Shown: positions 1-64,000 of the stretch, one piece after another
How positions within the stretch are numbered: the first letter of the stretch is position 1
Layout of the letters: each line of letters begins with the position of its first letter
IMG/VR virus record: IMGVR_UViG_3300042569_003232
Location: 64,001-128,000 of that record
Origin: a virus
Lineage: Duplodnaviria; Heunggongvirae; Uroviricota; Caudoviricetes
Reading direction: 5' to 3' (one strand)
DNA: 64,000 nucleotides
The notes under the pieces: model-generated
Seen by the model: only the letters and a program-made list of their open reading frames with translations
Databases searched by the model: none
What the model was told of the DNA's origin: nothing
Program-made: the position numbers and the translations under genes

Positions 1-7
1 AAATAAT

Positions 8-403
8 ATGAAAATTAGTAAAAAAATACTATTAATAATTACATCTTTTTCCATTATAAGCGTTTTTAGTGGAGCAATAGCATATGGTTTAAATGCAATA
101 TATAATATTCCTTTTTGGGCAGTTTTTTGGATTGCCAATAGTTTGCAAATTGCATGGAGTATTTATCGTGATCAATACTTGGAAGGAAGAAAGATTACAA
201 ATGCAATCACTGAATATTCTAAAAAACCATATAAAAAATATTATATTCCTCTTAATTGCGCTCATTGTGGACATAAAAATGAAATCGAAATTGATTTGAC
301 TGATACGGAATTTCGGTGTGAAAATTGCAAAAAGTTTAATGGAATTCATACAAATTTCATGACTGCGGCAATTACAGAACCGATTATCAATCCTGAATTA
401 TGA
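8..403 (+). CDS. Membrane protein with C-terminal zinc ribbon
   Basis: Two N-terminal hydrophobic segments; CAHC...CENC motif. Confidence 0.75.
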   Translation: MKISKKILLIITSFSIISVFSGAIAYGLNAIYNIPFWAVFWIANSLQIAWSIYRDQYLEGRKITNAITEYSKKPYKKYYIPLNCAHCGHKNEIEIDLTDTEFRCENCKKFNGIHTNFMTAAITEPIINPEL

Positions 404-840
404 GTTACTTTAAACCAGATTATGATTATGATCCATTAGATCGTTCGGCAATTCCTAATAATCTAGCAGAAAAATCAAATATTTCAGATATAAATATTGC
501 CAGAGAAAATTTACATTATGCAATTAACGATTTATTGAGAAGTATTCCTGATGCAAACTTGGTTCATTTTTCAAAAGCGACAAATTTAACATTTCGCACA
601 AATGTTAATGTTTTTGATAGTGCATCTTTTTTTAGAAAGTTTTGCGATTCATATTTTTTCTCGTTTAAAAAAACCTTTCCGCATTTAAAAGAAAGTGAAT
701 TAGAAGAACTTAGAAATTCTTTTGAAACAATTGAAAAACTTATTGACAAATTTTCAAAAGAGGGTAATGTAGAAAACAAATTTTTGCTTCCGCTTCTTTT
801 AGGAGCATTAGCAGGAATTTTGAATTACGAAAATTATTAA
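400..840 (+). CDS. Hypothetical protein
   Basis: 146-aa ORF, ATGA overlap with upstream gene. Confidence 0.75.
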   Translation: MSYFKPDYDYDPLDRSAIPNNLAEKSNISDINIARENLHYAINDLLRSIPDANLVHFSKATNLTFRTNVNVFDSASFFRKFCDSYFFSFKKTFPHLKESELEELRNSFETIEKLIDKFSKEGNVENKFLLPLLLGALAGILNYENY

Positions 841-843
841 AAC

Positions 844-1389
844 ATGGAAGACTTATCATCAATTATATTACCCGACTTATCAAAAAATAAAGTTAAAAGG
901 GCGAAACCTGCTAAAACAGTTCTTGTTGAAAAACAAGAACTTTCTCGCGTTAATCGAACAGTAACCTGCGGCTTTTGCGAAAATGAAAAAATACTAAATC
1001 CAGATCAATATCAATCTCTTTTTGAATCTCTTGGAAGTGAAGAAAAAATTCAAGAAGAATTCATGTGTAAATCATGTGAAGTAAGCATGAGGCGCAATCC
1101 GTTTGATTTCTGGACTCGTTATGGAGAACATTATCAAACCTTATCAAAAAGTTTGCGTCAAATTTTTGATCGGTATGCAGCATCAAATCGAACAAGTAAT
1201 GATGCACTAATACTTCAAAATTCTACTTTTGATGTTATAAAAAATTGTAAAATTCTACCAGAAAATATAGAATTTGTTATTGACAATCTTAATCCAGTAG
1301 CATTAAAAATTAAAAGTGTTCCTTTTGTTGGTGAAGTTCTTTTAAGAATATATGAACCCAAAAATTCAAGAATTCGTATCACAGGATAA
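844..1389 (+). CDS. Hypothetical protein with CxxC pairs
   Basis: CGFC...CKSC; operon packing. Confidence 0.75.
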   Translation: MEDLSSIILPDLSKNKVKRAKPAKTVLVEKQELSRVNRTVTCGFCENEKILNPDQYQSLFESLGSEEKIQEEFMCKSCEVSMRRNPFDFWTRYGEHYQTLSKSLRQIFDRYAASNRTSNDALILQNSTFDVIKNCKILPENIEFVIDNLNPVALKIKSVPFVGEVLLRIYEPKNSRIRITG

Positions 1390-1675
1390 TTATCCAATTA
1401 AAAAAGCGGAGGACATGAATGTCGAGGAGGTTAGTAAATGGATGGCACTTTGCAATGCATTGAAGTTTATAAATCATACAAGTCAATTAACAGGTGTAGT
1501 AGTTGAAGAAAAGGACATAGATTATAGAGAGGTTCTTCATTATATAGATTCAGTTGGAGGTGATATTGAAACATGTTTGAAAAAATTAAAAGGAATACCG
1601 TTTAAGTATTCATTATCACTAGAATTAGAAGATTCTATAGATTTTGCAGAAATAAATTACGAATACATAATTTAA
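1352..1675 (+). CDS. Hypothetical protein
   Basis: 107-aa ORF ending just before a terminator. Confidence 0.7.
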   Translation: MNPKIQEFVSQDNYPIKKAEDMNVEEVSKWMALCNALKFINHTSQLTGVVVEEKDIDYREVLHYIDSVGGDIETCLKKLKGIPFKYSLSLELEDSIDFAEINYEYII

Positions 1676-1710
1676 AAAAAGACCCGGAAGTTTTCTTCCG
1701 GGTCTTTTTT
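1674..1710. terminator. Intrinsic terminator, possibly bidirectional
   Basis: A7-GACCCGGAAG-TTTT-CTTCCGGGTC-T6. Confidence 0.85.
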
Positions 1711-1731
1711 ATTAAAAACCATTTCTTATGA

Positions 1732-1737
1732 TAAATA
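1732..1737 (+). promoter_or_regulatory. T4-like late promoter motif TAAATA
   Basis: 6 nt upstream of tail tube ATG; gp55 encoded in window. Confidence 0.6.
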
Positions 1738-1743
1738 ATTATT

Positions 1744-2412
1744 ATGGCACTAGGCAGTATTAAAAAAGCAATGCAAGTTTTTAGTCAACACGACTTCTCA
1801 CGTAACTTCCAATTAAGACTTTTGGACATGAATAATGTTCCAGATTATGTTCGTAGAGAATTGATTGACCAAGAGGGACGGGTTTATATAACAAGTTCCA
1901 GCATTCCGGGTCGCAGTATTCAAAACATTGATATTCCTTATCAAGGTTTTAATTTTAAAGTTCCGGGTCAAGTAGCATATGACAACAATCCTTGGACATT
2001 AACTTTCCGCACAGCAGGAGACTTTCTTGCTCGTAATGCTTTGGAACGTTGGAGCTTTGAGACTGCTAATGATGAAACAAGCTGTGGCAAGTTTAATCTT
2101 CCTTGTGAAAACACAAGTATTGATATTGCGGTTTTATCACCAAAATGTCAAATTATTCGTGTTTACCGATTACATGGTGTTTATATTCAAAATGTTAGCG
2201 AAATCTCATACAATCAGGAAAGCGTAGATGGAACAACCTTTACTGCGGCATTTCATTATCAATACTGGCGACCAGCACAAGGTTATGACACCGGAATTGT
2301 TGATTCTACAAATGTGAATAATAACCTAATTGATGATGTGTTTTCAACTTACGAAAGTAAAATTCAACAAACAACAGGAGATTGTCCGCCAACTGGAATA
2401 CCAAGATTATAA
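1744..2412 (+). CDS. gp19: Tail tube protein, T4 gp19-like
   Basis: SSSIPGRSIQNIDIPYQGFNFKVPG, W-x-LTF, YRLHGVY...VSEISY, F-x-YQYW pattern of gp19 family. Confidence 0.8.
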   Translation: MALGSIKKAMQVFSQHDFSRNFQLRLLDMNNVPDYVRRELIDQEGRVYITSSSIPGRSIQNIDIPYQGFNFKVPGQVAYDNNPWTLTFRTAGDFLARNALERWSFETANDETSCGKFNLPCENTSIDIAVLSPKCQIIRVYRLHGVYIQNVSEISYNQESVDGTTFTAAFHYQYWRPAQGYDTGIVDSTNVNNNLIDDVFSTYESKIQQTTGDCPPTGIPRL

Positions 2413-2420
2413 AAAAAAAT

Positions 2421-2452
2421 AAAAAAGGGAGAATTTAAATTCTCCCTTTTTT
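2421..2452. terminator. Bidirectional intrinsic terminator
   Basis: AAAAAAGGGAGAAT/ATTCTCCCTTTTTT between convergent genes. Confidence 0.85.
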
Positions 2453-2456
2453 ATTT

Positions 2457-3092
2457 TTACTTTTTCAAATATTTCTTTTTTACAATTGTTTGTAGATTGT
2501 AAAATTGGCTAACTTCTGGAATGATTTTATGACGAATCCAATTTCTTCGGTATTTTACTTCAACATTTGTTTCATCTTCAATTACATACTTTTCTAAATT
2601 CTCTTTTGAAATATATTTTAAAATTTGTTCTTTTGTTGAAATTAAAAAAGGACGAAAAACACAAAAACCCAAAAGTTTATATTCCGTTTCATTAGGAATT
2701 GGTAGATATTCCGGTGTTCCGTTAAAGCAGTTCATCAAGTAACTTTCTACTGCATCATCCAAGTGATGCCCTGTAATGACGTTTCCTTGCCCCTTAAACG
2801 ACTGGTAACGTAGGAGACGTAGTTCTGCCTCACTATATGAAATCTCCTTCTCAGCCCTTTCTCGCACGTTTACAGTCAGCGGAATATTATAATCACTGCA
2901 AAAAATTTCAGCATTCTTTTGCATGTCAAAATTTTGACTACGAAGATTGTGATTATAATGAATTGCAGATAAATTTAATTTAGGATATTTCGTTTTTAGA
3001 AAATGAAGAATTGCAATGCTGTCTGCACCGCTACTAAGTGCAACAACTGCTTTTGGATAAACTTTCTTCAAAACATTGCTCATGAATCTCAT
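2457..3092 (-). CDS. tilS: tRNA(Ile)-lysidine synthetase, N-terminal PP-loop domain only
   Basis: ALSSGADS PP-loop, HYNHNLR, R-x-LRY, TGHHLDDAVES, RPFL, YRRNWIRH. Confidence 0.9.
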   Translation of the reverse strand: MRFMSNVLKKVYPKAVVALSSGADSIAILHFLKTKYPKLNLSAIHYNHNLRSQNFDMQKNAEIFCSDYNIPLTVNVRERAEKEISYSEAELRLLRYQSFKGQGNVITGHHLDDAVESYLMNCFNGTPEYLPIPNETEYKLLGFCVFRPFLISTKEQILKYISKENLEKYVIEDETNVEVKYRRNWIRHKIIPEVSQFYNLQTIVKKKYLKK

Positions 3093-3126
3093 AAACTATG
3101 CTACGAGATTCCTGAAAAATGTCAAC

Positions 3127-3163
3127 AAAAAAAGCCCGCCATGTTTCCATGGCGGGCTTTTTT
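3127..3163. terminator. Intrinsic terminator
   Basis: AAAAAAAGCCCGCCATG/CATGGCGGGCTTTTTT. Confidence 0.85.
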
Positions 3164-3177
3164 ATTATTGGTTAGAT

Positions 3178-3561
3178 TTAGAGGTATCGTTCAATATAAC
3201 TTGCAATCCAATTGAATGACATTTTCTTATGGTTATTAAGGTGGTTAATCTTTTCAAGAATTGGAGATTTGCCACACAATTCCCTTGGAACAAAGTTCCA
3301 AGTACCATTGAAATATTCTTTATCCCCCAAAATATAGTCTGGAACACCAGAAGTCCTGAATGCTACTCCAACTGGTGAGTATGAGTCTGTATGAGCGCAA
3401 TAAAGTTTTCCATTTTGGGATTGAATATAATTACCGCTTCGAAGGGCATCCACCCAGCGTTTCTTGAATCCTGCACTGAGCTTAGGAAGAGTTTTAGTTT
3501 GTTTAGTTTTAGAGTTCATCATAGTTGAATTTGTGGTAGATTTAATAGTCATGCTGTACAT
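3178..3561 (-). CDS. Hypothetical phage protein
   Basis: KKRWVDALRSGNYIQ motif; own promoter upstream. Confidence 0.75.
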   Translation of the reverse strand: MYSMTIKSTTNSTMMNSKTKQTKTLPKLSAGFKKRWVDALRSGNYIQSQNGKLYCAHTDSYSPVGVAFRTSGVPDYILGDKEYFNGTWNFVPRELCGKSPILEKINHLNNHKKMSFNWIASYIERYL

Positions 3562-3570
3562 AAGAGTGAT

Positions 3571-3598
3571 AATATAAGTGATTTTAGGGGTTTGTCAA
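3571..3598 (-). promoter_or_regulatory. Sigma70-type promoter TTGACA-N16-TATATT
   Basis: Direct motif match. Confidence 0.7.
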
Positions 3599-3627
3599 TG
3601 TGATTTTTGCTTGTTTTTCGTAAATTT

Positions 3628-3846
3628 TTAGGTCAACCGTTTCATTATTCGTCCTTTTTCCAAATCAATTGGACTCATTTCAATTTGAACATTATCTGCT
3701 AATTCTAGTTTAACAAATCGTTTGCTCATTTTCCCACATAAATAACATAATATTTCTTTTTCAGTGTTTTTCAATAAAACACGATACATTGCATTTGGCA
3801 GAATTTTTGTAACACTACCTGTTACAGTTATTAGATCCTTTTTCAT
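3628..3846 (-). CDS. infA: Translation initiation factor IF-1 (start corrected to 3846)
   Basis: MKKDLITVTGSVTKILPNAMYRV...CYLCGKM...V-x-IEMSPIDLEKGRI; upstream part of the track ORF is tRNA. Confidence 0.9.
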   Translation of the reverse strand: MKKDLITVTGSVTKILPNAMYRVLLKNTEKEILCYLCGKMSKRFVKLELADNVQIEMSPIDLEKGRIMKRLT

Positions 3847-3859
3847 TTTTAGTAAAAAT

Positions 3860-3944
3860 TGGTGGGTATAGTAGGACTTGAACCTACACGGCTTTCGCCA
3901 CCAGCTTCTAAGGCTGGCGTGGCTACCAATTACACCATATACCC
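3860..3944 (-). tRNA. trnL: tRNA-Leu(TAG)
   Basis: CCAGC-CTTAGAA-GCTGG arm, long variable arm, CCA. Confidence 0.9.
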
Positions 3945-3946
3945 AA

Positions 3947-4021
3947 TGGTCGGTCTTGAGAAAATCGAATTCCCATCTCAACGTTCGTAGCGTTGCGTAC
4001 TATCCATTATACTAAAGACCG
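3947..4021 (-). tRNA. trnR: tRNA-Arg(ACG)
   Basis: CAACG-CTACGAA-CGTTG, CCA. Confidence 0.9.
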
Positions 4022-4024
4022 AAA

Positions 4025-4098
4025 TGGTATCCCGAATAGGAATCGAACCTATGACACAGACATGTAAAATCTGGGTTTTACCATTAAACTATCAAGAC
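4025..4098 (-). tRNA. trnV: tRNA-Val(TAC)
   Basis: CAGAT-TTTACAT-GTCTG, CCA. Confidence 0.85.
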
Positions 4099-4101
4099 AA
4101 A

Positions 4102-4190
4102 TGGTGGGAGAATCAAGAATCGAACTTGCTGCCGGACCACCTTACAAATTGAGGCAATGGATTTACAGTCCACCGTAAGGAAATCCTCCC
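4102..4190 (-). tRNA. trnY: tRNA-Tyr(GTA), atypical (D-arm nearly absent, enlarged variable region)
   Basis: GTGGA-CTGTAAA-TCCAT arm, GGGAGGA/TTCTCCC acceptor, TTCGATT T-loop, ACCA. Confidence 0.7.
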
Positions 4191-4233
4191 AGAAATATAA
4201 GAGTATTTTACTACTCTTATATTTTATTACTTA

Positions 4234-4728
4234 TCAGAACTTGAATCCGACTCCTGCACGAATACTGACCACACCATCAGATTCGCTATCTTCCACGGTA
4301 AACACATATGCAGCATCTGCAAATACATTAACAGTTTGAGATAGTGCAAGACTCACACCACCACCTGTTTTTACACCCCACTGGTCCGTTTCAAAATCGT
4401 ATGCACCACCTGCAAGTGCATAAACGGAAACATTCTTATAAACAGGAACATAATAAAGAAGATTGCCACCAAGGCTATAAACTTCATCTTCAAGAACTGA
4501 ACCAACGAGTTCCGCCTTCAGATTTCCCACAACAGGAACTTCAAGCGATACTCCACCGCCAACGGCTTCTTCACTATTGTCAAGAACAACACTTGCGAAA
4601 GCCTTTGCAGTAACTCCGAAACTAGTATCCTCAACCGGGGTTGGAGGGACAACCGTTGGAGTGCCTGCATTTACAGGAGCGACGAATGCTGCAAGAGCAA
4701 CTACGATAGATGTAATCATGTTTTTCAT
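4234..4728 (-). CDS. Outer-membrane beta-barrel protein (8-stranded OmpA/Opa-like)
   Basis: Signal peptide, alternating amphipathic strands, C-terminal RAGVGFKF. Confidence 0.8.
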   Translation of the reverse strand: MKNMITSIVVALAAFVAPVNAGTPTVVPPTPVEDTSFGVTAKAFASVVLDNSEEAVGGGVSLEVPVVGNLKAELVGSVLEDEVYSLGGNLLYYVPVYKNVSVYALAGGAYDFETDQWGVKTGGGVSLALSQTVNVFADAAYVFTVEDSESDGVVSIRAGVGFKF

Positions 4729-4772
4729 AATTTATTTTTTGTTTTGTTGTGGCTTTTAACTTCCACAAAATT

Positions 4773-4800
4773 ACTTTACTCAGAAAAGAAGCGTTGTCAA
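4773..4800 (-). promoter_or_regulatory. Sigma70-type promoter TTGACA-N16-TAAAGT
   Basis: Direct motif match upstream of OMP gene. Confidence 0.7.
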
Positions 4801-4817
4801 GTAAATTTCTGAGAAAA

Positions 4818-4910
4818 TGGTATTTCCGGCTGGATTCGAACCAGCAAATTCGCGCTCTAGAAAAAATGTTTTACCAATGAAAGTTGTACTTTCAATTAAA
4901 CTACAGAAAT
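4818..4910 (-). pseudogene. tRNA-like element, unpaired anticodon stem and hairpin inserted in D-loop
   Basis: Acceptor ATTTCTG/CGGAAAT-ACCA and T-arm GCTGG-TTCGAAT-CCAGC intact. Confidence 0.6.
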
Positions 4911-4915
4911 AAAAT

Positions 4916-4991
4916 TGGTGGTTCTGGCAGGATTTGAACCTGCTACCCCTTCCTTATCAAGGAAACGCTCTACCGAGTGAGCTACAGAACC
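4916..4991 (-). tRNA. trnI: tRNA-Ile(GAT)
   Basis: TTCC-TTGATAA-GGAA, CCA. Confidence 0.9.
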
Positions 4992-4993
4992 AT

Positions 4994-5326
4994 TTAAAAT
5001 GAGAATTTTATTTGACCATTATTGCGAACTTTTATTTTATATTTCTTGTTTTTTTTCATCAATGATAATTTTTGTTTTGTTTCTTCGGTATGTCCGTGAA
5101 GACTCGCACCGAATTTTTTACCTTTTTGTCTTTCTGACATTTTTCTAAATCTTTCATCATTATGTTTATTTAAACCTTTTGACCAACTAGATGTACCTTT
5201 TTTAGCATGAGCGTTTGGAGATTTTTTTCTTTTTATGCGAGACGGATTTTCAACACAATATGGTGAGTGTGCTGCTAATCCTCCTTTATTTTTAATTTTT
5301 CGTTGACAATATTCACATGTATACAT
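4994..5326 (-). CDS. Zn-finger/NUMOD3 protein, probable truncated homing endonuclease
   Basis: CEYC...H..YC and HTEETKQKLS NUMOD3 motif; no nuclease domain visible. Confidence 0.6.
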   Translation of the reverse strand: MYTCEYCQRKIKNKGGLAAHSPYCVENPSRIKRKKSPNAHAKKGTSSWSKGLNKHNDERFRKMSERQKGKKFGASLHGHTEETKQKLSLMKKNKKYKIKVRNNGQIKFSF

Positions 5327-5368
5327 GTGAATATTTATTCAACAATCAAGAATATTTCGATAAACCAA

Positions 5369-5457
5369 TGGCGGGAAGCTGAGGAATCGAACCCCAACCT
5401 TTTTTAGAGATCCCTCGGTTTTCAAGACCGCGACAAGCCCAGCTTGCATAACCTCCC
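5369..5457 (-). tRNA. trnS: tRNA-Ser(TGA)
   Basis: CGGT-CTTGAAA-ACCG, long variable arm, G73-CCA. Confidence 0.85.
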
Positions 5458-5463
5458 GTAGCT

Positions 5464-5491
5464 ACTATACATTGTCTCTTGAGACTTGCAA
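5464..5491 (-). promoter_or_regulatory. Sigma70-type promoter TTGCAA-N16-TATAGT
   Basis: Motif match just upstream of tRNA-Ser. Confidence 0.6.
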
Positions 5492-5537
5492 CAGAAATTT
5501 TATATTTTAGTAGCCTTTTAGTAATTTTATCCGTCCA

Positions 5538-5840
5538 TTATCCTATAAAATGAGAACCTAATTTTCGTCCACCATTCTCATCATCTAATATCTTTACTCC
5601 GGGAACATAAGTCAATGCTTCTGCAAGGGCATAGGAACCGTCTAAGTTCTTTTGTTGAGTAGTAACTTGAACTACGCAACCACCGGGAACTTCCATTGCT
5701 TTTGTGCTTTTCATCCATCCCTCATTTTCAGAAGATGCTTTACAAAGTAATTTAAAAGTATCTCCGTTTCCTACTACTTTAATGTCAGGAACGTTGATTT
5801 TTGCTCCTGATATGTCTGAATTGTGTAATGTTTTTGTCAT
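5538..5840 (-). CDS. Conserved hypothetical phage protein
   Basis: LLCKASSENEGWMKSTKAME..GGCVVQVTTQQ motif recurrent in phages. Confidence 0.8.
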   Translation of the reverse strand: MTKTLHNSDISGAKINVPDIKVVGNGDTFKLLCKASSENEGWMKSTKAMEVPGGCVVQVTTQQKNLDGSYALAEALTYVPGVKILDDENGGRKLGSHFIG

Positions 5841-5842
5841 AC

Positions 5843-5916
5843 GGGGGTCTTATCGGGAATCGAACCCGATTGGATAGTTCCACAAACTATGGCATCACCA
5901 AAATGCTTTAAAACCC
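5843..5916 (-). tRNA. trnH: tRNA-His(GTG), CCA not encoded
   Basis: ATAGT-TTGTGGA-ACTAT; TCGGG-TTCGATT-CCCGA. Confidence 0.85.
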
Positions 5917-5920
5917 ATAT

Positions 5921-6205
5921 TTACTTAAACTTATTTTTCCATTTAGTCCAGAAATTTATTTTCTTTAATGGTTTATTTTCTTTTTTAACAGTATATTCAT
6001 ATTCCTTTCCTAATCTAGTTAATAAAATACGCAAAAATAAACCGTGGTATTGTTTGGGAATTCCTGAAAAATCAAAAGTTCCCGAAACTGCATAACCGCA
6101 ATAATTTACTACATTTTCAATTTTTACAACTGGAGGAGTATTCACTGTTAGTGAATCCATTTCAGAAAGTTTAATGCTTACAATTTTTGGTTCTTCCTTA
6201 TTCAT
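5921..6205 (-). CDS. Hypothetical protein
   Basis: 94-aa ORF in co-directional block. Confidence 0.65.
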   Translation of the reverse strand: MNKEEPKIVSIKLSEMDSLTVNTPPVVKIENVVNYCGYAVSGTFDFSGIPKQYHGLFLRILLTRLGKEYEYTVKKENKPLKKINFWTKWKNKFK

Positions 6206-6211
6206 ATAAGG

Positions 6212-6415
6212 TTAATATGTTGCGTTTAAACTGTCTATTCTTTTTTCCAATTCTTCAATTCTTAATCTTAGTTTTTCGATTTTATCTTGAAGAGGAGAAT
6301 TTATCCAAATTAAAAATTCTTCATCTTTTTTTCGTCTACTACATTCTACACAATTTGAATTGTGATGCAAAGTGAATTTTCCACAAATATTACATATTTC
6401 ATTCGTTGCTCTCAT
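6212..6415 (-). CDS. Small zinc-ribbon/coiled-coil protein
   Basis: CNIC...CVEC then heptad-like segment. Confidence 0.65.
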   Translation of the reverse strand: MRATNEICNICGKFTLHHNSNCVECSRRKKDEEFLIWINSPLQDKIEKLRLRIEELEKRIDSLNATY

Positions 6416-6623
6416 ATTTCAAATCTTTACTTTTTTCTATACTATATGTTTTATTAGAATGAACCAAGATTTGATTTGTGAGAAAATTCATTATTTTTCC
6501 GCCATCTTTCAAAACTATTGTCCATACATCGTTTTCATGCATTCCATTTTCTTTTACATAAATTGCATATCCATCTCCTAATGGAGAGATTACTGGTATC
6601 GGATTCTTAAATTCCGTTATCAT
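6399..6623 (-). CDS. Hypothetical phage protein (start corrected to 6623)
   Basis: MITEFKNPIPVISPLGDGYAIYV...NDVW; upstream part overlaps tRNA-Gln. Confidence 0.7.
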   Translation of the reverse strand: MITEFKNPIPVISPLGDGYAIYVKENGMHENDVWTIVLKDGGKIMNFLTNQILVHSNKTYSIEKSKDLKYESNE

Positions 6624-6626
6624 TTT

Positions 6627-6700
6627 TGGTAGCCCCTGCTGGTTACGATCCAACGCTATTCGGATCAAAACCGAATGTACTACCATTATACTAAAGGGCC
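6627..6700 (-). tRNA. trnQ: tRNA-Gln(TTG)
   Basis: TTCGG-TTTTGAT-CCGAA; variant T-loop ATCGTAA; CCA. Confidence 0.85.
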
Positions 6701-6703
6701 AAA

Positions 6704-6758
6704 TTCAGATTCCAATTTTGTTTCTATACCAAGAATATTTTGTTGCGGTTTGGAATCT
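6704..6758 (-). ncRNA. Hairpin array unit C
   Basis: AGATTCCAA-ACCGCAA-...-TTGGAATCT-GAA. Confidence 0.65.
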
Positions 6759-6760
6759 TT

Positions 6761-6885
6761 TTCAGATTAATATTTTTTTACGGTTCGGGGTGTTGCCATT
6801 ACACTACAACATTACTAGAATGTTGGAAGGAATCGAACCTTCTTTACCAATTGGGATTGTAAGTTTTTATTGCAGTTATTAATCT
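6761..6885 (-). ncRNA. Hairpin array unit B carrying a circularly permuted tRNA module (Y RNA/YrlA-like)
   Basis: AGATTAATA-ACTGCAA ... T-arm, closed acceptor hairpin, D-arm ... TATTAATCT-GAA. Confidence 0.7.
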
Positions 6886-6887
6886 TA

Positions 6888-6949
6888 TTCAGAAGTGTTT
6901 TATCGTCAAAGTAAAAGTTTGATTTTTTTATGTTTGCTGTAACACTTCT
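6888..6949 (-). ncRNA. Hairpin array unit A
   Basis: AGAAGTGTT-ACAGCAA-...-AACACTTCT-GAA. Confidence 0.65.
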
Positions 6950-6960
6950 TGTATATCCTT

Positions 6961-6988
6961 ACTTTACCACTTTTCTCAGAGAAGTCAA
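6961..6988 (-). promoter_or_regulatory. Sigma70-type promoter TTGACT-N16-TAAAGT driving the hairpin array
   Basis: Motif match 11 nt upstream of unit A. Confidence 0.7.
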
Positions 6989-7015
6989 GACTTTTTTGAA
7001 GAATCTTGTACTCAT

Positions 7016-7432
7016 TTAACAATCATATTCAAAACCAAGAGATTTAAATATTTCTTTATTAAGATTTTTCATTTTGATTATATTACAAAATTCTTCAAAT
7101 GTAGAATTTTGTTTACTCATAGCAAAATCATCATTACCAGAAGCATATATAAAATTATTTCTAAAACTTATGCATATTTTATTTCCTCTGTAACAAGGAT
7201 ACCAATCATCAGAGACAGTTATATATGTTTCATGGGAATTTTTCTTATCCTTTTTTATGGATTCAACCATCTGCTTTAATTTCTTTCTGCATGGAACTGG
7301 ATAATTAACTCTTTTCAGCAATTTATAAAAGAAAGGATTTTCATGTGCAAATAAAAAATAATCTCTGCATTGATGAAGGTCTTTTTTCTCTGCCCAAAAA
7401 ACAATTTTTTTCTGTGCTAATTCAAAAGTCAT
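7016..7432 (-). CDS. Hypothetical protein
   Basis: 138-aa ORF, ATGA coupling. Confidence 0.7.
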   Translation of the reverse strand: MTFELAQKKIVFWAEKKDLHQCRDYFLFAHENPFFYKLLKRVNYPVPCRKKLKQMVESIKKDKKNSHETYITVSDDWYPCYRGNKICISFRNNFIYASGNDDFAMSKQNSTFEEFCNIIKMKNLNKEIFKSLGFEYDC

Positions 7433-7448
7433 AATTGATAATCAATAT
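7417..7448. repeat. 32-bp direct repeat, copy 1
   Basis: CTAATTCAAAAGTCATAATTGATAATCAATAT identical to 7680-7711. Confidence 0.9.
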
Positions 7449-7695
7449 CGTTTTTATCTTGCTTAACCTCAAATTTGCTTATATATTCGTCTAAAATTTC
7501 TATAAAATTCGTATGACCTTCAATATCAGCTTCAAGTTCTTTTACACGTTGTTCTGCTGCTCCTTCTTTCATCCATTCACTATTCTCTATGGATAAAGTG
7601 TAATCGGCACGAAGTTCTATCAATTTATTACGGATGATATAGTTTATTATTACTTCCGCAGTTTTACGATGTTTTTCTACTAATTCAAAAGTCAT
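7429..7695 (-). CDS. Hypothetical protein flanked by direct repeats
   Basis: 88-aa ORF. Confidence 0.7.
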   Translation of the reverse strand: MTFELVEKHRKTAEVIINYIIRNKLIELRADYTLSIENSEWMKEGAAEQRVKELEADIEGHTNFIEILDEYISKFEVKQDKNDIDYQL

Positions 7696-7711
7696 AATTG
7701 ATAATCAATAT
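7680..7711. repeat. 32-bp direct repeat, copy 2
   Basis: Identical to 7417-7448. Confidence 0.9.
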
Positions 7712-8102
7712 TATTTTTATTTTTATTCTTTCGATATTCCTCGTTTGGAATTTTTCCTAGTGAATAAAACCACGTTTTATACTTTCCCCAAACAAGGAAA
7801 AGTGAAGTTACTGGTCCTTCTACAATTTCTTCGATTTTATGACAGTAATCCCTGCCAGCAATACCGATTGAGCCGGGGGATTTAAGATTAAGTCCGCGAT
7901 CTGTTTTCTCTATATACCTTCCCTTTAGAATGATTCCGCAGAAATTCCATGGATGGGTGTGTAAATAAGGGTCTTTATCGGCCTTATATATCGTGTGGAT
8001 ATATAGACTCGCTACATTTTGTATTTCAAAAATCGCAAATCTACGAAAATACAATTCACCATCTCTGGAACGAATTTCTTTAACAGTTTTGAAAAATTTC
8101 AT
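7692..8102 (-). CDS. Cupin-like phage protein
   Basis: YFRRF...LHTHPWNF...G-Y-E...H-K-I pattern. Confidence 0.6.
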   Translation of the reverse strand: MKFFKTVKEIRSRDGELYFRRFAIFEIQNVASLYIHTIYKADKDPYLHTHPWNFCGIILKGRYIEKTDRGLNLKSPGSIGIAGRDYCHKIEEIVEGPVTSLFLVWGKYKTWFYSLGKIPNEEYRKNKNKNNIDYQL

Positions 8103-8114
8103 AAAATTATTTTT

Positions 8115-8303
8115 TTAACTACACAAACAACTTCCATAATTCTCGCAACAAATGCGATTATATACTCCACAACTTTCACACCAAACTGCATCTCCTCCAC
8201 AATAAATGCAATATTTAGTAGAAGGGTATAACAATTTTTTACGACGCCTTTTATCCCATCGCTTTTTAATTCTTTCCTTTCTAGCTTCTTGTCTTCGGGT
8301 CAT
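8115..8303 (-). CDS. Small basic Cys-rich protein (start likely 8303)
   Basis: CIYC...CESC...CC...CLC; track start lies inside the tRNA-like element. Confidence 0.55.
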   Translation of the reverse strand: MTRRQEARKERIKKRWDKRRRKKLLYPSTKYCIYCGGDAVWCESCGVYNRICCENYGSCLCS

Positions 8304-8308
8304 AAAAA

Positions 8309-8369
8309 TGGTGGACAATATCGGAATCGAACCGATGAATCAGAGACTCTACCACTGAGCTAATTGCCC
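8309..8369 (-). ncRNA. 61-nt tRNA-like RNA lacking the anticodon arm
   Basis: GGGCAAT/ATTGTCC-ACCA, D-arm GCTC-AGTGGTA-GAGT, 9-nt linker, T-arm ATCGG-TTCGATT-CCGAT. Confidence 0.75.
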
Positions 8370-8375
8370 TTAAAA

Positions 8376-8690
8376 TTATTTCTTATTCTTACTAAGTTTA
8401 ACCAATCGACAACCCTTAAAGTTATCCATATATTTTTTCAACTCTTCGATTTCATCTCGCTTAATCCACAATGCATGTTTTCTAGGACCAAAAATTAAAC
8501 TTCCAAACATAAACGATTGGAAATTTACATATCCAGTATAAAATTTACTTTTATATGTAGTTTTCAATACATATTCGCCTTCCCGGAGGGTTAATGCAAA
8601 ATTGATATTTTCTCGGACAGTTGTTTTAAGTCCATTGCGATGATTTTTACATTTTTCGTAATTAGCTACTTGTCTTTGAATTATTTTCAT
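8376..8690 (-). CDS. Hypothetical protein
   Basis: 104-aa ORF. Confidence 0.65.
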   Translation of the reverse strand: MKIIQRQVANYEKCKNHRNGLKTTVRENINFALTLREGEYVLKTTYKSKFYTGYVNFQSFMFGSLIFGPRKHALWIKRDEIEELKKYMDNFKGCRLVKLSKNKK

Positions 8691-9129
8691 AGTATCTTTT
8701 CATTAAACTATACAATGTAGGATTAGGAACTGAATGATTTTTTGAAAAAGGAATCCAATGATAACCAAGAATTTCTTCGCAGAATTTAGCAACTGCACCA
8801 CTGCGGCTAATTCCTGCAACACAATTCACTATTACATTACTACCCTTGTTTTGCAAGAGAAAATCAACAATCTTTTTGGCATCTTCAGGAGAAGGTGCTT
8901 TATAAGCATATTCCTCATCATCTTTTTCCAAGTCATAAAAGTTTATTTGTAATCTCGGAATTTCCATTAAAAATGGACTAATCTTAGCCAAATAAACACC
9001 CGGATCATTTATACTGACCCAAATTGTGTTTTCCAATACTACTTCGAAATCTTCCGTATAGTAATATGGCATATTTGCCACAAATGGAAATTTCTCGTTT
9101 TCAAATATTTCTGTATTTAACTGGTTCAT
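8662..9129 (-). CDS. Protein-tyrosine/dual-specificity phosphatase-like protein
   Basis: IVNCVAGISRSGAVA CX5R motif. Confidence 0.85.
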   Translation of the reverse strand: MNQLNTEIFENEKFPFVANMPYYYTEDFEVVLENTIWVSINDPGVYLAKISPFLMEIPRLQINFYDLEKDDEEYAYKAPSPEDAKKIVDFLLQNKGSNVIVNCVAGISRSGAVAKFCEEILGYHWIPFSKNHSVPNPTLYSLMKRYYENNSKTSS

Positions 9130-9131
9130 TT

Positions 9132-9575
9132 TGGTGGAGGTGAGGGGAGTCGAACCCCTGTGTTTAACAATCTAATTTAACAATTCTACACGCTTAGATA
9201 TTTCGCAATTTCTGAGACTTTGGGTTTGCTGGCATATCAACCGATTTTTTTGAGTCATTACCCGCTATTACAAAAAGCTAATAGCTACCTGCATTTTTTG
9301 TTCTATGTATATTGAAATGCTTTTATACAACCTATTTTTAGACCTCAATAATTTTAATAGTATCCATTATTGTTTAACTTAGGCAACCATTTCCATTTCT
9401 TCGACACCGACGAATTCGTCTGCATTGTTGAAAATGTATTCAGCTTGCGCTAGTAGGGCATTGACTTCTGCGTCTTCTGCTTTTATTTGTTTTGATCAGC
9501 TTTTAAAGTAGCCAACTGATCAACTACTACGTGCTATGTTAATTTCAACCATTAAGTCGAAACCAAAACACCCCC
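9132..9575 (-). ncRNA. ssrA: tmRNA; tag reading frame 9379-9480
   Basis: 5' GGGGGTG...TTTCGAC; 3' T-arm plus CACCTCC-ACCA; G3.U70; tag AEDAEVNALLAQAEYIFNNADEFVGVEEMEMVA*. Confidence 0.92.
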
Positions 9576-9587
9576 ATTTACTGGATT

Positions 9588-9866
9588 TTACAATCCAAAT
9601 CTTTGTGCATCTTCCTTACTAATCAAGACTACAACATTATTTATATTGTTTTCTTCTAAAGTGCGAACTCGTTCGCTATATTCTTCATACCATTCATTAT
9701 AAAACATTTTTATTTTATTCTTTTCACAAACATCACGTACACTCGGAGCATATTCTAATTTATAATAATAAATATCGAATTTTTTCTTAGTAAGAATGTG
9801 TGCCATTTCGAATTTTCGAATAGTTCCTTCCAAAAATAATTGTTCTATTTCATGTTCAGATAACAT
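9588..9866 (-). CDS. Hypothetical protein
   Basis: 92-aa ORF with promoter upstream. Confidence 0.7.
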   Translation of the reverse strand: MLSEHEIEQLFLEGTIRKFEMAHILTKKKFDIYYYKLEYAPSVRDVCEKNKIKMFYNEWYEEYSERVRTLEENNINNVVVLISKEDAQRFGL

Positions 9867-9874
9867 ATTAATTA

Positions 9875-9902
9875 AATTTACGACATTCTTCTAGAAAGTC
9901 AA
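9875..9902 (-). promoter_or_regulatory. Sigma70-type promoter TTGACT-N16-TAAATT
   Basis: Motif match. Confidence 0.65.
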
Positions 9903-9970
9903 GTAAAAAATATTATAAAATATATAATTAAAATATTTGGAATAATATGGTCTATAATATAAGTATATGT

Positions 9971-10819
9971 ATGCAAGAAAACTTTTTTGAAATTATTAAT
10001 GATGAAACTAAGGCTTATATTTTAGGATTTTTATATGCGGATGGTTGTTTTACTTCAAAAAATAATCGAATTAATGTGAATCTATCGGTAAAAGACTCAG
10101 ATTTATTGAAGCACATGAGTATCGTATTATTAGGAGAAGATAAAACAAAAATTGATACTAAACAATACACATCATATATAAAGAATCGACCTATAAAATC
10201 GAAAGGATTTATAAGACTTCAAATATATAATAAAAAAATGGTCAATGATTTAATCAAAACTGGTAACGAATCGCCCAAATCATTAACATTAACTTTTCCA
10301 TTAAATTTAGATTCTTCATTGTATAATCATTTTATAAGAGGATATTTTGATGGAGATGGCTGTTTGAGTATAAAATCCAATTCTAAAAATAATGTGAAGA
10401 GAGCAACAATTGCTATTTTGAGTAGTTTTTCTTTTTGTGATAAATTAAAAGATATCATCGAAAATCTTTTAAATATAACTACAAATATCATTAAAAAAGG
10501 TAAAATTCATGTATTAGAAATAAATGGGAATAAACAAGTCGAAATATTCACTGATTGGATGTATAAAGATTGCACTATAAAATTAGAAAGAAAATATGAA
10601 AAATATTTAGAATTAAAAAAACTACGAATCAAAGCCACTAAATATTATTCTGAATCTTCTTCCAAGTATAAAAATATTACATATGATAAAACCCGAAATA
10701 AATGGATTGCATGTTGTAGATTACCACTCGAAAAAAGAACTAAACATATCGGTAGATTTGAAACAGAAGAGCAGGCATATGTAGCTCAACAAGAATATTT
10801 AAGAAATATTAGCATTTAG
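9971..10819 (+). mobile_element. Free-standing LAGLIDADG homing endonuclease with C-terminal AP2-like domain
   Basis: AYILGFLYADGC and HFIRGYFDGDGC motifs; KWIA...HIGRFETEEQA; antisense to neighbours; start likely 9971 after TAAGTA. Confidence 0.85.
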
Positions 10820-11410
10820 AAAAATAGACCATTCCTCCCGATAAATATCAAATATCATTCCATTCTTAGGTTTTGTAGGTTTCCATAGAAGTTTCAATCC
10901 ACACTCTTTTGGTGTACGATTACCTTTCCATGTATTAAGAGTTTTGTCACATGTTATTAGATTTTCCCATGTGTTCTCTCCTCCCCTGCTAGAAGGAATT
11001 ATATGATCGGTAGATACGTTATTTTTATCCAAAATCTTTCCCGTGTATCCGCAGGTATAATTGTCCCGACGCCAGATATTAGCTTTAGTAGGGAAAACTA
11101 CTTTTTTATGAACAATTTTATCATATTTGCTGCAAACCACAATTGGCGGCAACCGATAAACATTTTTTGCACTACGAACATATTCATCAAATTCACGAAT
11201 AGGCAGAGATTCCCATTCTTTGAATGAACGAACAACATTCATATAAGAAATCTTTGTTTTATCAACATTCCCATTTTCATCAAATTCATAATTTATATCC
11301 ATAGGATAACACACCCCAGATACAATGTCCACCATAACATCCTTCCAGTTTGCTGTAGCAATTGGAAAATAGCTGGCATTCAGTTTTAGAATTTCTTGTC
11401 TAGCACTCAT
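10799..11410 (-). CDS. HNH endonuclease (McrA-like)
   Basis: RRDNYTCGYTG...STDHIIPSSRGGENTWENLITC...N..KGNRTP. Confidence 0.85.
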   Translation of the reverse strand: MSARQEILKLNASYFPIATANWKDVMVDIVSGVCYPMDINYEFDENGNVDKTKISYMNVVRSFKEWESLPIREFDEYVRSAKNVYRLPPIVVCSKYDKIVHKKVVFPTKANIWRRDNYTCGYTGKILDKNNVSTDHIIPSSRGGENTWENLITCDKTLNTWKGNRTPKECGLKLLWKPTKPKNGMIFDIYREEWSIFLNANIS

Positions 11411-11417
11411 ATAATGT

Positions 11418-11445
11418 ATGTTACCACATTTGCTTTGTTTGTCAA
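11418..11445 (-). promoter_or_regulatory. Sigma70-type promoter TTGACA-N16-TAACAT
   Basis: Motif match, 7 nt from ATG. Confidence 0.7.
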
Positions 11446-11473
11446 GGATTTTTGTTCTATGAACGTATAAAGT

Positions 11474-11785
11474 TTAATTATTAAATGGTAAATTTTTATA
11501 CTCTAAATATTCTTCTTCAGTTATAACTGTTACATGCTGTACTCCTACAGAATCCGTGTCATCTGGGTAACTTTTGAAATGAAGTGGGTAAATTTCAAAT
11601 GCATAAAAATACTCTTCTCCTTTTTTCCATACATGAATATAAGCCTCGCTTTCAGAAGCGTATACTGTTATATCAGGCAGAAACGGTTTTTCACTATCAA
11701 AATACTTTTTATCACCCGAAGGACTATATTCTCCAACAACAATAAAAATTTTTCTTGGCTGTACTCTTTTTAAATCACATCTCAT
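11474..11785 (-). CDS. Hypothetical protein
   Basis: 103-aa ORF. Confidence 0.65.
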   Translation of the reverse strand: MRCDLKRVQPRKIFIVVGEYSPSGDKKYFDSEKPFLPDITVYASESEAYIHVWKKGEEYFYAFEIYPLHFKSYPDDTDSVGVQHVTVITEEEYLEYKNLPFNN

Positions 11786-11815
11786 AAAATTATTTTAGGA
11801 CTTATATAAAAATCA

Positions 11816-11990
11816 AATCTCTTTCTTCTCTTCTACCGGATAATTCTGCCGTCTACGGTTTTCAGTTTACGAGTTTATTTTTAAGGTTTAAGCTACAAAA
11901 TTTTAAAGATTAAAGTCTTTATCAATATCGAAGTCATATTCCTTGAAGAATGGTTGGTGGCTTTTTTCTTTCGAAGAGAAGAAAGAGATT
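11816..11990 (-). ncRNA. Candidate structured RNA: 18-bp closing stem enclosing ~7-nt periodic repeats
   Basis: Perfect inverted repeat 11816-11833 / 11973-11990; non-coding; 8 nt downstream of the DIP1984-like gene. Confidence 0.65.
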
Positions 11991-11998
11991 GAAAATGT

Positions 11999-12448
11999 TT
12001 AGTCCCAATCTATTTTTGTGGTTGCATTATATTCATCCACACTATCCTGCAAATCTGCAATGTTGTTATTTATTTTGTTGATTAAATATCTCTGATCCGA
12101 CTTTGTGATTGTGTTGACCCATGGTATTTGGCGAGGAACTGTTGTGCTATAATCCATTGCTACTCCTTCATTTATGATTATTTTTTCATGAAATGAAATT
12201 GCAGATTTTGCTTCTGCTAGTTCTACTAATGTTGCTTGAATACCTGCTGAAGCTGTTGCTATTTTTTGCTTGATAAGAATCAGAAGATTTTTTGATTGTT
12301 CCCACTCTCCATAAAGTAAGGAAGGATCTATTGAACTATCGTCACCTTCTCTACGGCAGTTAGAACTCTTAAACAATTCTTCTATTTTTGCTAATTCTCC
12401 GGCAATCCGGTTTTTAATTTTCAATGCTTTGCTAATACTAATTTTCAT
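11999..12448 (-). CDS. DIP1984/DUF6847-like coiled-coil protein
   Basis: MKISISKALKIKNRI... and C-terminal LQDSVDEYNATTKID resemble MKLAEAL.../LD..IQ..NWTTEL family pattern. Confidence 0.6.
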   Translation of the reverse strand: MKISISKALKIKNRIAGELAKIEELFKSSNCRREGDDSSIDPSLLYGEWEQSKNLLILIKQKIATASAGIQATLVELAEAKSAISFHEKIIINEGVAMDYSTTVPRQIPWVNTITKSDQRYLINKINNNIADLQDSVDEYNATTKIDWD

Positions 12449-12465
12449 AATTTTGTTCCTCTATT

Positions 12466-12493
12466 ACTATAGTTTGTTTATGGCATTTATCAA
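12466..12493 (-). promoter_or_regulatory. Sigma70-type promoter TTGATA-N16-TATAGT
   Basis: Motif match upstream of DIP1984-like gene. Confidence 0.65.
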
Positions 12494-12505
12494 CCACTTT
12501 TGTCT

Positions 12506-12637
12506 TTAAATTTTATCTGCTTGATTTATTAACTGTGACCCTAATAAATCCCTCATAAAATCATCTTCGGAACTCATACGTTCACAGTGGCGTTCCATAG
12601 ATTTTATCGCAGAAATGAGTGCTGGGGACTCCAGCAT
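12506..12637 (-). CDS. Possible 43-aa small protein
   Basis: MLESPALISAIKSMERHCERMSSEDDFMRDLLGSQLINQADKI; ATG shares the A of tRNA-Gly CCA. Confidence 0.3.
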   Translation of the reverse strand: MLESPALISAIKSMERHCERMSSEDDFMRDLLGSQLINQADKI

Positions 12638-12712
12638 GGAAGGATATGAGAGACTTGCACTCTCCCGCTGACATTGGAAGTGTCAGATGCTCACTATTAA
12701 CATCAATATCCC
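12637..12712 (-). tRNA. trnG: tRNA-Gly(TCC)
   Basis: CTGACA-CTTCCAA-TGTCAG; U73-CCA; variant T-loop TGCAAGT. Confidence 0.8.
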
Positions 12713-12732
12713 ATATTTTACTTTCGTTTAAT

Positions 12733-12760
12733 ACCGTACACCTTTTAGAGAAAATGTCAA
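12733..12760 (-). promoter_or_regulatory. Sigma70-type promoter TTGACA-N16-TACGGT
   Basis: Motif match upstream of tRNA-Gly. Confidence 0.6.
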
Positions 12761-12798
12761 CATTTTTCGGATTTTAATTTTCAGTTGTTTAAACATTT

Positions 12799-13305
12799 TC
12801 AGTGTGGTGTAAAAGTTACTGAATTATCTCTATCAACTAGAACGCCAACACATTCTTCCGTATCATCTGGAAAAACTTTATAATATTGCGTTCGAATCTC
12901 GTCCACAAAATCATGTCGTCTCACCCACTCGTCTAATTCAGGATTAGTCACTTCTTTGATTCGTAGATTTAACTTTTTCTCCTCTTTTGCCATGCGTTTT
13001 TGTAAAGATTGAATACTTTTGATGAATTTATCTTTATGTTTTACCTTTGGCATCATGGCATCTTGTGCGCGTTGTAAATAATATATGGGTTTCTCTAAAC
13101 TATACAAATCCAAATCATAGATATGTATTCCATTTACCTCAAGGATATAGTCTATATACCACATGCGGGGATCATCTAAATTAAGCAATAAAAAACTGAA
13201 ATTCTGGACAAAATCAAATTTATCAAAAATAGGTTTTGAAATTTTGAGCATCCAATTTTTTAATAAGATTTCATCATTCATTTCATCATTCATTTTATCA
13301 TTCAT
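12799..13305 (-). CDS. Hypothetical protein
   Basis: 168-aa ORF. Confidence 0.7.
   Translation of the reverse strand: MNDKMNDEMNDEILLKNWMLKISKPIFDKFDFVQNFSFLLLNLDDPRMWYIDYILEVNGIHIYDLDLYSLEKPIYYLQRAQDAMMPKVKHKDKFIKSIQSLQKRMAKEEKKLNLRIKEVTNPELDEWVRRHDFVDEIRTQYYKVFPDDTEECVGVLVDRDNSVTFTPH
13270..13305 (-). repeat. 3 x 12-bp tandem repeat at gene start (MNDK-MNDE-MNDE)
   Basis: ATGAATGATAAA ATGAATGATGAA ATGAATGATGAA. Confidence 0.8.
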
Positions 13306-13328
13306 TTTATAAATCTATTGTATTTTGT

Positions 13329-13766
13329 TTAACTATTATATTTCCAGATAATTGCATCAGGGAAATATCTTTCGATTATTTCACTTACAATTTTCCAATC
13401 ACCTCCACCAGTTCCGCAACCAAAAAGATATGGAAAATTATAAATACCAGACAGTTCATTATTCGCAAAAAGCTGAAAGCTATTTTCCATTGCAGCATAA
13501 TCTGTATGCAATCCTGTTTTTCCATAAGAATCTTGACTGAATACATTTACAACTTTGCAATCTTCTAATTCCACTACTTGATAAGTTCCAAGAGGTGAAA
13601 TTCCATTTTTTCTACATTCATCTCCGAATGAGATATAACTATTATAGACTTTTGGAAAAGTGTTTCTTATTTGAAGTGCAATTCCGCTTCCCATTACAAA
13701 TTTACAATTTGTTTGATGAAACAAATAACCTTTTTGTTCTAATAGATTTCCTTCTTTTATAATCAT
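13329..13766 (-). CDS. Macro-domain (ADP-ribose-processing) protein
   Basis: IKEGNLL...HQTNC..VMGSGIALQI...FPYLFGCGTGGGDW. Confidence 0.85.
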   Translation of the reverse strand: MIIKEGNLLEQKGYLFHQTNCKFVMGSGIALQIRNTFPKVYNSYISFGDECRKNGISPLGTYQVVELEDCKVVNVFSQDSYGKTGLHTDYAAMENSFQLFANNELSGIYNFPYLFGCGTGGGDWKIVSEIIERYFPDAIIWKYNS

Positions 13767-13769
13767 AAA

Positions 13770-14063
13770 TTAATTAAATATTACCATTTTTGGATTATCT
13801 CTTTTAGAAATATCATTGAACGATGATACTGAAGTGGTAATCACTATGTTTCTTTTATTATCGCCCCAACTCAAAGTATGTTCATCCACTTCATTTATAG
13901 AGAGATTTTCAATTAATGAAATATTATATTCAAATATCATTGTTTTAATCTGGATCAAATCAAAAGATTTAGTACACCACATTACGTTTTCCTCCATTCC
14001 ATATGAAATATATTCATGGTACAATACATCTAGTATTCGATTAATATGTTTTCCAATATTCAT
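13770..14063 (-). CDS. Hypothetical protein (start corrected to 14063)
   Basis: Upstream part of the track ORF is tRNA-Phe. Confidence 0.55.
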   Translation of the reverse strand: MNIGKHINRILDVLYHEYISYGMEENVMWCTKSFDLIQIKTMIFEYNISLIENLSINEVDEHTLSWGDNKRNIVITTSVSSFNDISKRDNPKMVIFN

Positions 14064-14069
14064 AATTTT

Positions 14070-14145
14070 TGGTGGGTTGACTCGGAATCGAACCGAGATA
14101 GTCTGTTCTTCAGACAGATGCATGAACCATCGCTGCCATCAACCC
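14070..14145 (-). tRNA. trnF: tRNA-Phe(GAA)
   Basis: TCTGT-CTGAAGA-ACAGA, CCA. Confidence 0.9.
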
Positions 14146-14496
14146 GTTTTTATATAGTGAATATATTTTAAATTTTCTTTCTATTAACTTGTATGTTTCA
14201 AGTTTTTTAGTTAATGGACGAGAATTAATTTCTCCATACATTCCTTCATATTCTTCAACTTCTCCAGTTTCAACTTCGTCAAAAATTTGAAATTTCAAAT
14301 TATAAATGTCATTCTCTACTGTTATAGTTTCGTTAAATTCTTTTTTATAAACTCCTTCCCATATAAACCTTATAAGATCATCATTTATTCGTAATTCTTT
14401 TGAGAAGTACAATCTATCCTCTACTTGAATTACAATATCTTCTTTACGAAGAATGTCTATAAAATCTTTCCAAGAAATTTGAGTAAAATTATTCAT
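14110..14496 (-). CDS. Hypothetical protein; 3' end overlaps tRNA-Phe
   Basis: 128-aa ORF. Confidence 0.65.
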   Translation of the reverse strand: MNNFTQISWKDFIDILRKEDIVIQVEDRLYFSKELRINDDLIRFIWEGVYKKEFNETITVENDIYNLKFQIFDEVETGEVEEYEGMYGEINSRPLTKKLETYKLIERKFKIYSLYKNGLMAAMVHASV

Positions 14497-14498
14497 AT

Positions 14499-15017
14499 TT
14501 ATTTTTCGCTTTCTAGTATTTTCTCAATTTCTTTAATTTTTTCCAATGTAATTTCTGCAATAAATTTTCGATATGATACGTCAAGGTCTTGACTTCCTCT
14601 TTGTAAGTTTTTCGGAAATCCTGATCTGGCTCTATACATCATAGCACAAAAATAACATAAGTCAAGTTCTAATTCTGAAGAATTTTTCCAAGAAACACTT
14701 TCTTCCAAATCATCTATATTTTCTCTTGCGTATTTTATAATTTTTTCCCAAACGTCTGCATAACAAAACACTATAAATCCGGGTTTTTCAGTTGAAAACT
14801 TTTTATTTTTAAGACGATTATCAATCAATGTTGATTCTATATTATGTAATTCTCCATAATCGTCTAGTTCACCTTTTGCAAATGATATTCCATTAAACCA
14901 CCAAGAATCTAAAACAAATTCTATATCATGTGAAGAATTTGTTTTTAATGCAATTGCTTTGCCTTCTCCTAAAATAGGAAGATTAGTGATTATACATGTT
15001 TCATGCCAATAACCCAT
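14499..15017 (-). CDS. Hypothetical phage protein
   Basis: MGYWHETC..TNLPI...G..DDYG motif. Confidence 0.7.
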   Translation of the reverse strand: MGYWHETCIITNLPILGEGKAIALKTNSSHDIEFVLDSWWFNGISFAKGELDDYGELHNIESTLIDNRLKNKKFSTEKPGFIVFCYADVWEKIIKYARENIDDLEESVSWKNSSELELDLCYFCAMMYRARSGFPKNLQRGSQDLDVSYRKFIAEITLEKIKEIEKILESEK

Positions 15018-15038
15018 ATATTTATTTTGTTAAAATTG

Positions 15039-15168
15039 TCGTCTAGAAAGGATTCGAACCTTTATTTTCCGGTATATCTTTTAAAAATTAGCAATTTAAA
15101 TTTTTAAGATAATATAATGTATAATATTTTTATTATGATGGATATTTTACCAATTAAATTACTAGCCG
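15039..15168 (-). pseudogene. tRNA-like element with long AT-rich insertion in place of the anticodon loop
   Basis: CGGCTAG/CTAGACG acceptor, D-arm ATTT-AATTGGTA-AAAT, T-arm AAAGG-TTCGAAT-CCTTT. Confidence 0.55.
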
Positions 15169-15180
15169 AAAAGTTGAAAA

Positions 15181-15261
15181 TGGAGGGTCAGGTAGGATTT
15201 GAACCTACATCTCACAACTACAATATAAATGTGTGCGAATTACCAATTATTCTACCGACCC
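15181..15261 (-). pseudogene. tRNA-like element with enlarged anticodon loop
   Basis: GGGTCGG/CTGACCC-TCCA, intact D and T arms, 13-15 nt loop. Confidence 0.65.
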
Positions 15262-15277
15262 AATGTGGAAATTATTT

Positions 15278-15577
15278 TTATTCTAAAGACAATTCCATTG
15301 TATACAATTCTATTTCCCAAGATGGAATTATTCTAATAGATAGATCATATAAACTTAATACTAGATATTGTGAAATTGTGCTTATATCTTTTACTTTTAT
15401 GTCTGTTTCTAACGAACTTAGCAATTTTAATCCTGCGATAATAATTGCTTTATTTGGTTTTCGCTGAAATTCTTTTTTCCATTCTACTAACCATCCTTCA
15501 ATTACACTAATTATTATTGATGAAGATGGTAATATCGAACTTTCTAAGTTCTCGAATGTTGTTTTATAAACTTTCAT
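15278..15577 (-). CDS. Hypothetical protein
   Basis: 99-aa ORF. Confidence 0.6.
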   Translation of the reverse strand: MKVYKTTFENLESSILPSSSIIISVIEGWLVEWKKEFQRKPNKAIIIAGLKLLSSLETDIKVKDISTISQYLVLSLYDLSIRIIPSWEIELYTMELSLE

Positions 15578-15587
15578 ATTTTGTTTA

Positions 15588-16148
15588 TTATCTTTGAATA
15601 TTTAATTTAATAAGACGTTTCTTTACTGATACATCACTACATCCTACTATAGTAGCTATTTTAGTTCTTGGCAACCTTTTTGTTACGAACAAATCATGCA
15701 AGTCATATTTTTCCCAATCAACTTTACAACGTTTTTTAGCGGCACAATTTTTGGAACACGTTATTTGATGACAACTCTTTTCTCCGTTACAAATAGGGCA
15801 ATTATCGGTCAATTCTTTTCTTTTATTTGATTTATAATCTGCATAATTTTCATTAAATCTTGGACAATCTTGTGTAATTTCTCGATTATTATTATGTACC
15901 TCTCTATGGCAATTGGCGCATAGTAGCACACATTTTCTCATTTCTATAATTATTTTCTCCCATGATACCGGATTTGCTCTAATTGCACCAAAAGAAAATT
16001 CTTTTTCTTTTGGATCAAGATGATGTAATTCTAATGCTTCTACACATTTATCATAACCACATGTTCCACATCTAGAATTAAATGCATCTACTATTCTTTG
16101 CTTTGTATTTCTTCTCCAATTTTTAACATGTTCTGAATTTTCGCTCAT
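15588..16148 (-). mobile_element. HNH homing endonuclease in tRNA cluster
   Basis: CGTCGY...LELHHLDP...CVLLCANCHRE, extra Zn finger and C-terminal HTH. Confidence 0.8.
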
Positions 16149-16201
16149 ACAAAGTTACTTACTCTGTATCGAACCTCCGTGTTAAACCTTAACACGAAAT
16201 T

Positions 16202-16277
16202 TGGCACATAGGGGTGGGATCGAACCAACCTTCACTTGTTTAACAGACAAGCCGCTCAGCCGTGTGCGTTCCTATGT
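16202..16277 (-). tRNA. trnN: tRNA-Asn(GTT)
   Basis: CTTGT-CTGTTAA-ACAAG, G73-CCA. Confidence 0.9.
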
Positions 16278-16288
16278 ATAAAAATTAT

Positions 16289-16356
16289 GTTATTAGACAG
16301 GATTTGAACCTGTATACTCTCCCAATGAGAGGAATTACCAATTATTCTACTAATAA
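16289..16356 (-). pseudogene. tRNA-like element with 5-nt anticodon loop, paralog of 15181-15261
   Basis: Identical D-arm TAGAATAATTGGTAATTC; CTCTC-ATTGG-GAGAG; no CCA. Confidence 0.6.
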
Positions 16357-16363
16357 ACTAAAA

Positions 16364-16438
16364 TGGTGCCTCCGATGGGATTCGAACCCATAGCCTTCAG
16401 ATTAAAAGTCTGTTATTCTACCGTTGAATTACAGAGGC
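16364..16438 (-). tRNA. trnK: tRNA-Lys(TTT)
   Basis: CAGA-CTTTTAA-TCTG, CCA. Confidence 0.9.
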
Positions 16439-16453
16439 ATATTTTTATTTAAA

Positions 16454-16529
16454 TGGCATCGCTAGGGGGAATCGAACCCCTCAACTCAAGATTGAAAGTC
16501 TTGCGTGATAACCGTTTCACTATAGCGAC
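16454..16529 (-). tRNA. trnE: tRNA-Glu(TTC)
   Basis: CAAGA-CTTTCAA-TCTTG, CCA. Confidence 0.9.
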
Positions 16530-16546
16530 CTGTCTTTTCTTCTTCT

Positions 16547-16574
16547 ACTTTACCACAAAGTTTTCTGTTGTCAA
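16547..16574 (-). promoter_or_regulatory. Sigma70-type promoter TTGACA-N16-TAAAGT
   Basis: Motif match upstream of tRNA-Glu. Confidence 0.7.
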
Positions 16575-16605
16575 CATGTTTTAGGAGTTTTCTACTTTTT
16601 TATAT

Positions 16606-16764
16606 TCAACGTTTATACCAACTTGAAAATATATCAGCTAAACAATCTCCTATTACATATAATATTATATATGTTAATATAACCCAAAACAATGTTGCTG
16701 CTCCTGCTCCAATCCAAAAATAACTATTAGATAAAAATTCAGGAATACTAAATGTCAATTTCAT
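16606..16764 (-). CDS. 52-aa membrane protein not in ORF track
   Basis: MKLTFSIPEFLSNSYFWIGAGAATLFWVILTYIILYVIGDCLADIFSSWYKR; start overlaps upstream stop. Confidence 0.6.
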   Translation of the reverse strand: MKLTFSIPEFLSNSYFWIGAGAATLFWVILTYIILYVIGDCLADIFSSWYKR

Positions 16765-18005
16765 TATACCAATCCTCCAGTTTTTTGTGACAAATCAAAG
16801 TTATTTTCAATAAACGTCTTTACTTCTTCTGCAATACCGGGATCACTACTGTTAAACACTACATTTGGACCATGATTATCCAGAAATACTGCTTTTAGCC
16901 TACCAAAAGATTTCAATCCATTTGAAGTATTTTTCCCACATTCGTGACTTCCACATTCATATTCTTTTTGAGAAATTGTGGGAACAAGTGAGTTTTCTTT
17001 TTTTGGACAATGAAAATGAACAATACTGTCAAAATCCGGATGATCAGAAAATACAATTCTTTGACTTTGTCCACCCACGCTTGGTTTACTGCCATATGCA
17101 ATTACTCTATCAGGACCGTCAGTTTCAACTAGAACTAATCCAACATTTTTAATATCTCCCAAATCAGTTTTACGACGAGAAGACAAAAATTTAGTTTCGC
17201 TTAGTTTTACTGCAAAATGTCCTGCGGTTACTCCTCGGAATTTTTTATATGCTCCTTTTTCCACACAATAATTTACAACTTCTCGCAATGATTCTGGAAC
17301 CAGAGGTGAACTCCATTCACAAGGATTTCCTGCAACAACCGTTGATCTTGTAAAAGTTAATGTACTTCTTAGTAGTGCAATTTTTACCAATTCTTCCAAA
17401 ACTTCTTTTCGATTATTAGTAACACAATAACGTGCTTCTTCTGGAACAATAATCATGTTTCGGCGATGCAATGTATCATTTGCCAGTACAAGATTAGCAC
17501 TTGCTTTTTTAAGCAAATTCAATCCGGCCAAATATTGTTCATCTTCTGTTGCTCCACAAGTTGTCTTGAATGCAACAAGAGTAATATCTTTTCGAGTTTT
17601 TCTAAAAAGATCAACTACTTTTTCCGTATTAGGAATTAGTTTTGCATTATATTCTTTTTTAGAATCCAATCTTCCGCTATATTTTGGATTAGTTTCTTTA
17701 TCCAAATTATCTGCATCTACAATCATTTCAAAATCGCAAACTGCTGGACTCCAAAAAACAATTTTTGTAGAAATGTCATTTACAATGTTTTCAGCAAGTT
17801 TAGCCAAATCTTTTGGACTTTGCAAATTATGATTTCCTCCTGCCATTGCAGTTAAAACCAATTCTGCATCCATTTCTGGTGCATGTTCTTGAACAAGACT
17901 CATTAGTGTTCGGGCAGTTGAGCCAAATGCAGGAGCATTCAAACCCAAATGGCAACTACTATGTGCTACTGTTCCGCCTCCAACAACATAAATTTTCTTT
18001 TTCAT
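16764..18005 (-). CDS. CoaB/Dfp-C-like domain fused to class II aldolase/adducin-like domain
   Basis: GGGT, AVCDF, LVAFK, NLVLAND (CoaB-like); GHFA, HFHC (aldolase-like). Confidence 0.65.
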   Translation of the reverse strand: MKKKIYVVGGGTVAHSSCHLGLNAPAFGSTARTLMSLVQEHAPEMDAELVLTAMAGGNHNLQSPKDLAKLAENIVNDISTKIVFWSPAVCDFEMIVDADNLDKETNPKYSGRLDSKKEYNAKLIPNTEKVVDLFRKTRKDITLVAFKTTCGATEDEQYLAGLNLLKKASANLVLANDTLHRRNMIIVPEEARYCVTNNRKEVLEELVKIALLRSTLTFTRSTVVAGNPCEWSSPLVPESLREVVNYCVEKGAYKKFRGVTAGHFAVKLSETKFLSSRRKTDLGDIKNVGLVLVETDGPDRVIAYGSKPSVGGQSQRIVFSDHPDFDSIVHFHCPKKENSLVPTISQKEYECGSHECGKNTSNGLKSFGRLKAVFLDNHGPNVVFNSSDPGIAEEVKTFIENNFDLSQKTGGLV

Positions 18006-18038
18006 AATTATTATTTTTGGTTATCCTTTATAGGTTTT

Positions 18039-18395
18039 TCACTCTACACTTGTATCCGAGTTTGTCAATTCATTTTCGAGATTTCTGTACTTTGTGAATG
18101 CCTGTATAATAGATATTGCTATTTCATCTTTGATTTTATCATTAGATGATAAATCATCGAAATCAATTATACTGGAATGATATGGTGCATGAGTTTTAGC
18201 CCATTCAACCCAATAATCATGAATTTCTTTTGCTGATACATCTTTGTCTTCTGTTATCTTTTTTGCAACTCCAATACAAAGATTTTTATGATTTTCCGTT
18301 GCTTCTTCCCAACTTGAATATGGTTCCTCCCCTATACTAACCTTAAATGCCGAAATAGAATAATGTATCAATTTTCCTAAAAGTTCTAATTTCAT
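18039..18395 (-). CDS. RyR-domain-like phage protein
   Basis: IHDYW...H..IIDFDDLS..DKIKD pattern. Confidence 0.5.
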   Translation of the reverse strand: MKLELLGKLIHYSISAFKVSIGEEPYSSWEEATENHKNLCIGVAKKITEDKDVSAKEIHDYWVEWAKTHAPYHSSIIDFDDLSSNDKIKDEIAISIIQAFTKYRNLENELTNSDTSVE

Positions 18396-18703
18396 ATCTT
18401 TTGTTCGTTCTTTAATTTATCTTTCCATGAAATATTTTCGATTTTTCTTTTTTCTGCCACATATTCAAGTATCCCATTATATTGTTTTTCTTTATAAAGT
18501 TCATATATTTTTGGAATATCATCCATTGGAAATTTTTCATCGTCTGCTGCTGGATGAAAATAATCACTTACGTTAATGGTTAAACTAATTGAATCATTTT
18601 CATCTGTTATCATTAGCACACATTCATCCAAAAGATATGCTATCATGTCTTCTTCGCGGGGAACATTTTCTCCTCCGTTCATTTCAATATAATATCTTCG
18701 CAT
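18392..18703 (-). CDS. Hypothetical protein
   Basis: 103-aa ORF. Confidence 0.65.
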   Translation of the reverse strand: MRRYYIEMNGGENVPREEDMIAYLLDECVLMITDENDSISLTINVSDYFHPAADDEKFPMDDIPKIYELYKEKQYNGILEYVAEKRKIENISWKDKLKNEQKI

Positions 18704-18706
18704 AAC

Positions 18707-19492
18707 TTATAAAACTACCTTTTTGAAATCGTTGTTTTTTACCAAATCATATACTCCCCAACGATCAAGAATCAAGCGTTCCAAAATTTCAATATGATAT
18801 GCATCTTCAAAATTCCAAAGCATTTTAGAAACTATTGGACATTCTTGGATAAGAATATCCCGGATAACTTCTGCCACTTCCCGGCATTCTTTTTGCGCTG
18901 TTTTATACAACCTTTTATTCAGTGTGGTAATCCAATCACGAAGTTTACCATTAAAAATAATTTTTGTAGTTGTTGCTTCTGGCAAGACGAATCTTGCTGT
19001 TTCTCGGGCAACGTTATTGTTTATTAGTTCCTGATATAGTTCAAAACTATTTTTCATATGTTCCTTGACTTTTTCACTTGCCTTTCCGGTTTTATCGGTG
19101 AAAAAGTCATTATCAGAAACAAACAAAATTGGATCTACTAAATTTGTTGAACTTTGACGATTATTAGAACATTGCTCTCTCAGTTCAATTTCTTCATATT
19201 CATTAACAATTTTATATCGTTGACTCAATTCTTGAGGTTGCAAGCTCCAATGCCTCAACAGTTCTCGTCCAATGGCACGGGACGTTTCAATCTCAATTCC
19301 AAGATTAACCATTGCAAAAACACTCCAATGTCCTTCTCTTAGACAATGCCGAAGAAGTTTATGAGGTTCATTAAACAATTCATTTACATCTCTGGAACTG
19401 CTGAGTCTTGCAATTCCTACGGTAATTTCATCAATACTTTTGTCTGTATATTCTGCAACTCCTGCGGTTTTGGTGATTAAACGTGCTTTCAT
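18707..19492 (-). CDS. thyX: FAD-dependent thymidylate synthase
   Basis: GHWSVF, SRAIGRELLRH, QELSQRY, RETARFVLP, TAQKECR. Confidence 0.92.
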   Translation of the reverse strand: MKARLITKTAGVAEYTDKSIDEITVGIARLSSSRDVNELFNEPHKLLRHCLREGHWSVFAMVNLGIEIETSRAIGRELLRHWSLQPQELSQRYKIVNEYEEIELREQCSNNRQSSTNLVDPILFVSDNDFFTDKTGKASEKVKEHMKNSFELYQELINNNVARETARFVLPEATTTKIIFNGKLRDWITTLNKRLYKTAQKECREVAEVIRDILIQECPIVSKMLWNFEDAYHIEILERLILDRWGVYDLVKNNDFKKVVL

Positions 19493-19494
19493 TT

Positions 19495-19692
19495 TTAATT
19501 TGTTAAAATATATTCAATTTTTCCTTTGATAAAGTGGGGAGGATTTTTACCAAGATGTTCAAGACAGTCACAAGAAGAAACTGGTTCATCTGCATACACT
19601 CCTTCACAATACTTGCAAATGTATGCATCTCGCTGCACAAAACACTTAGAAGGTTTTTCTTTATTTTCAGGCATTGTTGATTCATCCGCCAT
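19495..19692 (-). CDS. Small Cys-rich protein
   Basis: CKYCEGVYADEPVSSCDC. Confidence 0.6.
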   Translation of the reverse strand: MADESTMPENKEKPSKCFVQRDAYICKYCEGVYADEPVSSCDCLEHLGKNPPHFIKGKIEYILTN

Positions 19693-19709
19693 AGGCTATT
19701 ATAAGTTTT

Positions 19710-19913
19710 TTAAAGGAGACATCCAGTTCCTTCTGTCATACTCCATCCGCAAACAGTGCAATCTGCACCTGTTACCAACCAGAGATCCCACGGTTCCATT
19801 TTTCCATTACAAGAAGGACATGGTGGACAAACATCTTCCGGCTTTAAATTTTTAAAACCGTCTTGATATTTCTGGTCTAAAAATCTCGCATGTTCATCTT
19901 TATTAATTAACAT
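19710..19913 (-). CDS. Small zinc-ribbon protein (start corrected to 19913)
   Basis: CPSC...CTVC. Confidence 0.6.
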   Translation of the reverse strand: MLINKDEHARFLDQKYQDGFKNLKPEDVCPPCPSCNGKMEPWDLWLVTGADCTVCGWSMTEGTGCLL

Positions 19914-19916
19914 AAA

Positions 19917-19993
19917 TGGTCTAGACGGCGGGATTCGAACCCGCAACCACATGATCCCAAATCATGTACTCTACCAAGTTGAGCTACGTCTAG
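19917..19993 (-). tRNA. trnP: tRNA-Pro(TGG)
   Basis: CATGA-TTTGGGA-TCATG, CCA. Confidence 0.9.
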
Positions 19994-20005
19994 TAGTATC
20001 TTTTT

Positions 20006-20033
20006 ACTATACACTGTAAAGTTCTTTTGTCAA
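20006..20033 (-). promoter_or_regulatory. Sigma70-type promoter TTGACA-N16-TATAGT
   Basis: Motif match. Confidence 0.7.
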
Positions 20034-20049
20034 AAGGAAAATGTGTATT

Positions 20050-20123
20050 TGGTGCTTCTAAAAGGAATCGAACCTTTTCATGTTGCTTATGAAACAACTG
20101 TTCTACCACTGAACTATAGAAGC
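20050..20123 (-). tRNA. tRNA(CAT): Met or lysidine-dependent Ile2
   Basis: GTTGT-TTCATAA-GCAAC, A73-CCA. Confidence 0.85.
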
Positions 20124-20126
20124 AAA

Positions 20127-20197
20127 TGGTCTAGACGATGGGAATTAACCCCACAACCTGTATTCAAACTACCGCTCTCCCATTAAGCTACGCCTAG
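20127..20197 (-). pseudogene. Degenerate paralog of tRNA-Pro
   Basis: Same acceptor 3' strand CGTCTAG-ACCA; 3-bp anticodon stem; T-loop GTTAATT. Confidence 0.6.
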
Positions 20198-20205
20198 ATA
20201 TACTT

Positions 20206-20651
20206 TCATCTTATCATATACCACTCAAAAGGTCCATTTCTAAACGTCGTAACATCAAATTTCGCAAATTTCAATATTTTATAATAACTTTTTAACTTTT
20301 TAACATCAAAAGAACCTACTAAAATATATCCGTATTTTTTCGTCCACGTTTTTAACACAACTAGAAGTTGTTTTGCTACACCTATTTTAATATGGTCTGC
20401 TAAACATGGATATTTCCTATTTTGCTGTTCCGGATTAAAACAAAGACGTTCACCAGAGGTTAACCCCAGCCAATAATTATTACCCTCATCCTTGGCTAAA
20501 ATAGAGTATATTCATCTAATTTAATTTCTTCTACCAGTTCCATATCAAATTCATCCGTATTTTGGATATAGTCTCCTATAAAAGATTCATTTATTAAATT
20601 TCCAGAACAATATTCTATTAGCATGTTTTCATATATCTGAGGTAATTCCAT
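20206..20651 (-). pseudogene. Probable single gene split by a frameshift near 20496-20511
   Basis: MELPQ...DEYTLF* overlaps a start-less ~101-codon frame IYSILAKDEGNNYWLG...WYMIR*. Confidence 0.45.
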
Positions 20652-20656
20652 GCTAT

Positions 20657-20664
20657 TATTTATA
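20657..20664 (-). promoter_or_regulatory. T4-type late promoter TATAAATA
   Basis: Exact match 5 nt from ATG 20651. Confidence 0.6.
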
Positions 20665-20670
20665 TAATAA

Positions 20671-20721
20671 TGGTGGAGGTTGTGGGTTACGATCCCACCT
20701 ATTCTGTGCCCCCCCCCCTCC
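20671..20721 (-). repeat. Duplicated 3' half of tRNA-Ala (minihelix-like, ends ACCA)
   Basis: AGGTGGGATCGTAACCCACAACCTCC shared with tRNA-Ala. Confidence 0.65.
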
Positions 20722-20750
20722 AAACACAACGCATTGTTTTTCTCAAAATT

Positions 20751-20829
20751 TGGGGAGGTTGTGGGTTACGATCCCACCTGAATATCCTGTTTGCAAAACA
20801 GGCGACCACTCCAAGCAGTCCCAACCCCC
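20751..20829 (-). tRNA. trnA: tRNA-Ala(TGC), abnormal 3' end
   Basis: CCTGT-TTTGCAA-ACAGG; G3.U70; ends AACCTCC-CCA (no A73). Confidence 0.8.
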
Positions 20830-20833
20830 ATGT

Positions 20834-21064
20834 TTATTCTAAAAATATTTTATCTCCGCATCTAATCACCTTCATCGCTAATTTTTTGAATATATACTCT
20901 ATATTTTCGCCAATTCCTTCTATTACACTTCCTGCCCGTGCAATTAGTTTACCAATGTTGACTATTAACACTAGTAACAATAATGTTGGTACAAAGATCA
21001 CTAGGTTTAGGAGCAAATAAGAAATCGCTACTAATCCATCTTTAATTATTTTTAATATTTTCAT
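20834..21064 (-). CDS. Small membrane protein (start corrected to 21064)
   Basis: Long hydrophobic segment; upstream part of track ORF is tRNA-Gly. Confidence 0.6.
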   Translation of the reverse strand: MKILKIIKDGLVAISYLLLNLVIFVPTLLLLVLIVNIGKLIARAGSVIEGIGENIEYIFKKLAMKVIRCGDKIFLE

Positions 21065-21083
21065 GTTTCTGTTAATTATTATA

Positions 21084-21157
21084 TGGTGCGTGATGAGAGA
21101 ATCGAACTCTCGTTCTAACATTGGCAATGTTATGTTCTACCACTAAACTAATCACAC
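21084..21157 (-). tRNA. trnG: tRNA-Gly(GCC)
   Basis: TAACA-TTGCCAA-TGTTA; A73-CCA. Confidence 0.8.
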
Positions 21158-21161
21158 AAAT

Positions 21162-21243
21162 TGGCACGTCAGAAGAGAATCGAACTCTTAAAGGTAATCA
21201 GTCGTTTTGGAGGCGACCCGCAACCACCACTTGCTGCTGACGT
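21162..21243 (-). tRNA. trnW: tRNA-Trp(CCA) with 11-nt variable loop
   Basis: GTCG(C)-CTCCAAA-(A)CGAC; G73-CCA. Confidence 0.8.
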
Positions 21244-21254
21244 ATATAAAAACG

Positions 21255-21326
21255 AGGCCCATTACAGAATCGAACTGTAATTCGCTCTTTACAAGAGAGC
21301 TGTTTTAGCCATTAAACTAATAGGCC
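21255..21326 (-). tRNA. trnT: tRNA-Thr(TGT), CCA not encoded
   Basis: GCTCT-CTTGTAA-AGAGC. Confidence 0.9.
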
Positions 21327-21341
21327 GATAATTATTTTCTA

Positions 21342-21417
21342 TGGCAGAACCAACGGAATTCGAATCCGCATCTTCAACCGTGACAGGGTTGCGTCTTGCC
21401 AGTTAGACTATGGTTCT
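21342..21417 (-). tRNA. trnD: tRNA-Asp(GTC)
   Basis: CAACC-CTGTCAC-GGTTG, G73-CCA. Confidence 0.9.
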
Positions 21418-21906
21418 ATATTGAAATGTGGTTAGCATCTTTTTTATTTTTTGAATTTCTTTTTCATTGAATTTCATTTTATACAAATCTTTTCTTTGAA
21501 AATCTTTTTTCAAAGCACTTGAAAGTTTTCTTTTTCTTGCTTTTGTTAACCCTTCTATACACCCTAATTCTTCTTCTGTCAAACTTCTTTTTTCCAAAAA
21601 CTTGATTTTCCAAAACTGATAAGAATCATTTCTAAGACTCAATGTTTTTTCTTTTATTTCTTCTAATTCGGAAACTTTTTGGGAAATGTATTGGTTTTCT
21701 ATCGCAAAATCTATTTCTTCTTTACAAGATTTACAAACAATTGTGCAATCACTTATTTTCTCAATTTTTCGGTTGAGAATAAACGAATGAACGATTCTAG
21801 CGGTTCTGTTTTTACAAACAGTGCATTTCCAATCAGTTGATTGTTCTAATAGCTTTTCTATTTCTTTTTTATAATTTTTCATACGATTGTTACGGTTATT
21901 ATTCAT
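21403..21906 (-). CDS. Hypothetical protein with HNH-like Cys pairs
   Basis: CTVC...H...VCKSC. Confidence 0.6.
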   Translation of the reverse strand: MNNNRNNRMKNYKKEIEKLLEQSTDWKCTVCKNRTARIVHSFILNRKIEKISDCTIVCKSCKEEIDFAIENQYISQKVSELEEIKEKTLSLRNDSYQFWKIKFLEKRSLTEEELGCIEGLTKARKRKLSSALKKDFQRKDLYKMKFNEKEIQKIKKMLTTFQYRTIV

Positions 21907-21991
21907 AACCCTGTTTCACAGATTAAATGATTATAGCTCATTTTTGGCCTTTTAAGTTGATTCTCGGTTTTGATCAACGACTATTTCTGAT

Positions 21992-22022
21992 AAAATTAAA
22001 GCCTCGCTTTTTGGGCGAGGCT
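21992..22022 (-). terminator. Probable intrinsic terminator
   Basis: AGCCTCGC-CCAAAAA-GCGAGGCT-TTAATTTT. Confidence 0.6.
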
Positions 22023-22048
22023 CTGAAACTACAAATTATTACAGTTCT

Positions 22049-22276
22049 TTACCTACGCATTTTTACGGTTGTATCAAAATTTTTATTTTTTCCAGTTGTA
22101 TTTTCTGTTTGAATAAAACTCTGACTTTTGCGCCAACCACTTGCCTCTGCTCCTGCAAAACTAGGTCGAGCTTCCGCCATAAAAGCACTACGGAAATGAG
22201 TTGGCATTTCTTTTGTCGAAAACTTGTATGTTGGAAGATTTTCCATGTTGTTATTTCTACTTATTCTTTTTTGCAA
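22049..22276 (-). CDS. Small hypothetical protein (start may be MENLP)
   Basis: ORF between upstream gene and terminator. Confidence 0.45.
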   Translation of the reverse strand: MQKRISRNNNMENLPTYKFSTKEMPTHFRSAFMAEARPSFAGAEASGWRKSQSFIQTENTTGKNKNFDTTVKMRR

Positions 22277-22754
22277 TTTTTTCTACAAGAAATTCTAAAT
22301 GTTTTTCTAAACGTGCGATATTTCCTCCGATTTCTGTTTTCTTTTCGTTTATTGCCAGTTTAACTGTTTCATTCATTAATTTAAATCCATCAGATTCTAT
22401 AAAGTTCACTATATTTTCCCAATCAGATAGTTCTCGGGAAAGCAATACTTCTGTAGAATTTATACAAATATGTAAATCAGATAACATTGATAATATCTCC
22501 GTTACGGTATCTGTATCGAAGATTATTGGTTGATTACGTCCTCTTAATGCGGTACTAACTTCATGTAATGATATTACATCTACATTCCGATGTGTCTCCC
22601 TATATGCTATTTTATGCAATTCTGTTGGAACTATAATTATAGGTTTTTTATCACTAAATGCAGCAATACTTTGCCTGAGTCCCAAACCTGTATGTCTGGT
22701 AGTACAAATATAGTGGTAAATATTTTTTAAATTTTCTATGATTGATTCGTTCAT
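22257..22754 (-). CDS. Hypothetical protein, possible degenerate P-loop fold
   Basis: RHTG, IIIVPT, PIIFDTD. Confidence 0.6.
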   Translation of the reverse strand: MNESIIENLKNIYHYICTTRHTGLGLRQSIAAFSDKKPIIIVPTELHKIAYRETHRNVDVISLHEVSTALRGRNQPIIFDTDTVTEILSMLSDLHICINSTEVLLSRELSDWENIVNFIESDGFKLMNETVKLAINEKKTEIGGNIARLEKHLEFLVEKIAKKNK

Positions 22755-23038
22755 ACTTTTATTGTTATCATGTGATCGTCTTTCTCTTCAAACATAACAT
22801 CAAAATTATGTTTTACTTGTTGCTCAAATTCAACCTGAATATTTTCTGGAACATGTGCGAGAAATGCTTCATAAAGTGCAATCATTGCGGATGCTACATA
22901 CCGTGGATAGAATCCCACATTCTGATTTTTATTCAAAATTATCGCCGCAGGACTACCCAAATCATCCGTGTGATTCTCTTCTAAAACTTTAGTAATTAAT
23001 GCAATTGGTATAATATTTTGAGGATTTTCTTCGGACAT
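22751..23038 (-). CDS. Hypothetical protein
   Basis: 95-aa ORF, ATGA coupling. Confidence 0.65.
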   Translation of the reverse strand: MSEENPQNIIPIALITKVLEENHTDDLGSPAAIILNKNQNVGFYPRYVASAMIALYEAFLAHVPENIQVEFEQQVKHNFDVMFEEKDDHMITIKV

Positions 23039-23042
23039 ATTT

Positions 23043-23243
23043 TTAATTTTTCGGAAAATATCTAAGACAATGTTTGCATGTTACATGCTTCCAATTTCTT
23101 ACCATCAGACCGCGAGGTGGGCGCTGGGAATAATACCCTTTGCCTCCCCGACAAACAGTGGTCGGAGTCAATTCGTAGCGCCCAAATCCAACATAAACAT
23201 TAACCTTAGATTTATAGTTAGCTTTATGGATTGTGATACTCAT
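23043..23243 (-). CDS. Small hypothetical protein
   Basis: VC...WKHVTCKHC. Confidence 0.55.
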   Translation of the reverse strand: MSITIHKANYKSKVNVYVGFGRYELTPTTVCRGGKGYYSQRPPRGLMVRNWKHVTCKHCLRYFPKN

Positions 23244-23251
23244 AAATTATG

Positions 23252-23333
23252 TTGCTGGGGGAGGATTCGAACCTCCGAGGCTTGCGCAGAAGGTTATGAG
23301 CCTTCCCTGATGACCAACTTCAGACACCCTGCA
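23252..23333 (-). tRNA. tRNA(CAT) with long variable arm
   Basis: GAAGG-CTCATAA-CCTTC; variable TGCGCAAGCCTC; CCA not encoded. Confidence 0.75.
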
Positions 23334-23338
23334 ATTCT

Positions 23339-23367
23339 ATTTTACACCAAGAATAATAGGTTGTCAA
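23339..23367 (-). promoter_or_regulatory. Sigma70-type promoter TTGACA-N17-TAAAAT
   Basis: Motif match at start of the minus-strand block. Confidence 0.7.
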
Positions 23368-23407
23368 CAACTTTTTGGTTTTTTCTACAAACCATTGTTC
23401 CTTCCAA

Positions 23408-23413
23408 TAAATA
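23408..23413 (+). promoter_or_regulatory. Late promoter motif TAAATA
   Basis: 6 nt from ATG of the large structural gene. Confidence 0.55.
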
Positions 23414-23419
23414 ATTTTA

Positions 23420-26400
23420 ATGTTATTGAGTGCTATACAAATTGCTAATCCGTATCCAAATGAGAAAATAGACATTTCTTTTAATGAACTAAATCCTCAG
23501 TTGTCGAATGCTCGTTTTGGTGTGAGATTTCGTTATTTCTACTATGATACATGGGAAGGTAAAATCAATTTTAGAAAAACAAATGATTATACTTTAATTG
23601 GTAATAACACTGTTGGAACTGTTTTAAGTGCAACGTCTCCAACTAATTTTTTAAATCCTAATGATTTAGCACCTTTTCGTTGGAATGTTAAAAGCGACCG
23701 AGAATATCTTTATTTAACTTTATTAGGAGGTTTATCAGCATTAACAATTTGGCCAAGTCACCCAATGCCAAAAATGACTAAAAATAACAATTTTTCAATG
23801 TCATTGGATATTGGGGTTGTTAGTGCATCTGCATTCAATGGAGAAGTTCAAACTCCAGATTTTAGAAAATTAGTTAAAAAATCTAATTTTTCCACAGTTG
23901 ATTTTAGTGATTCAAATATTGATACTTTATCAGGTTATGCAACACTTGCAGGAGGAAGAAAAAATTACGAATATACAAGAAATATAAATTATTACAGAGT
24001 TTTTAATTCTTCTAGTTTATCTCCTGATCTTATAGCTAATAGTTTACGAATTGATATTCCTGTTATTACGTCCACTAATATTGCAGTTGATGTTCCTGAC
24101 CAAATTTTCATTTTAAGTTTTTATAATGACTATTTTACAAATGATAATTTCAATTATATCTCTAATAATTTTGTCACGAACTTGTCATGTTTAGAAAGTG
24201 AAGTATTAACAGAAATGGGAATAACAACTCCTTACACTGTTCAAGCAAGTATGAATGATAAAAGTGGTGGAGTATTAATTGAGTTAAAGCCACCACTTTA
24301 TATTAAACCAAATAGTGATATAACTGTTTGGTATGAAACATCTAGTCCAATTGCTCCGGGAGGCGTTCTTTTTCAAAAAACTGCAACCAATAATTTTTCA
24401 TTAAGTGTTAATCAAGGAGTTTATCCAAATTCTCCAGTTTATCTATTTAATTATAATTTTGTATCTCCAACCAAAGATTTATTCACGGTAACATTTGCTC
24501 CTTCAAGTTTCGTTACATCACAAACAATTTCAAGTACAACTGTTGAAACTGTTATGGTTGATAATTATTATCAAAATTCATATGACATGCCAACAACAAG
24601 CAATATATTGTTTAAACGTTTCATTGAAACTAGTGGAGATAATACATTATTAGCATATCGTGCTTCTGCTCCTGCAACAACTTATGTTAGTGAACAATGG
24701 TTTCCTGCTAACTCTCACCAACAAATAATTTTCAAAAATAACGGAAGTGGAAATAAGCATAAAGTTCGTATACAATTACAAACTGCCGCAGGTGCTATTT
24801 TTGAAGAAGAAAATCAGATAGAGTTTTTACTAAATAAAGACAAAGTCGTTTTTAACTTATTCTTAACATCGTCAACCGATTCTACTGCAATTGTCGAAGC
24901 AAATATATTTCCAACTCCAAGCAATGAATATCGGGTAAAATGGGATGCGAATCCTCCAGACAATATAATCTTCAGAGATAGGAATGATAATATTCTTCAA
25001 AGAAATACATTTTATCCATTACATGTTTATTCCAAAGTTTCAAATTTAGGAATTGATAAAACTGAAATAGTTTTATATTCCGAAGAATATGATTTGTCCG
25101 CAAATACTTTCTGGTTTCCTCCAAGCAGTGTTTTTGGAAGCGCATATTTAGAAATAAAAGGAGAAACAAATGATTTTAATAGCACCAACTATTCTACTCT
25201 TAGTGCATTTGTTAATCGTAATGGATATTCGTATAGAGTTCCTACAAACGCTAATATTATATGGAATGAAACTGCAAACGATAATCGTGGAAGTGTAGTG
25301 TTATATACAAAAGATAATTTAAAAACTATTAAAGAATCAACTATATATTCTAGTTCTAATAATTATTCTCTAATAAATGCAACCTTTTCTACAATTCCTG
25401 TAGAATCCGATCCTAAACAAGTTTTATTCAATATCTCATGTAATTTGTTTCGTGATGATTTTAATTTTAATGCTACAAAAATGTTTAGTTTTCGTCAATA
25501 TCCTCTCAAACAATATTTGTTTATTGATGCCAAAAAAGAAAGTGATTCAAATGTTTACCGTAGTGACGAATACACTAATATATTCTATTCCACTTCTGGA
25601 ACGATTCTTTTATCAGCCATTTATGCAAACTTGAATGTTAATAGTGCTGATGTTAAATGGGATTACAAGTATAGCAATGGAACAGTTGGTAATGCAACAG
25701 GTTCATCGTTAAACATTACGTTAAATACGGCAAGTGCATGTGTTTATTTGTCTGCATTTAATGCAACTCCAGTTGATGGGGATTTTAAAGCATATAATTT
25801 CACAGATTATATGTGTTTCTATTTGTTATCAAGTATTCAACCTTTTAGTTATATTGGAATACCAAGTAATATTTATGTTCCAATTTATCAACAAGAAATT
25901 GGAGATAGAGACGGAAATACTACCGCATTATCATTCCAGAATAATTCTTATTTAAACTCATTAGGAATGAGTGCATATAAACCATGTCATACGGAAAATT
26001 TCCAATTCTCTGCAACTCCCGGTTTTGATCGTTATGTTTGGAAAATAGGTTCTAAGATATATGAAACAAATAGTAGTTTTGCAGTTATCCCTGTAACATA
26101 CAATGATGTTTCATCAAACAATAAAGTTTCAGTTTCTGCATACAATTCAATCTTTATTGAAAGCAATCCTGTTTCAATTTACAATTCTGCATCTTCTGAT
26201 AATTCTTCGGTGTTTCGTGAAGACGTTCAATTCTATGATTTCCCAAGTCCAGACGTATTTATAACACTGAGTAACAATTATTTTAATGTTAATAAATATG
26301 CAGAAACCCCGGAATTAAATTGTACAATAAACACATCATATACAACTCTTGTTAATTATAATGTCAATTTGGTATTGAGTAGTGCTAATTTCTTTCAAAC

Positions 26401-28639
26401 AAAATCTTTAAATGGAAATCAATCAATATTTTCTAAATTACTAAAAATTAATATTGAGAACTCTGATTTTATTATTAATGAAAATTCCGTTAATCATTGT
26501 AAAGTATTCTTATCAGGAAATATAGGAATTAATATTCCCGGTTATGATTATTGCACTCAAAATGTACCATTATTTTCTAATATTGTGGATTTGATTGCAT
26601 ATAATGGTCCTAATCTTTATTTGTACACTGGTAAGAATTTGCTATCTACCGGGGAAACTGCTACTTTTTATAATGGAAGTAATACGAACTTTTCGTCATT
26701 ACCTTTTTCTGGATTTTCTTCATTTGTATTCGATAATGGGGAAGGATCTCTACAAAGTTCTTTATCAGAATTTTTAACTACTTCATACTCTTCAGAAGGA
26801 AATAAATCTCCTTCATTAACTGGAATTTTAAATGATGGCTCAACTACAGTTCAAACTTGGCATAATATGATTTATGTAAAAAACTCTTTTGAAAAATATG
26901 ACCCTAGCATTCAAAGAGAATTTTATGATGAAATAATTTTACCATATAATTTAGAAGAAACTAGAATTAACCCTAATGATTGGCAATTTGCTGATAAAAT
27001 AAATCAATGCTTAACGAAATTCCAAACAAATATGGAATACTTGAGTGCAAGTTGTTCTATAAACAATATCAATTTCCCTAAAGCAAATGCTGGTTTCTTA
27101 GGTTCGCTATTTGGGAATTTCAAATGGCATACTATTTATTCTCCTGATAATATTCAGGATATTTATTTTAAAAATTTGAAATCTGCACAAATCATAGAAG
27201 ACAAACTATTAACTGTTAATGAAAATTATATTCAGATATATTCAATTGACGAAACACCTGAATTATTATATTCTTTCAATCGTTTAGGAGATGGTGAAGT
27301 TTTAGAAGAACCAATTACCATTAGATATAATTCTAATGAAAAAAGATTGTTCATTCTTGATCGTGGAAAAAATACTTTTTTTGTTTGTGAATTTGATATA
27401 AATGTTCCTCAAAATATCAAACTTACTCATTATTGGGGAGGTGTCGGTGAAAGAACTGATCGTACTAAACTAAACAGTCCTACTGATTTCTGTGTTGATA
27501 AAGATGAACAATTATATATTGTTGATAAAGATTCTTATATCATCAAAGTTTATAATAAAAATCTAAACTGGTTAAATAATATTCAGTTAGATAATTTCTC
27601 TGCAAACAATCGTCCAATTTCTATTTCCGAAAAAGATGGAATTTTTATCGTATTAACAGAAGATAATTACATCACTGTATTCGATAAAAATGAAAAAATA
27701 ATTAATTCTTTCTTTGTTCCTGAATGTAATAATGCGGTATTAAATCAAATTTATGATGGAATCGTATATGCTATTTCAAATAATACTCTTTTCAAATATT
27801 CTCTCAACGGAACAAAAATTTCATCTAAAACATTCTTTGATCCAATAATTGAAGTATTTTTCGACTATACAAACCTATATGTTTTAACTCCTCAATACAT
27901 TTATCGTTATATTGATTTCACTGAAATAGACAAAATCATTGATGAGGATGAAGACAAAGCAGGTTTCCAATGGAATAATATTTTCGTATCAGAAAAAGAA
28001 TTTGTAACTGCATACATTTATAACGATTCATTCCAAAAAATATATGATAATGCAAACTTGTTGAATAGCCGAATATTTAAAAAATTATATATTAATATTG
28101 ATGAAAAAGGTGATGTAATTTATCAATCTACTAGTTCAGTATCTCCGAGTGCATTGACTAATCGTCCTATATTACTAGGAACAAATGAGCCAGTATTATA
28201 TGACACAATTAATCGTAGTATTGAAAATCTATACAATAGTATTGTGGAGTTAAAAGATAACATTAATTATCTTAGCATTTACCCAAATCATAACAATAAT
28301 TTGCAATGGTCATGGAAATATCACTATATTGATTCTATTCAACGACCATCATTGAATAAAAATCCGATTTCTTGGAAAGAACTTCGTAGTAATCAAATAA
28401 CTGGAAGTACACAATTAAGCGGCATTTCATCATGGTGCGTGCTTCGTGGTGGTGTTCCCGGAAATCATTCACTAATATGCTGGAATTTCCAACAAACTCA
28501 ATGCAATAGTTTATTCCCATTAACATGGGAAGAATTAGAATGTGGAAATTGCAGATATCCTTTTAGTTGGAGCGATTTAGAAAATAATTGCTGCAAAACT
28601 CCTGATTTCGTTTTTGAAGATTGCGTATCCCTCTGCTAA
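23420..28639 (+). CDS. Large virion structural protein (baseplate/tail) with PKD-like and NHL-like segments
   Basis: 1739 aa, S/T/N-rich beta composition; F-VFDNGEG PKD-like; LNSPTDFCVDKDEQLYIVD NHL-like. Confidence 0.7.
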   Translation: MLLSAIQIANPYPNEKIDISFNELNPQLSNARFGVRFRYFYYDTWEGKINFRKTNDYTLIGNNTVGTVLSATSPTNFLNPNDLAPFRWNVKSDREYLYLTLLGGLSALTIWPSHPMPKMTKNNNFSMSLDIGVVSASAFNGEVQTPDFRKLVKKSNFSTVDFSDSNIDTLSGYATLAGGRKNYEYTRNINYYRVFNSSSLSPDLIANSLRIDIPVITSTNIAVDVPDQIFILSFYNDYFTNDNFNYISNNFVTNLSCLESEVLTEMGITTPYTVQASMNDKSGGVLIELKPPLYIKPNSDITVWYETSSPIAPGGVLFQKTATNNFSLSVNQGVYPNSPVYLFNYNFVSPTKDLFTVTFAPSSFVTSQTISSTTVETVMVDNYYQNSYDMPTTSNILFKRFIETSGDNTLLAYRASAPATTYVSEQWFPANSHQQIIFKNNGSGNKHKVRIQLQTAAGAIFEEENQIEFLLNKDKVVFNLFLTSSTDSTAIVEANIFPTPSNEYRVKWDANPPDNIIFRDRNDNILQRNTFYPLHVYSKVSNLGIDKTEIVLYSEEYDLSANTFWFPPSSVFGSAYLEIKGETNDFNSTNYSTLSAFVNRNGYSYRVPTNANIIWNETANDNRGSVVLYTKDNLKTIKESTIYSSSNNYSLINATFSTIPVESDPKQVLFNISCNLFRDDFNFNATKMFSFRQYPLKQYLFIDAKKESDSNVYRSDEYTNIFYSTSGTILLSAIYANLNVNSADVKWDYKYSNGTVGNATGSSLNITLNTASACVYLSAFNATPVDGDFKAYNFTDYMCFYLLSSIQPFSYIGIPSNIYVPIYQQEIGDRDGNTTALSFQNNSYLNSLGMSAYKPCHTENFQFSATPGFDRYVWKIGSKIYETNSSFAVIPVTYNDVSSNNKVSVSAYNSIFIESNPVSIYNSASSDNSSVFREDVQFYDFPSPDVFITLSNNYFNVNKYAETPELNCTINTSYTTLVNYNVNLVLSSANFFQTKSLNGNQSIFSKLLKINIENSDFIINENSVNHCKVFLSGNIGINIPGYDYCTQNVPLFSNIVDLIAYNGPNLYLYTGKNLLSTGETATFYNGSNTNFSSLPFSGFSSFVFDNGEGSLQSSLSEFLTTSYSSEGNKSPSLTGILNDGSTTVQTWHNMIYVKNSFEKYDPSIQREFYDEIILPYNLEETRINPNDWQFADKINQCLTKFQTNMEYLSASCSINNINFPKANAGFLGSLFGNFKWHTIYSPDNIQDIYFKNLKSAQIIEDKLLTVNENYIQIYSIDETPELLYSFNRLGDGEVLEEPITIRYNSNEKRLFILDRGKNTFFVCEFDINVPQNIKLTHYWGGVGERTDRTKLNSPTDFCVDKDEQLYIVDKDSYIIKVYNKNLNWLNNIQLDNFSANNRPISISEKDGIFIVLTEDNYITVFDKNEKIINSFFVPECNNAVLNQIYDGIVYAISNNTLFKYSLNGTKISSKTFFDPIIEVFFDYTNLYVLTPQYIYRYIDFTEIDKIIDEDEDKAGFQWNNIFVSEKEFVTAYIYNDSFQKIYDNANLLNSRIFKKLYINIDEKGDVIYQSTSSVSPSALTNRPILLGTNEPVLYDTINRSIENLYNSIVELKDNINYLSIYPNHNNNLQWSWKYHYIDSIQRPSLNKNPISWKELRSNQITGSTQLSGISSWCVLRGGVPGNHSLICWNFQQTQCNSLFPLTWEELECGNCRYPFSWSDLENNCCKTPDFVFEDCVSLC

Positions 28640-28649
28640 ATAATATATA

Positions 28650-29351
28650 ATGTCATCCTACACTAGAGAGATTTGTAAATTAACTGATAATCAAATAGTT
28701 TTCCCAATCAAAGATTATGAAAATATTGGAGATTCATTATCTTCAATAAATTATAATTTTAAAGCATTGGAAGTGTATACATGTAATTTTGAATATAGTG
28801 CAAATAATATTTGGAATCCACTATATTCCGCATTTACACAAAATAGTGCAATTTGGGAAAATCTAGTGAATAATGTGCAGACAAATAGTAGTTGTTGGCA
28901 AGAAACATATAATACTGTTAAAACTTTGAGTGCATATTGGTTAAAACCCGTTTCATTAATCTATCCTTATCCATTTAATATTGATGGTTCTGAAGAAGAT
29001 ATTATTAATGTAGTTTCTGTTTGGATAAACGAAACTATTCCAGTTGCCACTACAAGTTGTAGAAATTTTGTTGTTGGACAACAATTATTTGTTTTTACTC
29101 CTCAATATTCTCAAGTCAATAAGATATTTTCTCAAGAAGCAAACTTAGGAACAAAAACAATTGAGGTTGAATATACAGTGAATTGTATTGGTCGAGGAAC
29201 CAGAGGAGGAGTAAAAACCGTGAATGTAGATTTGGGAAATCAAAGAATTGATATATCTGCTGCCGATCAGTTTATTAGTAATTTCGCAGGTTTAAAATTT
29301 GTTGTCAATCCTCAAGGAACTAGTTGGATTTATGATTCCGCACTTTATTAA
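28650..29351 (+). CDS. Putative tail/baseplate-associated protein
   Basis: ENIGDSLSSINYNF motif shared with next gene. Confidence 0.6.
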   Translation: MSSYTREICKLTDNQIVFPIKDYENIGDSLSSINYNFKALEVYTCNFEYSANNIWNPLYSAFTQNSAIWENLVNNVQTNSSCWQETYNTVKTLSAYWLKPVSLIYPYPFNIDGSEEDIINVVSVWINETIPVATTSCRNFVVGQQLFVFTPQYSQVNKIFSQEANLGTKTIEVEYTVNCIGRGTRGGVKTVNVDLGNQRIDISAADQFISNFAGLKFVVNPQGTSWIYDSALY

Positions 29352-29353
29352 TT

Positions 29354-30451
29354 ATGATTCAAGAAATTTCAGAGTACAAATATCTTGGTAATGGATTAGC
29401 TCAAATCAATTCTAACATGAATGAATTTAATGTTAGAATTGATCTTTTGTATAGTGATATTAGTAAATGGAACTCTCTGTTGAAATTTAATGAAATTGCG
29501 TCAAAATTGAGCGATCTTTCTACGTTTCTAAATTCTTATTCAGCTAATTGGAAAAATTCGTCTGATCTTGTTTACAATCTACAAGGATATTGGGAAGAAC
29601 CTGTTCAAATAGCTTTTTATAAAACATTTAATTATGTGGCTAATTTTGTAGAAATTGAAACATGGTTAAATGATTATTTTCCTGCAACAGATTTTTCACC
29701 AACACAAATCTTGCGTTGCGATTTCTTATGTAAAAATTATAGTGACGAAATGCTGGAGGGTGCCCGTATATTAAATTATGATTCGTCTAAATTAGAAGAA
29801 ATTGCTCTAAAATATACTACAACTGTTAAAAAAGTGTATAGATTTTTAGGAATCAAAAATCAATTAAATGCAATTATCTCTTTAATAAATTTCTTATTAA
29901 AAAAGTACAATTATACAAATTTTTACGTTGATAAAATTAAAGACCTTAGCAGTTATTCTACATTTGTGGAATTTGATAAGAGTACAAACATTTTCAGTTC
30001 AACACAATTAGCTAATTTCAGTGAAATTGATTTAGCATATTTCGATTCATATATAACACAATATAATAATTTGTATAATATCTATAAATCTAAATATATC
30101 GAATTAGAAGTTATTCCTCCAGAAGAAATTATACTATTCGATTTAAAAGATGTTGCTGTTACAAGTGGTGGAGCATTTTTCTATAAAATTATAAACAATT
30201 CTTGGACATATCATCCTTACTCCAATATCGAATTTTGTCCAAGAAATATTTGCAGTGATTGCTATAATTCATTGGATCTTAATGCCATTTATGAAAATCG
30301 TAAATATTGTGACAGTGTTCCTAAATATATTTTAACAGAATGTGGTGAAGCTATTCCTTATGGTGGAGCATTATCATTCTCCCCTAGTCAAATCTTTAAT
30401 AGTCCAGAAGAATTATTAGCGATTGAACAATTATCTGATTTATTTTCATGA
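29354..30451 (+). CDS. Putative tail protein, N-terminus paralogous to 28650-29351
   Basis: YLGNGLAQINSNM; W...YW..P..I.YP/F pattern. Confidence 0.6.
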   Translation: MIQEISEYKYLGNGLAQINSNMNEFNVRIDLLYSDISKWNSLLKFNEIASKLSDLSTFLNSYSANWKNSSDLVYNLQGYWEEPVQIAFYKTFNYVANFVEIETWLNDYFPATDFSPTQILRCDFLCKNYSDEMLEGARILNYDSSKLEEIALKYTTTVKKVYRFLGIKNQLNAIISLINFLLKKYNYTNFYVDKIKDLSSYSTFVEFDKSTNIFSSTQLANFSEIDLAYFDSYITQYNNLYNIYKSKYIELEVIPPEEIILFDLKDVAVTSGGAFFYKIINNSWTYHPYSNIEFCPRNICSDCYNSLDLNAIYENRKYCDSVPKYILTECGEAIPYGGALSFSPSQIFNSPEELLAIEQLSDLFS

Positions 30452-31071
30452 ATTTCCGCACCGACGATCCACTATTCGCCAACTATAATGAGCAATTTAT
30501 TGAAATGTTTGTTAATGGCGTTCGTAAAAAATTCTTTGTTGAAAAGACTAATTCTTTTGCATTGCTATCATCAACTACTCTTTTTGATCCAAACCTTTAT
30601 GATTACAGTTTTATCAAAGTTTCGGATGAACAAGAATGTGGAAACAAGTGTATTACTGAAGGTATTACTATTCGGGTAATATATTCAGGAAATCCGACTT
30701 ATCAAGGTATTACAAATCCATGTCCACAACCTCATAATTGTAATGCGTCCAGATATTTGTTTTATGCAAATGGTTTATTTTTGGGCGATGTAAACTTGGA
30801 CAACTATCCTTCTGGAGGTGAAAGAGAAAGCTCATTTGTGTTATCTACTGCTGAAGCGGAAAGTATTGCATCTGTCGATGAAAAGAAAATAACATTTCAA
30901 TTAATTTGTAATGTCGCAGGAAATCCTAAAAAAGGAAAGAATGGTAGTCTCGGTCCCGGAGTTTGTCATGAATCTATTCCATGGGTTTATATCACATCAA
31001 AATCTGGAGCAGTATTATATAGCGGTTGTCCAAGTCAAAATGAATTTACTATTGAATTAATGTGTAGTTAA
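30448..31071 (+). CDS. Putative structural protein, Cys-rich
   Basis: Late operon; HNCNASRYLFYANG. Confidence 0.55.
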   Translation: MNFRTDDPLFANYNEQFIEMFVNGVRKKFFVEKTNSFALLSSTTLFDPNLYDYSFIKVSDEQECGNKCITEGITIRVIYSGNPTYQGITNPCPQPHNCNASRYLFYANGLFLGDVNLDNYPSGGERESSFVLSTAEAESIASVDEKKITFQLICNVAGNPKKGKNGSLGPGVCHESIPWVYITSKSGAVLYSGCPSQNEFTIELMCS

Positions 31072-31086
31072 CGGTTAATATCTATA

Positions 31087-32133
31087 ATGAACCCAACCGA
31101 TAAAATTATACTATCCGGTTTAGCAAATAGTAAAACATCTCTCGGGGAAGTTTTCCGTCGTTATGTGGAATGTTTTCAACAATTTTCTAATCCTGATGTT
31201 TTTGATATAAATATTTTTTCATCGAATTCTGAATCAGACGAAGTATTTTTTCCTAAATACACTAAAAAAATTGATCATAATATTCGATTTATTCACACAA
31301 CAATAAAAAATTATCTAGAACTTTCAAAAATAACTAAACCTCGTTGCAGTTGTTGTAGAAACCTAGATGATTATAAAAAAATCGGTTATTTTGTATGGGA
31401 AAGTAGTAAATTAGAAGATGAAGAAGCAGAAATGTTATCTGATTTTGATGAAATATGGACCGCAAGTAATTATTGCAAACAAATATTTTCTAATTATATT
31501 TCTTCCGATAAAATTAGAATAATAAAGCATCCCATTCCTTTTCCTTTGAAGAATTATAGCAAATTCGAGAAATTCACTATTCTAATCATGGGAAATATAT
31601 CTAGTAACATTGATCGGAAAAATATAATGGATAGTTTGAGTGTTGCAAAAACTGTGAAATCGTTGTATCCCGAAACCCGAATTTTATTTAAAACATTTAC
31701 AATATCTGATACAGAACGAAGTCTTATTTCTTATTTAAACCAAGACGCTGACATAACAGTAATAGACGAATATTACTCGTCATTACAAGTTCAAGAATTA
31801 ATCGCAAAATCTCATGTATTATTATCCATGCATCGAAGTGAAGGTTTCGGATTGTGCTTGGCAGAAGCAATTCCATTAAATACAATTCCATTAGCAACGA
31901 ATTATTCGGGTAATACGGATTTTATGTCTGATCCGAGATTATTAATAGATTATGATTTAGTGGATACAAATCATAATTTGTTTTTAGGGCAATGGGCAAA
32001 TCCAAAATTTGACGATGCAGTGGATAAATTAGTAAATATTATTGAAAATTATGGGTCAACAACTTACAACTTCTCTAATATAAATGATTATTCATTTGAA
32101 AATGTTACAAAATCTATAAAACAAATAATATGA
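31087..32133 (+). CDS. Glycosyltransferase, GT-B/GT4-like
   Basis: HRSEGFGLCLAEA, TNYSGNTDF. Confidence 0.85.
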   Translation: MNPTDKIILSGLANSKTSLGEVFRRYVECFQQFSNPDVFDINIFSSNSESDEVFFPKYTKKIDHNIRFIHTTIKNYLELSKITKPRCSCCRNLDDYKKIGYFVWESSKLEDEEAEMLSDFDEIWTASNYCKQIFSNYISSDKIRIIKHPIPFPLKNYSKFEKFTILIMGNISSNIDRKNIMDSLSVAKTVKSLYPETRILFKTFTISDTERSLISYLNQDADITVIDEYYSSLQVQELIAKSHVLLSMHRSEGFGLCLAEAIPLNTIPLATNYSGNTDFMSDPRLLIDYDLVDTNHNLFLGQWANPKFDDAVDKLVNIIENYGSTTYNFSNINDYSFENVTKSIKQII

Positions 32134-32795
32134 TATTTCGTAAAAATACAAACGATGAAATAGTATTCAACAGTGTATATTATTACAATGAGTACAAGAT
32201 TGACAAGTTTCTTGAGACTGATATTATATTAGATATTGGCGGACATATTGGGTCATTCGCTTTAAAAGCATGGGAATGCAATTCCAGAAATATATACACT
32301 TATGAACCGTTTCATGAAAATTTCCAAATATTATCTAATAATATAGAAGGCAAAGATATTCAGGCTTTTCAAAAAGCAGTTAGAGGAAATTATAGATTAA
32401 AAAATATGCAAATAATCGTAGGAGATAATATCAAAAATGCAGAAATAAAAAATTATGGAGGATTATGCTTGGCAGAGGGGAATGATATAGAAGTTATAAC
32501 ATTGGAAGAAATTGTTCAAAATCTTTCTTCCAATGTTAAATTGATGAAACTTGATTGTGAAGGTAGTGAATATTCTATAATATTTGAAAGCCCGGAATAT
32601 ATTTTTGAGAAAATAGAAAATATAGTAGGTGAAGTTCATCTTTGTGATTTACCTATAAACTTTGTAAATGGGAAATCATTAACTCATAAAGATTTCGTAG
32701 ATAAATTAATTTCCTTGGGTTATACTGTAAAATATCAATCCATAGCAAATGATAATTCTCTGGCATTGTTTATTGCAACTAGAAACGATAAGTAG
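32130..32795 (+). CDS. FkbM-family methyltransferase
   Basis: ILDIGGHIGSF, YEP...NF, LMKLDCEGSEY. Confidence 0.88.
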   Translation: MIFRKNTNDEIVFNSVYYYNEYKIDKFLETDIILDIGGHIGSFALKAWECNSRNIYTYEPFHENFQILSNNIEGKDIQAFQKAVRGNYRLKNMQIIVGDNIKNAEIKNYGGLCLAEGNDIEVITLEEIVQNLSSNVKLMKLDCEGSEYSIIFESPEYIFEKIENIVGEVHLCDLPINFVNGKSLTHKDFVDKLISLGYTVKYQSIANDNSLALFIATRNDK

Positions 32796-32801
32796 TTTAT
32801 T

Positions 32802-33134
32802 ATGTTTAAGAAATTTATCGCAGCATTACAAATAGTTAAAAATCGTGAAAAAATAAAAGCGGTTTTGAATGGAACTTATGTAGCAATTAATAAAACACTT
32901 GTTGCATTGAATTATATCAGTGAACATACAAACGATACAAAACTTGGTCAACTTCTTCAAAAGAATCTACCTCAAATTGTAAGCGTTTTATCTAAAGTAA
33001 AATTAGTTTTTGAAAAATTTGGTCCATATGTTGGCTTAGATTTAACCGTAACTGAACAGAAAGTTCAAACTGAAGAAGTTATGTTGCAAAACTTAGTAGT
33101 TGCGGAAAACCGACTTAATGAACTTCTTAAATAA
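32802..33134 (+). CDS. Hypothetical protein
   Basis: 110-aa ORF after TAAGTA motif. Confidence 0.7.
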   Translation: MFKKFIAALQIVKNREKIKAVLNGTYVAINKTLVALNYISEHTNDTKLGQLLQKNLPQIVSVLSKVKLVFEKFGPYVGLDLTVTEQKVQTEEVMLQNLVVAENRLNELLK

Positions 33135-33345
33135 TCAATCGTATAATCTTGTTAGATATACTTTTACATTAATAGCACTTTGTTCTATAATAATCGGCTT
33201 TTTCATGGGAAAAGTCGCTCCAGAAATTTTTTATGCAACGGTCGGAGGAATTATATCACATTTCTACCAAGAAACTACTATTAAAAAATTAAACTCAAAA
33301 GTCAAAGCACAAAACGATGAAATAAAAGTTTTAAAAAATGAGTAA
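33100..33345 (+). CDS. Small two-helix membrane protein (holin-like candidate)
   Basis: Two hydrophobic segments, basic C-terminus. Confidence 0.5.
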   Translation: MRKTDLMNFLNNQSYNLVRYTFTLIALCSIIIGFFMGKVAPEIFYATVGGIISHFYQETTIKKLNSKVKAQNDEIKVLKNE

Positions 33346-33823
33346 GAAACGCACGTATCGTGAATTTAAGCAAGGGTTCTTCAAACCTGTAGACTCAGCC
33401 AAGTGTCTTAACAAAACGCCTCCTGAGTACCGTTCCGGCTTGGAATTAAAGGTTATGAAAGTCTTGGATAAAAATCCTAATGTGTTGTCTTGGAGTAGTG
33501 AAAAAGTGATAGTTCCATATGTTCATCCTATAAAAACGGCTCAAAGTGGAAGAACAGAAATTGCACGGTATTTTGTAGATTTTTATATGAAATTAAGAGT
33601 CGGGGAAACTATTAAAGAATTTTTAGTGGAGATTAAACCGCATAAACAAACTAAACAGCCGACTACTCATGGCAACAAGAAAAAGTCTACAATTTTATAT
33701 GAAAATGTACAATGGGCTATTAATCAGGCAAAATGGGAGGCTGCAAAAAAATATTGCGAAAAAAAGAATATGCAATTCATTATTATCGACGAAAATAACA
33801 TTGAAAAATTACTTTCCACATAA
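33338..33823 (+). CDS. gp4: Head completion nuclease, T4 gp4-like
   Basis: YRSGLE, WSSE..IVPY, RYFVDF, VEIKP.KQT, NQAKWEAA. Confidence 0.88.
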   Translation: MSKKRTYREFKQGFFKPVDSAKCLNKTPPEYRSGLELKVMKVLDKNPNVLSWSSEKVIVPYVHPIKTAQSGRTEIARYFVDFYMKLRVGETIKEFLVEIKPHKQTKQPTTHGNKKKSTILYENVQWAINQAKWEAAKKYCEKKNMQFIIIDENNIEKLLST

Positions 33824-33845
33824 CCCACGGTAAGTATAATTATAC

Positions 33846-34571
33846 ATGGGAATACACCGTGCCAAAAACGTAAAAGAACGGATGAAAACTTCGTTCTTAA
33901 TATCTGAGCCATTTTCTTGGAATTATAAACAAGAAGAGATTTTAGAAAAGATGTTGGATTGTAAATCTAAATGTATCATAGTCGATTCTTTAGCAGGAAC
34001 AGGAAAAACAATAATGTCTACTTTTGCAGCACTACGAATTCTTCAGCGAAATAAATGTAAGAAAATATATTATGTTCGCAGTGCCGTAGAATCTGCTCAA
34101 AGTAAATTATGTGCGCTACCGGGCAGTTGGGAAGAAAAGATTGCTGTTTATGCAGGTCCATTTCATGATGCACTAAATAAACTCCTAAAACCTGAAGAAA
34201 TAGACAATTTTACTAAAGATGGAATTATCGAAGTTATTCCGGTTTCCTATCTTCGCGGTCGAAGTCTTGATAATGCAGTTATTATTGTTGATGAGGGACA
34301 GAATTTTGTTATGAATGAACTTATTACAATTATGACTCGCTTGGAAGAAAATTCCAAAATGTTTTTAATTGCAGATTCTGATCAATGCGATTTGCCTAAA
34401 AACTTTCAACAAGAATTTTCTAAACTAGTTAATCTTTTCAATAATTCAGAATCTGAAAAACATGGAATACACTACTTTGAATTGCGTGATCCTGAACTTG
34501 TTATGAGAAGTGCATTTGTAAAATACATTTCTAAACGATATAGCGATTATAAAAAATTGATAACCTCTTAA
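33846..34571 (+). CDS. phoH: PhoH-like ATPase
   Basis: AGTGKT, LPGSWEEK, YLRGRSL, DEGQN, DSDQCD. Confidence 0.92.
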   Translation: MGIHRAKNVKERMKTSFLISEPFSWNYKQEEILEKMLDCKSKCIIVDSLAGTGKTIMSTFAALRILQRNKCKKIYYVRSAVESAQSKLCALPGSWEEKIAVYAGPFHDALNKLLKPEEIDNFTKDGIIEVIPVSYLRGRSLDNAVIIVDEGQNFVMNELITIMTRLEENSKMFLIADSDQCDLPKNFQQEFSKLVNLFNNSESEKHGIHYFELRDPELVMRSAFVKYISKRYSDYKKLITS

Positions 34572-34573
34572 AT

Positions 34574-34603
34574 AAAAAACCCGGATAAAAATCCGGGTTT
34601 TTT
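34574..34603. terminator. Bidirectional intrinsic terminator
   Basis: AAAAAACCCGGAT/ATCCGGGTTTTTT. Confidence 0.85.
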
Positions 34604-34607
34604 ATTT

Positions 34608-34790
34608 TTATTGATTTTCGAAATGAGTTATCGCTTCTTTTAAGATTGATAGTTCATCTTGTGTTAATAGTAATGTTCCTCCATGATCATCACGAAGTAC
34701 AAAACTATTATTATCTGGGATTTTTTCAATTGAAGGGCAGCAAGAACCTGCTCTGCAAAGTTTAACAGTGTTTTGATTTATTATTACCAT
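34608..34790 (-). CDS. Small hypothetical protein
   Basis: KLCRAGSCCP motif; TAAATA upstream. Confidence 0.6.
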   Translation of the reverse strand: MVIINQNTVKLCRAGSCCPSIEKIPDNNSFVLRDDHGGTLLLTQDELSILKEAITHFENQ

Positions 34791-34821
34791 ACGCTATTAT
34801 TTACTATTTTTCTGGGTCTTT

Positions 34822-35514
34822 TCAAACTACATTCTTGATTTGACTTCTCAATGCAATTTCGTCATACATTGTTTCCAAGTCACCCAAAACTGATTGTTCA
34901 GTTTCAATCAAGTCACCTTCTGGATTTAAGTATTCCCGAATAGTGTTTATCTTTTCATGAACGTCACCTTCTAAAAGAATAAATGCAGGTTGATCTTCTT
35001 TATCAAAAACCACTCCGCTATTCTTTTTATAATGTTCATAAATTCCGTGAAAAACATTATCAATTTCTTCACGATATTTTTCACTAGTTGAACGATTTGG
35101 GGACGGTGATAATTGTATATTCGGATTTAATGGAAGCCAAAAAATTATATCATAAAACTTCAGACTCTCTTTTGTCAAGAGAAGTGATGTTGCAAGAAAT
35201 TCACTATTTGCATTTTCATCCTCTGATAGCTTATTATATTCTGCTAACCATAGGGAGTATGCCAAATTATCCAATACACACCGATCATGTAGAGTTTTTG
35301 TTTTTCCTGAATTTTCAAGTGCTTGATCAACAAGAAAATCACGAATAATTTTCTGTGATTCTAGTGTGCCATTTTCATTCAAAGTTAATTCTTTTTCTCT
35401 AATCAAGTCTCGGTAAGACTTCGTCGGGGTTTCATACATAGGCCAAAACTGTTTAAAAGTTTCAACTAATGTTGTTTTTCCATTGTTTTGCGTTCCTGTT
35501 ATAGCAATTCTCAT
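34822..35514 (-). CDS. P-loop kinase/ATPase (NadR/AAA_28-like)
   Basis: IAITGTQNNGKTT, HDRCVLD, YDIIFWLP. Confidence 0.8.
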   Translation of the reverse strand: MRIAITGTQNNGKTTLVETFKQFWPMYETPTKSYRDLIREKELTLNENGTLESQKIIRDFLVDQALENSGKTKTLHDRCVLDNLAYSLWLAEYNKLSEDENANSEFLATSLLLTKESLKFYDIIFWLPLNPNIQLSPSPNRSTSEKYREEIDNVFHGIYEHYKKNSGVVFDKEDQPAFILLEGDVHEKINTIREYLNPEGDLIETEQSVLGDLETMYDEIALRSQIKNVV

Positions 35515-36161
35515 ACAACTTCTTTATCATTCTCTTTTTCGTCAAAGCTAAAAGTGCGGCAATATGTTGATGCATCTGTTCGATCCAATGTTTTATAAGA
35601 GGTATAGCTGTCACAAACTGATTTAAAACCTTCTGATATGCTTGTCGAATCTCTGGCAAAACCTCTAGAAGATGAACCTGTAATACCAAGAGATTGATGT
35701 TGCTTTAGCACTGCTTCTTCTCCTGCACCAAGGAAAACAAAATCCCATGCATATTTTTCACGTTGATGTTTAATTTTTTCCGAAACAGTGGATGCAGAGA
35801 ATTCTTTGGATGCATTTTCAAATCCATCTGTTATAACTAAAAACAATACCCGATTAGGACGATCTTCTTCTGCCATTTTTACCAGTTTTTCTCCAACAAT
35901 TGTCATTGTTTTTCCAATTGCATCCAATAATGCAGTTGATCCTCTTGGGGAAATGGAAATATTAATATCATCTTTAATGTCCTTGTCGGTGAATACTGTT
36001 TCGTATTGATCGTCAAATTGGTAAAATGATACTTTTGTTTCATCTCCGCTATTTTTTTCTTTTTCCAAAAAAGTTTTAATTCCTCCGGTAATATCATGGG
36101 CAATACTGTTCATTGACCCACTTCTGTCTAAAATTATGTTCAAGTCTGTATAATTCTTCAT
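35511..36161 (-). CDS. vWA-domain protein
   Basis: ILDRSGSM, RGSTALLDA, VITDGFENAS, WDFVFLGA. Confidence 0.88.
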   Translation of the reverse strand: MKNYTDLNIILDRSGSMNSIAHDITGGIKTFLEKEKNSGDETKVSFYQFDDQYETVFTDKDIKDDINISISPRGSTALLDAIGKTMTIVGEKLVKMAEEDRPNRVLFLVITDGFENASKEFSASTVSEKIKHQREKYAWDFVFLGAGEEAVLKQHQSLGITGSSSRGFARDSTSISEGFKSVCDSYTSYKTLDRTDASTYCRTFSFDEKENDKEVV

Positions 36162-36168
36162 ACTTTAT

Positions 36169-36197
36169 AAGTTACATTATTTCTTTGTATTTGTCAA
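36169..36197 (-). promoter_or_regulatory. Sigma70-type promoter TTGACA-N17-TAACTT
   Basis: Motif match, 7 nt from ATG. Confidence 0.6.
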
Positions 36198-36382
36198 GAT
36201 TTTTCCTCCGTTTCATTATCTTCCTTTTGAATTGGTTTTATCTTTTTTAAGAATTTAATAAAATCTTTTTTATTCAATTCCTTAATTTCTAATTTCTCCC
36301 AATCAATCATCATTTTATATTGGGAAAATAATTTACCCAACTGATCTAAAAACTTTTTTTCATGCTTGTCTAATTTAGCCAT
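36194..36382 (-). CDS. Small hypothetical protein (start likely 36382)
   Basis: Track start lies inside the promoter spacer. Confidence 0.55.
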   Translation of the reverse strand: MAKLDKHEKKFLDQLGKLFSQYKMMIDWEKLEIKELNKKDFIKFLKKIKPIQKEDNETEEKS

Positions 36383-36388
36383 TCTTTT

Positions 36389-36449
36389 AATATACACTAC
36401 AACATTTTCATGTCAAGAGGGTTGACAATTTTGCGGTATCATGTATCAT
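36389..36449. promoter_or_regulatory. Back-to-back divergent sigma70-type promoters, both N16
   Basis: minus TTGACA-N16-TATATT (36389-36416); plus TTGACA-N16-TATCAT (36422-36449). Confidence 0.75.
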
Positions 36450-36454
36450 AATTT

Positions 36455-37258
36455 ATGAACACTCCTTACAAACTGAATCGTAATAGTTACGACAATATCT
36501 ACTTTTCCAGTGATTTCCACTACAATCATCAAAAAGATTTTTTGTGGAAGCCGCGTGGTTTTTCTTCTTTTCAAGATCATGATATGTTTTTGGAAAATGA
36601 AGTTTCTAAACTAACGAAAAACGATTTGTTAATTTTTCTCGGAGATTTTAGCCTAAATTCTCCCCCTGAACAAAGTGCTGCATTGTTGCAAAAAATAAAT
36701 GCCCGAATGTTTTACATTTTCGGCAACCATGAATCATATCACTCTCGTTTTTATAAAGATTCCCTTCGAAATTATTATAAGCAAACTTTTGATTATTCTA
36801 TGCGAGATGCAGGACATGATCACGGGTCATTAGACGGAATAAACACTGTTTCTGATCATCCGTTCCAAACTTTCCCATTTTCAGTGGGAAAATATACTAA
36901 TTCAGGGTTTCCGGGACTTCGGAAAAAATTGAAAGATGTTCAAGAAAATGATATCGTTTATTGGGGCGAAGAAGGTTATTTCAAAATTGGAAATACTTTT
37001 CTATTTTGCCGTCACATGGCTCCCCGAATTTGGGACAAAGTAAAGCATTCTAATTATGTGGCTATTTGTGGGCATTCTCATGGTCATTTATTTCCTGCAA
37101 ATCCTGAATGTAAAAATCAAGGTAAAATCCTAGATGTTGGAGTCGATAATGCAATAAAGTATAATGGAACTGCATTCTTCAAAATAGAAGAAATTGAAAC
37201 TATTATGCATAGTAAAACTATTGTTATTGAAGATCATCATGGATGCGAACATGTATAA
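36455..37258 (+). CDS. Calcineurin-like metallophosphoesterase
   Basis: SDFHYNH, LGDF, GNHE, CGHSHG, DVGVD. Confidence 0.88.
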   Translation: MNTPYKLNRNSYDNIYFSSDFHYNHQKDFLWKPRGFSSFQDHDMFLENEVSKLTKNDLLIFLGDFSLNSPPEQSAALLQKINARMFYIFGNHESYHSRFYKDSLRNYYKQTFDYSMRDAGHDHGSLDGINTVSDHPFQTFPFSVGKYTNSGFPGLRKKLKDVQENDIVYWGEEGYFKIGNTFLFCRHMAPRIWDKVKHSNYVAICGHSHGHLFPANPECKNQGKILDVGVDNAIKYNGTAFFKIEEIETIMHSKTIVIEDHHGCEHV

Positions 37259-37796
37259 ATTTTTCGTCGGAATAGGAAGTCGAAGCACTCCTGAATCGTA
37301 TATTCCTTTAATTGAAAAAATATCAGAGAAATTAATTTCTCGTAATTATATTCTTCGTTCCGGAGGAGCAAGTGGTGCAGACACTTTTTGGGAAAATGCA
37401 TATGATAAGTTTGGTGGCAAAAAAGAAATATATCTTCCTTGGAAAAATTTTAACAATAATTCTTCGGAACTATATCATATAAGCAATGAAGCACTCGAAA
37501 GGGCAGAATACTATCATCCCAATTGGAGTTCTTTATCAGATGCTGCTAAAAAATTACATGCCAGAAATACATACCAAATATTAGGAGATGATTCGGGGCG
37601 TTATAATACAAATGGTCGATATTTTGGTTGGAGTTTTAGTGATATGGTTATCTGCTACACGGCAGACGGAAAAGATACTGGTGGAACAGGACAGGCGATA
37701 AGAATCGCTCGACAATATAACGTTCCTGTGTATAATCTCTACCATTACGGCGAAAATATCCTACAAATAATTGAACAATATGAATTATTTTCTTAA
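37251..37796 (+). CDS. SLOG-superfamily (DprA/YspA-like) protein (start likely 37251)
   Basis: GIGSRSTP, LRSGGASGAD, GGTGQAIRIA. Confidence 0.8.
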   Translation: MYKFFVGIGSRSTPESYIPLIEKISEKLISRNYILRSGGASGADTFWENAYDKFGGKKEIYLPWKNFNNNSSELYHISNEALERAEYYHPNWSSLSDAAKKLHARNTYQILGDDSGRYNTNGRYFGWSFSDMVICYTADGKDTGGTGQAIRIARQYNVPVYNLYHYGENILQIIEQYELFS

Positions 37797-38205
37797 ATCA
37801 GAAGGAAAATTAGAAATATCCAATGGTGCAGTTCGTTTAAAAGTATCAATGGATTTTATACGATATTACAAATCATTAATTGATAAAGAATATCGTATAT
37901 TTTCTAATTTCCCCGCGCATGGAAGCCATATCACGCTATTTCATCCTAAAATTCATGGTGTTTTAGATTCGTTTAAAGTTAAATTTATTAAAAAGTTTTA
38001 TATGGATAATAAAATACCTTTTGAATATAATCCATATATTATACAAGGAGGACATACTAAAAACTTCCGAAATTGGTATTTAAATGTAAAAAGTGTTCAA
38101 TTAAACGAAATTGTTAATTACTTAGGTGCAAGTGTCGGTCACGGTTTGCATTTAACTATTTGCAATACAAAAGGAGGAGTTCGTCCTTATATTTGGCTTA
38201 AATAA
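37771..38205 (+). CDS. 2H-phosphoesterase-like protein
   Basis: Two HxT motifs: SHITL and LHLTI. Confidence 0.55.
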   Translation: MNNMNYFLKSEGKLEISNGAVRLKVSMDFIRYYKSLIDKEYRIFSNFPAHGSHITLFHPKIHGVLDSFKVKFIKKFYMDNKIPFEYNPYIIQGGHTKNFRNWYLNVKSVQLNEIVNYLGASVGHGLHLTICNTKGGVRPYIWLK

Positions 38206-38737
38206 CTGTTTTAAACGTCTCATTACCGACATTATTGGAAAACACAAACCTATTACTGGTAAATGTTTTTCCAATAATGTCGGTTTTTATTTTGGTATAT
38301 TGTTCTCCTTTGCCGGGAAGAAGATATCCAATAGTAGAGTGAGGATGATACCTTGGATAGCTATCCGTTGCATCAAAATTATTAGTTATAATATCGTTTA
38401 ATTCCATTAATGATTTTGATTTTACATCAAATTTCAAAACATCGTATGCTTTATTCCTAAACAATGAAATATTAGTTAATGAAAAAGTAATTGGTTCAAA
38501 TTTCAACTTTTTTTCAAAAAAACTGAAATTTTGATCATGTAATCCATACTTGACGGTAATATGCGGTTTTTGCTCTAACCCATGTCTCGGTGTTAAATCA
38601 TAAACATCGCAGGGACATATTTTTTCTTGTATTTTCTGAAAGTCCGGAAGAAGAAACCCTAAGTCTAACATTAAACATGCATAAGGTCTTGGAGTTGTAT
38701 TTTCAATAAACAATTGGTAAAATTCTGTAAATTTCAT
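38198..38737 (-). CDS. acb1: 2H phosphoesterase, T4 57B/Acb1-like anti-CBASS
   Basis: KPHITVKYGL and YHPHSTIGY motifs. Confidence 0.7.
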   Translation of the reverse strand: MKFTEFYQLFIENTTPRPYACLMLDLGFLLPDFQKIQEKICPCDVYDLTPRHGLEQKPHITVKYGLHDQNFSFFEKKLKFEPITFSLTNISLFRNKAYDVLKFDVKSKSLMELNDIITNNFDATDSYPRYHPHSTIGYLLPGKGEQYTKIKTDIIGKTFTSNRFVFSNNVGNETFKTVI

Positions 38738-39672
38738 TTGTAAGTGTTTTTATTAACATCTAAGGAGTAATTAGGATGAAGCGCATTTTCTATTTCGCCC
38801 GCATTTCGTTTCATACGTAATGCAATACCATATCCTTTTTGTTTAGGGTCTGAATATTTCTTATATTCACGACTGTTAAGGTATTCTTTTGCAGCAGCTT
38901 TTAAATACACTCTTGCTACTCTGTGTTCACCCTTGAAGTATGCATCCATTGCCTTCTTAATGAGCTTTTTGGCCGTGACTGATCCTGCCAGATCACCTCG
39001 GAAAAACCCGTCCAGAATCGCCACCTTGAGCGATAATGGATATTCGTCAAATCCTAAAAACTGTTTCCGGACAGTTATTAATTTTTTCATCAAATCTTTT
39101 TTGAATATTTCTACTGCTCTAGCTTTAGATATTTCTACTTTAACCAGTTTTTTATTTTTTGTTAACACCTCATCTGGTTTAAATGTGCCGTCTTTAAGAT
39201 CCGAAGGTATTATTAAATGACCTATTCCAATTGTATTATATCCTTTATTATCTGGATAACTTTTTGTATGAATTCCTATTCCTTGAATTTCATGCTTCAT
39301 AATATACTGCATTGCAGTGTCTATGAAATTTTTATACCGACTATATTCATCAACTGATGACTTATTCACTAATGTCGTTGTGACTGGAGCAATTGGTTGC
39401 TGATTAAATGAGTTTTTAGTTTTGTATAAATTTTGCAATTTTGTTACAAAATCTGGATCTTTTAACTTTTGATCAACTTCTGTTTTAATTTCTTGAAATT
39501 TCTGTGGATTTTCTGCCAATTTCGCCACCTTCATTTCTACATCACTTGGAACACTCCATGTTATTCCTGCAATTGCCAGCATTCCGATTTTTCTTAAAAA
39601 ATCCTTTACTCCTTCTTCTACAACAATATCTCGGTGTTCAACTACTAAATGGAACAGTTCATCAAATTTCAT
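38734..39672 (-). CDS. Phage lysozyme-like protein with N-terminal extension
   Basis: HE...YPDNKGYNTIGIGHLI catalytic region. Confidence 0.8.
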   Translation of the reverse strand: MKFDELFHLVVEHRDIVVEEGVKDFLRKIGMLAIAGITWSVPSDVEMKVAKLAENPQKFQEIKTEVDQKLKDPDFVTKLQNLYKTKNSFNQQPIAPVTTTLVNKSSVDEYSRYKNFIDTAMQYIMKHEIQGIGIHTKSYPDNKGYNTIGIGHLIIPSDLKDGTFKPDEVLTKNKKLVKVEISKARAVEIFKKDLMKKLITVRKQFLGFDEYPLSLKVAILDGFFRGDLAGSVTAKKLIKKAMDAYFKGEHRVARVYLKAAAKEYLNSREYKKYSDPKQKGYGIALRMKRNAGEIENALHPNYSLDVNKNTYK

Positions 39673-39698
39673 ATAGATATTTATTCTATATTGTTATT

Positions 39699-40202
39699 TT
39701 ATTTGGTTGAACTAAATGCATCTCTTTGGCGTTTTATAACATCTTCATTTGATTCAAATATATGAAGATTTGATGACTTGTAATATTCTATATCTTGTTT
39801 TTTCTTTTCTAATAATGTTTTTAAAAAATTCTGCATTTCTTTACCATTTTCCGTTTTCATGTCTAAGTTTAATATAATTTCATACAAAATAGTATTTAAA
39901 TCATTATTATATTTTCCAAAAAAGATACTGCTATATTTTACATCTACTTCTCTCTCAGAAACAATTGATTTCTTTTCTGTTACAATATCAATTAATCTTC
40001 CTGAATCGTAGTCTCCTTCCCACTTAAATCGGTTCAAATTTATTTTATTATCAGTTAAACCCAACTCACTAAAAGAATATTTTTTAATAAGCATTTTCTG
40101 TAATAATGTTTCTGGAAACATAGAAACATCAAATGTAAAAGTTGTGAACTTTCTAGTAGAAAGATTAAATAATGCATATAAAAAGAAATTATTTTCGGAC
40201 AT
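39699..40202 (-). CDS. Hypothetical protein
   Basis: 167-aa ORF. Confidence 0.7.
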   Translation of the reverse strand: MSENNFFLYALFNLSTRKFTTFTFDVSMFPETLLQKMLIKKYSFSELGLTDNKINLNRFKWEGDYDSGRLIDIVTEKKSIVSEREVDVKYSSIFFGKYNNDLNTILYEIILNLDMKTENGKEMQNFLKTLLEKKKQDIEYYKSSNLHIFESNEDVIKRQRDAFSSTK

Positions 40203-40236
40203 AATAAAGGGAGGATTTTTAGTCCTCCCTTTATTA
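40202..40236 (-). terminator. Intrinsic terminator
   Basis: TAATAAAGGGAGGA/TCCTCCCTTTATTA. Confidence 0.7.
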
Positions 40237-40267
40237 TAACTCTTCTTTTTTACCTTTTCAAGTATTA

Positions 40268-42280
40268 TTACAAATATTCATTAACTTCTGAAACTTTGAA
40301 TACCAAATCATTATATTCAAACTTTTCAGCTTTATCAATATCGGCGAACCATGAATTTGTAACAATCATAAAGAACTTTTGAGAAGAGATTTTTTGTGCA
40401 AGAAGGTCAACAGTTTCTTCCACACCTTCCAAAGTTTTTTGGCAAAACTCTACAAAGGTTTCTTTACCCAAATTCTTCAATTGTTCATCATACTTTTTAA
40501 AGAGCGGCCAACAAATAACATCACCGGGATTTTGTTTACCGTTGGCTTTGTATTTCTTATAGCTTTCGCTTGCAGAAATCTTGCTTGCACCCTTTAATTG
40601 AGCAGTCAATTCTACGAATGGAATAAAGTCTGCATTCTCATCCTTCGCTTTGCCTTCGCTTTTTGGAGAATACCGCATAGCATAATCCAATCCCATTTCC
40701 TCCAACAATACAGCACCTTCGGGACCATACATGCTTACTCGCTTATCTTCTGCATGTTTTTGGGACGCATGCGCTTTGATATACATTCGAAGTACGCTTG
40801 CATGAGCTTTTTCAGAAATAAGAGTTTTATACAAATTGGAAAAACTCTTTATAGAAAGTTCTTTTTGATCTTCATCAAAAAGGTCAATAACATCATTTGG
40901 AACAAGATTAATTACTTTATCCGTATTTTCATTATGAAGAACAATATTTCCAAAGTTGAAATCGCCATTTGCTACAAATGCATAATTTCGATATGTAGTG
41001 CTTTCAATCGGAAGAACAATTGGTGTATGCGAACGGGTATTAAATTCTTCTACTCGTTTTTTCAAATCTTCGTCCAGAATAGATTTAATCTGTCCTTCAC
41101 GAACTGTGAGAAAACTAATATTTGCCCGATTTTCATTGCCAATGATATTTATAATTCTTGCAGGAGCAACACTTGTTTCGAATTCTACCTTGCTAACATC
41201 CTCTCCTTTTCTGGAAATAGACTTGTATTGTGAATTATGTAGGTCAATGGTAACTTTACCAATATCCTTTTTAATATTCTTCAAGAATTCGGTAAGAGTC
41301 ATTCCAGTATTTTGATCGGATTTTTCTACCGCAGAAAGACTAGTGGCTTTTTCCTTCAAGAAGTTTTCCGCTTGACCTTTTTGCAGAACAGTAAATGCCT
41401 TTTGAAGTTTCTTTGCAGAAAGATTATCTCCAGCTTTTCTAAGAACCAGAACACCAAGATTTGCTTTATTCTTTTGAGAAAGAATTTGTGCCAAAGAATA
41501 AACAAACACAGGATTATTCAATTGTTCTGATGGAAGTGCATTCAACTCATTATAATTTACTGCAAACAGTTCGCTCTCCTTTTTCGTTGCCAATGCAGAA
41601 ACCGTATTATCCGCTTTAACTTCCAATGGAAGAATATCCGTTTCGGTTACTTGCCAAACCAAATCAAAAGATTGAGGAAGTTTAACAGAAACAAGGGTTT
41701 TCTTATTAGAAATAAGATCAGATGCGCTCTTTTTCATTTCGGTGAAATCAGAAATATGATTAAACACACCTCCAATATTTTCTGCCATTTCAAGCAATAA
41801 TTTACGATCATAATAGCTGGAATAACCAACCATCATTTTATATGAAAATGAATTTTTCAATGAAGCACAAACTTGAATAATATCATTGTATGATCCTCCC
41901 GAATTATGGTATCCATCCGATAGCCACATCAAAACATTCTCCGTATTTCCTGTTAATTGTCTAACATCTTTAATTGTTTCTTCTACAGTTTGAAGAATTT
42001 GGAGAAAATTGGTCAATCCTCTTGCATAAATTTTCTCCTCGATCAATTTATCAATTCCTTTCAAATTTGATGCTCCTTTACAAATCCAAGAATAATCACC
42101 TGTGGAAGAGAAATACCCTAGAGTAAACGTGTCTCCCGGACTCATTAGGTCTTTTATAGAACTAATCGTTGCCTTCAAATCTCGGATGGAATAAGCCATT
42201 GACCCTGAGAGGTCGCAAATACACATATAATTCGTCGGAGAATTTTTGGAGTCATTATTTTTAGGAATTACTATTTTCAT
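40268..42280 (-). CDS. Large protein with N-terminal vWA domain
   Basis: CDLSGSM, GLTNF, LSDG MIDAS. Confidence 0.8.
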   Translation of the reverse strand: MKIVIPKNNDSKNSPTNYMCICDLSGSMAYSIRDLKATISSIKDLMSPGDTFTLGYFSSTGDYSWICKGASNLKGIDKLIEEKIYARGLTNFLQILQTVEETIKDVRQLTGNTENVLMWLSDGYHNSGGSYNDIIQVCASLKNSFSYKMMVGYSSYYDRKLLLEMAENIGGVFNHISDFTEMKKSASDLISNKKTLVSVKLPQSFDLVWQVTETDILPLEVKADNTVSALATKKESELFAVNYNELNALPSEQLNNPVFVYSLAQILSQKNKANLGVLVLRKAGDNLSAKKLQKAFTVLQKGQAENFLKEKATSLSAVEKSDQNTGMTLTEFLKNIKKDIGKVTIDLHNSQYKSISRKGEDVSKVEFETSVAPARIINIIGNENRANISFLTVREGQIKSILDEDLKKRVEEFNTRSHTPIVLPIESTTYRNYAFVANGDFNFGNIVLHNENTDKVINLVPNDVIDLFDEDQKELSIKSFSNLYKTLISEKAHASVLRMYIKAHASQKHAEDKRVSMYGPEGAVLLEEMGLDYAMRYSPKSEGKAKDENADFIPFVELTAQLKGASKISASESYKKYKANGKQNPGDVICWPLFKKYDEQLKNLGKETFVEFCQKTLEGVEETVDLLAQKISSQKFFMIVTNSWFADIDKAEKFEYNDLVFKVSEVNEYL

Positions 42281-42307
42281 ATTCGTGTATTATACTCAGA
42301 CTACTCC

Positions 42308-43303
42308 TTAAGTCAAGAGCTTATTTTTGGCATTTTTTGCGTCTTCTTCTGAATCAAAATATCCAATCACTATCTGTTTTTTACCATTATAGTAATATGC
42401 TCTCCACCTGCCATTTTTCATACAGTTTATTCCTTTCTCAGAAGATGTTTGATTTAAACGCTGTTTCCAATGTTCGATCTGAACCGAAAAATTACTCAAA
42501 TCATATTTGAAATTAGGAAAATTCAATGGTTTGTTCAATTTATAATAAATTATGAATTTATCAACTATATGTGCTGCTTCTTCTTCAGAAGATATAAAAT
42601 CTATTCTCATTTTTTCAGGAATTTTTAATATATCCAATCTAACTCTCCACTTAGTCTTCTTTTTATTACAAGACACATAATTATATTTTGATGTATGGTG
42701 CGTTTTTATAAATTCATTATAGAAAGTTTCTAAATCTATTTTTATAAATTCTTCACGCCTGTCATCGAAATTGATCCGTGCATCATCACCGAACAAATAT
42801 AAAACTAATTTATCATATGCTTCTGCTGCTAATAGCTCATTTTCGAATTTTCTAGATACAACTATTTTATTGACTCTTACTGATGTATGATACTCTCCAC
42901 GTTGATCCACCCATACTCCCGTATATTTAGATGATTTTGTGTTCATAATTTTCTTATTTTTTCGCCCTTGGTTAATTTTTGATAACTTCCTCTTTGTGTC
43001 CTCATGGACAGTTATTTTGCCACATAATTCGTATTTTAAATTATATCCATTCGGACTTATACTATTGAACATATTTATGTAATCATACTCTGCCTTATTA
43101 ATATATTCTCGACTTTCATTACCTTCAATAATTTCAAACGTAAAATTATCTTCTCCATATTTCTGAATAGCTCTAGAAATATAAGATACACACCACTTAC
43201 TTTTAAAATTTTTATGTTGATTAAATCTTTTTTCTGGATTATTTGTCTGACCAATATAAATCTTACCGTTAATTTTATTTGTTATCCTATATACAAAATA
43301 CAT
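42308..43303 (-). mobile_element. GIY-YIG homing endonuclease with NUMOD3 and AP2-like domains
   Basis: FVYRITNKINGKIYIGQT, NGYN, HEDTKRKLS, SKYTGV, GRWRA...IGYFDSEEDA. Confidence 0.85.
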
Positions 43304-43345
43304 ACTTCCTATTACTTAGTCGGAAGTATGTATTTTATGCAACTA

Positions 43346-43825
43346 CTATTCTGCCACTACCAAAGAATATCTTTGATATTTTACCGGACATACCCAATGA
43401 ACTGAATCATAAGGAAAATCTATATATTGACCTGCTTTATCAAAAACTTTAACCAAATTATGATTTTGGTCTTCACAAACCAAACCATCAACTTCCGAAT
43501 CAGTTAATGTAATCAAATGGATTTTTCTCACAATATATGCATCCCGATGAGGCGAAATATAATCTCCCGGATCATATCTTTGAATTTGAATAAATGAATA
43601 GCAATCTTTTAATTCCTGTGGAAAATCAGAATTCTCAAAAATACAATTTTTCAAATCTTCACTCATTTGGTTATCTTTCAAAGTTTTAAACTTTGAAAAA
43701 ATTCCCGGAATTAAACTTTCATGTTTATCTTCGTTTTCTCGGGGCTGAAATAAATGATCATGCAGTTTTATATAGATCATTATATCATCTACATTTCTAA
43801 TAAAATTTGGAATAAGTGTTATCAT
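43346..43825 (-). CDS. 2OG-Fe(II) oxygenase
   Basis: QRYDPGDYISPHRD, HWV.PV...RYSL. Confidence 0.75.
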   Translation of the reverse strand: MITLIPNFIRNVDDIMIYIKLHDHLFQPRENEDKHESLIPGIFSKFKTLKDNQMSEDLKNCIFENSDFPQELKDCYSFIQIQRYDPGDYISPHRDAYIVRKIHLITLTDSEVDGLVCEDQNHNLVKVFDKAGQYIDFPYDSVHWVCPVKYQRYSLVVAE

Positions 43826-44028
43826 AATGCGAGTTGAACCTGTTTATTGTTTGATGTATTATGAACATGTAATAAATCATAGTTATAATTATCGGCTTTA
43901 TCTTCGGCATATAAAACTGCTTTATCATCCGAAATTGAGGAAATTCCTTCTGTAAATAGGAAATAATTTAATTCTCCGTACTGATCTACAAATTTTTCCC
44001 GACTTTTAAAAACAGCTAAATATTGCAT
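43822..44028 (-). CDS. Hypothetical protein
   Basis: 68-aa ORF. Confidence 0.55.
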   Translation of the reverse strand: MQYLAVFKSREKFVDQYGELNYFLFTEGISSISDDKAVLYAEDKADNYNYDLLHVHNTSNNKQVQLAL

Positions 44029-44053
44029 AACTTCATTATACTATTGTTCTAAT

Positions 44054-44605
44054 CTATGTAAACTTATTTTTAGATATTTTATAAACAAAATTCCGTTTGC
44101 CTGTACCATAATAATTATCTAATTCATCTGGTGAATTTAAAATTATTTCCGTTCCTTTATCAGTATCCACTACAGTCAATTTTATATCTGAATCTTTTGC
44201 TAATCTTTTGTATAAATGGAATCCTTCTTTTGTATGAAAAGTAGAAGATAATATATAAGAAAAATTCAATAATAAATAATTTTTAAAAACATCTGACATG
44301 TGAAATTCATAAGGCACACCTTTAATTGTTTCATATATTTGTATTCCGCCATCTTTTAAAAGATAAAAATCTACATTTCCTCTCGGAACGTCATTTGTTA
44401 TAAAGAAAAGCCTTTTCAATTTTTCTTTATCATATAAAAATACATCTATTTCTGTCCCATACATTGTTTTGAACGGAACTATTTGTTTAGAATCATGTTT
44501 ATATTCTTGCCATTTATTTTGAACAGTAGTTATAGGATTAACATAAGAATCCCAAGGCTCACTCATTTCTCCTAAAAGCATTTTATAAAGATCCGAGAAT
44601 TCCAT
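44054..44605 (-). CDS. Hypothetical protein, possible virion internal protein (start likely 44605)
   Basis: MEFSDLYKMLLGE N-terminus. Confidence 0.65.
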   Translation of the reverse strand: MEFSDLYKMLLGEMSEPWDSYVNPITTVQNKWQEYKHDSKQIVPFKTMYGTEIDVFLYDKEKLKRLFFITNDVPRGNVDFYLLKDGGIQIYETIKGVPYEFHMSDVFKNYLLLNFSYILSSTFHTKEGFHLYKRLAKDSDIKLTVVDTDKGTEIILNSPDELDNYYGTGKRNFVYKISKNKFT

Positions 44606-44606
44606 A

Positions 44607-45890
44607 TTAATCAAAGAAGAAATGTAAAAATTGGGTAACTCCTTGTTCTTTTACTACTAATGCACTTTGACGAGGACGAGATTTATATCCGGAATTATCT
44701 GCATAACGGCATCCTCCAACTAATGTAGAAAACATATAATGCTCCACATTAGTTAACTCAGAACTTTCCATGTGATGCTGATCTGCACTAATATAGTATA
44801 ATCTTTTTGCATTTTGCATTTGTTCTGGTTTTGTCATAAACAAATTGTTTATATAGTTTTCTCGACCAGAACCGGGTGCAGGCAAACGACTTTTTGTAAC
44901 TGCTGAATAACCGTGGTCCAAAAGGAACAAGTTTTGACCAACATTAAAAGTTAAAAATCTTTTATTCGTAATTTCAAAAGTTATGCGATGATCATTTTGG
45001 AAAATTAACGAAAGCATTTTCAATAAGAAATAATCTCCAAAACTAGAATGATTTCCGGGAACTGCCAAAACTCTTACGTTATTATGAACTGTTAATAAGT
45101 TCTGAATAAATTTCAAAGACGAATTTAATGCAGTTTCTAATTGTGCTTCTTGAATTGGATGCGCTTCTAATTTTGTTCCTTTATCAGTTAAACCATCCAA
45201 TCCGTGAATTAAATCTCCAAGAAATGCCAATGTAATTCTTTTGTATGAATTTTCTTTTATATGAGAAACCAGTTGATTTGAATAATCTTCGACCGTTTTT
45301 TCAGTTGCGCTAATATTCCATTCTTTTTGCGCATATAAATAGCGTTCATCTGCAATTAATCCATAATGCCAATCCGAGCAACCAACAATTAATTCCTGAT
45401 CAGATTCTTTTTGATCTTTACTAAGAGTAGGAACAAAATATTTTGGAGGTGTCCAATTTTGGAGAAAACTGTCTATTACATTCTTATAATTATGTTCAAA
45501 TAATTCCCATTTTTCGGCATTTTCTTTAATTTTATTAAATTCTACCTTTTCAAGTTTTTCTACAATTTTCGTCTTTTTAAATTCCAAAGTTTCAGAAACA
45601 ACTTCTTCTGCGGGTTTGGAACTTATATATTCGTCTGTAAAAGAAAGAGAGTCATGTGTTATGTGCATGACTCTCAAAATGTGCTGAATTACTTTGGATG
45701 ATATTCCTAGTTTATTTCCTATTTCTGTGGAAGTTAAATTTCCGGAGAACTTTGAATATAATTTTATTATTTGATTAATGCAACTATTTGTAAAAACCAA
45801 ATCAGAACCAAACTTCTTAGCTGTGAAAAATGTGTATTCATCTTTTGCTAAATCATACTCATAATGTTTATTCTTTTTGGTTAATGTCAT
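44607..45890 (-). CDS. Metallophosphoesterase with N-terminal HTH
   Basis: SDWHYG, LGDLIHG, VPGNH, DHG, ADQHH. Confidence 0.82.
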   Translation of the reverse strand: MTLTKKNKHYEYDLAKDEYTFFTAKKFGSDLVFTNSCINQIIKLYSKFSGNLTSTEIGNKLGISSKVIQHILRVMHITHDSLSFTDEYISSKPAEEVVSETLEFKKTKIVEKLEKVEFNKIKENAEKWELFEHNYKNVIDSFLQNWTPPKYFVPTLSKDQKESDQELIVGCSDWHYGLIADERYLYAQKEWNISATEKTVEDYSNQLVSHIKENSYKRITLAFLGDLIHGLDGLTDKGTKLEAHPIQEAQLETALNSSLKFIQNLLTVHNNVRVLAVPGNHSSFGDYFLLKMLSLIFQNDHRITFEITNKRFLTFNVGQNLFLLDHGYSAVTKSRLPAPGSGRENYINNLFMTKPEQMQNAKRLYYISADQHHMESSELTNVEHYMFSTLVGGCRYADNSGYKSRPRQSALVVKEQGVTQFLHFFFD

Positions 45891-45929
45891 GACTATATTT
45901 AATCTACACTACCACTAGAATCCAGTCAA

Positions 45930-46604
45930 TCAAAAAGTTCCCGGACCAGTTGAATCAACTTCACTTCCTAGCAAGCCGCGTGTATCTCGACCAAATTCTT
46001 GCTTCATTAATCGAAATACTTCTTTTATATTTTTCTCATTTATATCTGAAATATTAAGATTAAAATTGCTACTTCCTCGTAGCAGACTATTCAATATAAT
46101 TCTCGTCCAATAAACTCTTTTACCATTGTCTAGTTTTTGTTCTTCAGGCAAATCTGAATTCATACTTTTAATTTTCTCAATAATACTTTGCCCTTTAAAT
46201 TCTGGTTGTTCCGTCCATTTTGAACTAACTCCTTCATAACGATCCATTGCCCATTCTACAAATCCTAAAATAGGAAGTATTTTTTTAGTTTTTTCAAAAT
46301 AATCAGGAATTTTTTCAAAAGGAATTAACTGATCTCCGACTTTCATTTTCAAGTTATGAACATCTTTACTGGAAGTATTAAAGTAAATTGCGCGAACTGC
46401 AAGTTTAGCAAGTTCTAATTCTTCTGGAGGAACGATTTCAGCAGGGGCTAATTCTTCTGGGGGCATTTCACCTTCTGGAGGAACACCCTCGTCTGGAGGC
46501 GATTCTTGTGTGTTAGCTGGCGCTTCCTGATTTTGTAATTGACCTTCTTCTGGATTTTCTGCTTCCAGAAATAATTTAGAAATATATAAATCAAAATTAG
46601 ACAT
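45930..46604 (-). CDS. Hypothetical protein with acidic Pro-rich linker
   Basis: 224-aa ORF. Confidence 0.7.
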   Translation of the reverse strand: MSNFDLYISKLFLEAENPEEGQLQNQEAPANTQESPPDEGVPPEGEMPPEELAPAEIVPPEELELAKLAVRAIYFNTSSKDVHNLKMKVGDQLIPFEKIPDYFEKTKKILPILGFVEWAMDRYEGVSSKWTEQPEFKGQSIIEKIKSMNSDLPEEQKLDNGKRVYWTRIILNSLLRGSSNFNLNISDINEKNIKEVFRLMKQEFGRDTRGLLGSEVDSTGPGTF

Positions 46605-47013
46605 TAATTGGTCCTCCTAAGTTTGCTTGTTGGTTTGTTCTATTCTGGAAATATTTTTGAAGAGCAGGAGTTTTCTGAATTTTCATCATTAAATCATTTC
46701 GCTCTTGTGGTGGAGTTTTTGGATCTAACATCATGTTATCATAGTGTGCTGCTACGGCATTTTGGAATTCCGGCATTTTCATTTCACGATCCCAATCTGT
46801 AGATTGATTTTTGAAATATGCACCAACATCAAGTGCAGAATTGTTTTTGTTAGCAGAATTAGATTGTGAGGATGTTGTTGAACGATTCACGGTTGTTGAA
46901 GATGAATTATTATTCTGGGTAACTGCTGGACCTCTATTGGTCAAACCTCCTTGTCCCATAGTGCCTAAACCTTCTTCCATTATTTTTTTAACATACGAAT
47001 CAAACTGTGTCAT
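46597..47013 (-). CDS. Hypothetical low-complexity late protein
   Basis: TATAAATA upstream; N/S/T-rich. Confidence 0.7.
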   Translation of the reverse strand: MTQFDSYVKKIMEEGLGTMGQGGLTNRGPAVTQNNNSSSTTVNRSTTSSQSNSANKNNSALDVGAYFKNQSTDWDREMKMPEFQNAVAAHYDNMMLDPKTPPQERNDLMMKIQKTPALQKYFQNRTNQQANLGGPINV

Positions 47014-47018
47014 AAAGT

Positions 47019-47026
47019 TATTTATA
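47019..47026 (-). promoter_or_regulatory. T4-type late promoter TATAAATA
   Basis: Exact match 5 nt from ATG. Confidence 0.65.
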
Positions 47027-47052
47027 TTAAATGAATTGCGCTTTCTTAAAAT

Positions 47053-49245
47053 TTAGACTATATTATTTTTCATTTCCCAAAATAATTTAAATTTAGGTTT
47101 TTTTAAAAAAGTTTTCCAATTCGAACTCTCTTCTAACGAACTTTGTTTTATTATTTCTTTTATTTTTTCTGAATCTATTATTTTTTCAATCTCTTTTTGA
47201 TTTTCTAATTTTTTATATTCGTTATATATATCTTTCAAATCAGGAGACACTAATAATTCTTGTAAATCATGTTGGTCTAATCCTTTATGACTGTAAAATA
47301 CATTAATATATGATTTTTCTATGTCATCTTTTGCATGAGGAATTACTACAAAAAATATGTCGGCAGATTTAATCGCTAATTTTTTAATATAATCTTCGTT
47401 TATATTTCTGGAATAAAAATTTTTATCATCATCTTTATAAACTAATAATGATGATAATTTCGAACTATCTGGTTCAGCACTTTTCAAATTAAATAAAAAA
47501 TCCAATTTATCGGTTGCTAAACTTTTTGTTAATTTTGGTAAAGATTCATAAATTCTGTCAAATATATAATCATTTATTTTCAATTTTATATTTCTTAATT
47601 TTTCTAATTTACCTCTTACATTTTCATATGACATATCAAATTCATATTTTCCCAATTCTATTCCATGCCAACTATAAATCCCATTTATGATATTCATTTC
47701 TTCAATCATTTGAGATGCTGAAATTTCATTATCATTAATAAATGGGACTTCAAACAAATCGAATAAATTTTCTGTAATTTTCAGAGGCAAAATATGCTGA
47801 TTTTTTATTTTATAATTTGTTGTTAAATTTCCTGTTAAAACATTGATTACTTTTTGAGAAATTGCTGCACATTTATCATAAAACCTAGAAAAATTAAAAT
47901 TCTCTGCTTCCTCCTCATCTAATAAATTTTCATAATATAACGGAAAATTTGCTACTACATTAAAATGATAATTTCCCCTAAAATCGTTTAAACTGATGCG
48001 TATTCTTTCATCATATTTTTTGATATTTTGAAATTTTTCTTGTATTTTTGCCATATATTCCTCATTTTTGTTATTTTGGACTAAAAAATCATTTATAACT
48101 TTTGGAAATTTAATTTTTACTTCAATATCTGTTCTTCCCATTGTTATATCTAAAAATTCATCATTTGAAGATAAGTCATACTCTTCATCTGTTAATCTGC
48201 TCCATACTTCATTTAAAATATCATCATTTATATTTTCTCTAATATCATCTAAAAGTTGTTCCAATCTGTCATCATCTTCTTCTGGTCCAAATTCACTTCT
48301 CAATTCATCATAATCACTTTTTTTTGTTACGTACTGTATATTTTTTCCCCAAATCTTTTTGATATTTTCTTTAACATCATGTCCGCTATCTTCATAATTA
48401 CCTCCTCTTAAAGTTAATCCATTATCCCAATTAAAATCTGAAACATCTTGTTTTTTTGCCCAAGTAGTTACTTGTTGTATGAATAAACTATTATACCTCT
48501 TATTATAAGGAGCATAGACTTTTAAATTAGGAACTGCTAATTCATTTCCTGCTGAATCATTTACCAATCTTATTCTAATTCTTGCTTGTGGATTAATTCC
48601 TTTTAGATTTCTATCATTATCTTTAAAAATTTCTTGTTTTTGTAAATTCTCATCTTTATGCAATTCATAAGTTTGATATTCTTCTTCTGAAACTAAATAT
48701 GCAATTGCTCCTAAATTTCTTGAATCAGATAATGCACAATAAAAATAGTTATTTCCTGGAGTATGACAACTTTTCCAATCAAAATCACTCATTCTAGCCA
48801 CATCAATCGGAGAACGAGAATAAATCACATAATCCGCAGTTGGATTTGCTTGTTCATATTGTTTTTGTAGATTTGTAGTTTTTAATAAATCATCAAGTGC
48901 TTTTATATTAATTTCCAATTTACGTTTTTGTTCTTCGTTTTCTATTGAAGAAAGTGTTTTTGTTAATGTTTCTTTTCTTTTAGTTAAAATTTTTCCCAAA
49001 CGATTTGGATTTTTCTTTTCAATATCAGAAATTTTATATCCTGCCCATTTCTCAAAATCTATTTCGTATTGATCTCCTAATAAATCTTTTAATAATTTTT
49101 GATAACTTGATTTGCCGTATAAAGGTTCAATAGTTCTTAGTTTATTTCCAAAAATTGCATCAAATGGGACTTTATTACTAGTTTTCATATAATCAAGATA
49201 ATATGATGCTATTTCAGAAAATAAATTACTAGATTGTTTTTTCAT
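47053..49245 (-). CDS. Large hypothetical protein
   Basis: 730 aa; SRSPIDVARMSDFDWKSCH motif. Confidence 0.75.
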   Translation of the reverse strand: MKKQSSNLFSEIASYYLDYMKTSNKVPFDAIFGNKLRTIEPLYGKSSYQKLLKDLLGDQYEIDFEKWAGYKISDIEKKNPNRLGKILTKRKETLTKTLSSIENEEQKRKLEINIKALDDLLKTTNLQKQYEQANPTADYVIYSRSPIDVARMSDFDWKSCHTPGNNYFYCALSDSRNLGAIAYLVSEEEYQTYELHKDENLQKQEIFKDNDRNLKGINPQARIRIRLVNDSAGNELAVPNLKVYAPYNKRYNSLFIQQVTTWAKKQDVSDFNWDNGLTLRGGNYEDSGHDVKENIKKIWGKNIQYVTKKSDYDELRSEFGPEEDDDRLEQLLDDIRENINDDILNEVWSRLTDEEYDLSSNDEFLDITMGRTDIEVKIKFPKVINDFLVQNNKNEEYMAKIQEKFQNIKKYDERIRISLNDFRGNYHFNVVANFPLYYENLLDEEEAENFNFSRFYDKCAAISQKVINVLTGNLTTNYKIKNQHILPLKITENLFDLFEVPFINDNEISASQMIEEMNIINGIYSWHGIELGKYEFDMSYENVRGKLEKLRNIKLKINDYIFDRIYESLPKLTKSLATDKLDFLFNLKSAEPDSSKLSSLLVYKDDDKNFYSRNINEDYIKKLAIKSADIFFVVIPHAKDDIEKSYINVFYSHKGLDQHDLQELLVSPDLKDIYNEYKKLENQKEIEKIIDSEKIKEIIKQSSLEESSNWKTFLKKPKFKLFWEMKNNIV

Positions 49246-49266
49246 AAAAATACTTATCGAAAGTTG

Positions 49267-49295
49267 TTGACAACAGATTGCTCATACACTAAAGT
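49267..49295 (+). promoter_or_regulatory. Sigma70-type promoter TTGACA-N17-TAAAGT
   Basis: Points into a 490-nt ORF-free structured region. Confidence 0.55.
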
Positions 49296-49299
49296 ATCT

Positions 49300-49630
49300 T
49301 TAGCAGATTTTACATACAAAAACGCCACATGGTCTTAGGGGGCATGTGGGGCAGGACGTAACTTCTTATTCGGTTTATTCGTTCCGAACACTGCGAAAGA
49401 AGTTATAAGGTTTATACTCGACTCTATACGTACTAAAGAAATTTAGAATTGGTAAAGAGATGTAGTCCAAACTTCCTCAGATAACAAACTACTCAATAAC
49501 TAATAAAAATAGCTTATGGGGTAGGGGGTTATTTGACAGGAACAAAGGATTACCTCTCTCTACCGTATGAAAGACCTTCAAGATGGTTATCTAATAATTT
49601 ATATAATTTATTATATTATATAATAAGACC
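49300..49630 (+). other. ORF-free structured region plus AT-rich tract (ncRNA or replication origin candidate)
   Basis: Three hairpins, AT-rich 49585-49625, strand-switch point. Confidence 0.4.
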
Positions 49631-49702
49631 CTAACAAAATCAAGTTCAGGGAAAAAATTTTGAATATTCAGGCAAAAAAAATTTCAGATAAACTTTTTTC
49701 AC

Positions 49703-49730
49703 TTGATTTTTCAATTAAATGTGATACAGT
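49703..49730 (+). promoter_or_regulatory. Sigma70-type promoter TTGATT-N16-TACAGT
   Basis: 6 nt from rnhA ATG. Confidence 0.6.
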
Positions 49731-49736
49731 GTATCT

Positions 49737-50201
49737 ATGTTTACAGTTTTTACAGATGGTAGTTGCGATTACAACAAAAAAGGATCGAATAATAATGGAT
49801 CTTTTGCATTTGTAATTATTAATGAAAATGGAGTCAAAATATTTGAAAAAGTAGAAACTAGCAAAAATACTACGAACAATAGAATGGAATTATCTGCAAT
49901 AATATCTGCATTAAAATATTTAAAAGATAAAAACGAGGAAATAACTATTTGCACAGACAGTGAATACGTTTCTAATCCAATTAACAAAGGTTGGTTGGAA
50001 AAATGGAAAAAGATTAATTTCAAGAAAAAGCATTCAGAAATACTCAATTCTGATTTATGGAAAGAATTAGACTCTTTGTTAAAGCCGAATGTTAAAATAA
50101 AATGGATTAAAGGTCATTCAAAAGAAAATGTTTGGAATGAATATGTTGATAAAATGTGCTCAAATGCATATTCTAAAAACTATACAATTAAAAAATCTTG
50201 A
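49737..50201 (+). CDS. rnhA: Ribonuclease HI
   Basis: VFTDGSC, TNNRMEL, TDSEYV, NSDLW, WIKGHS, NEYVD. Confidence 0.93.
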   Translation: MFTVFTDGSCDYNKKGSNNNGSFAFVIINENGVKIFEKVETSKNTTNNRMELSAIISALKYLKDKNEEITICTDSEYVSNPINKGWLEKWKKINFKKKHSEILNSDLWKELDSLLKPNVKIKWIKGHSKENVWNEYVDKMCSNAYSKNYTIKKS

Positions 50202-50231
50202 AAAGGAGACTTATAAAAGATAGATAAATTT

Positions 50232-51116
50232 ATGATTCTTCTTTTAGGTAAAAATGGATATGTTAGTTCTCGTTTTCAAGATTTTTTTAAATATAAAAAA
50301 GTAGATTACTCAGTAGAGAGTTTAAGAGAATATACCTCGCAATCTTATGTGAGTAGTCTCTTAAAAAAACATAATCCAAGTTTTGTAATTAATTGTATTG
50401 GATACACAGGAAACCCAAATGTAGATAGTTGTGAGGACAACAAGGAAAAATGCTTGTATGCAAATGTAACATTGGCAGAAATTATTGCAGATTCTTGTAA
50501 AGAAAGAAATGTTCCATTGGGCTTTGTTTCCAGTGGCTGTATATACAACGATTATACAGAAACTAATGAATACATCTTTTCTGAAAAAGACTTTCCTAAC
50601 TTTTCTTTTCCGACCCGAACATGTAGTTGGTATAGTGGAACAAAAGCATTAGGAGAAAATATTGTTAGAAAAAGCTGGGAAAAAAGCTATATTTGGAGAT
50701 TACGAATGCCTTTTAATCACCTTCCCGGTAATAAAAATTATATTTCTAAATTATTTGATTACTCTAAAGTATGGAGTTGCGATAATTCATTAACAAACAT
50801 TGATGAATTTGTTCAAATTTGCTATTATTCTTTAATAAAAGAAATCTCGTATGGAACTTATAATTTGGTTAATCCAAATGGAATTTCAGCAAAAGATATA
50901 TTAGAAATAGCAAAAGAATATAATCTAAAAAAAGAGAAATATGAATATTTTTCAAATCTGGAAGAATTTTCCAGAGTTATAAAAGCACCAAGAAGTAATT
51001 GCATTTTAGATTCTTCTAAAATTTCAGAACAAGGTTTATCATTTTTGCCAGTTGAAAATTCATTGCATAAAAGTTTTCAATTTTGGAATAAAAAAGAAGA
51101 AAATCCTTTCTGGTGA
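50232..51116 (+). CDS. NAD-dependent sugar epimerase/reductase (RmlD-like)
   Basis: LLGKNGYV, NCIGYTGNPNVDSCE, SSGCIY, YSGTK, LRMP. Confidence 0.85.
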   Translation: MILLLGKNGYVSSRFQDFFKYKKVDYSVESLREYTSQSYVSSLLKKHNPSFVINCIGYTGNPNVDSCEDNKEKCLYANVTLAEIIADSCKERNVPLGFVSSGCIYNDYTETNEYIFSEKDFPNFSFPTRTCSWYSGTKALGENIVRKSWEKSYIWRLRMPFNHLPGNKNYISKLFDYSKVWSCDNSLTNIDEFVQICYYSLIKEISYGTYNLVNPNGISAKDILEIAKEYNLKKEKYEYFSNLEEFSRVIKAPRSNCILDSSKISEQGLSFLPVENSLHKSFQFWNKKEENPFW

Positions 51117-51124
51117 AAAGATTG

Positions 51125-51153
51125 TTGACAAATTTATTCAAAAAGTGTACTAT
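51125..51153 (+). promoter_or_regulatory. Sigma70-type promoter TTGACA-N17-TACTAT
   Basis: 5 nt from ATG. Confidence 0.6.
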
Positions 51154-51158
51154 AAGAG

Positions 51159-52499
51159 ATGTCAAAAATTGTCTTAAACAATGATCAAAGTAGTGCATTT
51201 CAAGCACTACAAAATTTTCTTGATGATCCAAATCAGCATTTGTTTTTGCTGGAAGGTGCAGCAGGAACTGGTAAAACTACTACACTAGGACAATTCGTAG
51301 AATGGGCAAGCAATAATTCTAAAAATGCTCATAGCATTTGTATGGCAAGTCCAACACACAAAGCACTAAAAGTAATGAAGGAAATGTGTCCGGACACTGT
51401 TAAAAGTTCCATAACATTTTCTACAGTGCATTCAATGTTAGGCTTAAAGCATGAAATTACCAAAGACGGTAAAGAAATTTTTGTTCGTGACAAAAACATT
51501 ATGACTAAATTTCCATTTTATGATTTGGTTATTGTGGATGAAAGCAGCATGATTGATAATCAATTGTTTTATGAAATGGAAGAACAGAATTATCGCAAGA
51601 AAAAAGTTTTATTCATAGGCGACAGTAATCAAATTAATCCAATTAATCACTCAATTTCAATTCCAATGAGTGAAGAAAAAAGGAAACAATATAATATTGG
51701 TCATTTTCGATTGAATACAATTGTTCGTCAAGCAGAAAATAATCCAATTATTAAGTATTCCCAAACAGTTATTAATCGGGAATTTCAATTTTCTCCGGGA
51801 ACAAAAGAAATGGTGGACGAATCTGGAGTTGTAATGATGAGTGACACACAGCAAAATGTGTTTCTTCAATTATTGGATTACTACTTTAAGAGTGAAGATT
51901 TTGATAAAGATGCAAATTATTGCAAAATCATTGCATGGAGAAATGTAACAGTTGATTATTATAATAAATTGGTTCGTAAAATAAAATATGGACCAAAAGC
52001 AATGAAAATTGTATTGGATGAAAAACTAATTGTAGATCGACCAATTAAAAGTGATGATGGAACATTTGCAATGTTTAATACAAATGATGATTTGGTTGTA
52101 GAATCATTGGATATAAAATCCAAAAAAATGTATGATAAAGATTGGACTTATTATAGTTGTGTAGTGAGTGGAAGTGACTCAACAGAAAATATCAGCATTC
52201 TTCATGAAAGCGAAGAAATCGCTTTTCAGAAAAAACTAAAAGAATTTAGCAGTGCAGCAAAAGAAGAAAAAGATAATCCCAAAAGATTAAAACTCTGGAG
52301 AGAATATTTTAAATTAGTTGAAAGTTTTGCTAATGTAAAGTATAATTATGCAGTAACTGCACACAATAGTCAAGGCAGCACTTATGATAATTGCTTTGTG
52401 TTATCAACGGACATTGAATATAATAAAAAATCGGACGAAAAAAATCGAATTTTGTACACTGCAATGACTCGTCCACGAAAAATGCTTTATATTTTGTAA
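51159..52499 (+). CDS. dda: Dda-like SF1B DNA helicase
   Basis: GAAGTGKTT, PTHKA, VDESSMI, GDSNQ, TAHNSQGST, YTAMTR. Confidence 0.88.
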   Translation: MSKIVLNNDQSSAFQALQNFLDDPNQHLFLLEGAAGTGKTTTLGQFVEWASNNSKNAHSICMASPTHKALKVMKEMCPDTVKSSITFSTVHSMLGLKHEITKDGKEIFVRDKNIMTKFPFYDLVIVDESSMIDNQLFYEMEEQNYRKKKVLFIGDSNQINPINHSISIPMSEEKRKQYNIGHFRLNTIVRQAENNPIIKYSQTVINREFQFSPGTKEMVDESGVVMMSDTQQNVFLQLLDYYFKSEDFDKDANYCKIIAWRNVTVDYYNKLVRKIKYGPKAMKIVLDEKLIVDRPIKSDDGTFAMFNTNDDLVVESLDIKSKKMYDKDWTYYSCVVSGSDSTENISILHESEEIAFQKKLKEFSSAAKEEKDNPKRLKLWREYFKLVESFANVKYNYAVTAHNSQGSTYDNCFVLSTDIEYNKKSDEKNRILYTAMTRPRKMLYIL

Positions 52500-52506
52500 G
52501 GAATCA

Positions 52507-52728
52507 TTGACAAAAGAAGAAAAGAATATAGATAATAGTATGGAAACCTTTTATATAGGATTTTTTAAATACATTGATTCTAACCTTTGGCAAAAAACCA
52601 ATTTATACAAAACTGAAAAAGAGTTAAAAGATTATATGGAATACCTTCCTTATATAGACTCTTCCACTATAAGAATTAAAACTATTGAATTGCCAGCAAA
52701 ACCTAAAATTATAGAAAAATATGAGTAA
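52507..52728 (+). CDS. Hypothetical protein
   Basis: 73-aa ORF (TTG or internal ATG start). Confidence 0.55.
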   Translation: MTKEEKNIDNSMETFYIGFFKYIDSNLWQKTNLYKTEKELKDYMEYLPYIDSSTIRIKTIELPAKPKIIEKYE

Positions 52729-53392
52729 CGTAAACTTTGACAAAGAACAATATAAAAAGAAATTATTGTTGGAACTAGGAATTCCGTTAGACACTCCTGA
52801 TACTGAATTAGTTAATTACAAAATGTCAGTTGGCAGTTTTTTCGGAAACAATGAGGAGCAAAGCAATGTGCTAGAATATATAACTTCAGAAATAAAAGCC
52901 GCAGAAGAATATTACTCTTCCTTTACAGAAGCAATGAAGATTGATAATTTTCAAGAGTTCAAGCCAATTGATATAAATGCTGTAATGAAAAGGTTGGATG
53001 ATAAACTTGAAGAATATGACCAAATTGCAGTGGATTTAGGTTGGAAAGATCCTAGTTTACCGTTGTTGGAAATGCCGAAAATTGAAGATTTGAAATTTAT
53101 ATATTTGTGTGTGGAATTTAATGAAACACCATACGTTATTGCATTTCCAGTTGATAACGAACTAAGAACTGCGGATCAAATAAAGCATATAACCCATACA
53201 ACATATTATATTGGAAAGAAAAATCCTGATTCTTTGAAATCAACAGATACAGTGATTTCATATTATCAATTCGTGAATTTGATAGAAAAAGAAATTGCAA
53301 AACAAGCTAATGCAATTAGAACTAAAATTGGTGAAAATGTAGTTACAAATTTCCAAAGTTTGGAAGATTTATCAAATCCATTAGAATCATGA
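52721..53392 (+). CDS. Hypothetical protein
   Basis: 223-aa ORF. Confidence 0.7.
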   Translation: MSNVNFDKEQYKKKLLLELGIPLDTPDTELVNYKMSVGSFFGNNEEQSNVLEYITSEIKAAEEYYSSFTEAMKIDNFQEFKPIDINAVMKRLDDKLEEYDQIAVDLGWKDPSLPLLEMPKIEDLKFIYLCVEFNETPYVIAFPVDNELRTADQIKHITHTTYYIGKKNPDSLKSTDTVISYYQFVNLIEKEIAKQANAIRTKIGENVVTNFQSLEDLSNPLES

Positions 53393-54177
53393 TTAAAAGT
53401 TTTCAATTCCTAAACAATTTTCCAACTGTTTATCCTCATTTAAAGGATCGTAAATTTGAATTTAATGATAAGTTCAATGTTCTTTTTGGTAATGTAGGTA
53501 GCTGTAAATCTACTGCATTAAAAACAATGGCTGCATATTGTGGCATATCAACTGGAGGATGGAGCACTATTTCCGAACCAGCAAAACTAGCATACAACAA
53601 TATCTCTCATTTTCCATTTTGTTATCGCAATTTTGCTCCAAATCAAATTGATGCAAATGTTGAATGGGATGGAGTTCCGACGTTTTATAATGACAGTGAG
53701 GCACTAGGTAAAAACGACAATACATGGTTCTTTAAGAATTCATCACAAAGCGCAGATGGTATTACTACAGAAGCAGAACAAATGGATATTATGGCTAGTA
53801 AGCCGAGTTCTGGTCAATATCGCATTCATAAAATTAATAAGATTATGAAGGTTATACAAAATCCGCCAGATTTGAGTATAATTCCTAATTATATTGTTGC
53901 AAAAGAATTGGCAAAATTAGAAGTACAATATATTAGTTCATTGTCCAGAGATGGTAAAATCTCTTTACTATTAGATGAACCTGAAAAAGGGTTGTCTATT
54001 CCAAAACAAATTGAATTGTTTGATGTTTTGGTACAATTAAGTGAACATTTTCAATTAATTGTTGCAACACATTCTTCTTTTATTTTAGATTATAAAAAAG
54101 CAAATCTTATAGATTATACACCCGGCTATGCCAAGGAATGTAGAAATCTGATTAAAAATCTTCAAAAAAGGAAATGA
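53389..54177 (+). CDS. ABC/AAA_21-type ATPase
   Basis: GNVGSCKST, SSGQ signature, LLLDEPE, IVATHS. Confidence 0.85.
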   Translation: MIKSFQFLNNFPTVYPHLKDRKFEFNDKFNVLFGNVGSCKSTALKTMAAYCGISTGGWSTISEPAKLAYNNISHFPFCYRNFAPNQIDANVEWDGVPTFYNDSEALGKNDNTWFFKNSSQSADGITTEAEQMDIMASKPSSGQYRIHKINKIMKVIQNPPDLSIIPNYIVAKELAKLEVQYISSLSRDGKISLLLDEPEKGLSIPKQIELFDVLVQLSEHFQLIVATHSSFILDYKKANLIDYTPGYAKECRNLIKNLQKRK

Positions 54178-54761
54178 CTTCTGTAGATGCTTTTTTTAGC
54201 AAATGCATGAGGGAATTGATGAAATATGGAGTTACAATTCAATTCGTTAGCGAAGAAATATCAAATATAAATTATAGTTTTTTCGAAGTTGATCATCGGG
54301 GTGAAAATCCTCGGTTATCTATGGTTTATTCAGAAGAAAACTTTTTAGATAATTTTCCATTATTTTTACATGAATATTGTCATTTTCTTCAATGGAAAAA
54401 CGGTGAACATTTTGATAGCACTAGTTCTCTAACCAAGTTTGGTGAATGGATAGCATATAAATCCGAAAAATTCTCTATTAAAGATATTAGAAATATTCAA
54501 CAAATGGAATTGGATTGTGATAAAAAAGTAATTCGTTTAGTTAAAAAATACCAATTACCAATTGATATTTCAATTTATAAAAAAATGACTAATTCTTATG
54601 TACTGTCATATAATTACATTTTTGAAAAAAGAATTTTCTTCCATTCAGGATTTGATCATCCAGAAGTAATGAATTGTGTTCCTGATAGATTTTTATCAAT
54701 GAATGAAATAATTAAAGGAAATCAGAAGCACAAAGAATTATTTTTGAAACATAGTAAATAA
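54174..54761 (+). CDS. HExxH zinc-metallopeptidase-like protein
   Basis: FLHEYCHFLQW...MELDCD. Confidence 0.65.
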   Translation: MTSVDAFFSKCMRELMKYGVTIQFVSEEISNINYSFFEVDHRGENPRLSMVYSEENFLDNFPLFLHEYCHFLQWKNGEHFDSTSSLTKFGEWIAYKSEKFSIKDIRNIQQMELDCDKKVIRLVKKYQLPIDISIYKKMTNSYVLSYNYIFEKRIFFHSGFDHPEVMNCVPDRFLSMNEIIKGNQKHKELFLKHSK

Positions 54762-54766
54762 AATAT

Positions 54767-55252
54767 TCAACACAATTTCTTACTAAGAGAGGAAAATAAA
54801 TCTTTCAAATTATTCTCTTTCAAGAAACTTTTTAATTCTTTTGGATTAGCAGGTTTTTTCTGCTGTAAAAGCATTAACTCATCAACCACACTTCCGTCAA
54901 GTTCACTTATGAACGATGTTTCCGGAAGTGTGGTTTTTTGTTTTAAGAAAATTATTTTATTAGTCATCTTTTTCATTTTGTTTAATATCTTTTCTATAAA
55001 ATTCTGAACATCAATTTTCGAATAATAATTGAATAATTCATGAGAATCAGATAAATTTTTATCGTAATAGAAAATATGAGATTCTGATGAAGTTTTTATT
55101 TTTTCTGTAAAGTTTTTAACAAACAAGAAAAAGAAAATCTTTTTTGTATTCTTATCAAACTTTTCCAATAATTTATATTCATATAATGAATTTATTATTT
55201 CGGTTTCAATAGAATATAAAAAGAAGTCGATTGATTCAAACGAATGAAGCAT
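54767..55252 (-). CDS. Hypothetical protein
   Basis: 161-aa ORF. Confidence 0.65.
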   Translation of the reverse strand: MLHSFESIDFFLYSIETEIINSLYEYKLLEKFDKNTKKIFFFLFVKNFTEKIKTSSESHIFYYDKNLSDSHELFNYYSKIDVQNFIEKILNKMKKMTNKIIFLKQKTTLPETSFISELDGSVVDELMLLQQKKPANPKELKSFLKENNLKDLFSSLSKKLC

Positions 55253-55299
55253 ACAACATTATACTCTGTTACGGTAATCCTTTCCACAAAAAACTAGAT

Positions 55300-55752
55300 T
55301 TAAGAAATTTCTTTAAATATAGAGTTTGTTATATTTTTATATTTTTCTTTTAATGCTTCTGGACATTTTCCTATTCTTACATGAATTATTCCATTATGAT
55401 ACTCATTATTCAATAATACGGCATGTCTTAATTGCTCCAAAGTTTCCATATAAGCCATAGTCCATTTAGATTCACACAAGTGCAAAATAGTTCTTTTGAA
55501 ATTTTCTGGTCCATGCAGGGCAAGTTCATTTTGTAAATCCTTAGATGAACCGTAATATTTTTTCCAATCCGATTCCTTTTTCACTTTTCTATTTCTAGTT
55601 TTTCCCTTTAATGGTTTAAGTGTTAAGTTGGACCAGAATTGCTTCTTCCCCAAATAGTATCTTTTCTCTCCGGGAAGTGCATTAGTTCGTTCGATACAAT
55701 AAACAAAACCGAAATGTTCGTCTATATTTTCAGGTACGTTTTCCCAATCCAT
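55300..55752 (-). CDS. GIY-YIG-like nuclease conserved in T4-like phages
   Basis: FGFVYCI...YLGKKQFW...ESDWKKYYGSS...F.R.IL. Confidence 0.75.
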   Translation of the reverse strand: MDWENVPENIDEHFGFVYCIERTNALPGEKRYYLGKKQFWSNLTLKPLKGKTRNRKVKKESDWKKYYGSSKDLQNELALHGPENFKRTILHLCESKWTMAYMETLEQLRHAVLLNNEYHNGIIHVRIGKCPEALKEKYKNITNSIFKEIS

Positions 55753-55782
55753 AAAGGCTATTTACCCCTCATATAAGAGAAG

Positions 55783-56973
55783 TCAAAATTCGTCAATTTC
55801 ATCATATTCTGTTATTTCCAAAACATGGTATTCAGATTCGTCTATATTTGGAAAATCATCGAACTGTGAAGCAGTTGGATCTACAATAATGCCTTCAACT
55901 TCTAACCAAGTATGCCCATCGTCTTTATAAAATCCATGATGAATTTCTATATCCTCTACTCCATTTTCTTTTAATTGTTTTGCTAAAAAACTGCTCGCAT
56001 CTTGGCAACCCATTTCACAACATGGCATTGTTCCCGGCTTTACATATTTTGAGATAACATTTTGTGCAGTATTTGATAAAGTTTCTAATGGATAAGAAAA
56101 CCAAAAATTATTAATCACTCTGGTACTTTTCGGTTTGGATGCTTCGCTATAAATTTTCCGTTTTTTGCTTTTAATTTTACGTTTATTTTTGATTTTTCCT
56201 TTTCTTGAAATAGTTCCTAAAATTGCAGGAGTTCTGGCATCACTGGTGTCATAAGGTCCATCATTTCCCAAAACACTTGCATCTGTCATTTCTTCTATCT
56301 TTTCGCTATAATAATCATTTTCTGTTTCGTCATAATCATATATTTCTACAATAGAGTCATCAAAAATTACAAAATTATAAGAAACTTTTTCGTCTTTTGG
56401 TTTGTTTCGATCTAATTGAGTAATATACTTCAAGCCCTTTATTCCAGCATTCCAAAATAACTCAGACGCTTTTTTTGCACTACTATGATCATTTTGTACA
56501 AATTCGTATATATTCTTTCCAGTTGCTTTTTGAAATTCGATTAAATCGCTTTCATCAAAGGCAGTAATGGTTTTATCTGGAAAACCTTTTGAATCAACTA
56601 CCTGTCCTTTAGTTCCATCACCATAAGTTTTCCATTTATATGATCTTATATGTTCTACTAGACGTTTTAACTTATCTTTTACATATGCCGACTGCTCTTC
56701 AAATGAGAGGTCATAGTTTAACAATTCATCTTCTTTTGCATCTATATCTACAGTGTAATTATAGATTTTTTCATGCCCTCGGAATTTGAAAGAATTTGTA
56801 TAGTGTTCTGCCACTTTTGGATTGTCAGTAAAGTATAATCCATAGCCATATCTTTGATTCCCTTCTCCAGTTCCAATATATTTTAAACTAAATTTATCAG
56901 AAATGAAATTCGGACTAGAGTGAAAAACTCTTTCCAATAAGTTGTCAAAAAAGTTGTCAAAATTTTCTGTCAT
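55783..56973 (-). CDS. Multidomain protein: ART-like N-domain plus C-terminal Cys-His-Asp transglutaminase-like domain
   Basis: FHSS...IGTGEGNQRYGYGLYFTD...A..Y; GCQDAS...GHTWLEVEGIIVDPTASQF. Confidence 0.6.
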   Translation of the reverse strand: MTENFDNFFDNLLERVFHSSPNFISDKFSLKYIGTGEGNQRYGYGLYFTDNPKVAEHYTNSFKFRGHEKIYNYTVDIDAKEDELLNYDLSFEEQSAYVKDKLKRLVEHIRSYKWKTYGDGTKGQVVDSKGFPDKTITAFDESDLIEFQKATGKNIYEFVQNDHSSAKKASELFWNAGIKGLKYITQLDRNKPKDEKVSYNFVIFDDSIVEIYDYDETENDYYSEKIEEMTDASVLGNDGPYDTSDARTPAILGTISRKGKIKNKRKIKSKKRKIYSEASKPKSTRVINNFWFSYPLETLSNTAQNVISKYVKPGTMPCCEMGCQDASSFLAKQLKENGVEDIEIHHGFYKDDGHTWLEVEGIIVDPTASQFDDFPNIDESEYHVLEITEYDEIDEF

Positions 56974-57007
56974 TTTATACTATTTACTTGAAAATATACT
57001 TTAAAGG

Positions 57008-57427
57008 ATGTATCTTAAAATGATGCAAAAAGATCCTAATGTTTTATTAGAAGAGTATTCCAAAGAAATAGAAATGGATACTTCTATTGATGTAACAAAT
57101 ATTTTAGAAAAACAATTTTCCAGCCCGAATACAAAGCATAAATGGCTTTTTAGATTAACAAAGGCAAAAAGAGAATTGTTAAATTTAATAAATGAGAAAG
57201 ATAATTTTTTAAATAACGTAATGAATAGAGATAATCCTTTGAAATTGTCAAAAGCTGTTATTTCTAATAAATTAGATAGTCATGAAGAATATAAAGCGTT
57301 ACAAAGAAAGATAAAAGATCAAGAAATTTTAGTAGAATATTTAGACAGTAATGTGAATAAAGTGTTTAGTCAAATGAGTTTTGATTTTAAAAATCTTATT
57401 GAGTTAATGAAAATGGAACAATTATAA
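57008..57427 (+). CDS. uvsY: Recombination mediator UvsY
   Basis: Helical, H.KWL...FDFKNLIELMK; adjacent to uvsW. Confidence 0.7.
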   Translation: MYLKMMQKDPNVLLEEYSKEIEMDTSIDVTNILEKQFSSPNTKHKWLFRLTKAKRELLNLINEKDNFLNNVMNRDNPLKLSKAVISNKLDSHEEYKALQRKIKDQEILVEYLDSNVNKVFSQMSFDFKNLIELMKMEQL

Positions 57428-58855
57428 GTGGTTGAGAAAATTAAAATAGATTTTCAGAAAAAAGGAGGAGTTTTAACATGCTCCAAAGATATTCTGAAAT
57501 TAGTAAGAGAAAAGTTTTCTGTAAAGAATCCTAGTTTTCATAGTCGTCGTTTTGCACCTCGTTTGTATGCAATAACACCGTCAGGAGCATTTCAAGTAGG
57601 ATTATGGAATGAGATTGAAAACTATATTCGTAGTTTAAATATACCAATTAGCATAGAGTTAACAGATGAATTTAAAAAACAATTTCTTCCAAAAACAGGA
57701 ATAGAAGAAATATCTAAAATCGACTCTTTCAACTATTATGATTATCAGGAAGATGCTATAAAACAATTTGTAGAAAATGGAAGAGGAATTTCTCTGATTG
57801 CCACAGGTGGCGGAAAGGCTCTGTGTATAGCAGGATTAACTAAAACATTTTTAGATCATTATCCGAACTATAAAATATTAATAATAGTTCCCAATGTTAG
57901 TTTGCTTAATCAGTTATATTATTCATTTATTGATGAATTTAGTATTAATGATGTTACTCGCTGGGGAGACGGCAAAACTCCTGATTTATCCCAAAACATA
58001 ATTATAGCTAATAATCAAATATTAATCGCAGATATAGATTATACATTATCGGTTGTAAAGGATTTTGATGTAATTATTGTTGATGAAGTTCATACAATTA
58101 ATGAAAAGAAAAATAAAATTAGTAAAGTAATTCATAATATTAAAACACCGTTTAAATTTGGATTAACTGGAACATTGCCGGATTCTATGATGGGTGCATG
58201 GAATGTTATTGGAAAAATAGGTCCGATAGTTTATGAAAAAAATTCATTTGAGCTTCGCAAGCAACAAACTATAACAGATGTTGAAATCAAAGTAGTAGTT
58301 TGTCAACACATTAAAAAACCAGTTCCTACCACAGTTTTTACGGAACCAACTGATGCATACATGTTTGAATATGATTATGTAATGAATTATGCACCTCGCA
58401 ACAATGTTATTGCAAAAATTGCTAAAAAGTTAAATGGAAACACTCTTATTGTTGTAGATAGACTTCAATACATTAGTTCAATACATGATTGTTTGAAAAA
58501 TTGTGGAAAAAAGATTTACATTATTACAGGAAATACTCCAACGGACGAAAGAACCGTTATTCAGAATACAATGGATGCAGAAGACAACATAATTTGTATT
58601 GCAATGAGTAAATGCTTTTCCACTGGTATTTCTATTAAGAATTTACATTATGCTATTTTTGCATATATGGGAAAAGGAGGAGTAAAAACCGTTCAAACAA
58701 TTGGTAGAACTGTTCGAAAACATTCATCCAAAGAAAAAGCTGTTATTTTTGATATTTCAGATGACTTAAATTATTCAGTTCGTCATTTAAAAGAACGTTT
58801 GAAAATTTATAAAGATCAAAAGATAACATACACTCTTACAAAAATAAAAATTTAA
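57428..58855 (+). CDS. uvsW: UvsW SF2 helicase
   Basis: YQEDA, ATGGGK, DEVH, GLTGT, FSTGISIKNLH, QTIGR. Confidence 0.9.
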   Translation: MVEKIKIDFQKKGGVLTCSKDILKLVREKFSVKNPSFHSRRFAPRLYAITPSGAFQVGLWNEIENYIRSLNIPISIELTDEFKKQFLPKTGIEEISKIDSFNYYDYQEDAIKQFVENGRGISLIATGGGKALCIAGLTKTFLDHYPNYKILIIVPNVSLLNQLYYSFIDEFSINDVTRWGDGKTPDLSQNIIIANNQILIADIDYTLSVVKDFDVIIVDEVHTINEKKNKISKVIHNIKTPFKFGLTGTLPDSMMGAWNVIGKIGPIVYEKNSFELRKQQTITDVEIKVVVCQHIKKPVPTTVFTEPTDAYMFEYDYVMNYAPRNNVIAKIAKKLNGNTLIVVDRLQYISSIHDCLKNCGKKIYIITGNTPTDERTVIQNTMDAEDNIICIAMSKCFSTGISIKNLHYAIFAYMGKGGVKTVQTIGRTVRKHSSKEKAVIFDISDDLNYSVRHLKERLKIYKDQKITYTLTKIKI

Positions 58856-58856
58856 T

Positions 58857-59594
58857 ATGTGGAACTCACCAGAAACCTTTGATGAAGATTTAGATGAAAT
58901 TGAAGAACCTGAAATTGTTCTTGAAAAACCTCGTAAAAGAACTCGCCGCACAAAAGACGAGAGTAGAGAAACGGTTGAATATGTTACAAAGGATGAAATG
59001 TGGAATGAATTATATAATTACTATAAATCTTTAGGTGATGATTATGATTGGGAAACTCAAAAGCCTCATCGAAAAGATACCTTTCCGCCTATTTCAAAAC
59101 GATTAACTGTTATTATCAACGATATTAGTACCAAAATGGGATATCGGGCAAATTTCTGTAATTATTCATGGATTGACGAAATGATGGGAGATGCACGATT
59201 AAAAATGGTTAAAGCAATTCGAGATTGTTCATTTAAGTGCTATACAATTGCGGAAATTATTGACACAGTAATTGATAGTGACGATCAGACAATTATATAT
59301 TATATTGATAAAAAAGGGAAAACTCAAGACAAAGCTCAAGAAGAATCTGATGAGTTTTTCACAGAAAATAATAAGAACTTTATCAAATTCAAAGCAAATC
59401 CATTTGGATATTTTTCAAGAATAACTAGCCATTCATTTTTAAATAGAATGAAAAAAGAAAATTCTTTAGAAGAAACCAAGAGAGCATTTCAGACTAAAAC
59501 ATGGGATGAATTATATGCAAATGAGAATTTTAGAAATGTTCGCAGACCGAAATATATTGATTCGGACGAAAATGATGGTATGTTTGAAGAATGA
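58857..59594 (+). CDS. gp55: Late-transcription sigma factor gp55
   Basis: YRANFCNYSWIDEMMGDA...NPFGYFSRIT..SFLNRMKKE. Confidence 0.85.
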   Translation: MWNSPETFDEDLDEIEEPEIVLEKPRKRTRRTKDESRETVEYVTKDEMWNELYNYYKSLGDDYDWETQKPHRKDTFPPISKRLTVIINDISTKMGYRANFCNYSWIDEMMGDARLKMVKAIRDCSFKCYTIAEIIDTVIDSDDQTIIYYIDKKGKTQDKAQEESDEFFTENNKNFIKFKANPFGYFSRITSHSFLNRMKKENSLEETKRAFQTKTWDELYANENFRNVRRPKYIDSDENDGMFEE

Positions 59595-60583
59595 AAAATT
59601 CCAAAATTTTAGTTATCGGGGATTTACATATAGGAAACAATCGAAACAATCCTGATTTTTTTAAAATTGTGTTGGAATACGGAGATTGGATAAATCAGAT
59701 TTGTAAATCAAAGAATATACAGAATATAGTTCAATTAGGTGATGTTTTTCATTTCCGAGAAATGGTACATAATCCATCAATTAATTGTGCTCATCAATTT
59801 TTCGAAAAACTTCAAAATTATAATATACATATAATTACTGGAAATCATGATTCTTTTTACAATGATAGTAGCGAGGTACATTCACTGAAATTATTGAGTA
59901 ATTGGCCAAATATAACAGTTCACGAAAAAGTAACAGTTTTAGATAACATTTGTTTTTGTGGATGGGGAGCTAAAATAGACCATATACCATATTCTGATAT
60001 ATTATTTGGTCATTTTGATATAAAAGGATTTCAAGTTAGTTCTGCCAAAGTATCGGAGCATGGGTTTTCTGCATCAGACCTTATGCAAAAGTGTAAAATA
60101 TTAATGAGCGGTCATTATCATAAACCTCAAATCAGATTTTATGATAAAAAACCATTAATCTATTCAGGTAGTGCATTCCAATTAAATTGGGGAGAATCTG
60201 GAGAGAAAAAATATGTGTATATTCTGGACTCAGAAACTCTTCAGTATGAAATGATCGAAAATGAAATTAGTCCTCGGTTCGAATATATTCGAAATGAAAA
60301 AGATTATGAAAAGGCAAATAATAATTTTGTTTCTGTTGAAATTAGTGATCCCGCTGAATTTAATAAAATAGTAACAAAGTTGAAAAAATTAAATGCAAAA
60401 GATGTACGAACCACTATAAAACCAGTTAAACAAATTTCTGATAGTGTTGCAATGACAGAGTTTAAAGGAGTTAACTTTGATGATGCCGCAGATGAATATA
60501 CTAGTTTATTAGAAGTTAGTTTGGATGAAAAGGAATATCTAGCAAACCGTTTTAAACAATTGTATAAAACTTGTACTAGATAA
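59591..60583 (+). CDS. gp47: Recombination nuclease gp47 (Mre11/SbcD-like)
   Basis: GDLHIG, LGDVFH, TGNHD, GHFD, SGHYH, YSGS. Confidence 0.9.
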   Translation: MKNSKILVIGDLHIGNNRNNPDFFKIVLEYGDWINQICKSKNIQNIVQLGDVFHFREMVHNPSINCAHQFFEKLQNYNIHIITGNHDSFYNDSSEVHSLKLLSNWPNITVHEKVTVLDNICFCGWGAKIDHIPYSDILFGHFDIKGFQVSSAKVSEHGFSASDLMQKCKILMSGHYHKPQIRFYDKKPLIYSGSAFQLNWGESGEKKYVYILDSETLQYEMIENEISPRFEYIRNEKDYEKANNNFVSVEISDPAEFNKIVTKLKKLNAKDVRTTIKPVKQISDSVAMTEFKGVNFDDAADEYTSLLEVSLDEKEYLANRFKQLYKTCTR

Positions 60584-60618
60584 TTGAAAAAAGATTAAAA
60601 CAAATATAAATTAAACAA

Positions 60619-61467
60619 ATGTCAAATTTAAATCGTTATAAAGAGAAAACCGCAGTTGCATTAATTTCTTGCAATCGAGAAGATTTTCTACATAAAGCAT
60701 ATGATTCCATAGATCATGATTCCGTAGAAAAAGTGTATATAATAAATGCAGGAAGTCAGTTTAAGAAAAATCCTGAAAATGCAAAAATTATACAATGTGC
60801 CCGCAATCCAACTGTTGTAGGAATTGCCAAGAATATTGCATTAAAAGAAATGAGAAATGCAGGATATGATTTCTTATTCTTAATGGAAGATGATGTATTT
60901 ATAAAAGATAACAACGTGTTTCAGAAATACATTGATACTGCTATGGATTCGGGCTTGTGGGCAGGGCAATTGTCTTATGGTACTCACGGTGGGGTTGGTG
61001 GTGGAAACGTTGCAGATGACGGCACACCGCTCAAAAGATTAACGGTACAGTATACCCAGCACAAAGTTGACTTGTATAAACATAGTCTTCATGCATTTGT
61101 CTTGTATCATTCTAATACTCTTCCTCATATTGGATATATGGGAGAAAATTATTGCAATGCCGCAGAACATTTGGATCACTATTATACATCATACTTAAAG
61201 AAATTAGGAGCCAATTATTGGTATTTTCCAGATATAGAAGATTCATTTGAATATCTAGAAGATATTGACAGTAATCATACAAACAGTGTTATTCGCAATA
61301 GTACAGATTTTCGCAAGAATTTTTCAGAGAGTTGGGGAATCTTTAAATCTAAATTTTCTGCATTTCCTCATGAGATAAGTGATTCAACAATTGAAGAAGT
61401 TCAGGAAAGATTAGATTTCTTGGAAAAGAATTATTCACAAAAGCAATTTTTACAACAAAATTCTTGA
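60619..61467 (+). CDS. Glycosyltransferase family 2-like
   Basis: GIAKNIAL, LMEDD, AEHLDH. Confidence 0.8.
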   Translation: MSNLNRYKEKTAVALISCNREDFLHKAYDSIDHDSVEKVYIINAGSQFKKNPENAKIIQCARNPTVVGIAKNIALKEMRNAGYDFLFLMEDDVFIKDNNVFQKYIDTAMDSGLWAGQLSYGTHGGVGGGNVADDGTPLKRLTVQYTQHKVDLYKHSLHAFVLYHSNTLPHIGYMGENYCNAAEHLDHYYTSYLKKLGANYWYFPDIEDSFEYLEDIDSNHTNSVIRNSTDFRKNFSESWGIFKSKFSAFPHEISDSTIEEVQERLDFLEKNYSQKQFLQQNS

Positions 61468-61491
61468 CGAGAACTTTTTCCTCTCTATAAA
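61464..61491 (+). promoter_or_regulatory. Sigma70-type promoter TTGACG-N16-TATAAA
   Basis: 6 nt from ATG. Confidence 0.5.
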
Positions 61492-61497
61492 TGAGGT

Positions 61498-62697
61498 ATG
61501 AACATTCATCAAAAACTAAAAGACCTTGGAATTGAACATGAGGACGAATTTCTCAATCATGAGCAATTCAGTAAAGTCACTTTAACAAGAGACGTAGGAG
61601 TACAAGGTCAATTTATATATTTTATTAAATATAATAGAATTCCGTCCAGTTTGGAGTTTTCTATAAAACTAAAGGATTTTGATGAATTTATTAGGTATGT
61701 TGCAAGTTTGCGATTTAAAGTAATATTCACTAATACTACTATTGACCGATATTGGCGCAGTACAGTTTATCTGAGTGATTATTCGATTGGTATGGGTCAT
61801 ATAATGATTGAAGTGGAATATAATCTTGGTCGTAAAAATAACAGAGATAATCAGGATATATTGGATAAGGTTTTGCAAAAAACTGAAGATGAAGAGGAGG
61901 AAGAAGATGATGCTACTTGCAGTGTAACAATATATCATTCGGCATATAATCCTAAAATTTACGAAATTTTTGATAAATTTGCGATTTCTCCAAAAACTGA
62001 ACAAGAAGGTAAAGTTCTTCTTTTCGAAAAGGATAGTTATGGTGAAATTGTATTGACCCCTCATAAAATCAAAAATTATGATTTGGATATTAGCAAAAAT
62101 TATAACGATGATTTTAGCCAAGTTCATGATAAAGTGTCAGAGTGGGTAAATGACTTTAAGACTAAGAACAATAAATTGGTGCTGTTTCATGGTGTTCCCG
62201 GTTCCGGAAAAACTAATTATATTAAATATCTTTTGAGCCTTCCTTCTGATGTAAAAAAGATTTATATTCCTCCATATTTTATTCAAAGCATGGCAGATCC
62301 TGCATTCTTGCCAATTATCAAACGTGAAAAGAAAAGCGTTCTTATTATTGAAGATGCAGAAAAAATTCTCTTGAAAAGAGAAGATTCCTCAGATAATAGT
62401 ATTATTTCAATTTTACTTAATCTTTGTGATGGTATTATGGCAGACATTCTAGACTTCAAGATTATTGCAACTTTTAACACTGACGAAGAATTGATTGATG
62501 ATGCACTAAAGCGTAAGGGAAGAATGTTTTTGAAATATAAGTTTGATGCACTTTCAGAGCAAAAAACAAAAAATCTTTATGGAGAAGTTCATGGAACTGA
62601 GCCACCAAAGAAAAACATGACACTTGCTGAAATTTATAACAGCGAAAACAATTTCGGGAAAAAGGAAGAACCAAGAAAAGTCGGTTTCGGAATTTAA
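61498..62697 (+). CDS. AAA+ ATPase
   Basis: FHGVPGSGKT, IIEDAE, LLNLCDG, ATFN, RKGR. Confidence 0.88.
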   Translation: MNIHQKLKDLGIEHEDEFLNHEQFSKVTLTRDVGVQGQFIYFIKYNRIPSSLEFSIKLKDFDEFIRYVASLRFKVIFTNTTIDRYWRSTVYLSDYSIGMGHIMIEVEYNLGRKNNRDNQDILDKVLQKTEDEEEEEDDATCSVTIYHSAYNPKIYEIFDKFAISPKTEQEGKVLLFEKDSYGEIVLTPHKIKNYDLDISKNYNDDFSQVHDKVSEWVNDFKTKNNKLVLFHGVPGSGKTNYIKYLLSLPSDVKKIYIPPYFIQSMADPAFLPIIKREKKSVLIIEDAEKILLKREDSSDNSIISILLNLCDGIMADILDFKIIATFNTDEELIDDALKRKGRMFLKYKFDALSEQKTKNLYGEVHGTEPPKKNMTLAEIYNSENNFGKKEEPRKVGFGI

Positions 62698-62710
62698 GAA
62701 AAAACAATAT

Positions 62711-62752
62711 AAAAAGGCCAAATCCAGTATTTTTCTGGATTTGGCCTTTTTT
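62711..62752 (+). terminator. Intrinsic terminator
   Basis: AAAAAGGCCAAATCCAG/CTGGATTTGGCCTTTTTT. Confidence 0.85.
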
Positions 62753-62770
62753 GTTGGTTAAATAAATGCT

Positions 62771-63538
62771 ATGAGTAAACGAGGTTTAGCTATTATTACT
62801 TTTAATTCGGAAGATTATTTTAATGATTTATACAAAACAGTTCCATTTGAAAAATTAGATGAAATTGTTGTGGTCAATGGAGGAGAAAAATATAAAAACA
62901 AATATGATAAAGTTCATTGGATTCAGCACGAAGAAGTAAAATACCCTTCGGTTGCAAGAAACGATGGTTTGAAATATCTTTTCGATAAAGGAGTTGATCA
63001 TTTTTTTGTATGTGAGGATGACATGCTTATTAAGGATTCGAATATTTTCGAGAAATATGAGAATGCTAGTAAAATTTCAAATCTTCAATATTTCATCTAT
63101 GCATCAATTAGTTGGGGAAGTGGGCCGAAACATAATCGAACACCTACTATGAAAATAGGATATTCTCCAACTGATGAAATATATCTTTTTTCTAATATGT
63201 GTAATGAATTCACTTACTCTTCTAAAAAATTAATAGAAGACGTTGGTTTGTATGATGAACGGTTAAAAAATTTATTTGATGTTGATTATGCATATCGGGT
63301 TTCACAATCAAAATATGGGATTCCTTTTTGGTATTTTCCTGATATTGCTAATTCAGACGATTTAGTTGATAATAATCCTGATGCAAAATCGCGTTTAGAT
63401 CATGATGGACAAAGAACATCTAGGCTTGCACCAGAATATGCTATTTTTCAAGAAAAACATCATTTACAAATTCAAAATATTTTCCGAGAAACTGAGGAAA
63501 AAGTTGTCGAAAAATTAAAAAATATAAAGCCTATATGA
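62771..63538 (+). CDS. Glycosyltransferase family 2-like (paralog of 60619)
   Basis: VARNDGL, VCEDD, VGLYDE, FDVDY, WYFPDI. Confidence 0.82.
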   Translation: MSKRGLAIITFNSEDYFNDLYKTVPFEKLDEIVVVNGGEKYKNKYDKVHWIQHEEVKYPSVARNDGLKYLFDKGVDHFFVCEDDMLIKDSNIFEKYENASKISNLQYFIYASISWGSGPKHNRTPTMKIGYSPTDEIYLFSNMCNEFTYSSKKLIEDVGLYDERLKNLFDVDYAYRVSQSKYGIPFWYFPDIANSDDLVDNNPDAKSRLDHDGQRTSRLAPEYAIFQEKHHLQIQNIFRETEEKVVEKLKNIKPI

Positions 63539-64000
63539 AAATAAAAATCATTACAAATACATTTAATGATTATCATCGTCAAAAAGTAGCAGTAGATTCT
63601 TGGTTGCATCTTAAAAATTTGTATCCAGAAATGGAAGTAATAAATTTGCAATTTTTTGATGAGCAAGAACAATTCTCGAATTTTTATCCTGACTTAACCA
63701 CTAAGTTTCTTTTAAGGCAATCTAGTCAATCATATTTAGGTAGTTCAGAAAAGAAATTACCTTTGGTACGAGATTTATTCAATGCAGGAGTGAACGAAGA
63801 TTGTGAATATTTCATCACTACTAATTCTGATGTAATTATTATGCCTAGTCTTATTGAATATATTCAAAATAAAAAACCTGATGCCATGGCATGTTCTCGT
63901 CTTGATATAGAGGAGATAAGTTCATTTCAAAGTATAGTTGATCAAAAAGTTGTTCCTGTTCGTTGGGAACCTGCGGGATTTGACACATTTGTTTTTAAAA
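63535..64000 (+). CDS. Glycosyltransferase-like protein, runs off the window
   Basis: MKIKIITNTF...LPLVRDL...TNSDVII...AGFDTFVF (DxD-like NSD). Confidence 0.6.
   Translation, partial: MKIKIITNTFNDYHRQKVAVDSWLHLKNLYPEMEVINLQFFDEQEQFSNFYPDLTTKFLLRQSSQSYLGSSEKKLPLVRDLFNAGVNEDCEYFITTNSDVIIMPSLIEYIQNKKPDAMACSRLDIEEISSFQSIVDQKVVPVRWEPAGFDTFVFK

What the first reader, a model, noticed from the sequence alone, without database searches (positions are those of the whole stretch)
4818..20721. A family of tRNA-like genes damaged mainly in the anticodon arm
Besides 21 readable tRNAs, at least seven elements keep a paired acceptor stem and usually a canonical T-arm and D-arm, but have a deleted (8309), unpaired (4818), expanded (15039, 15181), shrunken (16289, 20127) or missing (20671) anticodon arm. 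Four of the first six still end in an encoded CCA. Random decay should hit all arms, so the bias suggests selection on the tRNA elbow and acceptor end. Candidate roles (inference): decoys for host tRNA-targeting defences (anticodon nucleases such as PrrC, RloC, PARIS AriB, VapC), sinks for synthetases or RelA, or processing punctuation in long transcripts. Homing-endonuclease scarring is an alternative.
Basis: inference. Interest (0 to 1): 0.72.

Follow-up and report, generated by a model that had tools for sequence, protein, structure and literature searches.

The report
Phage tRNA look-alikes lacking working anticodons
An uncultured lake phage carries, among about 25 ordinary tRNA genes, six tRNA-shaped genes that cannot read codons because the anticodon arm is deleted, shrunken or swollen; similar shapes are common between genes of many other phages, so they are probably kept, perhaps as cutting signals for tRNA-processing enzymes, but no RNA data show this yet.

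Summary
Six of the seven elements are real (4818, 8309, 15039-15168, 15181, 16289, 20127). Five pass Rfam's tRNA threshold. All keep paired acceptor, D and T stems and none has a normal anticodon arm. The seventh (20671) is not a gene. It is a strain-specific 79-nt insert that repeats the last 26 nt of tRNA-Ala and holds a G10 run. The claimed bias towards the anticodon arm is partly an effect of how the elements were found: 12637 has a damaged T loop, 4106 a rewired D arm, and tRNA finders miss both. Selection on the rest of the molecule has some support. Element 4818 has an ortholog in a more distant phage with a compensatory T-stem change and a scrambled anticodon region. Scans of IMG/VR, cut off by the tool's output limit, found 32 distinct anticodon-arm-less and 47 short-armed tRNA shapes with intact, covarying acceptor stems. 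The arm-less ones mostly stand alone between genes on the same strand. The best reading (about 0.4) is punctuation for RNase P/Z, like plant mitochondrial t-elements. Young pseudogenes (about 0.3) and acceptor-end decoys remain open. Decoys for anticodon nucleases are unlikely for 8309 and 16289, because the target loop is absent.

The parts
4818..4910 (-). Element 4818: tRNA-shaped RNA, 93 nt, 5 nt after tRNA-Ile and just before a TTGACA-N16-TAAAGT promoter. D-loop hairpin insert at 4878-4894. Unpaired anticodon region at 4847-4867.
   Evidence: Rfam tRNA 35.9 bits. Fold. Ortholog L130:5813-5899 with a compensatory T-stem change. Promoter at 4800-4773.
8309..8369 (-). Element 8309: 61-nt tRNA shape without an anticodon arm (9-nt linker at 8337-8345). 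It has G3:U70, A73 and an ACCA end. It lies 6 nt after the stop of the 104-aa ORF and 5 nt before the ATG of a 62-aa Cys-rich ORF (8115-8303).
   Evidence: Rfam tRNA 44.3 bits. Sequence read. Identical in L018.
7678..8684 (-). 1007-bp accessory cassette that carries element 8309 and three small ORFs. It is absent from the phage population in three of four lake metagenomes.
   Evidence: Joint 7677 to 8685 in contigs of runs X13, X15 and X24, not in X8.
15039..15168 (-). Element 15039: tRNA frame (acceptor 6/7, D arm 15144-15159, T arm 15047-15063) with an 80-nt AT-rich insert in the anticodon position. Long hairpin at 15075-15111. Ends ACAA, 21 nt before the ATG of the 172-aa ORF.
   Evidence: Sequence read. 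No Rfam hit. The hairpin keeps pairing through C-to-T and G-deletion changes in L003 and L008.
15181..15261 (-). Element 15181: tRNA shape with an expanded or bulged anticodon arm (15213-15235) that contains UAU. It starts 16 nt after the stop of the 99-aa ORF.
   Evidence: Rfam 49.4 bits. ARAGORN calls it Ile(tat). Variants change only the bulge or loop and C5 to U, a C:G to U:G change.
16289..16356 (-). Element 16289: 68-nt tRNA shape. The anticodon stem (5 bp) is capped by a 5-nt loop (16317-16331). No CCA. It lies between tRNA-Lys and tRNA-Asn, with 7-nt and 11-nt spacers.
   Evidence: Rfam 43.5 bits. The cloverleaf is the minimum-energy fold. Strain variants differ only in the pentaloop and the variable loop.
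20127..20197 (-). Element 20127: 71-nt tRNA shape with a 3-bp anticodon stem and a non-canonical T arm (20138-20154, 6 bp + 5-nt loop). Its acceptor stem nearly matches that of tRNA-Pro. It lies 3 nt before tRNA-Met.
   Evidence: Rfam 40.6 bits. Fold. 54/71 identity to tRNA-Pro 19917-19993. 100% identical in six variant contigs.
20675..20753 (-). 'Element 20671': a 79-nt insert. Bases 20675-20700 repeat the last 26 nt of tRNA-Ala (its own copy is 20754-20779). The other 53 nt are unique and include a G10 run (20709-20718). It is a duplication scar or an assembly artefact, not a gene.
   Evidence: The insert is skipped in contigs of three runs, with 26 nt that fit on either side of the joint. 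Alignment to L003 and L007. The unique part matches nothing else that I hold.
15588..16148 (-). HNH homing endonuclease gene next to tRNA-Asn. Strains without it carry a different tRNA-Asn allele.
   Evidence: PHROG HNH endonuclease, E 2.7e-29. Alignment. Joint 15588 to 16278 in run X24.

Best explanation
The seven items are not one family. Element 20671 is a duplication scar.

The other six are non-decoding, tRNA-shaped RNAs. They are made as parts of the long minus-strand transcripts that also carry the phage's tRNAs and small ORFs. I propose that they are kept because the host's tRNA-maturation enzymes can cut them out: RNase P at the 5' side, and RNase Z or RNase E plus exonucleases and the CCA-adding enzyme at the 3' side. 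These enzymes read only the acceptor stem, the T arm and the D/T elbow. Cutting would separate neighbouring tRNAs and set the ends of adjacent mRNAs, as t-elements do in plant mitochondria. Because none of these enzymes reads the anticodon arm, that arm is free to be deleted, capped by a short loop, or filled with an insert.

What is shown: the shapes, their positions next to ORF starts and stops or tRNAs, conservation of 4818 in a relative, and a wide phage-borne class of the same design.

What is inferred: transcription, cleavage and any benefit.
For: Shapes.

Positions at gene junctions:
- 8309 lies 6 nt after one ORF and 5 nt before the next ATG.
- 15181 and 15039 fill the gap between the 99-aa and 172-aa ORFs. 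15039 ends 21 nt before the ATG.
- 20127 sits between an ORF stop and tRNA-Met.
- 4818 closes a tRNA unit just before a promoter.

Conservation: the 4818 ortholog in L130 keeps the D arm, has a compensatory T-stem pair and a fast-changing anticodon region. Between strains, the only changes in acceptor, D or T stems keep the pair (U:G to C:G in 4818; C:G to U:G in 15181). All other changes fall in the aberrant arm, loops or the variable loop.

No orphan T arms: every hairpin in the 136-kb genome with a 5-bp stem and a TTCRANN loop lies in a tRNA, in one of these elements, in the tmRNA, or in one permuted module. The single exception is a probable chance hit inside an ORF.

Class level:
- Among IMG/VR hits where a D arm lies 8-18 nt from a T arm, 32 of 41 distinct elements have at least 6 of 7 acceptor pairs. 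The shifted control gives 0.7%.
- On alignment A1, 97.5% of cells pair and the covariation score is 0.82 against 0.19 for shuffles. The T-stem pairs were neither searched for nor selected, and they covary.
- 22 elements are co-oriented with the flanking genes and 2 are opposed. About 20 of 27 have an ORF start within 50 nt downstream, and only 6 have a tRNA nearby.
- One family sits right before terS.
- 47 further elements have 4-6-bp anticodon stems capped by 3-5-nt loops.
- In bacterial genomes only 9 of 47 such hits have a paired acceptor.

Precedent: plant t-elements that lack the anticodon arm act as RNase P/Z signals (PMC5499578, PMC1920247).
Against: - No RNA evidence of any kind.
- Four of the six elements (15039, 15181, 16289, 20127) are known only from strains at least 92% identical over the elements (mostly 96-100%). 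At that distance a young pseudogene would look the same. A homolog of the 172-aa gene at 53% identity has no such element upstream.
- 8309 lies in a cassette that three of four lake populations lack, so it is dispensable.
- Inside tRNA arrays the ordinary tRNAs already provide cutting sites, so 16289, 20127 and 4818 are not obviously needed.
- 20127 has a non-canonical T loop, which should weaken recognition through the elbow.
- The L130 ortholog of 4818 has a G.G mismatch at 2:71 and has lost the CCA.
- Intergenic spacers in phages are short anyway, so closeness to ORFs is weak evidence.
Confidence: 0.4

Rival explanations
1. Young pseudogenes. The elements are tRNA genes recently disabled by an indel in the anticodon arm, in a tRNA region that turns over quickly through cassette gain and loss and homing endonucleases. 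They look intact elsewhere only because too little time has passed, and because wrecks with a damaged T arm go unnoticed.
For: - 8309 is closest to the phage's CAT-anticodon tRNAs (50/61), and its linker may retain the 5' half of an anticodon arm.
- 20127 resembles tRNA-Pro, 130 nt away (54/71).
- Six cassette indels lie in 17 kb.
- HNH and LAGLIDADG genes are present.
- Four elements have no diverged ortholog.
- 12637 shows that elements with T-loop damage escape Rfam.
- 8309 is dispensable.
Against: - 4818 persists in a relative whose neighbouring protein is only 78% identical, with a compensatory T-stem change.
- No orphan T arms or half-tRNAs exist in 136 kb.
- The same designs recur in dozens of unrelated viral contigs with many different, fully paired acceptor stems and neat tri- to pentaloop caps. 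Decay does not produce that.
- 20127 is invariant in six contigs whose flanks differ by about 1%.
Confidence: 0.28
2. Trans-acting mimics. Once cut out and carrying CCA, the RNAs bind or soak up a protein that reads the acceptor end or the elbow. Candidates are a tRNA-directed defence toxin that acts on the acceptor end, a synthetase, EF-Tu, the CCA-adding enzyme, or the phage's own Ro60-like protein. Element 8309 has the full alanine identity set (G3:U70, A73, G1:C72, G2:C71) and could be charged by AlaRS without an anticodon.
For: - Four of the six end in an encoded CCA.
- G3:U70 with A73 in 8309.
- G.U is more frequent at pair 3:70 in the arm-less class: 6 of 33, against 0-3 at the other acceptor pairs.
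That would suggest a conflict over tRNA.
- That AlaRS charges minihelices is established knowledge.
Against: - No partner has been identified.
- 16289 and 15039 lack CCA.
- Most members of the wider class lack CCA and sit in 5' leaders of genes, which fits a cis role better.
- Decoys for anticodon nucleases are unlikely where the anticodon loop is absent.
Confidence: 0.15
3. Some are working decoders with unusual anticodon arms. 15181 would be a tRNA-Ile(UAU) with a bulged 6-bp stem. 4818 would be a tRNA-Glu(UUC), as ARAGORN draws it.
For: - ARAGORN calls both.
- In 15181 the seven bases around UAU form a textbook loop (U33, A37), and strain changes fall only in the bulge.
- AUA codons should be common at 31% GC.
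Against: - ARAGORN's anticodon stem for 4818 does not pair in the L130 ortholog, and a normal tRNA-Glu(UUC) exists at 16454-16529.
- The phage has a TilS-like gene and four CAT tRNAs, so AUA may already be covered.
- No 3-4-nt bulge or 12-nt loop is known to me in active elongator tRNAs (from my own knowledge).
- This reading cannot apply to 8309, 16289 or 15039.
Confidence: 0.1
4. Homing-endonuclease or recombination scars. Repeated cutting and repair at tRNA genes left footprints in the anticodon arms.
For: - The HNH gene beside tRNA-Asn goes with a swapped tRNA-Asn allele.
- 20671 is a 26-nt duplication of the tRNA-Ala end.
- LAGLIDADG and HNH genes lie beside the tmRNA.
Against: - None of the six elements borders an endonuclease gene or an indel joint. 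16289 lies just outside the swapped tract and is unchanged.
- Scars would not give neatly capped stems or recur across unrelated phages.
Confidence: 0.05

Closest known systems
t-elements of plant mitochondrial mRNAs (PMC1920247, PMC5499578)
   Same: They look like degenerate tRNAs with acceptor and T-arm mimics, and some lack the anticodon arm (nad6). They sit at mRNA 5' or 3' ends. Elements 8309 and 15039, and most members of the IMG/VR class, sit between co-oriented ORFs.
   Different: Cleavage of t-elements by RNase P/Z has been mapped. Here nothing has been mapped. The phage elements keep a fully canonical D arm and often an encoded CCA, and several lie inside tRNA arrays.
Phage T4 RNAC and RNAD, small stable RNAs of the tRNA region (PMC3014915)
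   Same: They are non-tRNA small RNAs encoded and transcribed within a phage tRNA cluster, with no known role.
   Different: I could not compare sequence or structure with the tools at hand. That the T4 RNAs have tRNA-like ends is my recollection, not tested here.
Pseudo-tRNAs reported by tRNA finders in phage tRNA clusters
   Same: Low-scoring tRNA-like hits among real tRNAs. 4818 and 15181 are called as tRNAs by ARAGORN.
   Different: 'Pseudo' implies decay. Here the stems outside the anticodon arm are intact, one element is conserved with compensation, and the design recurs widely.
tRNA-like domain of tmRNA, and alanine minihelices
   Same: No anticodon. G3:U70 with an ACCA end (8309). The phage's own tmRNA lies 760 nt away.
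   Different: 8309 has a full D arm and no mRNA-like part. Binding to SmpB and charging by AlaRS are untested.
mascRNA of MALAT1, and the tRNA-like units of murid herpesvirus 4
   Same: tRNA shapes used as signals for RNase P/Z to process a longer transcript, not for decoding (from my own knowledge).
   Different: These are eukaryotic or animal-virus systems. They keep a short anticodon stem-loop, and they have no homology to the phage elements.

Membership tests
tRNA (Rfam RF00005) | Covariance-model score at or above the gathering score of 29 bits | tested here: met
   Met by 4818 (35.9), 8309 (44.3), 15181 (49.4), 16289 (43.5) and 20127 (40.6). Not met by 15039 or 20671, which have no hit at E<=10.
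tRNA (functional decoder) | 5-bp anticodon stem closing a 7-nt loop with U33 and a purine at position 37 | tested here: not met
   None of the six has it: a 9-nt linker (8309), an unpaired 21 nt (4818), an 80-nt insert (15039), a 12-15-nt loop or bulged stem (15181), a 5-nt loop (16289), a 3-bp stem (20127)..
tRNA (L-shape core) | T loop of TTCRANN type, and a D loop with GG, to form the elbow | tested here: met
   Met by five elements. Not met by 20127, whose T arm is 6 bp + 5-nt loop. The tertiary fold itself is not testable here.
t-element-type processing signal | tRNA-like acceptor and T-arm mimic lacking the anticodon arm or D arm, placed at the end of an mRNA | tested here: met
   The shape is met by all six. 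Placement next to an ORF start or stop holds for 8309, 15039, 15181 and 20127. The wider class is co-oriented with flanking genes, 22 to 2.
t-element-type processing signal | Endonucleolytic cleavage at the element's borders by RNase P and RNase Z | not testable with these tools
   No RNA run holding the stretch was listed. Only DNA contigs could be laid on it.
Alanine-accepting minihelix or tmRNA-like acceptor | G3:U70 wobble pair with the A73 discriminator and a CCA end | tested here: met
   8309 only: G1:C72, G2:C71, G3:U70, A73, CCA. Charging cannot be tested here.
Decoy substrate of anticodon nucleases (PrrC, RloC, VapC, AriB type) | Presence of the anticodon stem-loop that the nuclease recognises and cuts | tested here: not met
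   Absent in 8309. Replaced by a pentaloop in 16289 and by an insert in 15039. For 15181, 20127 and 4818 the question stays open.
Decaying tRNA pseudogene | Mismatches accumulating in all stems; loss or scrambling in relatives | tested here: inconclusive
   Stems outside the anticodon arm are 95 of 96 pairs intact by my count. 4818 is retained in L130 with one compensatory pair and one new mismatch. The other elements have only near-identical copies.

The most novel reading that the evidence does not exclude
Phages widely encode an undescribed class of anticodon-less tRNA mimics that act in trans after being cut out. Members with G3:U70 and A73, such as 8309, would be charged with alanine. The RNAs would then occupy or divert proteins that read only the acceptor end and the elbow: acceptor-directed defence toxins, EF-Tu, synthetases, or aminoacyl-tRNA-dependent transferases. 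That would make them a counter-defence or host-takeover tool rather than mere punctuation.
Probability: 0.12. Interest if true: 0.85.

Novelty: new variant of a known kind. Interest (0 to 1): 0.6.

Why it matters
tRNA finders either skip these genes or label them as tRNAs with invented anticodons. ARAGORN called 17 of the 47 short-armed elements as tRNAs. Counts of phage tRNAs and arguments from codon usage therefore include molecules that cannot decode.

If the elements are cutting signals, phages use the plant-mitochondrial 't-element' trick to shape their operon transcripts. The family in front of terS would then mark the start of late mRNAs.

If instead they act in trans, they are a new layer in the conflict over tRNA between phages and bacterial defences.

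Either way the class is large, enriched in viral over bacterial sequence, and easy to test: 60-130-nt RNAs with predicted ends.

Tried and rejected
- RNA evidence: no RNA holder was listed for 12000-21900. Only DNA contigs could be laid.
- Close relatives in IMG/VR through the 413-aa, DSPc and helicase proteins: one 44%-identical fragment without tRNAs and one identical contig. Megablast against cultured phages gave only a tRNA-Ile match.
- The 413-aa protein turned out to be a widespread cellular-type enzyme, so most of its homologs were useless for synteny.
- Metagenome scan with the D arm shared by 15181 and 16289: no orthologs. It returned only chance coding hits and unrelated tRNAs with long variable arms.
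- IMG/VR scan for the D-loop hairpin design of 4818: nothing.
- blastn of the terS-upstream element against cultured phages: nothing.
- ARAGORN's reading of 4818 as tRNA-Glu: rejected, because its anticodon stem does not pair in L130.
- Treating 15181, 16289 and 15039 as one paralogous family: they share a D-loop type that is also common in other phage tRNAs, so I leave this open.
- Looking for a tRNA-related enzyme next to the elements: the neighbours have no informative family, apart from a cupin-like 136-aa protein and the HNH gene.
- Source of the 53-nt unique part of the 20671 insert: not found.
- Supplementary files of PMC10690425 are not held.
- Folding z-scores are unremarkable (-0.6 to -1.5), as is usual for tRNAs, and decide nothing.

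Full report
SETTING. The window is bases 64001-128000 of a 135,915-base IMG/VR contig that CheckV rates 52% complete. GC is 31%. The same stretch occurs in at least 24 lake-water metagenome runs. All tRNA genes lie on the minus strand, mixed with small ORFs. ARAGORN finds 21 in the window and 28 in the contig. Rfam adds a tmRNA at 9132-9575. HNH and LAGLIDADG endonuclease genes sit in the same region.

THE OBSERVATION. Five elements reach Rfam's tRNA gathering score: 8309, 15181, 20127 and 4818 and 16289. Reading the sequence and the folds gives the following.
- 8309-8369 has a perfect acceptor, D arm and T arm joined by a 9-nt linker, and ends ACCA.
- 16289-16356 is a cloverleaf whose anticodon stem is capped by five bases. 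It has no CCA.
- 15181-15261 has a stem closing a 12-15-nt loop, or 2 bp + bulge + 4 bp around a UAU loop.
- 20127-20197 has a 3-bp anticodon stem. Its T arm is also abnormal (6 bp + 5-nt loop).
- 4818-4910 has an unpaired 21-nt anticodon region and, in addition, a 17-nt hairpin inserted in the D loop just before the GG.
- 15039 is really 15039-15168: a tRNA frame with one acceptor mismatch and an 80-nt AT-rich insert. It ends ACAA and has no Rfam hit.

For comparison, 22 of the 26 other ARAGORN-called tRNAs of the genome do.

ELEMENT 20671 IS NOT A GENE. Contigs from three of four lake runs skip 20675-20753, with 26 bases that fit on either side of the joint. Variant contigs L003 and L007 show an ordinary tRNA-Ala ending in ACCA at that place. 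The window has a 79-nt insert that repeats the last 26 nt of tRNA-Ala after 53 unique bases, which include a G10 run. The supposed acceptor pairing uses that run. It is a duplication scar, or possibly an assembly artefact. The strain-matched run did not visibly cover it.

IS THE BIAS REAL? Only partly.
- The T arm and the CCA end are what a reader or a covariance model recognises, so wrecks with a damaged T arm stay unseen.
- The same region holds 12637-12712. It has a good acceptor stem and a proper UCC anticodon arm, but odd T and D loops. ARAGORN finds it only at a lowered threshold, and Rfam does not find it at all.
- 4103-4190 is a Tyr(GUA) gene with a rewired D arm.
- If these two are counted, together with the T-loop defect of 20127 and the D-loop insert of 4818, about six of ten lesions lie in the anticodon arm. 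This is my own tally, not a tool result.
- Against simple decay: a census of hairpins with a 5-bp stem and a TTCRANN loop found no orphan T arms anywhere in the 136 kb.

COMPARATIVE EVIDENCE FROM RELATIVES. I fetched variant contigs through cluster members of neighbouring proteins.
- The variant contigs are 92-100% identical over the elements, mostly 96-100%.
- The only changes in acceptor, D or T stems keep the pair: U:G to C:G in 4818, and C:G to U:G in 15181.
- All other changes lie in the aberrant arm, the loops or the variable loop.
- A real tRNA-Glu 120 nt from 16289 shows two compensatory double changes over the same distance.
- These numbers are too small to decide anything.

One element has a deeper ortholog. 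L130 comes from a phage whose neighbouring protein is 78% identical. There a 27-bit tRNA-like hit follows tRNA-Ile exactly as 4818 does. In the alignment:
- the D arm and the base of the D-loop hairpin are unchanged;
- the third T-stem pair has changed from G:C to A:U;
- the anticodon region has a 5-nt deletion and many substitutions, with no conserved pairing;
- pair 2:71 has become G.G and the CCA is lost;
- ARAGORN's Glu fold does not survive.

The other four elements have no diverged orthologs. A 53%-identical homolog of the 172-aa gene has no element upstream. A metagenome scan with the D arm shared by 15181 and 16289 found none. 8309 lies in a 1007-bp cassette that three of four populations lack.

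A WIDER CLASS. I scanned IMG/VR for one common D-loop motif lying 8-18 nt from a T-arm motif; in a normal tRNA the distance is about 27 nt.
- The scan hit the tool's output limit.
- 41 distinct hits have a D stem. Of these, 32 have at least 6 of 7 acceptor pairs, although the acceptor was not part of the pattern. A shifted control gives 0.7%.
- Aligned together with 8309 (A1), 97.5% of cells pair and the covariation score is 0.82, against 0.19 for shuffles and about 0.2 for slid partners. The three T-stem pairs that were neither searched for nor selected carry up to six pair types.
- The elements are co-oriented with the flanking genes, 22 to 2.
- About 20 of 27 have an ORF start within 50 nt downstream. 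Only 6 have a tRNA within 300 nt.
- One family, with linkers of 6 to 14 nt, follows a terminator-like hairpin and precedes terS or a nuclease gene.

A second scan, for distances of 19-24 nt, gave 67 distinct hits. Of these, 47 have intact acceptors, and their anticodon stems of 4-6 bp are capped by 3-5-nt loops, GAAA and UUCG among them. That is the design of 16289.

The first pattern run on one genome per bacterial species gave paired acceptors in only 9 of 47 hits.

All three scans were cut off by the output limit and used a single D-loop motif. The counts are therefore samples, not totals.

READING. Decay does not make neat loop caps, nor does it keep many different acceptor stems paired. 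So tRNA shapes with a truncated anticodon arm are a kept design in phages, and 8309 and 16289 fit it.

All known enzymes that cut tRNA precursors read the acceptor, the T arm and the elbow, not the anticodon arm. This is established knowledge. Plant mitochondrial t-elements are the direct precedent: some lack the anticodon arm, and they serve as RNase P/Z signals at mRNA ends (PMC5499578, PMC1920247).

The positions in the window agree with this:
- 8309 lies between a stop codon and an ATG;
- 15181 and 15039 lie between two ORFs;
- 20127 lies between an ORF and tRNA-Met;
- 4818 lies at the end of a unit, before a strong promoter.

I therefore put punctuation first, at about 0.4. Young pseudogenes stay at about 0.3, because four elements are known only from one species-level cluster and 8309 is dispensable.

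A trans-acting mimic gets about 0.15. It is most attractive for 8309, which has the complete alanine identity set and an ACCA end. G.U is also more frequent at pair 3:70 in the class than at the other acceptor pairs.

Decoys for anticodon nucleases do not fit elements that lack the loop these enzymes cut. 15181 may still be a working Ile(UAU) tRNA (about 0.1 for this kind of reading). Endonuclease scarring explains the tRNA-Asn swap next to the HNH gene and perhaps 20671, but not the six.

LITERATURE. Full-text searches for anticodon-less or tRNA-like elements in phages found no description of this class. The nearest items are:
- T4's RNAC and RNAD, whose role is unknown (PMC3014915);
- a survey that lists 'tRNA or tRNA-like' candidate structures in IMG/VR without this distinction (PMC10690425);
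- the t-element papers.

I treat it as a lead, not as support.

VERDICT. I class the finding as a new variant of a known kind. Interest is 0.6, and it rests on the breadth of the class rather than on this one genome.

Noticed in passing
window 4103-4190 (-): tRNA-Tyr(GUA)-like gene ending ACCA. It has no D arm in the usual place, and a strand after the anticodon arm can pair with the bases after the acceptor. Rfam scores it only as tRNA-Sec at 26.6 bits, and ARAGORN misses it. In L016 an acceptor G:U becomes G:C. It matches the 'transposed D-arm' tRNAs noted elsewhere in this scan.
   Followed up: partly
window 12637-12712 (-): tRNA-Gly(UCC)-like gene with a 7/7 acceptor and a proper anticodon arm, but a TGCAAGT T loop and a D loop without GG. 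ARAGORN finds it only at a lowered threshold and Rfam finds nothing at E<=10. It is probably the phage's only reader of GGA/GGG, and it shows how elements with T-loop damage escape detection.
   Followed up: partly
window 15588-16277 (-): An HNH homing endonuclease gene with the adjacent tRNA-Asn. Strains without the gene (L003, run X24) carry a clearly different tRNA-Asn allele. This looks like co-conversion of a tRNA gene by a free-standing endonuclease.
   Followed up: partly
window 6826-6842 (-), within 6704-6988: A canonical T arm that belongs to no tRNA frame. It is also present in L018. It may be a Y-RNA-like tRNA mimic, given the Ro60-like gene reported upstream in this genome.
   Followed up: no
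window 20205-20651 (-): The 148-aa ORF that is intact in L003 and L007 is broken in the window by a 1-nt deletion in a T run. The cause is either a pseudogene in this strain or an assembly error. It lies next to the G10-containing insert.
   Followed up: no
L072:406-463, L025:436-498, L081:2299-2360 and relatives (IMG/VR): A family of anticodon-arm-less tRNA shapes. Linkers are 6-14 nt, with T-stem covariation. They sit directly after a terminator-like hairpin and 17-35 nt before terS (three different PHROG families) or a nuclease gene.
   Followed up: partly
L353, L354, L357, L430, L445 and others (bacterial genomes, mostly Bacteroidota): A D arm and a T arm joined by a 10-14-nt linker that starts AACA, with no paired acceptor stem. 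This is a recurrent chromosomal tRNA-like module of another kind.
   Followed up: no
L246, L249, L276, L316, L317 (metagenome contigs): tRNA genes (GTT and TTG anticodons) with the same D arm as 15181 and 16289 and with variable regions of 16-19 nt, which is unusual for Asn and Gln tRNAs.
   Followed up: no
window 2457-3092 (-) and 13329-13766 (-): A PP-loop gene of the TilS type (PF01171, E 1e-33) beside the tRNA cluster, and a macro-domain gene within it.
   Followed up: no

What the first reader, a model, noticed from the sequence alone, without database searches (positions are those of the whole stretch)
6704..6988. Tandem array of three hairpin RNA units with a fixed frame (AGA-N6 / ACNGCAA / cargo / N6-TCT-GAA), first in a tRNA transcript
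On the minus strand, just downstream of a TTGACT-N16-TAAAGT promoter, three units follow each other 2 nt apart. A: AGAAGTGTT-ACAGCAA...AACACTTCT-GAA (6949-6888). B: AGATTAATA-ACTGCAA...TATTAATCT-GAA (6885-6761). C: AGATTCCAA-ACCGCAA...TTGGAATCT-GAA (6758-6704). tRNA-Gln follows 3 nt later. The 9-bp stems differ in sequence but each pairs perfectly (covariation), while ACNGCAA and GAA stay fixed, which suggests a protein-binding or processing site. Interiors vary from ~27 to ~97 nt, and B carries a permuted tRNA. Inference: a modular ncRNA family. The closest known architecture is bacterial Y RNA (YrlA with a tRNA module beside YrlB without one, bound by Ro60/Rsr), but the fixed motif here is not the GNCGAA motif described for YrlA. 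No Ro60/TROVE gene is in this window.
Basis: partly seen in the sequence, partly recalled or inferred. Interest (0 to 1): 0.9.

Follow-up and report, generated by a model that had tools for sequence, protein, structure and literature searches.

The report
Phage Y-like RNAs for Ro60-like protein
Three small hairpin RNAs at the head of a phage tRNA operon belong to a widespread phage RNA family, with no published description that I could find, that travels with a distant relative of the RNA-binding ring protein Ro60, so they are most likely that protein's partner RNAs, one of them carrying a scrambled tRNA as cargo.

Summary
On the minus strand at 6949-6704, three abutting units share one frame: a perfect 9-bp closing stem, the word ACNGCAA, a variable interior, then G. 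Unit B's interior is a circularly permuted tRNA. The same 136-kb lake-water phage record holds two more units outside the window. One lies 90 nt after a 568-aa gene whose predicted fold matches Ro60 over its full length.

In 78 other viral contigs with this gene, a covariance model finds 163 units, all on the gene's strand, in 71 loci. In five large records, all 15 hits lie within 4 kb of the gene. Gene-less control records have almost none. Searching from the RNA motif alone leads back to the gene.

No Rfam family reaches threshold: YrlA gives no hit, and Dictyostelium Class I RNA gives only sub-threshold hits. A preprint shows that the E. coli phage Bas63 homologue (gp130) counters the Ppl defence and guesses at Y RNAs. 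I found no description of this RNA family.

Binding and expression are untested. This scan has noted the same RNA-protein pair many times on other DNA. New here: the units sit about 22 kb from the gene, inside tRNA operons.

The parts
6961..6988 (-). Sigma-70-like promoter candidate: TTGACT (6988-6983), 16-nt spacer, TG (6969-6968), TAAAGT (6966-6961). The expected start is about 4-5 nt before unit A.
   Evidence: It is a pattern match only, and such sites are not enriched in this region. Both hexamers are unchanged in a related strain whose flanks differ at 6990, 6991 and 6997.
6888..6949 (-). Unit A, short form. 5' arm 6949-6941, ACAGCAA 6940-6934, inner hairpin UCAAA/UUUGA 6922-6906, 3' arm 6899-6891, GAA 6890-6888.
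   Evidence: Model R1 scores 65.5 bits, E 2.7e-11 (A is a training member). Fold z-score is -2.9. Sub-threshold Rfam RF01414 hit of 23.8 bits.
6761..6885 (-). Unit B, long form. 5' arm 6885-6877, ACUGCAA 6876-6870, permuted tRNA-like cargo, 3' arm 6772-6764, GAA 6763-6761.
   Evidence: R1 does not find it because of the 97-nt insert.
6784..6851 (-). Permuted tRNA-like module inside B. In order: 3' strand of the anticodon-stem analogue 6850-6847, T arm 6842-6826, acceptor 3' strand 6825-6819, closing loop 6818-6814, acceptor 5' strand 6813-6807, D arm 6804-6790, 5' strand of the anticodon-stem analogue 6788-6784.
   Evidence: ARAGORN calls a tRNA only after un-permuting. 21 of 51 long units in related phages behave the same way, against 0 in controls. 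Strain variants at 6784 (A to U), 6849 (U to C) and 6812 (A to G) keep or improve the proposed pairs.
6704..6758 (-). Unit C, short form. 5' arm 6758-6750, ACCGCAA 6749-6743, 3' arm 6715-6707, GAA 6706-6704.
   Evidence: R1 scores 43.9 bits, E 1e-6 (C is a training member). Sub-threshold RF01414 hit of 18.9 bits.
6627..6700 (-). tRNA-Gln (UUG), 3 nt after unit C. RNase P cleavage at its 5' end would define the 3' end of unit C (inference).
   Evidence: 54.9 bits.

Best explanation
Units A, B and C, with two more units elsewhere in the genome, are partner RNAs of the phage's own Ro60-like ring protein. They are the functional counterpart of Y RNAs.

The constant 'handle' is the docking site. 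It consists of a flanking A, a 9-bp closing stem that begins A-R-R, the unpaired word ACNGCAA directly after the 5' arm, and a G directly after the 3' arm.

The interior is exchangeable cargo. It is either a small hairpin (A and C, like YrlB) or a circularly permuted tRNA body with a closed acceptor stem (B, like YrlA).

The units are transcribed at the head of a tRNA operon and are probably released by the tRNA-processing machinery. The ribonucleoprotein would then act in RNA quality control, RNA repair or counter-defence during infection. The cargo would tether or occupy tRNA-recognising enzymes or nucleases.

Shown here: the anatomy, the covariation, the family's spread and its tight genomic linkage to the gene. 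Inferred: binding, processing and the downstream function.
For: 1. A Ro60-like gene is in the same genome (G000 47431-49137, + strand, 568 aa).
- Pfam DUF7788, E 5.7e-13, and DUF2828 below threshold.
- AlphaFold2 model with pLDDT 82.8.
- The top 11 PDB matches are all Ro60 structures aligned over the full length, including Thermus phage phiLo Ro60.
- The top five Swiss-Prot matches are Ro60 of mouse, frog, worm, human and Deinococcus.
- tblastn links it to mycobacteriophage genes annotated 'Ro-like RNA binding protein'.

2. A fifth unit lies 90 nt after that gene's stop, on the same strand.

3. Forward linkage. In 78 viral contigs with a homologue, R1 finds 163 units at E<=0.01, all on the gene's strand, in 71 of 78 loci. 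In five records of 90-391 kb, 15 of 15 hits lie within 4 kb downstream of the gene.

4. Reverse linkage. A blind scan for the handle pattern gave 8 records with a real handle, and 7 of them carry the gene. The exception is a 17%-complete fragment. None of the 26 records with only chance matches carries it. 22 gene-less records (about 1.95 Mb) gave one R1 hit.

5. Structure. RNAalifold recovers the 9-bp stem, with compensatory changes at all 9 pairs. On 150 hits, 94.6% of cells pair against 61.9% in shuffles, and the covariation score is 0.81 against 0.22 (0 of 500 shuffles reach it), or 0.10 at most when the partners are slid.

6. The short and long (tRNA-like) forms mirror YrlB and YrlA (Chen 2014, PMC4201824).

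7. The Bas63 gp130 homologue (BLASTP E 8e-16) has handle units in its adjacent tRNA array. A preprint reports that it counters the Ppl defence.
Against: - No binding, expression or processing data exist. Only DNA runs hold this phage.
- Units A-C are 21.6 kb from the gene and on the other strand, unlike in the five large related records that I searched whole.
- The protein does not hit Pfam TROVE, and its TM-scores to Ro60 are modest (0.4-0.57).
- The handle does not carry the GNCGAA/CGAA element that the literature links to Ro60 binding.
- The covariation counts rest on units chosen by a pairing-aware descriptor or model.
- Single-sequence fold z-scores are modest (-1.6 to -2.9).
Confidence: 0.65

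Rival explanations
1. The units are processing or stability cassettes of tRNA operon transcripts: recognition hairpins for a host or phage RNase that help cut and protect the polycistronic tRNA precursor. They would have no dedicated protein partner.
For: A-C and D sit directly 5' of tRNAs. In Felix O1-like phages the units lie between tRNAs. The conserved nucleotides cluster at the unit boundaries.
Against: In Leptolyngbya phage Lbo-JY46, five units follow the Ro60-like gene with no tRNA within 4 kb. The units track the gene rather than tRNA clusters. In five large records all hits lie beside the gene, and 22 gene-less phage records gave one hit.
Confidence: 0.1
2. The units are stand-alone decoys: tRNA mimics and hairpins that soak up host tRNA-targeting or RNA-sensing defence nucleases without needing the Ro60-like protein.
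For: The tRNA-like cargo is recurrent. The phage invests heavily in tRNAs, a tmRNA and RNA-repair genes.
Against: This does not explain the invariant handle, the fixed 9-bp stem, or the near-obligate linkage to the gene. Short forms carry no tRNA-like part. This reading can also coexist with the main one as the cargo's role.
Confidence: 0.1
3. Unit B is a permuted tRNA gene that matures into a working tRNA. The handle would be removed and the ends joined by a phage RNA ligase, and the acceptor loop opened, as with the permuted tRNAs of the red alga Cyanidioschyzon (from my own knowledge).
For: The gene order is permuted, with intact T, D and acceptor elements. An RNA ligase gene lies next to the Ro60-like gene.
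Against: The anticodon-stem analogue has only 4 pairs here, and no 7-nt anticodon loop could form from the A-rich linkers. Short units carry the same handle but no tRNA at all. ARAGORN's 'anticodons' differ arbitrarily among relatives.
Confidence: 0.04

Closest known systems
Bacterial and mycobacteriophage Y RNAs YrlA / YrlB bound by Ro60 (Rsr) (Chen et al. 2014, PMC4201824; Rfam RF02553)
   Same: - The terminal stem is formed by the two RNA ends, with a conserved single-stranded word on the 5' side.
- There are two forms: one has a tRNA-like domain with T arm, D arm and a closed acceptor stem in the same permuted order, and one lacks it.
- Several RNAs come from one precursor.
- They are encoded beside a Ro60-type gene on the same strand (in relatives, and for unit E here).
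   Different: - The word is ACNGCAA, not GNCGAAN0-1G.
- The Rfam model gives no hit even at E<=10.
- The protein belongs to DUF2828/DUF7788, not Pfam TROVE.
- Units A-C lie 21.6 kb from the gene, inside a tRNA operon.
Thermus phage phiLo Ro60 with Yrl1/Yrl2 (Hu et al. 2025, PMC12135203; PDB 9l5y)
   Same: It is a phage-encoded Ro60-fold protein with small hairpin RNAs encoded next to it. 9l5y is among the top structural matches of the protein here.
   Different: The phiLo RNAs were picked by a CGAA motif and have no ACAGCAA handle. phiLo Ro60 is a recognisable Ro60 homologue. Binding and a PNPase effect were shown there, whereas nothing has been shown here.
Bas63 gp130 (Felixounavirus), a Ro60-like counter of the Ppl defence (PhageMaP preprint, 10.1101/2024.10.10.617714)
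   Same: Same protein family (BLASTP E 8e-16). The gene lies directly upstream of a tRNA array that holds handle units. The authors conjecture that some of the 'tRNAs' are Y RNAs.
   Different: The preprint describes no RNA family, motif or structure. The protein is only 24% identical. Whether the Ppl phenotype needs the RNAs is unknown.
Dictyostelium Class I RNAs (Rfam RF01414; Kjellin et al. 2021, PMC7919456)
   Same: - Size of 42-65 nt.
- A short stem joins the two ends, and its sequence covaries.
- A conserved unpaired motif ending ACAGCAA lies directly after the 5' arm.
- The rest is variable and A-rich.
- The conserved ends are AAG... and ...CUG(U).
- It is the best Rfam hit for A and C.
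   Different: - Scores are far below the gathering threshold (23.8 and 18.9 against 41.5 bits).
- The stem is 9 bp, not 6.
- The genes are eukaryotic with a DUSE promoter.
- The only known binder is the RRM protein Rnp1A (also called CIBP).
- No long tRNA-bearing form is known.
- Shared ancestry is untested.

Membership tests
YrlA/YrlB-type Y RNA (RF02553) | GNCGAAN0-1G motif near the 5' end (Chen 2014) | tested here: not met
   The units carry ACAGCAA, ACUGCAA or ACCGCAA at that place, and none of A, B or C contains GNCGAA (motif definition).
YrlA/YrlB-type Y RNA (RF02553) | Match to the Rfam covariance model | tested here: not met
   No YrlA hit at E<=10 over 6600-7050. None at the gathering score in the window or in 10 related loci.
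YrlA/YrlB-type Y RNA (RF02553) | Terminal helix formed by the 5' and 3' ends, enclosing a large internal loop | tested here: met
   9-bp stem in all units. RNAalifold and the pair counts agree. Short units also have an inner hairpin.
YrlA/YrlB-type Y RNA (RF02553) | tRNA-like domain with T arm, D arm and closed acceptor stem (YrlA form) | tested here: met
   Unit B: ARAGORN calls a tRNA only after un-permuting. 21 of 51 long units in relatives do the same, against 0 in controls.
YrlA/YrlB-type Y RNA (RF02553) | Encoded within about 4 kb of the Ro60 gene on the same strand | tested here: not met
   A-C lie 21.6 kb away on the other strand. The feature is met for unit E (90 nt, same strand) and in relatives.
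YrlA/YrlB-type Y RNA (RF02553) | Bound by Ro60/Rsr in vivo or in vitro | not testable with these tools
   Needs gel shift, RIP or co-purification.
Dictyostelium Class I RNA (RF01414) | Match to the Rfam model at the gathering score (41.5 bits) | tested here: not met
   A scores 23.8 bits (E 0.036) and C 18.9 bits (E 0.63). No hit at gathering in 10 related loci holding many units.
Dictyostelium Class I RNA (RF01414) | Short end-to-end stem plus a conserved motif next to the 5' arm, with C6, C9, A10 and A11 invariant | tested here: met
   AC-N-GCAA keeps C6, C9, A10 and A11 in A, B and C (Kjellin 2021, read). The stem is 9 bp, not 6.
Dictyostelium Class I RNA (RF01414) | DUSE promoter element about 60 nt upstream; a dictyostelid nuclear gene | tested here: not met
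   This is a phage record with a bacterial-type -35/-10 candidate.
Ro60 / TROVE protein family (for the 568-aa protein) | Pfam TROVE domain (PF05731) | tested here: not met
   No match at E<=1 in the whole record, while the control genomes gave matches. The protein hits DUF7788 and DUF2828 instead.
Ro60 / TROVE protein family (for the 568-aa protein) | Helical-repeat ring followed by a von Willebrand A domain (Ro60 fold) | tested here: met
   The model has pLDDT 82.8. Full-length top matches are Ro60 in the PDB (E 1.7e-6 to 1.4e-4, TM 0.37-0.57) and in Swiss-Prot.
Ro60 / TROVE protein family (for the 568-aa protein) | MIDAS-type DxSxS motif in the vWA domain | tested here: met
   D363-T-S365-G-S367. 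D363 and S367 are invariant and S365 nearly so in 32 homologues. That DxSxS defines a MIDAS site is from my own knowledge.

The most novel reading that the evidence does not exclude
The phage handle RNAs and the Class I RNAs of dictyostelid amoebae are one RNA class. They would be related by descent or transfer, or would have converged on the same protein-docking mode. The orphan Class I RNAs would then be Y-RNA-like partners of a Ro60-fold (DUF2828/DUF7788-type) protein in amoebae. A single Ro60-like/handle-RNA system would span phages and eukaryotes.
Probability: 0.1. Interest if true: 0.9.

Novelty: new variant of a known kind. Interest (0 to 1): 0.68.

Why it matters
Ro60 with its Y RNAs is a classic RNA quality-control particle, and its bacterial and phage versions are only now being explored. 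This finding adds several things:
- A second, apparently undescribed type of partner RNA with a different docking word.
- A modular design: one handle with exchangeable cargo, including scrambled tRNAs.
- A very wide spread, with the protein family found in more than 1500 proteins and 234 cultured-phage records.

Because the E. coli phage Bas63 carries both the homologous gene, reported to counter the Ppl defence, and handle units, the idea can be tested directly in a standard laboratory system.

This genome also shows that the RNAs can leave the gene's side and settle in tRNA operons. Annotation that looks only near the gene will therefore miss them, and some 'odd tRNAs' in phage genomes may be such RNAs.

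Tried and rejected
- **YrlA and Y_RNA membership:** no usable Rfam hit. The one Y_RNA match (14.1 bits, E 5.1) was on the wrong strand.
- **TROVE and RtcB genes:** none by Pfam search in the 136-kb record. The Ro60-like gene only showed up through fold comparison, after an earlier scan note pointed to it.
- **Sequence search of solved structures:** nothing relevant.
- **DNA similarity of the region to cultured phages:** no match.
- **More units in the window:** other ACAGCAA or NCAGCAA words (for example 20428, 21237, 23258) have no partner stem and no R1 hit. They are rejected as chance.
- **The 89 nt between the gene and unit E:** not significantly structured (z -0.95).
- **First alignment of only four units:** MAFFT misaligned unit C. 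This was solved with 36 units.
- **Blind handle pattern scan:** most matches were chance, as expected, and I used them as controls.
- **RNA-seq evidence:** no RNA run holds this phage.
- **Dictyostelid counterpart of the protein:** none appeared in the Swiss-Prot fold search. The fold-cluster and Atlas searches gave no usable taxa, and Avesson et al. 2011 is not in the paper library. This is unresolved, not negative.
- **Complex prediction:** not used, because it scores protein pairs, not protein-RNA pairs.

Full report
**Setting**

The window is bases 64001-128000 of a 135,915-bp IMG/VR virus record. CheckV rates the record 52% complete. The window has about 31% G+C, 21 tRNA genes by ARAGORN and a tmRNA. 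DNA of this phage occurs in lake-water metagenomes from 17 studies, and no RNA run holds it.

**The observation**

- Unit A (6949-6888): AGAAGTGTT, ACAGCAA, 34 nt, AACACTTCT, GAA.
- Unit B (6885-6761): AGATTAATA, ACTGCAA, 97 nt, TATTAATCT, GAA.
- Unit C (6758-6704): AGATTCCAA, ACCGCAA, 27 nt, TTGGAATCT, GAA.
- The spacers between units are 2 nt, and tRNA-Gln starts 3 nt after C.

The 5' frame occurs three times against 0.43 expected. Each copy also has a perfect 9-bp partner. Units A and C contain a small inner hairpin.

The TTGACT-N16-TAAAGT site exists and has a TG (extended -10) element. Such sites are not enriched here, so transcription from it remains an inference. A similar extended -10 promoter-like site precedes another tRNA at about 23365-23335.

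**Unit B's cargo**

The interior holds, in this order:
- a T arm (GAAGG/TTCGATT/CCTTC);
- a 7-bp acceptor helix closed by a 5-nt loop;
- a D arm;
- a 4-bp analogue of the anticodon stem that leads to the handle.

ARAGORN finds nothing in the natural order. When the two halves are swapped, with CCA appended by me, it calls a tRNA with an interrupted anticodon arm.

**More units, and a Ro60-like gene, in the same genome**

The frame pattern and a pairing script found two further units.
- Unit D is at G000 19880-19821 (minus strand), 6 nt before a tRNA-Lys.
- Unit E is at G000 49228-49282 (plus strand). Its stem is AAAACGCAT/ATGCGTTTT, with ACAGCAA, and GAT after the 3' arm.

The 568-aa ORF at G000 47431-49137 ends 90 nt before unit E.
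- It hits Pfam DUF7788 (E 5.7e-13) and, below threshold, DUF2828.
- It does not hit TROVE and has no sequence match among solved structures.
- An AlphaFold2 model built on 32 homologues has pLDDT 82.8 and pTM 0.83.
- Its top 11 PDB matches are all Ro60 structures aligned over 550-600 columns. They include frog and human Ro60 and Thermus phage phiLo Ro60 (E 1.7e-6 to 1.4e-4, TM 0.37-0.57).
- The top five Swiss-Prot matches are Ro60 of mouse, frog, worm, human and Deinococcus.
- The vWA domain keeps a DxSxS motif.
- tblastn also reaches mycobacteriophage genes annotated 'Ro-like RNA binding protein'.

Upstream of the gene lie a small RNA ligase (PF09414) and a DSP-type phosphatase.

**Is the RNA tied to the gene?**

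*Forward test.* The protein has 1505 homologues at E<=1e-5. I fetched 78 viral loci that encode one.
- A simple descriptor (stem of 8 bp or more, directly followed by ACAGCAA) gave 92 hits, all on the gene's strand. Scrambled control words gave 1-3 hits and most single-base variants 1-10 (TCAGCAA gave 33). A looser run (stem of 7 bp or more, ACNGCAA) gave 133 hits against 8 on reversed sequence.
- The stems are almost always exactly 9 bp.
- A covariance model from 36 short units found 163 hits at E<=0.01 in the 78 loci. All are on the gene's strand, in 71 of 78 loci, mostly within 3 kb after the gene.
- Of the seven loci without a hit, three have long-form units and two have little or no downstream DNA.
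- In five whole records of 90-391 kb, 15 of 15 hits lie within 4 kb downstream of the gene.

*Reverse test.* I scanned the viral collection for a handle pattern alone, which returned 80 loci.
- Most matches were chance, with no complementary stem.
- 8 records had a real handle. 7 of them carry a homologue of the gene, three of them so distant (E about 1e-20) that the protein search had not fetched them.
- The eighth is a 17%-complete fragment.
- None of the 26 records without a real handle carries the gene.
- 22 gene-less records, about 1.95 Mb in all, gave a single weak model hit.

**Structure support**

RNAalifold, run on the MAFFT alignment, predicts just the 9-bp stem, with compensatory changes at all nine pairs. 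On 150 model hits:
- 94.6% of cells pair, against 61.9% in shuffles;
- 394 cells are changed on both sides, against 115;
- the covariation score is 0.81 against 0.22 (0 of 500 shuffles reach it), and at most 0.10 when the partners are slid.

Caveat: these units were selected by pairing-aware methods. The independent evidence is the excess over control words, the strand bias and the fixed stem length.

The conserved positions are a flanking A, the first pairs A-U and R-Y, the word ACAGCAA and the G after the stem. Position 3 of the word tolerates U or C, as in units B and C. That is rare elsewhere: 7 and 1 hits against 92.

**Two forms**

Interior lengths are bimodal, at about 20-50 nt and 70-125 nt. 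Of the 51 long units, none gives a tRNA call in natural order. 21 give one when the interior is doubled, and in every case the call spans the junction, which means a permuted tRNA. Shuffled and reversed controls give none. Unit B is therefore a typical long form. The pairing of long and short forms parallels YrlA and YrlB (Chen 2014).

**Variation among strains**

In a related strain's contig that covers the whole array, the changes fall in interiors and flanks and none falls in a handle. The numbers are small, so this is only consistent with constraint, not proof of it. Three changes in unit B keep or improve the proposed pairs: 6784 and 6849 in the anticodon-stem analogue and 6812 in the acceptor stem. 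One strain has 56 extra letters between unit C and the tRNA, about the size of one more unit.

**Comparison with what is known**

- Rfam has no family for these RNAs. There is no YrlA hit at E<=10. The best hits of units A and C are to Dictyostelium Class I RNA, at 23.8 and 18.9 bits against a threshold of 41.5.
- Nothing reaches threshold in 10 related loci.
- The resemblance to Class I RNAs is real in anatomy: end-to-end stem, the ACAGCAA-ending motif after the 5' arm, an A-rich variable rest, and AAG/CUG ends (Kjellin 2021). Membership fails, and common descent is untested.
- phiLo Yrl1/2 were defined by a CGAA motif.
- Iyer et al. 2021 mention TROVE proteins with a tRNA-like partner in some jumbo phages.
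- The PhageMaP preprint reports that Bas63 gp130 resembles Ro60, counters the Ppl defence, and may bind Y RNAs hidden among the neighbouring tRNA genes.

I verified three points about Bas63:
- bas63_0130 is a homologue of the protein here (BLASTP E 8e-16). I identified it through the Felixounavirus KEP3 gene.
- The Bas63 tRNA array holds model hits with the handle.
- The closest cultured relative of the gene, Leptolyngbya phage Lbo-JY46, has five tandem units in the unannotated gap right after it.

Full-text searches for DUF2828, DUF7788, Ro60 with phage and Y RNA, and ACAGCAA with phage found no description of this RNA family. The library is incomplete, so this is not proof of absence.

**What is particular to this genome**

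In the five large records that I searched whole, the short-form units all sit beside the gene. Here only unit E does. Unit D and the A-B-C array have moved 27.5 and 21.6 kb away, to the other strand. Each sits directly 5' of a tRNA at what looks like the head of a tRNA operon. Two of the five handles carry rare variants of the word.

**Relation to earlier scan notes**

The same RNA-protein pairing has been noted by this scan on many other genomes. I treated those notes as leads and re-tested the claims above.

**Mechanism, with status**

Shown:
- the anatomy and the covarying 9-bp stem;
- the conserved word and the two cargo classes;
- the genomic linkage to a Ro60-fold protein, in both directions.

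Inferred:
- The protein binds the handle. The fixed 9-bp spacing between the conserved stem base and the word suggests that both are read at once.
- The units are released from the tRNA precursor, with RNase P at the tRNA 5' end and cuts in the 5-nt G-A-W-W-A linkers.
- The cargo tethers or occupies tRNA-recognising enzymes or nucleases, by analogy with Y RNA tethering of PNPase.
- The particle serves RNA repair, RNA quality control or counter-defence. This rests on the neighbouring ligase and phosphatase genes and the Bas63 phenotype.

I put 0.65 on the partner-RNA reading.

Noticed in passing
window 9132-9575 (-): A phage-encoded tmRNA (89.9 bits) lies in the same tRNA-rich region. tmRNAs also lie next to handle arrays in related loci L055 and L046.
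   Followed up: partly
window 8312-8369 (-) and 20130-20197 (-): Two short tRNA-model hits (44.3 and 40.6 bits) that ARAGORN does not call. The first is only 58 nt and appears to lack an anticodon arm.
   Followed up: no
window 4818-4910, 21162-21243, 23251-23333 (-): Over-long tRNA calls of 82-93 nt with odd arms. They carry no handle word with a partner stem.
   Followed up: partly
L005 325-1399 (G000 46324-47398, +): A DSP-type phosphatase and a small RNA ligase (PF09414, E 2e-32) lie directly upstream of the Ro60-like gene. An R2K ATP-grasp gene and a ribonucleotide reductase lie downstream.
   Followed up: partly
window 6699-6706, in run X12: A related strain's contig has 56 other letters in place of the 6 nt between unit C and tRNA-Gln. 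That is about the size of one more short unit, so unit number may vary between strains.
   Followed up: no
L079 8540-8755 (+): A group I intron (91.9 bits) lies a few hundred bases after the handle array of a related phage.
   Followed up: no
window 23335-23365 (-): A TTGACA, spacer, TG-N-TAAAAT promoter-like site lies directly before tRNA-Met. It is the same type as the site before unit A.
   Followed up: no
L205 6654-7046 (Leptolyngbya phage Lbo-JY46, PP438436.1 about 6916-7308): The unannotated 393-nt gap after the Ro60-like gene of this cultured cyanophage is filled by five head-to-tail handle units. It could serve as an experimental system.
   Followed up: yes

What the first reader, a model, noticed from the sequence alone, without database searches (positions are those of the whole stretch)
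11816..12493. DIP1984-like coiled-coil gene with a downstream RNA: 18-bp clamp enclosing ~7-nt periodic repeats
Eight nt after the stop codon, a perfect 18-bp inverted repeat (11973-11990 with 11816-11833) closes a 139-nt interior that is mostly unpaired. The interior carries units with ~7-nt period on the sense strand: TAAAGAC TTTAATC TTTAAAA ... TTAAACC TTAAAAA TAAACTC GTAAACT GAAAACC GTAGAC. The gene has its own N16 promoter and, unusually for this window, an SD-like AGAGGA. Inference: a two-component protein plus ncRNA system in which an oligomer of the helical-hairpin protein binds one repeat per subunit. Function unknown (anti-defence, RNP scaffold or toxin-antitoxin-like).
Basis: partly seen in the sequence, partly recalled or inferred. 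Interest (0 to 1): 0.8.

Follow-up and report, generated by a model that had tools for sequence, protein, structure and literature searches.

The report
Heptad-repeat RNA behind DIP1984-like gene
A small gene of unknown function in a large lake-water phage is followed by a conserved folded RNA of about 175 bases that carries evenly spaced 7-base units. The same gene-plus-RNA pair recurs in about a hundred phage and bacterial loci, often next to the RNA-repair ligase RtcB. It matches no catalogued RNA family, so it is probably an undescribed protein-RNA particle.

Summary
A perfect 18-bp inverted repeat (11816-11833 / 11973-11990) starts 8 nt after the stop of a 149-aa gene (11999-12448, minus strand). 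Its 139-nt interior has a significant 7-nt period.

It is a real RNA element on the gene's strand:
- It is better conserved than the gene itself in related phage contigs.
- 16 of 39 pairs show compensatory changes.
- A covariance model built without the window finds it at 145 bits, against 27 bits for the antisense strand.
- A sequence profile of the heptad core finds 49 further loci (17 viral, 32 prokaryotic). In 48 of them the hit starts 46-266 nt after the stop of a homologous gene.

The protein is a distant relative of DIP1984/DUF6847. Its best structural match is 3KDQ, and it is predicted to self-associate.

RtcB lies beside the module in 23 of 64 prokaryotic loci. In phages the module sits in co-oriented tRNA arrays. 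No Rfam 15 family or paper describes it.

Best reading: a co-transcribed protein-RNA particle, perhaps working in tRNA or RNA repair. Binding and function are untested. This scan has already found the same module on other DNA.

The parts
12466..12493 (-). sigma-70-like promoter TTGATA-N16-TATAGT of the gene-plus-RNA unit
   Evidence: Consensus scan scores 10 of 12. TTGACA plus TACAGT/TATAGT sites lie in the corresponding upstream stretch of L002 and L003, although those upstream regions are only 52-58% identical.
11999..12448 (-). 149-aa helical protein gene, a distant relative of DIP1984/DUF6847
   Evidence: NF038048 matches full length but below cut-off: E 9e-5, 22.7 bits against a cut-off of 70. 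Of 62 relatives, 21 hit NF038048 and 5 hit PF20935. AlphaFold2 pLDDT is 97.5. The best PDB match is 3KDQ, probability 1.00, TM 0.65. A profile search finds 1656 cluster representatives.
11816..11990 (-). whole structured RNA element (P1 to P1), about 175 nt
   Evidence: Model R2, built without the window, scores 145.4 bits (E 1.7e-28) on the minus strand and 27 bits on the plus strand. There are stop codons in all three frames. No Rfam 15 match.
11973..11990 (-). P1 5' arm, all pyrimidine except the two leading A
   Evidence: Perfect 18-bp pairing. 11 of 17 P1 pairs have compensatory changes across 6 sequences.
11959..11972 (-). A-rich box GAAAGAAAAAAGCC
   Evidence: Invariant in the window, L002 and L003. 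L012 and L014 carry the similar GAAACGGAAAAGCC. It can form an alternative 6-bp hairpin with the 5' arm in partial folds.
11938..11951 (-). P2 hairpin
   Evidence: Consensus helix 2 has 2 of 5 pairs with double changes.
11916..11929 (-). GA-hexamer repeats GATATT GATAAA GA
   Evidence: Invariant in the three closest loci. GA-N4-GA-N4-GA occurs in 40 of 120 flanks against 81 of 708 background windows. The median position of the stricter GAHWHN-type hexamer match (18 of 120 flanks) is 70 nt after the stop.
11905..11920 (-). P3 hairpin AAAGA-CUUUAA-UCUUU
   Evidence: Consensus helix 4 is 85.7% paired, but with no double changes.
11851..11892 (-). heptad array: CTTAAAC CTTAAAA ATAAACT CGTAAAC TGAAAAC CGTAGAC
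   Evidence: The best 6-unit array agrees at 31 of 42 positions. Lag-7 z = 4.4. Family-wide lag-7 autocorrelation is 0.343 against 0.268, p = 2e-47. The arrays align in register across 32 loci.
11849..11872 (-). P4 helix enclosing two heptads
   Evidence: Consensus helix 5 has 3 of 6 pairs with double changes. The window's own minimum-energy fold prefers a shorter CCG/CGG hairpin here.
11834..11850 (-). conserved 3' box GGCAGAAUUAUCCGGUA
   Evidence: GGCnGAAUUA...AGUA is kept in L002, L003, L007, L012 and L014.
11816..11833 (-). P1 3' arm, all purine except the two trailing U
11806..11815 (-). U-rich tail UGAUUUUUAU after P1, a possible 3' end
   Evidence: Read from the sequence. It is not conserved as a U-tract in L003. 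More distant loci have a separate GC-rich terminator hairpin right after the RNA.
10799..11410 (-). 203-aa HNH endonuclease gene, a recurrent neighbour of the module
   Evidence: Matches HNH_4 and HNH_5. It is 71% identical to the neighbour in L002. It is 30% identical over its full length (E 6e-31) to the HNH gene of the Verrucomicrobial loci, and is present in 13 of those loci.

Best explanation
The gene and the RNA form one transcription unit on the minus strand: promoter, 149-aa DIP1984-like protein, then about 175 nt of structured RNA that starts 8 nt after the stop. The RNA is a member of a large, uncatalogued RNA family that always trails genes of this protein family. Its two ends are clamped by a long helix (P1). 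Inside it presents a short GA-hexamer array, small hairpins and a single-stranded row of about 6-8 heptads (YAAA every 7 nt). The most likely mechanism is that the protein, which is predicted to self-associate, binds this periodic array in cis as it is made and forms a stable ribonucleoprotein. Each protein unit would read one repeat, much as TRAP and HutP read phased triplets. Context suggests the particle works on damaged RNA or tRNA. In bacteria it sits directly upstream of the RNA ligase RtcB, the position Y RNAs hold in the Salmonella rsr-yrlBA-rtcBA operon. In phages it sits inside co-oriented tRNA arrays. Shown here: the RNA structure, its conservation, its strand, its coupling to the gene, the periodicity, and the RtcB, tRNA and HNH neighbourhood. 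Inferred: co-transcription, protein-RNA binding, stoichiometry, and the repair or counter-defence role.
For: (1) The element is more conserved than its surroundings. Window against L002/L003: element 71-74% identity, CDS 60-62%, upstream spacer 52-54%. The proteins are only 50% identical.
(2) Structure. 16 of 39 pairs have changes on both sides (0 of 500 shuffles reach this; slid controls give 1-5). P1 has 11 of 17 such pairs.
(3) Strand. G.U pairs form only on the gene strand. R1 scores 202 bits sense against 40 antisense. R2, built without the window, scores 145 against 27.
(4) Coupling to the gene family. R1 finds L014, L012, L013 and L007 directly after the stop. Sequence-only profile R3 finds 49 loci outside its seed alignment in 556 kb searched on both strands. 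48 of these start 46-266 nt after the stop, all on the gene strand. The only other hits are the 49th locus, L038, about 873 nt downstream, and its antisense overlap.
(5) Closing helix family-wide. Mean best helix is 10.8 bp against 8.6-8.75 in controls, and 43 of 146 flanks reach 12 bp or more against 16 of 288 controls. Duplex energy test p = 2e-16.
(6) Heptads family-wide. Lag-7 autocorrelation is 0.343 against 0.268, p = 2e-47. CTCAAA, CTTAAA and TCAAAA are enriched 4- to 7-fold.
(7) Self-association. ipSAE score is 0.72, best of 3 controls 0.00. The mark was reached by 20 of 30 proteins solved as pairs of one chain and by 1 of 23 solved as single chains. The three runs agree in at least 91% of contacts, and the partner's pLDDT is at least 85. 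The counts hold only roughly, because I used my own alignment and four copies. The multi-chain crystal 3KDQ of a relative exists, so the pass may come from memory.
(8) Context. RtcB lies within 2.5 kb in 23 of 64 prokaryotic loci, with RtcB versions only 25-28% identical between lineages (Opitutaceae/Akkermansia, Victivallales/Lentisphaerae, Kiritimatiellae, Bacteroidales). In L126 the RNA ends about 25 nt before rtcB. tRNAs occur in 13 of 64 viral loci, and all 57 are co-oriented with the gene, some abutting the module.
(9) In several loci a canonical terminator or a tRNA follows the RNA, so the RNA belongs to the upstream unit.
(10) Conserved basic residues K10, K12, K60 and K81.
Against: No direct evidence of transcription, processing or binding was available. 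The predicted interface is a symmetric dimer, which does not by itself explain 6-8 phased sites. The structure-aware models do not reach distant members, so family-wide homology of P1-P4 rests on separate statistics and on a sequence-only core profile. RtcB is absent from 31 of 32 phage records that carry the module, and from the held 136 kb of this phage. About two thirds of prokaryotic loci have no RtcB within 2.5 kb. The repair link may therefore hold only for some lineages. The alignments used for pair counts were fitted to the model, which favours the structure.
Confidence: 0.55

Rival explanations
1. A cis-acting 3'-UTR element of the protein's own mRNA. The clamp and array would stabilise the message or let the protein feed back on its own synthesis. 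The RNA would have no function apart from the mRNA.
For: The RNA starts 8 nt after the stop with no terminator in between. It always lies directly downstream on the same strand. No separate promoter for the RNA was detected.
Against: At about 175 nt, with several conserved hairpins and two periodic arrays, it is far more elaborate than known bacterial 3'-UTR stabilisers. It is more conserved than the coding sequence. Its position between the gene and rtcB, or inside tRNA arrays that are processed into separate RNAs, fits a released RNA.
Confidence: 0.2
2. An independent non-coding RNA that the neighbouring protein does not bind, for example a partner, decoy or substrate of RtcB, of tRNA-processing enzymes or of host nucleases. 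The gene adjacency would reflect only shared regulation.
For: RtcB and tRNA neighbourhood. P1 brings the 5' and 3' ends together, as in RNAs that are ligated or circularised. Heptads such as CUYAAAA and UUCAAAU resemble tRNA loop sequences (the resemblance is from my own knowledge of tRNA loops).
Against: The RNA was found only behind this protein family: no R3 hit anywhere else in 556 kb. The pairing persists in loci that have neither RtcB nor tRNAs. Such strict one-to-one linkage is typical of direct partners.
Confidence: 0.12
3. A type III toxin-antitoxin-like pair: the protein is toxic and the repeat RNA neutralises it.
For: A small protein coupled to a repeat-bearing RNA. Found on phages and on possibly mobile islands, with two copies per genome in Nibricoccus and in Geminisphaera.
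Against: Known type III systems place arrays of about 34-36-nt repeats upstream of an endoribonuclease toxin that cuts them (own knowledge of ToxIN/AbiQ/CptIN). Here the units are 7 nt, they lie downstream, and the protein is a helical bundle with no nuclease family hit.
Confidence: 0.05
4. A terminator or attenuator that controls the downstream gene. The purine-rich 3' arm would act as a masked ribosome-binding site for the next ORF.
For: A U-rich tract follows P1 in the window. The purine arm lies 9-30 nt before the next ATG in the window, L002 and L003.
Against: The downstream genes are unrelated: a 103-aa ORF, a 38-aa ORF, tRNAs, rtcB, or a separate terminator. A 139-nt loop is not an intrinsic terminator. 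This phage's evident terminators are short GC-rich hairpins. P1 arm sequences are unrelated in distant loci.
Confidence: 0.04
5. A miniature inverted-repeat mobile element, or a DNA-level cruciform.
For: An 18-bp terminal inverted repeat flanks about 140 bp.
Against: It is single copy in the record and has no target-site duplication. Its position relative to the gene is fixed across about a hundred loci. G.U pairs are strand-specific, and the sense score far exceeds the antisense score.
Confidence: 0.01

Closest known systems
Ro60 (Rsr) with bacterial Y RNAs (YrlA/YrlB), including the Salmonella rsr-yrlBA-rtcBA operon (PMC4201824; PMC7790460)
   Same: A protein gene is followed on the same strand by a structured RNA of about 100-200 nt whose ends pair in a long stem. 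The RNA lies between the protein gene and rtcB. The pair occurs in both bacteria and phages and is linked to tRNA biology.
   Different: No TROVE/Ro60 gene was found in the held record. No Y-RNA or YrlA Rfam match. No tRNA-like domain. The protein is a 149-aa helical bundle, not a HEAT-repeat ring. The heptad array has no counterpart in Y RNAs.
TRAP with the trp leader, and HutP with the hut terminator RNA (phased triplets read by an oligomeric protein; own knowledge)
   Same: Short motifs repeated at a fixed spacing in single-stranded RNA. HutP sites are NAG triplets with 4-nt spacers, which also gives a 7-nt period.
   Different: Those RNAs are 5' leaders that control termination of downstream genes. 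The proteins are beta-rich rings unrelated to this fold: no Pfam hit, and the best structural match is 3KDQ. Here the RNA is 3' of the gene and clamped by a long helix.
DIP1984 family (NCBIfam NF038048) / Pfam DUF6847 / crystal structure 3KDQ from Corynebacterium diphtheriae, function unknown
   Same: The same length (about 150 aa), a full-length profile alignment and the same fold (probability 1.00, TM 0.65).
   Different: The score is far below the family cut-off (22.7 against 70 bits). The window protein does not hit PF20935 itself. No paper on the family was found.
GOLLD and ROOL large non-coding RNAs of phages (Rfam RF02032 and others)
   Same: Uncharacterised structured RNAs that sit in or beside phage tRNA arrays. 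GOLLD lies about 700 nt from the module in L049 and L061.
   Different: They are much larger (400-800 nt), have no obligatory protein partner gene and no heptad array. The window has no match to them.
Type III toxin-antitoxin systems (ToxIN, AbiQ/antiQ, CptIN)
   Same: A protein coupled to a tandem-repeat RNA, often on phages or mobile DNA.
   Different: The repeat unit (about 35 nt), the gene order (RNA first) and the endoribonuclease toxin fold are all absent here.

Membership tests
DIP1984 family (NCBIfam NF038048) | Whole-protein score at or above the curated cut-off of 70 bits | tested here: not met
   22.7 bits, E 9e-5, aligned over 6-144 of the protein and 3-147 of 149 profile positions. 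21 of 62 relatives match, the best at E 1.1e-10.
DIP1984 family (NCBIfam NF038048) | Fold like the solved member 3KDQ | tested here: met
   The AlphaFold2 model (pLDDT 97.5) has 3kdq_C and 3kdq_A as its two top PDB matches: probability 1.00, TM 0.65-0.66, E 2.6e-3.
Pfam DUF6847 (PF20935) | Pfam match of the protein | tested here: not met
   The window protein has no PF20935 hit. 5 of 62 relatives hit it, the best at E 1.5e-7. This indicates a sister branch, not a member by the curated threshold.
Bacterial Y RNA / Ro60 RNP | RNA matches the Y RNA or YrlA covariance models | tested here: not met
   No such Rfam 15 hit in the window or in 40 related loci at gathering score, and none at E up to 10 on the element.
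Bacterial Y RNA / Ro60 RNP | Adjacent Ro60/TROVE gene | tested here: not met
   No PF05731 match in the 136-kb record. That record is only about 52% of the genome. The gene next to the RNA is the DIP1984-like one.
Intrinsic terminator | GC-rich stem, a loop of 3-8 nt, then a U-tract | tested here: not met
   The loop is 139 nt. The terminator scan reports nothing here. The U-tract is not conserved.
Type III toxin-antitoxin | Tandem repeats of about 35 nt upstream of an endoribonuclease toxin gene | tested here: not met
   The units are 7 nt and lie downstream. There is no nuclease family hit in Pfam, PHROGs or PADLOC.
TRAP/HutP-type phased-motif RNA operators | Short motif repeated at fixed spacing in single-stranded RNA | tested here: met
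   Lag-7 z = 4.1-4.4 in the window. Family-wide p = 2e-47.
TRAP/HutP-type phased-motif RNA operators | Partner protein homologous to TRAP or HutP; RNA located in a 5' leader | tested here: not met
   No such Pfam hit. The fold matches 3KDQ. The RNA lies 3' of the gene.
MITE / mobile inverted-repeat element | Multiple dispersed copies with target-site duplications | tested here: not met
   Single copy in the record. No flanking direct repeat.

The most novel reading that the evidence does not exclude
The DIP1984-like protein and its heptad-array RNA form a widespread, so far undescribed ribonucleoprotein of bacteria and large phages that works with RtcB-type RNA ligation on damaged tRNA or RNA. 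In this role it would take the place that Ro60-Y RNA holds in the rsr-yrlBA-rtcBA operon. Phages would carry it in their tRNA islands to keep translation going when host defences cut tRNAs. A variant of this reading is that the P1-clamped RNA is itself cut and ligated (circularised) by the neighbouring HNH and RtcB enzymes.
Probability: 0.3. Interest if true: 0.9.

Novelty: categorically new. Interest (0 to 1): 0.8.

Why it matters
If the reading is right, this adds a new class of protein-RNA particle. The protein family has more than 1,600 representative clusters (at 50% identity) across several bacterial phyla and many large phages. It has a solved but unexplained structure (3KDQ) and a partner RNA that is in no RNA database I could search. 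The phased 7-nt array is a rare, readily testable RNA-recognition design. The repeated adjacency to RtcB, whose natural substrates and helpers are still poorly defined, gives a concrete handle on bacterial RNA repair. It may also help explain why large phages carry tRNA islands. At the least, it is a sizeable RNA family that should be added to Rfam, and it gives DUF6847/DIP1984 proteins a first functional association.

Tried and rejected
- Nucleotide search of the region against GenBank phages found no match.
- A search of viral contigs with the single protein found no relatives. A search with an alignment was needed.
- Exact-pattern scans of viral contigs found nothing or one chance match inside a coding region, L006.
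- PDB sequence searches with the protein and with a profile found no hit.
- PHROGs and PADLOC gave only weak coiled-coil noise (SbcC, JetC, LmuB).
- AFDB Swiss-Prot gave only weak matches to prefoldin-like and other coiled coils.
- Sequencing runs: the DNA is held by lake-water metagenome runs. No RNA holder was listed and none was listed for kind rna, so expression could not be examined and no reads were laid.
- The structure-aware models R1 and R2 reach only the close subfamily. MAFFT plus RNAalifold on diverse full-length or core sequences gave no consensus structure. Family-wide P1 support therefore comes from helix-length and duplex-energy statistics.
My profile A4 found nothing in the T5 genome at E up to 1. 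That note concerns a 208-aa protein, so it may be another branch.
- RtcB (PF01139), T4-type RNA ligase 1 (PF09511) and TROVE (PF05731) were not found in the held half of this phage genome. For PF09511 no control genome matched either, so that blank shows nothing.
Alignment A2 worked.
- Rejected readings: a coding region (stops in all frames); a MITE; a plain terminator; a C/D-box sRNA (Rfam hits at E 1-3 only, and the CUGA box is not conserved).
Full report
**Setting.** The window is bases 64001-128000 of a 135.9-kb IMG/VR virus record estimated at about 52% complete. That makes it a large phage. GC content is about 30%. The DNA is held by many lake-water metagenome runs. The finding lies in a minus-strand region rich in RNA genes: 21 tRNAs and a tmRNA at 9132-9575.

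**The observation.** The gene is 11999-12448 on the minus strand and encodes 149 aa.
- Its stop codon TAA is at 12001-11999. Eight nucleotides later the 5' arm AATCTCTTTCTTCTCTTC (11990-11973) begins.
- The perfect complement GAAGAGAAGAAAGAGATT lies at 11833-11816, leaving 139 nt between the arms.
- An inverted repeat this long with a spacer of 300 nt or less was reached in 1 of 100 block shuffles of the window.
- The element is single copy in the record.
- The interior has a real 7-nt period. Lag-7 autocorrelation gives z = 4.1, rising to 4.4 in the 3' part, and lag 14 gives z = 3.3.
- The promoter-like TTGATA-N16-TATAGT site at 12493-12466 is present, and L002 and L003 have TTGACA plus TACAGT/TATAGT sites in the corresponding upstream stretch.
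- The SD-like AGAGGA is not conserved in those two loci.

**It is a conserved RNA on the gene's strand.** The word-based protein search found only five relatives.
- Two relatives, about 50% identical in protein, come from contigs L002 and L003. Both carry the same element right after their stop codons.
- The element is 71-74% identical to the window's copy. The coding sequence is 60-62% identical and the upstream spacer 52-54%. All three reading frames hold stop codons.
- The changes in P1 are compensatory. The G.U pairs exist only on the gene strand.
- Covariance model R1, built from these three sequences, found four further loci (L007, L012, L013, L014). Each hit starts at the stop of the homologous gene, with E between 4e-9 and 5e-6.
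- Model R2 was rebuilt from five sequences without the window. It scored the window's element at 145.4 bits (E 1.7e-28), against 27 bits for the antisense strand.
- On the six-sequence alignment, 16 of 39 pairs show changes on both sides. None of 500 shuffles reach that number, and slid controls give 1-5. P1 has 11 of 17 such pairs, and P2 and P4 also covary. That alignment is fitted to the model, which favours the structure.

**The protein.** Pfam finds nothing. NCBIfam DIP1984_fam aligns end to end but scores only 22.7 bits against a cut-off of 70.
- A profile search of 1.84 billion cluster representatives found 1656 proteins of about 150 aa.
- Of 62 sampled relatives, 21 match DIP1984_fam and 5 match DUF6847.
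- The AlphaFold2 model is very confident (pLDDT 97.5). It is a three-helix bundle with short strands at the N terminus, the middle and the C terminus.
- Its two best PDB matches are chains of 3KDQ, an unannotated Corynebacterium diphtheriae protein, with probability 1.00 and TM 0.65. Prefoldin subunits follow far behind.
- Four copies were folded together. The ipSAE score was 0.72 and the best of 3 controls 0.00. The mark was reached by 20 of 30 proteins solved as pairs of one chain and by 1 of 23 solved as single chains. The three runs agree in at least 91% of contacts, and the partner's pLDDT is at least 85. The interface is symmetric along helix 2.
- Those calibration counts hold only roughly, because I used my own alignment and four copies. 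The pass may also reflect memory of 3KDQ.
- The conserved residues include K10, K12, K60 and K81 and the motifs ALKxKNR and QDxxDxxNA.

**The pair is family-wide.** With protein alignments I fetched 80 viral loci and 64 prokaryotic loci. The prokaryotic loci come from Verrucomicrobia, Lentisphaerae, Planctomycetes, Kiritimatiellae, Bacteroidota, Armatimonadetes, a Synechococcus MAG and Eubacteriales.
- In the 3' flanks the best long-range helix very often starts 1-25 nt after the stop and closes 160-225 nt later, with unrelated arm sequences. Examples are 19 bp in L008, 18 bp in L017, L118 and L121, and 16 bp in L030 and L101.
- The mean best helix is 10.8 bp, against 8.6-8.75 in shuffles and at random positions. 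43 of 146 flanks reach 12 bp or more, against 16 of 288 controls.
- A duplex-energy test gives p = 2e-16.
- Individual folds share one plan: P1, a 5' hairpin, GA-hexamer repeats, a hairpin, a row of heptads, and a 3' tail.
- Across 120 dereplicated flanks, lag-7 autocorrelation is 0.343 against 0.268 in 708 background windows (p = 2e-47). The most enriched hexamers are CTCAAA, AAACTC, CTTAAA and TCAAAA.
- MAFFT aligns the heptad rows of 32 diverse loci in register.
- A sequence-only profile of that core (R3) was searched over 99 sources, 556 kb on both strands. It found 49 loci outside the seed alignment, 17 viral and 32 prokaryotic.
- All 49 hits are on the gene strand. 48 start 46-266 nt after the stop, with a median of 88. 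The 49th is L038, about 873 nt downstream, and the only other hit is its antisense overlap.

**Not a catalogued RNA.** Rfam 15 gives no match at gathering score in the window or in 40 related loci. Only chance-level hits appear at E up to 10 on the element. Full-text searches for DIP1984, DUF6847 and 3KDQ found nothing relevant. The literature library holds open-access papers only.

**Context.**
- *Phages.* 13 of 64 dereplicated viral loci hold tRNAs within 2.5 kb. All 57 tRNAs are co-oriented with the gene. Some end about 33 nt before the gene or begin about 250-340 nt after its stop. GOLLD RNA lies nearby in two loci.
- *Prokaryotes.* RtcB lies within 2.5 kb in 23 of 64 loci. The RtcB versions are only 25-28% identical between lineages, so this is not one inherited arrangement.
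- *Opitutaceae.* The gene order is tRNAs, HNH, sigma-70 factor, a 224-aa unknown, the DIP1984-like gene, the RNA, then rtcB starting about 25 nt after the RNA.
- *HNH gene.* The window's 203-aa HNH gene (10799-11410) is the next named gene after the RNA, beyond an unrelated 103-aa ORF (11474-11785). It is a full-length homolog of the Opitutaceae HNH gene (30% identity, E 6e-31).
- *Phage RtcB.* Phage records rarely encode RtcB (1 of 32), and the held part of this phage does not. This phage does have matches to the PF09414 ligase family outside the window.
- *What follows the RNA.* The downstream feature varies: unrelated small ORFs, tRNAs, rtcB, or a canonical terminator. This argues that the RNA belongs to the upstream gene and does not regulate what follows.

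**Interpretation.** The best-supported reading is a co-transcribed protein-RNA module.
- P1 clamps the ends of the RNA, and the single-stranded heptad row is the likely docking rail for repeated copies of the self-associating protein.
- TRAP and HutP show that phased short motifs can be read by oligomeric proteins, and HutP sites also have a 7-nt period (own knowledge). Neither the protein fold nor the RNA's position matches those systems.
- The nearest analogue by genomic logic is Ro60 with Y RNA, encoded upstream of rtcBA in Salmonella and present in phages (PMC4201824; PMC7790460). Every membership test for that family failed here.
- I put 0.55 on a true RNP and about 0.3 on the further claim that it acts in RtcB-linked RNA or tRNA repair, or in phage counter-defence.
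- The rivals are a cis-acting 3'-UTR element (0.2), an independent RNA not bound by this protein (0.12), a type III toxin-antitoxin-like pair (0.05), a terminator or attenuator (0.04) and a mobile element (0.01).
- Transcription, processing, binding and function are all untested. No RNA run could be listed for this DNA (see the tried-and-rejected section).

**Relation to earlier notes of this scan.** After reaching the above, I found that the scan had already reported the same kind of module on other genomes, with the same general conclusion. These are unchecked AI notes and I do not count them as support. One claim, presence in phage T5, was not reproduced with my protein profile.

**Verdict.** The module is real, widespread and, as far as I could search, undescribed.

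Noticed in passing
window 11959-11990 (minus strand): In this subfamily the P1 5' arm is nearly all pyrimidine and the 3' arm nearly all purine. They stay so through the compensatory changes, which are C/U paired with G/A. The invariant purine box GAAAGAAAAAAG directly after the 5' arm can form an alternative 6-bp hairpin with it in partial (co-transcriptional) folds. This could be a folding intermediate, a switch or a triplex-prone segment.
   Followed up: partly
window 13329-13766 (-), 8662-9129 (-), 9132-9575 (-): A Macro-domain protein (E 4.6e-6) lies upstream of the module. A DSP-type Cys phosphatase (CX5R motif, E 3.6e-6, below the Pfam cut-off) abuts the tmRNA. Together with the tRNAs they make this stretch look like an RNA or translation maintenance island.
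   Followed up: partly
window 9947-10819 (+): A LAGLIDADG homing endonuclease gene lies on the opposite strand between the HNH gene and the 92-aa ORF. Those two genes are adjacent in the syntenic contig L002, so this looks like a recent insertion.
   Followed up: partly
G000:C1:46853-47317, 28078-28545, 12203-12508, 12952-13437 (outside the window): The same phage record has four matches to the RNA/DNA ligase family PF09414, the best at 113.7 bits. These may be the phage's own ligases in place of RtcB.
   Followed up: no
L049 3642-4076 and 1823-1885; L061 3639-4069: GOLLD RNA (243 bits) lies about 700 nt downstream of the module in two phage contigs. A freshwater-1 RNA lies about 1.1 kb upstream in L049. 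All sit within dense tRNA arrays.
   Followed up: no
L089/L090 (Nibricoccus MAG, about 38 kb apart) and L126/L127 (Geminisphaera colitermitum TAV2): There are two copies per genome of the whole cassette: HNH, sigma-70 factor, the 224-aa unknown (not detected in L126), the DIP1984-like gene, the RNA and RtcB (broken or truncated in L089). Several tRNAs lie upstream in L126. The cassette may be a mobile or prophage-like island.
   Followed up: partly
heptad arrays in many loci (for example L066, L082, L049, L118; window 11851-11892): Many units read CUCAAAA, CUUAAAA or UUCAAAU. These are the same 7-nt strings as tRNA-Leu (CAA/UAA) anticodon loops or T-loops. This may be coincidence, or a hint of tRNA-loop mimicry. 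The window's own units (CUUAAAC, CGUAAAC) fit less well.
   Followed up: no
L038 3838-3927: This is the only locus where the RNA core profile hits far from the gene (about 873 nt after its stop). It may reflect an insertion between gene and RNA, or a mis-called stop.
   Followed up: no
window 2415-2458 and 38225-38284: Two other long perfect inverted repeats: a 22-bp palindrome with no spacer, and an 18-bp pair with a 24-nt spacer. Several 15-17-bp GC-rich hairpins flanked by A and T runs look like bidirectional terminators.
   Followed up: no
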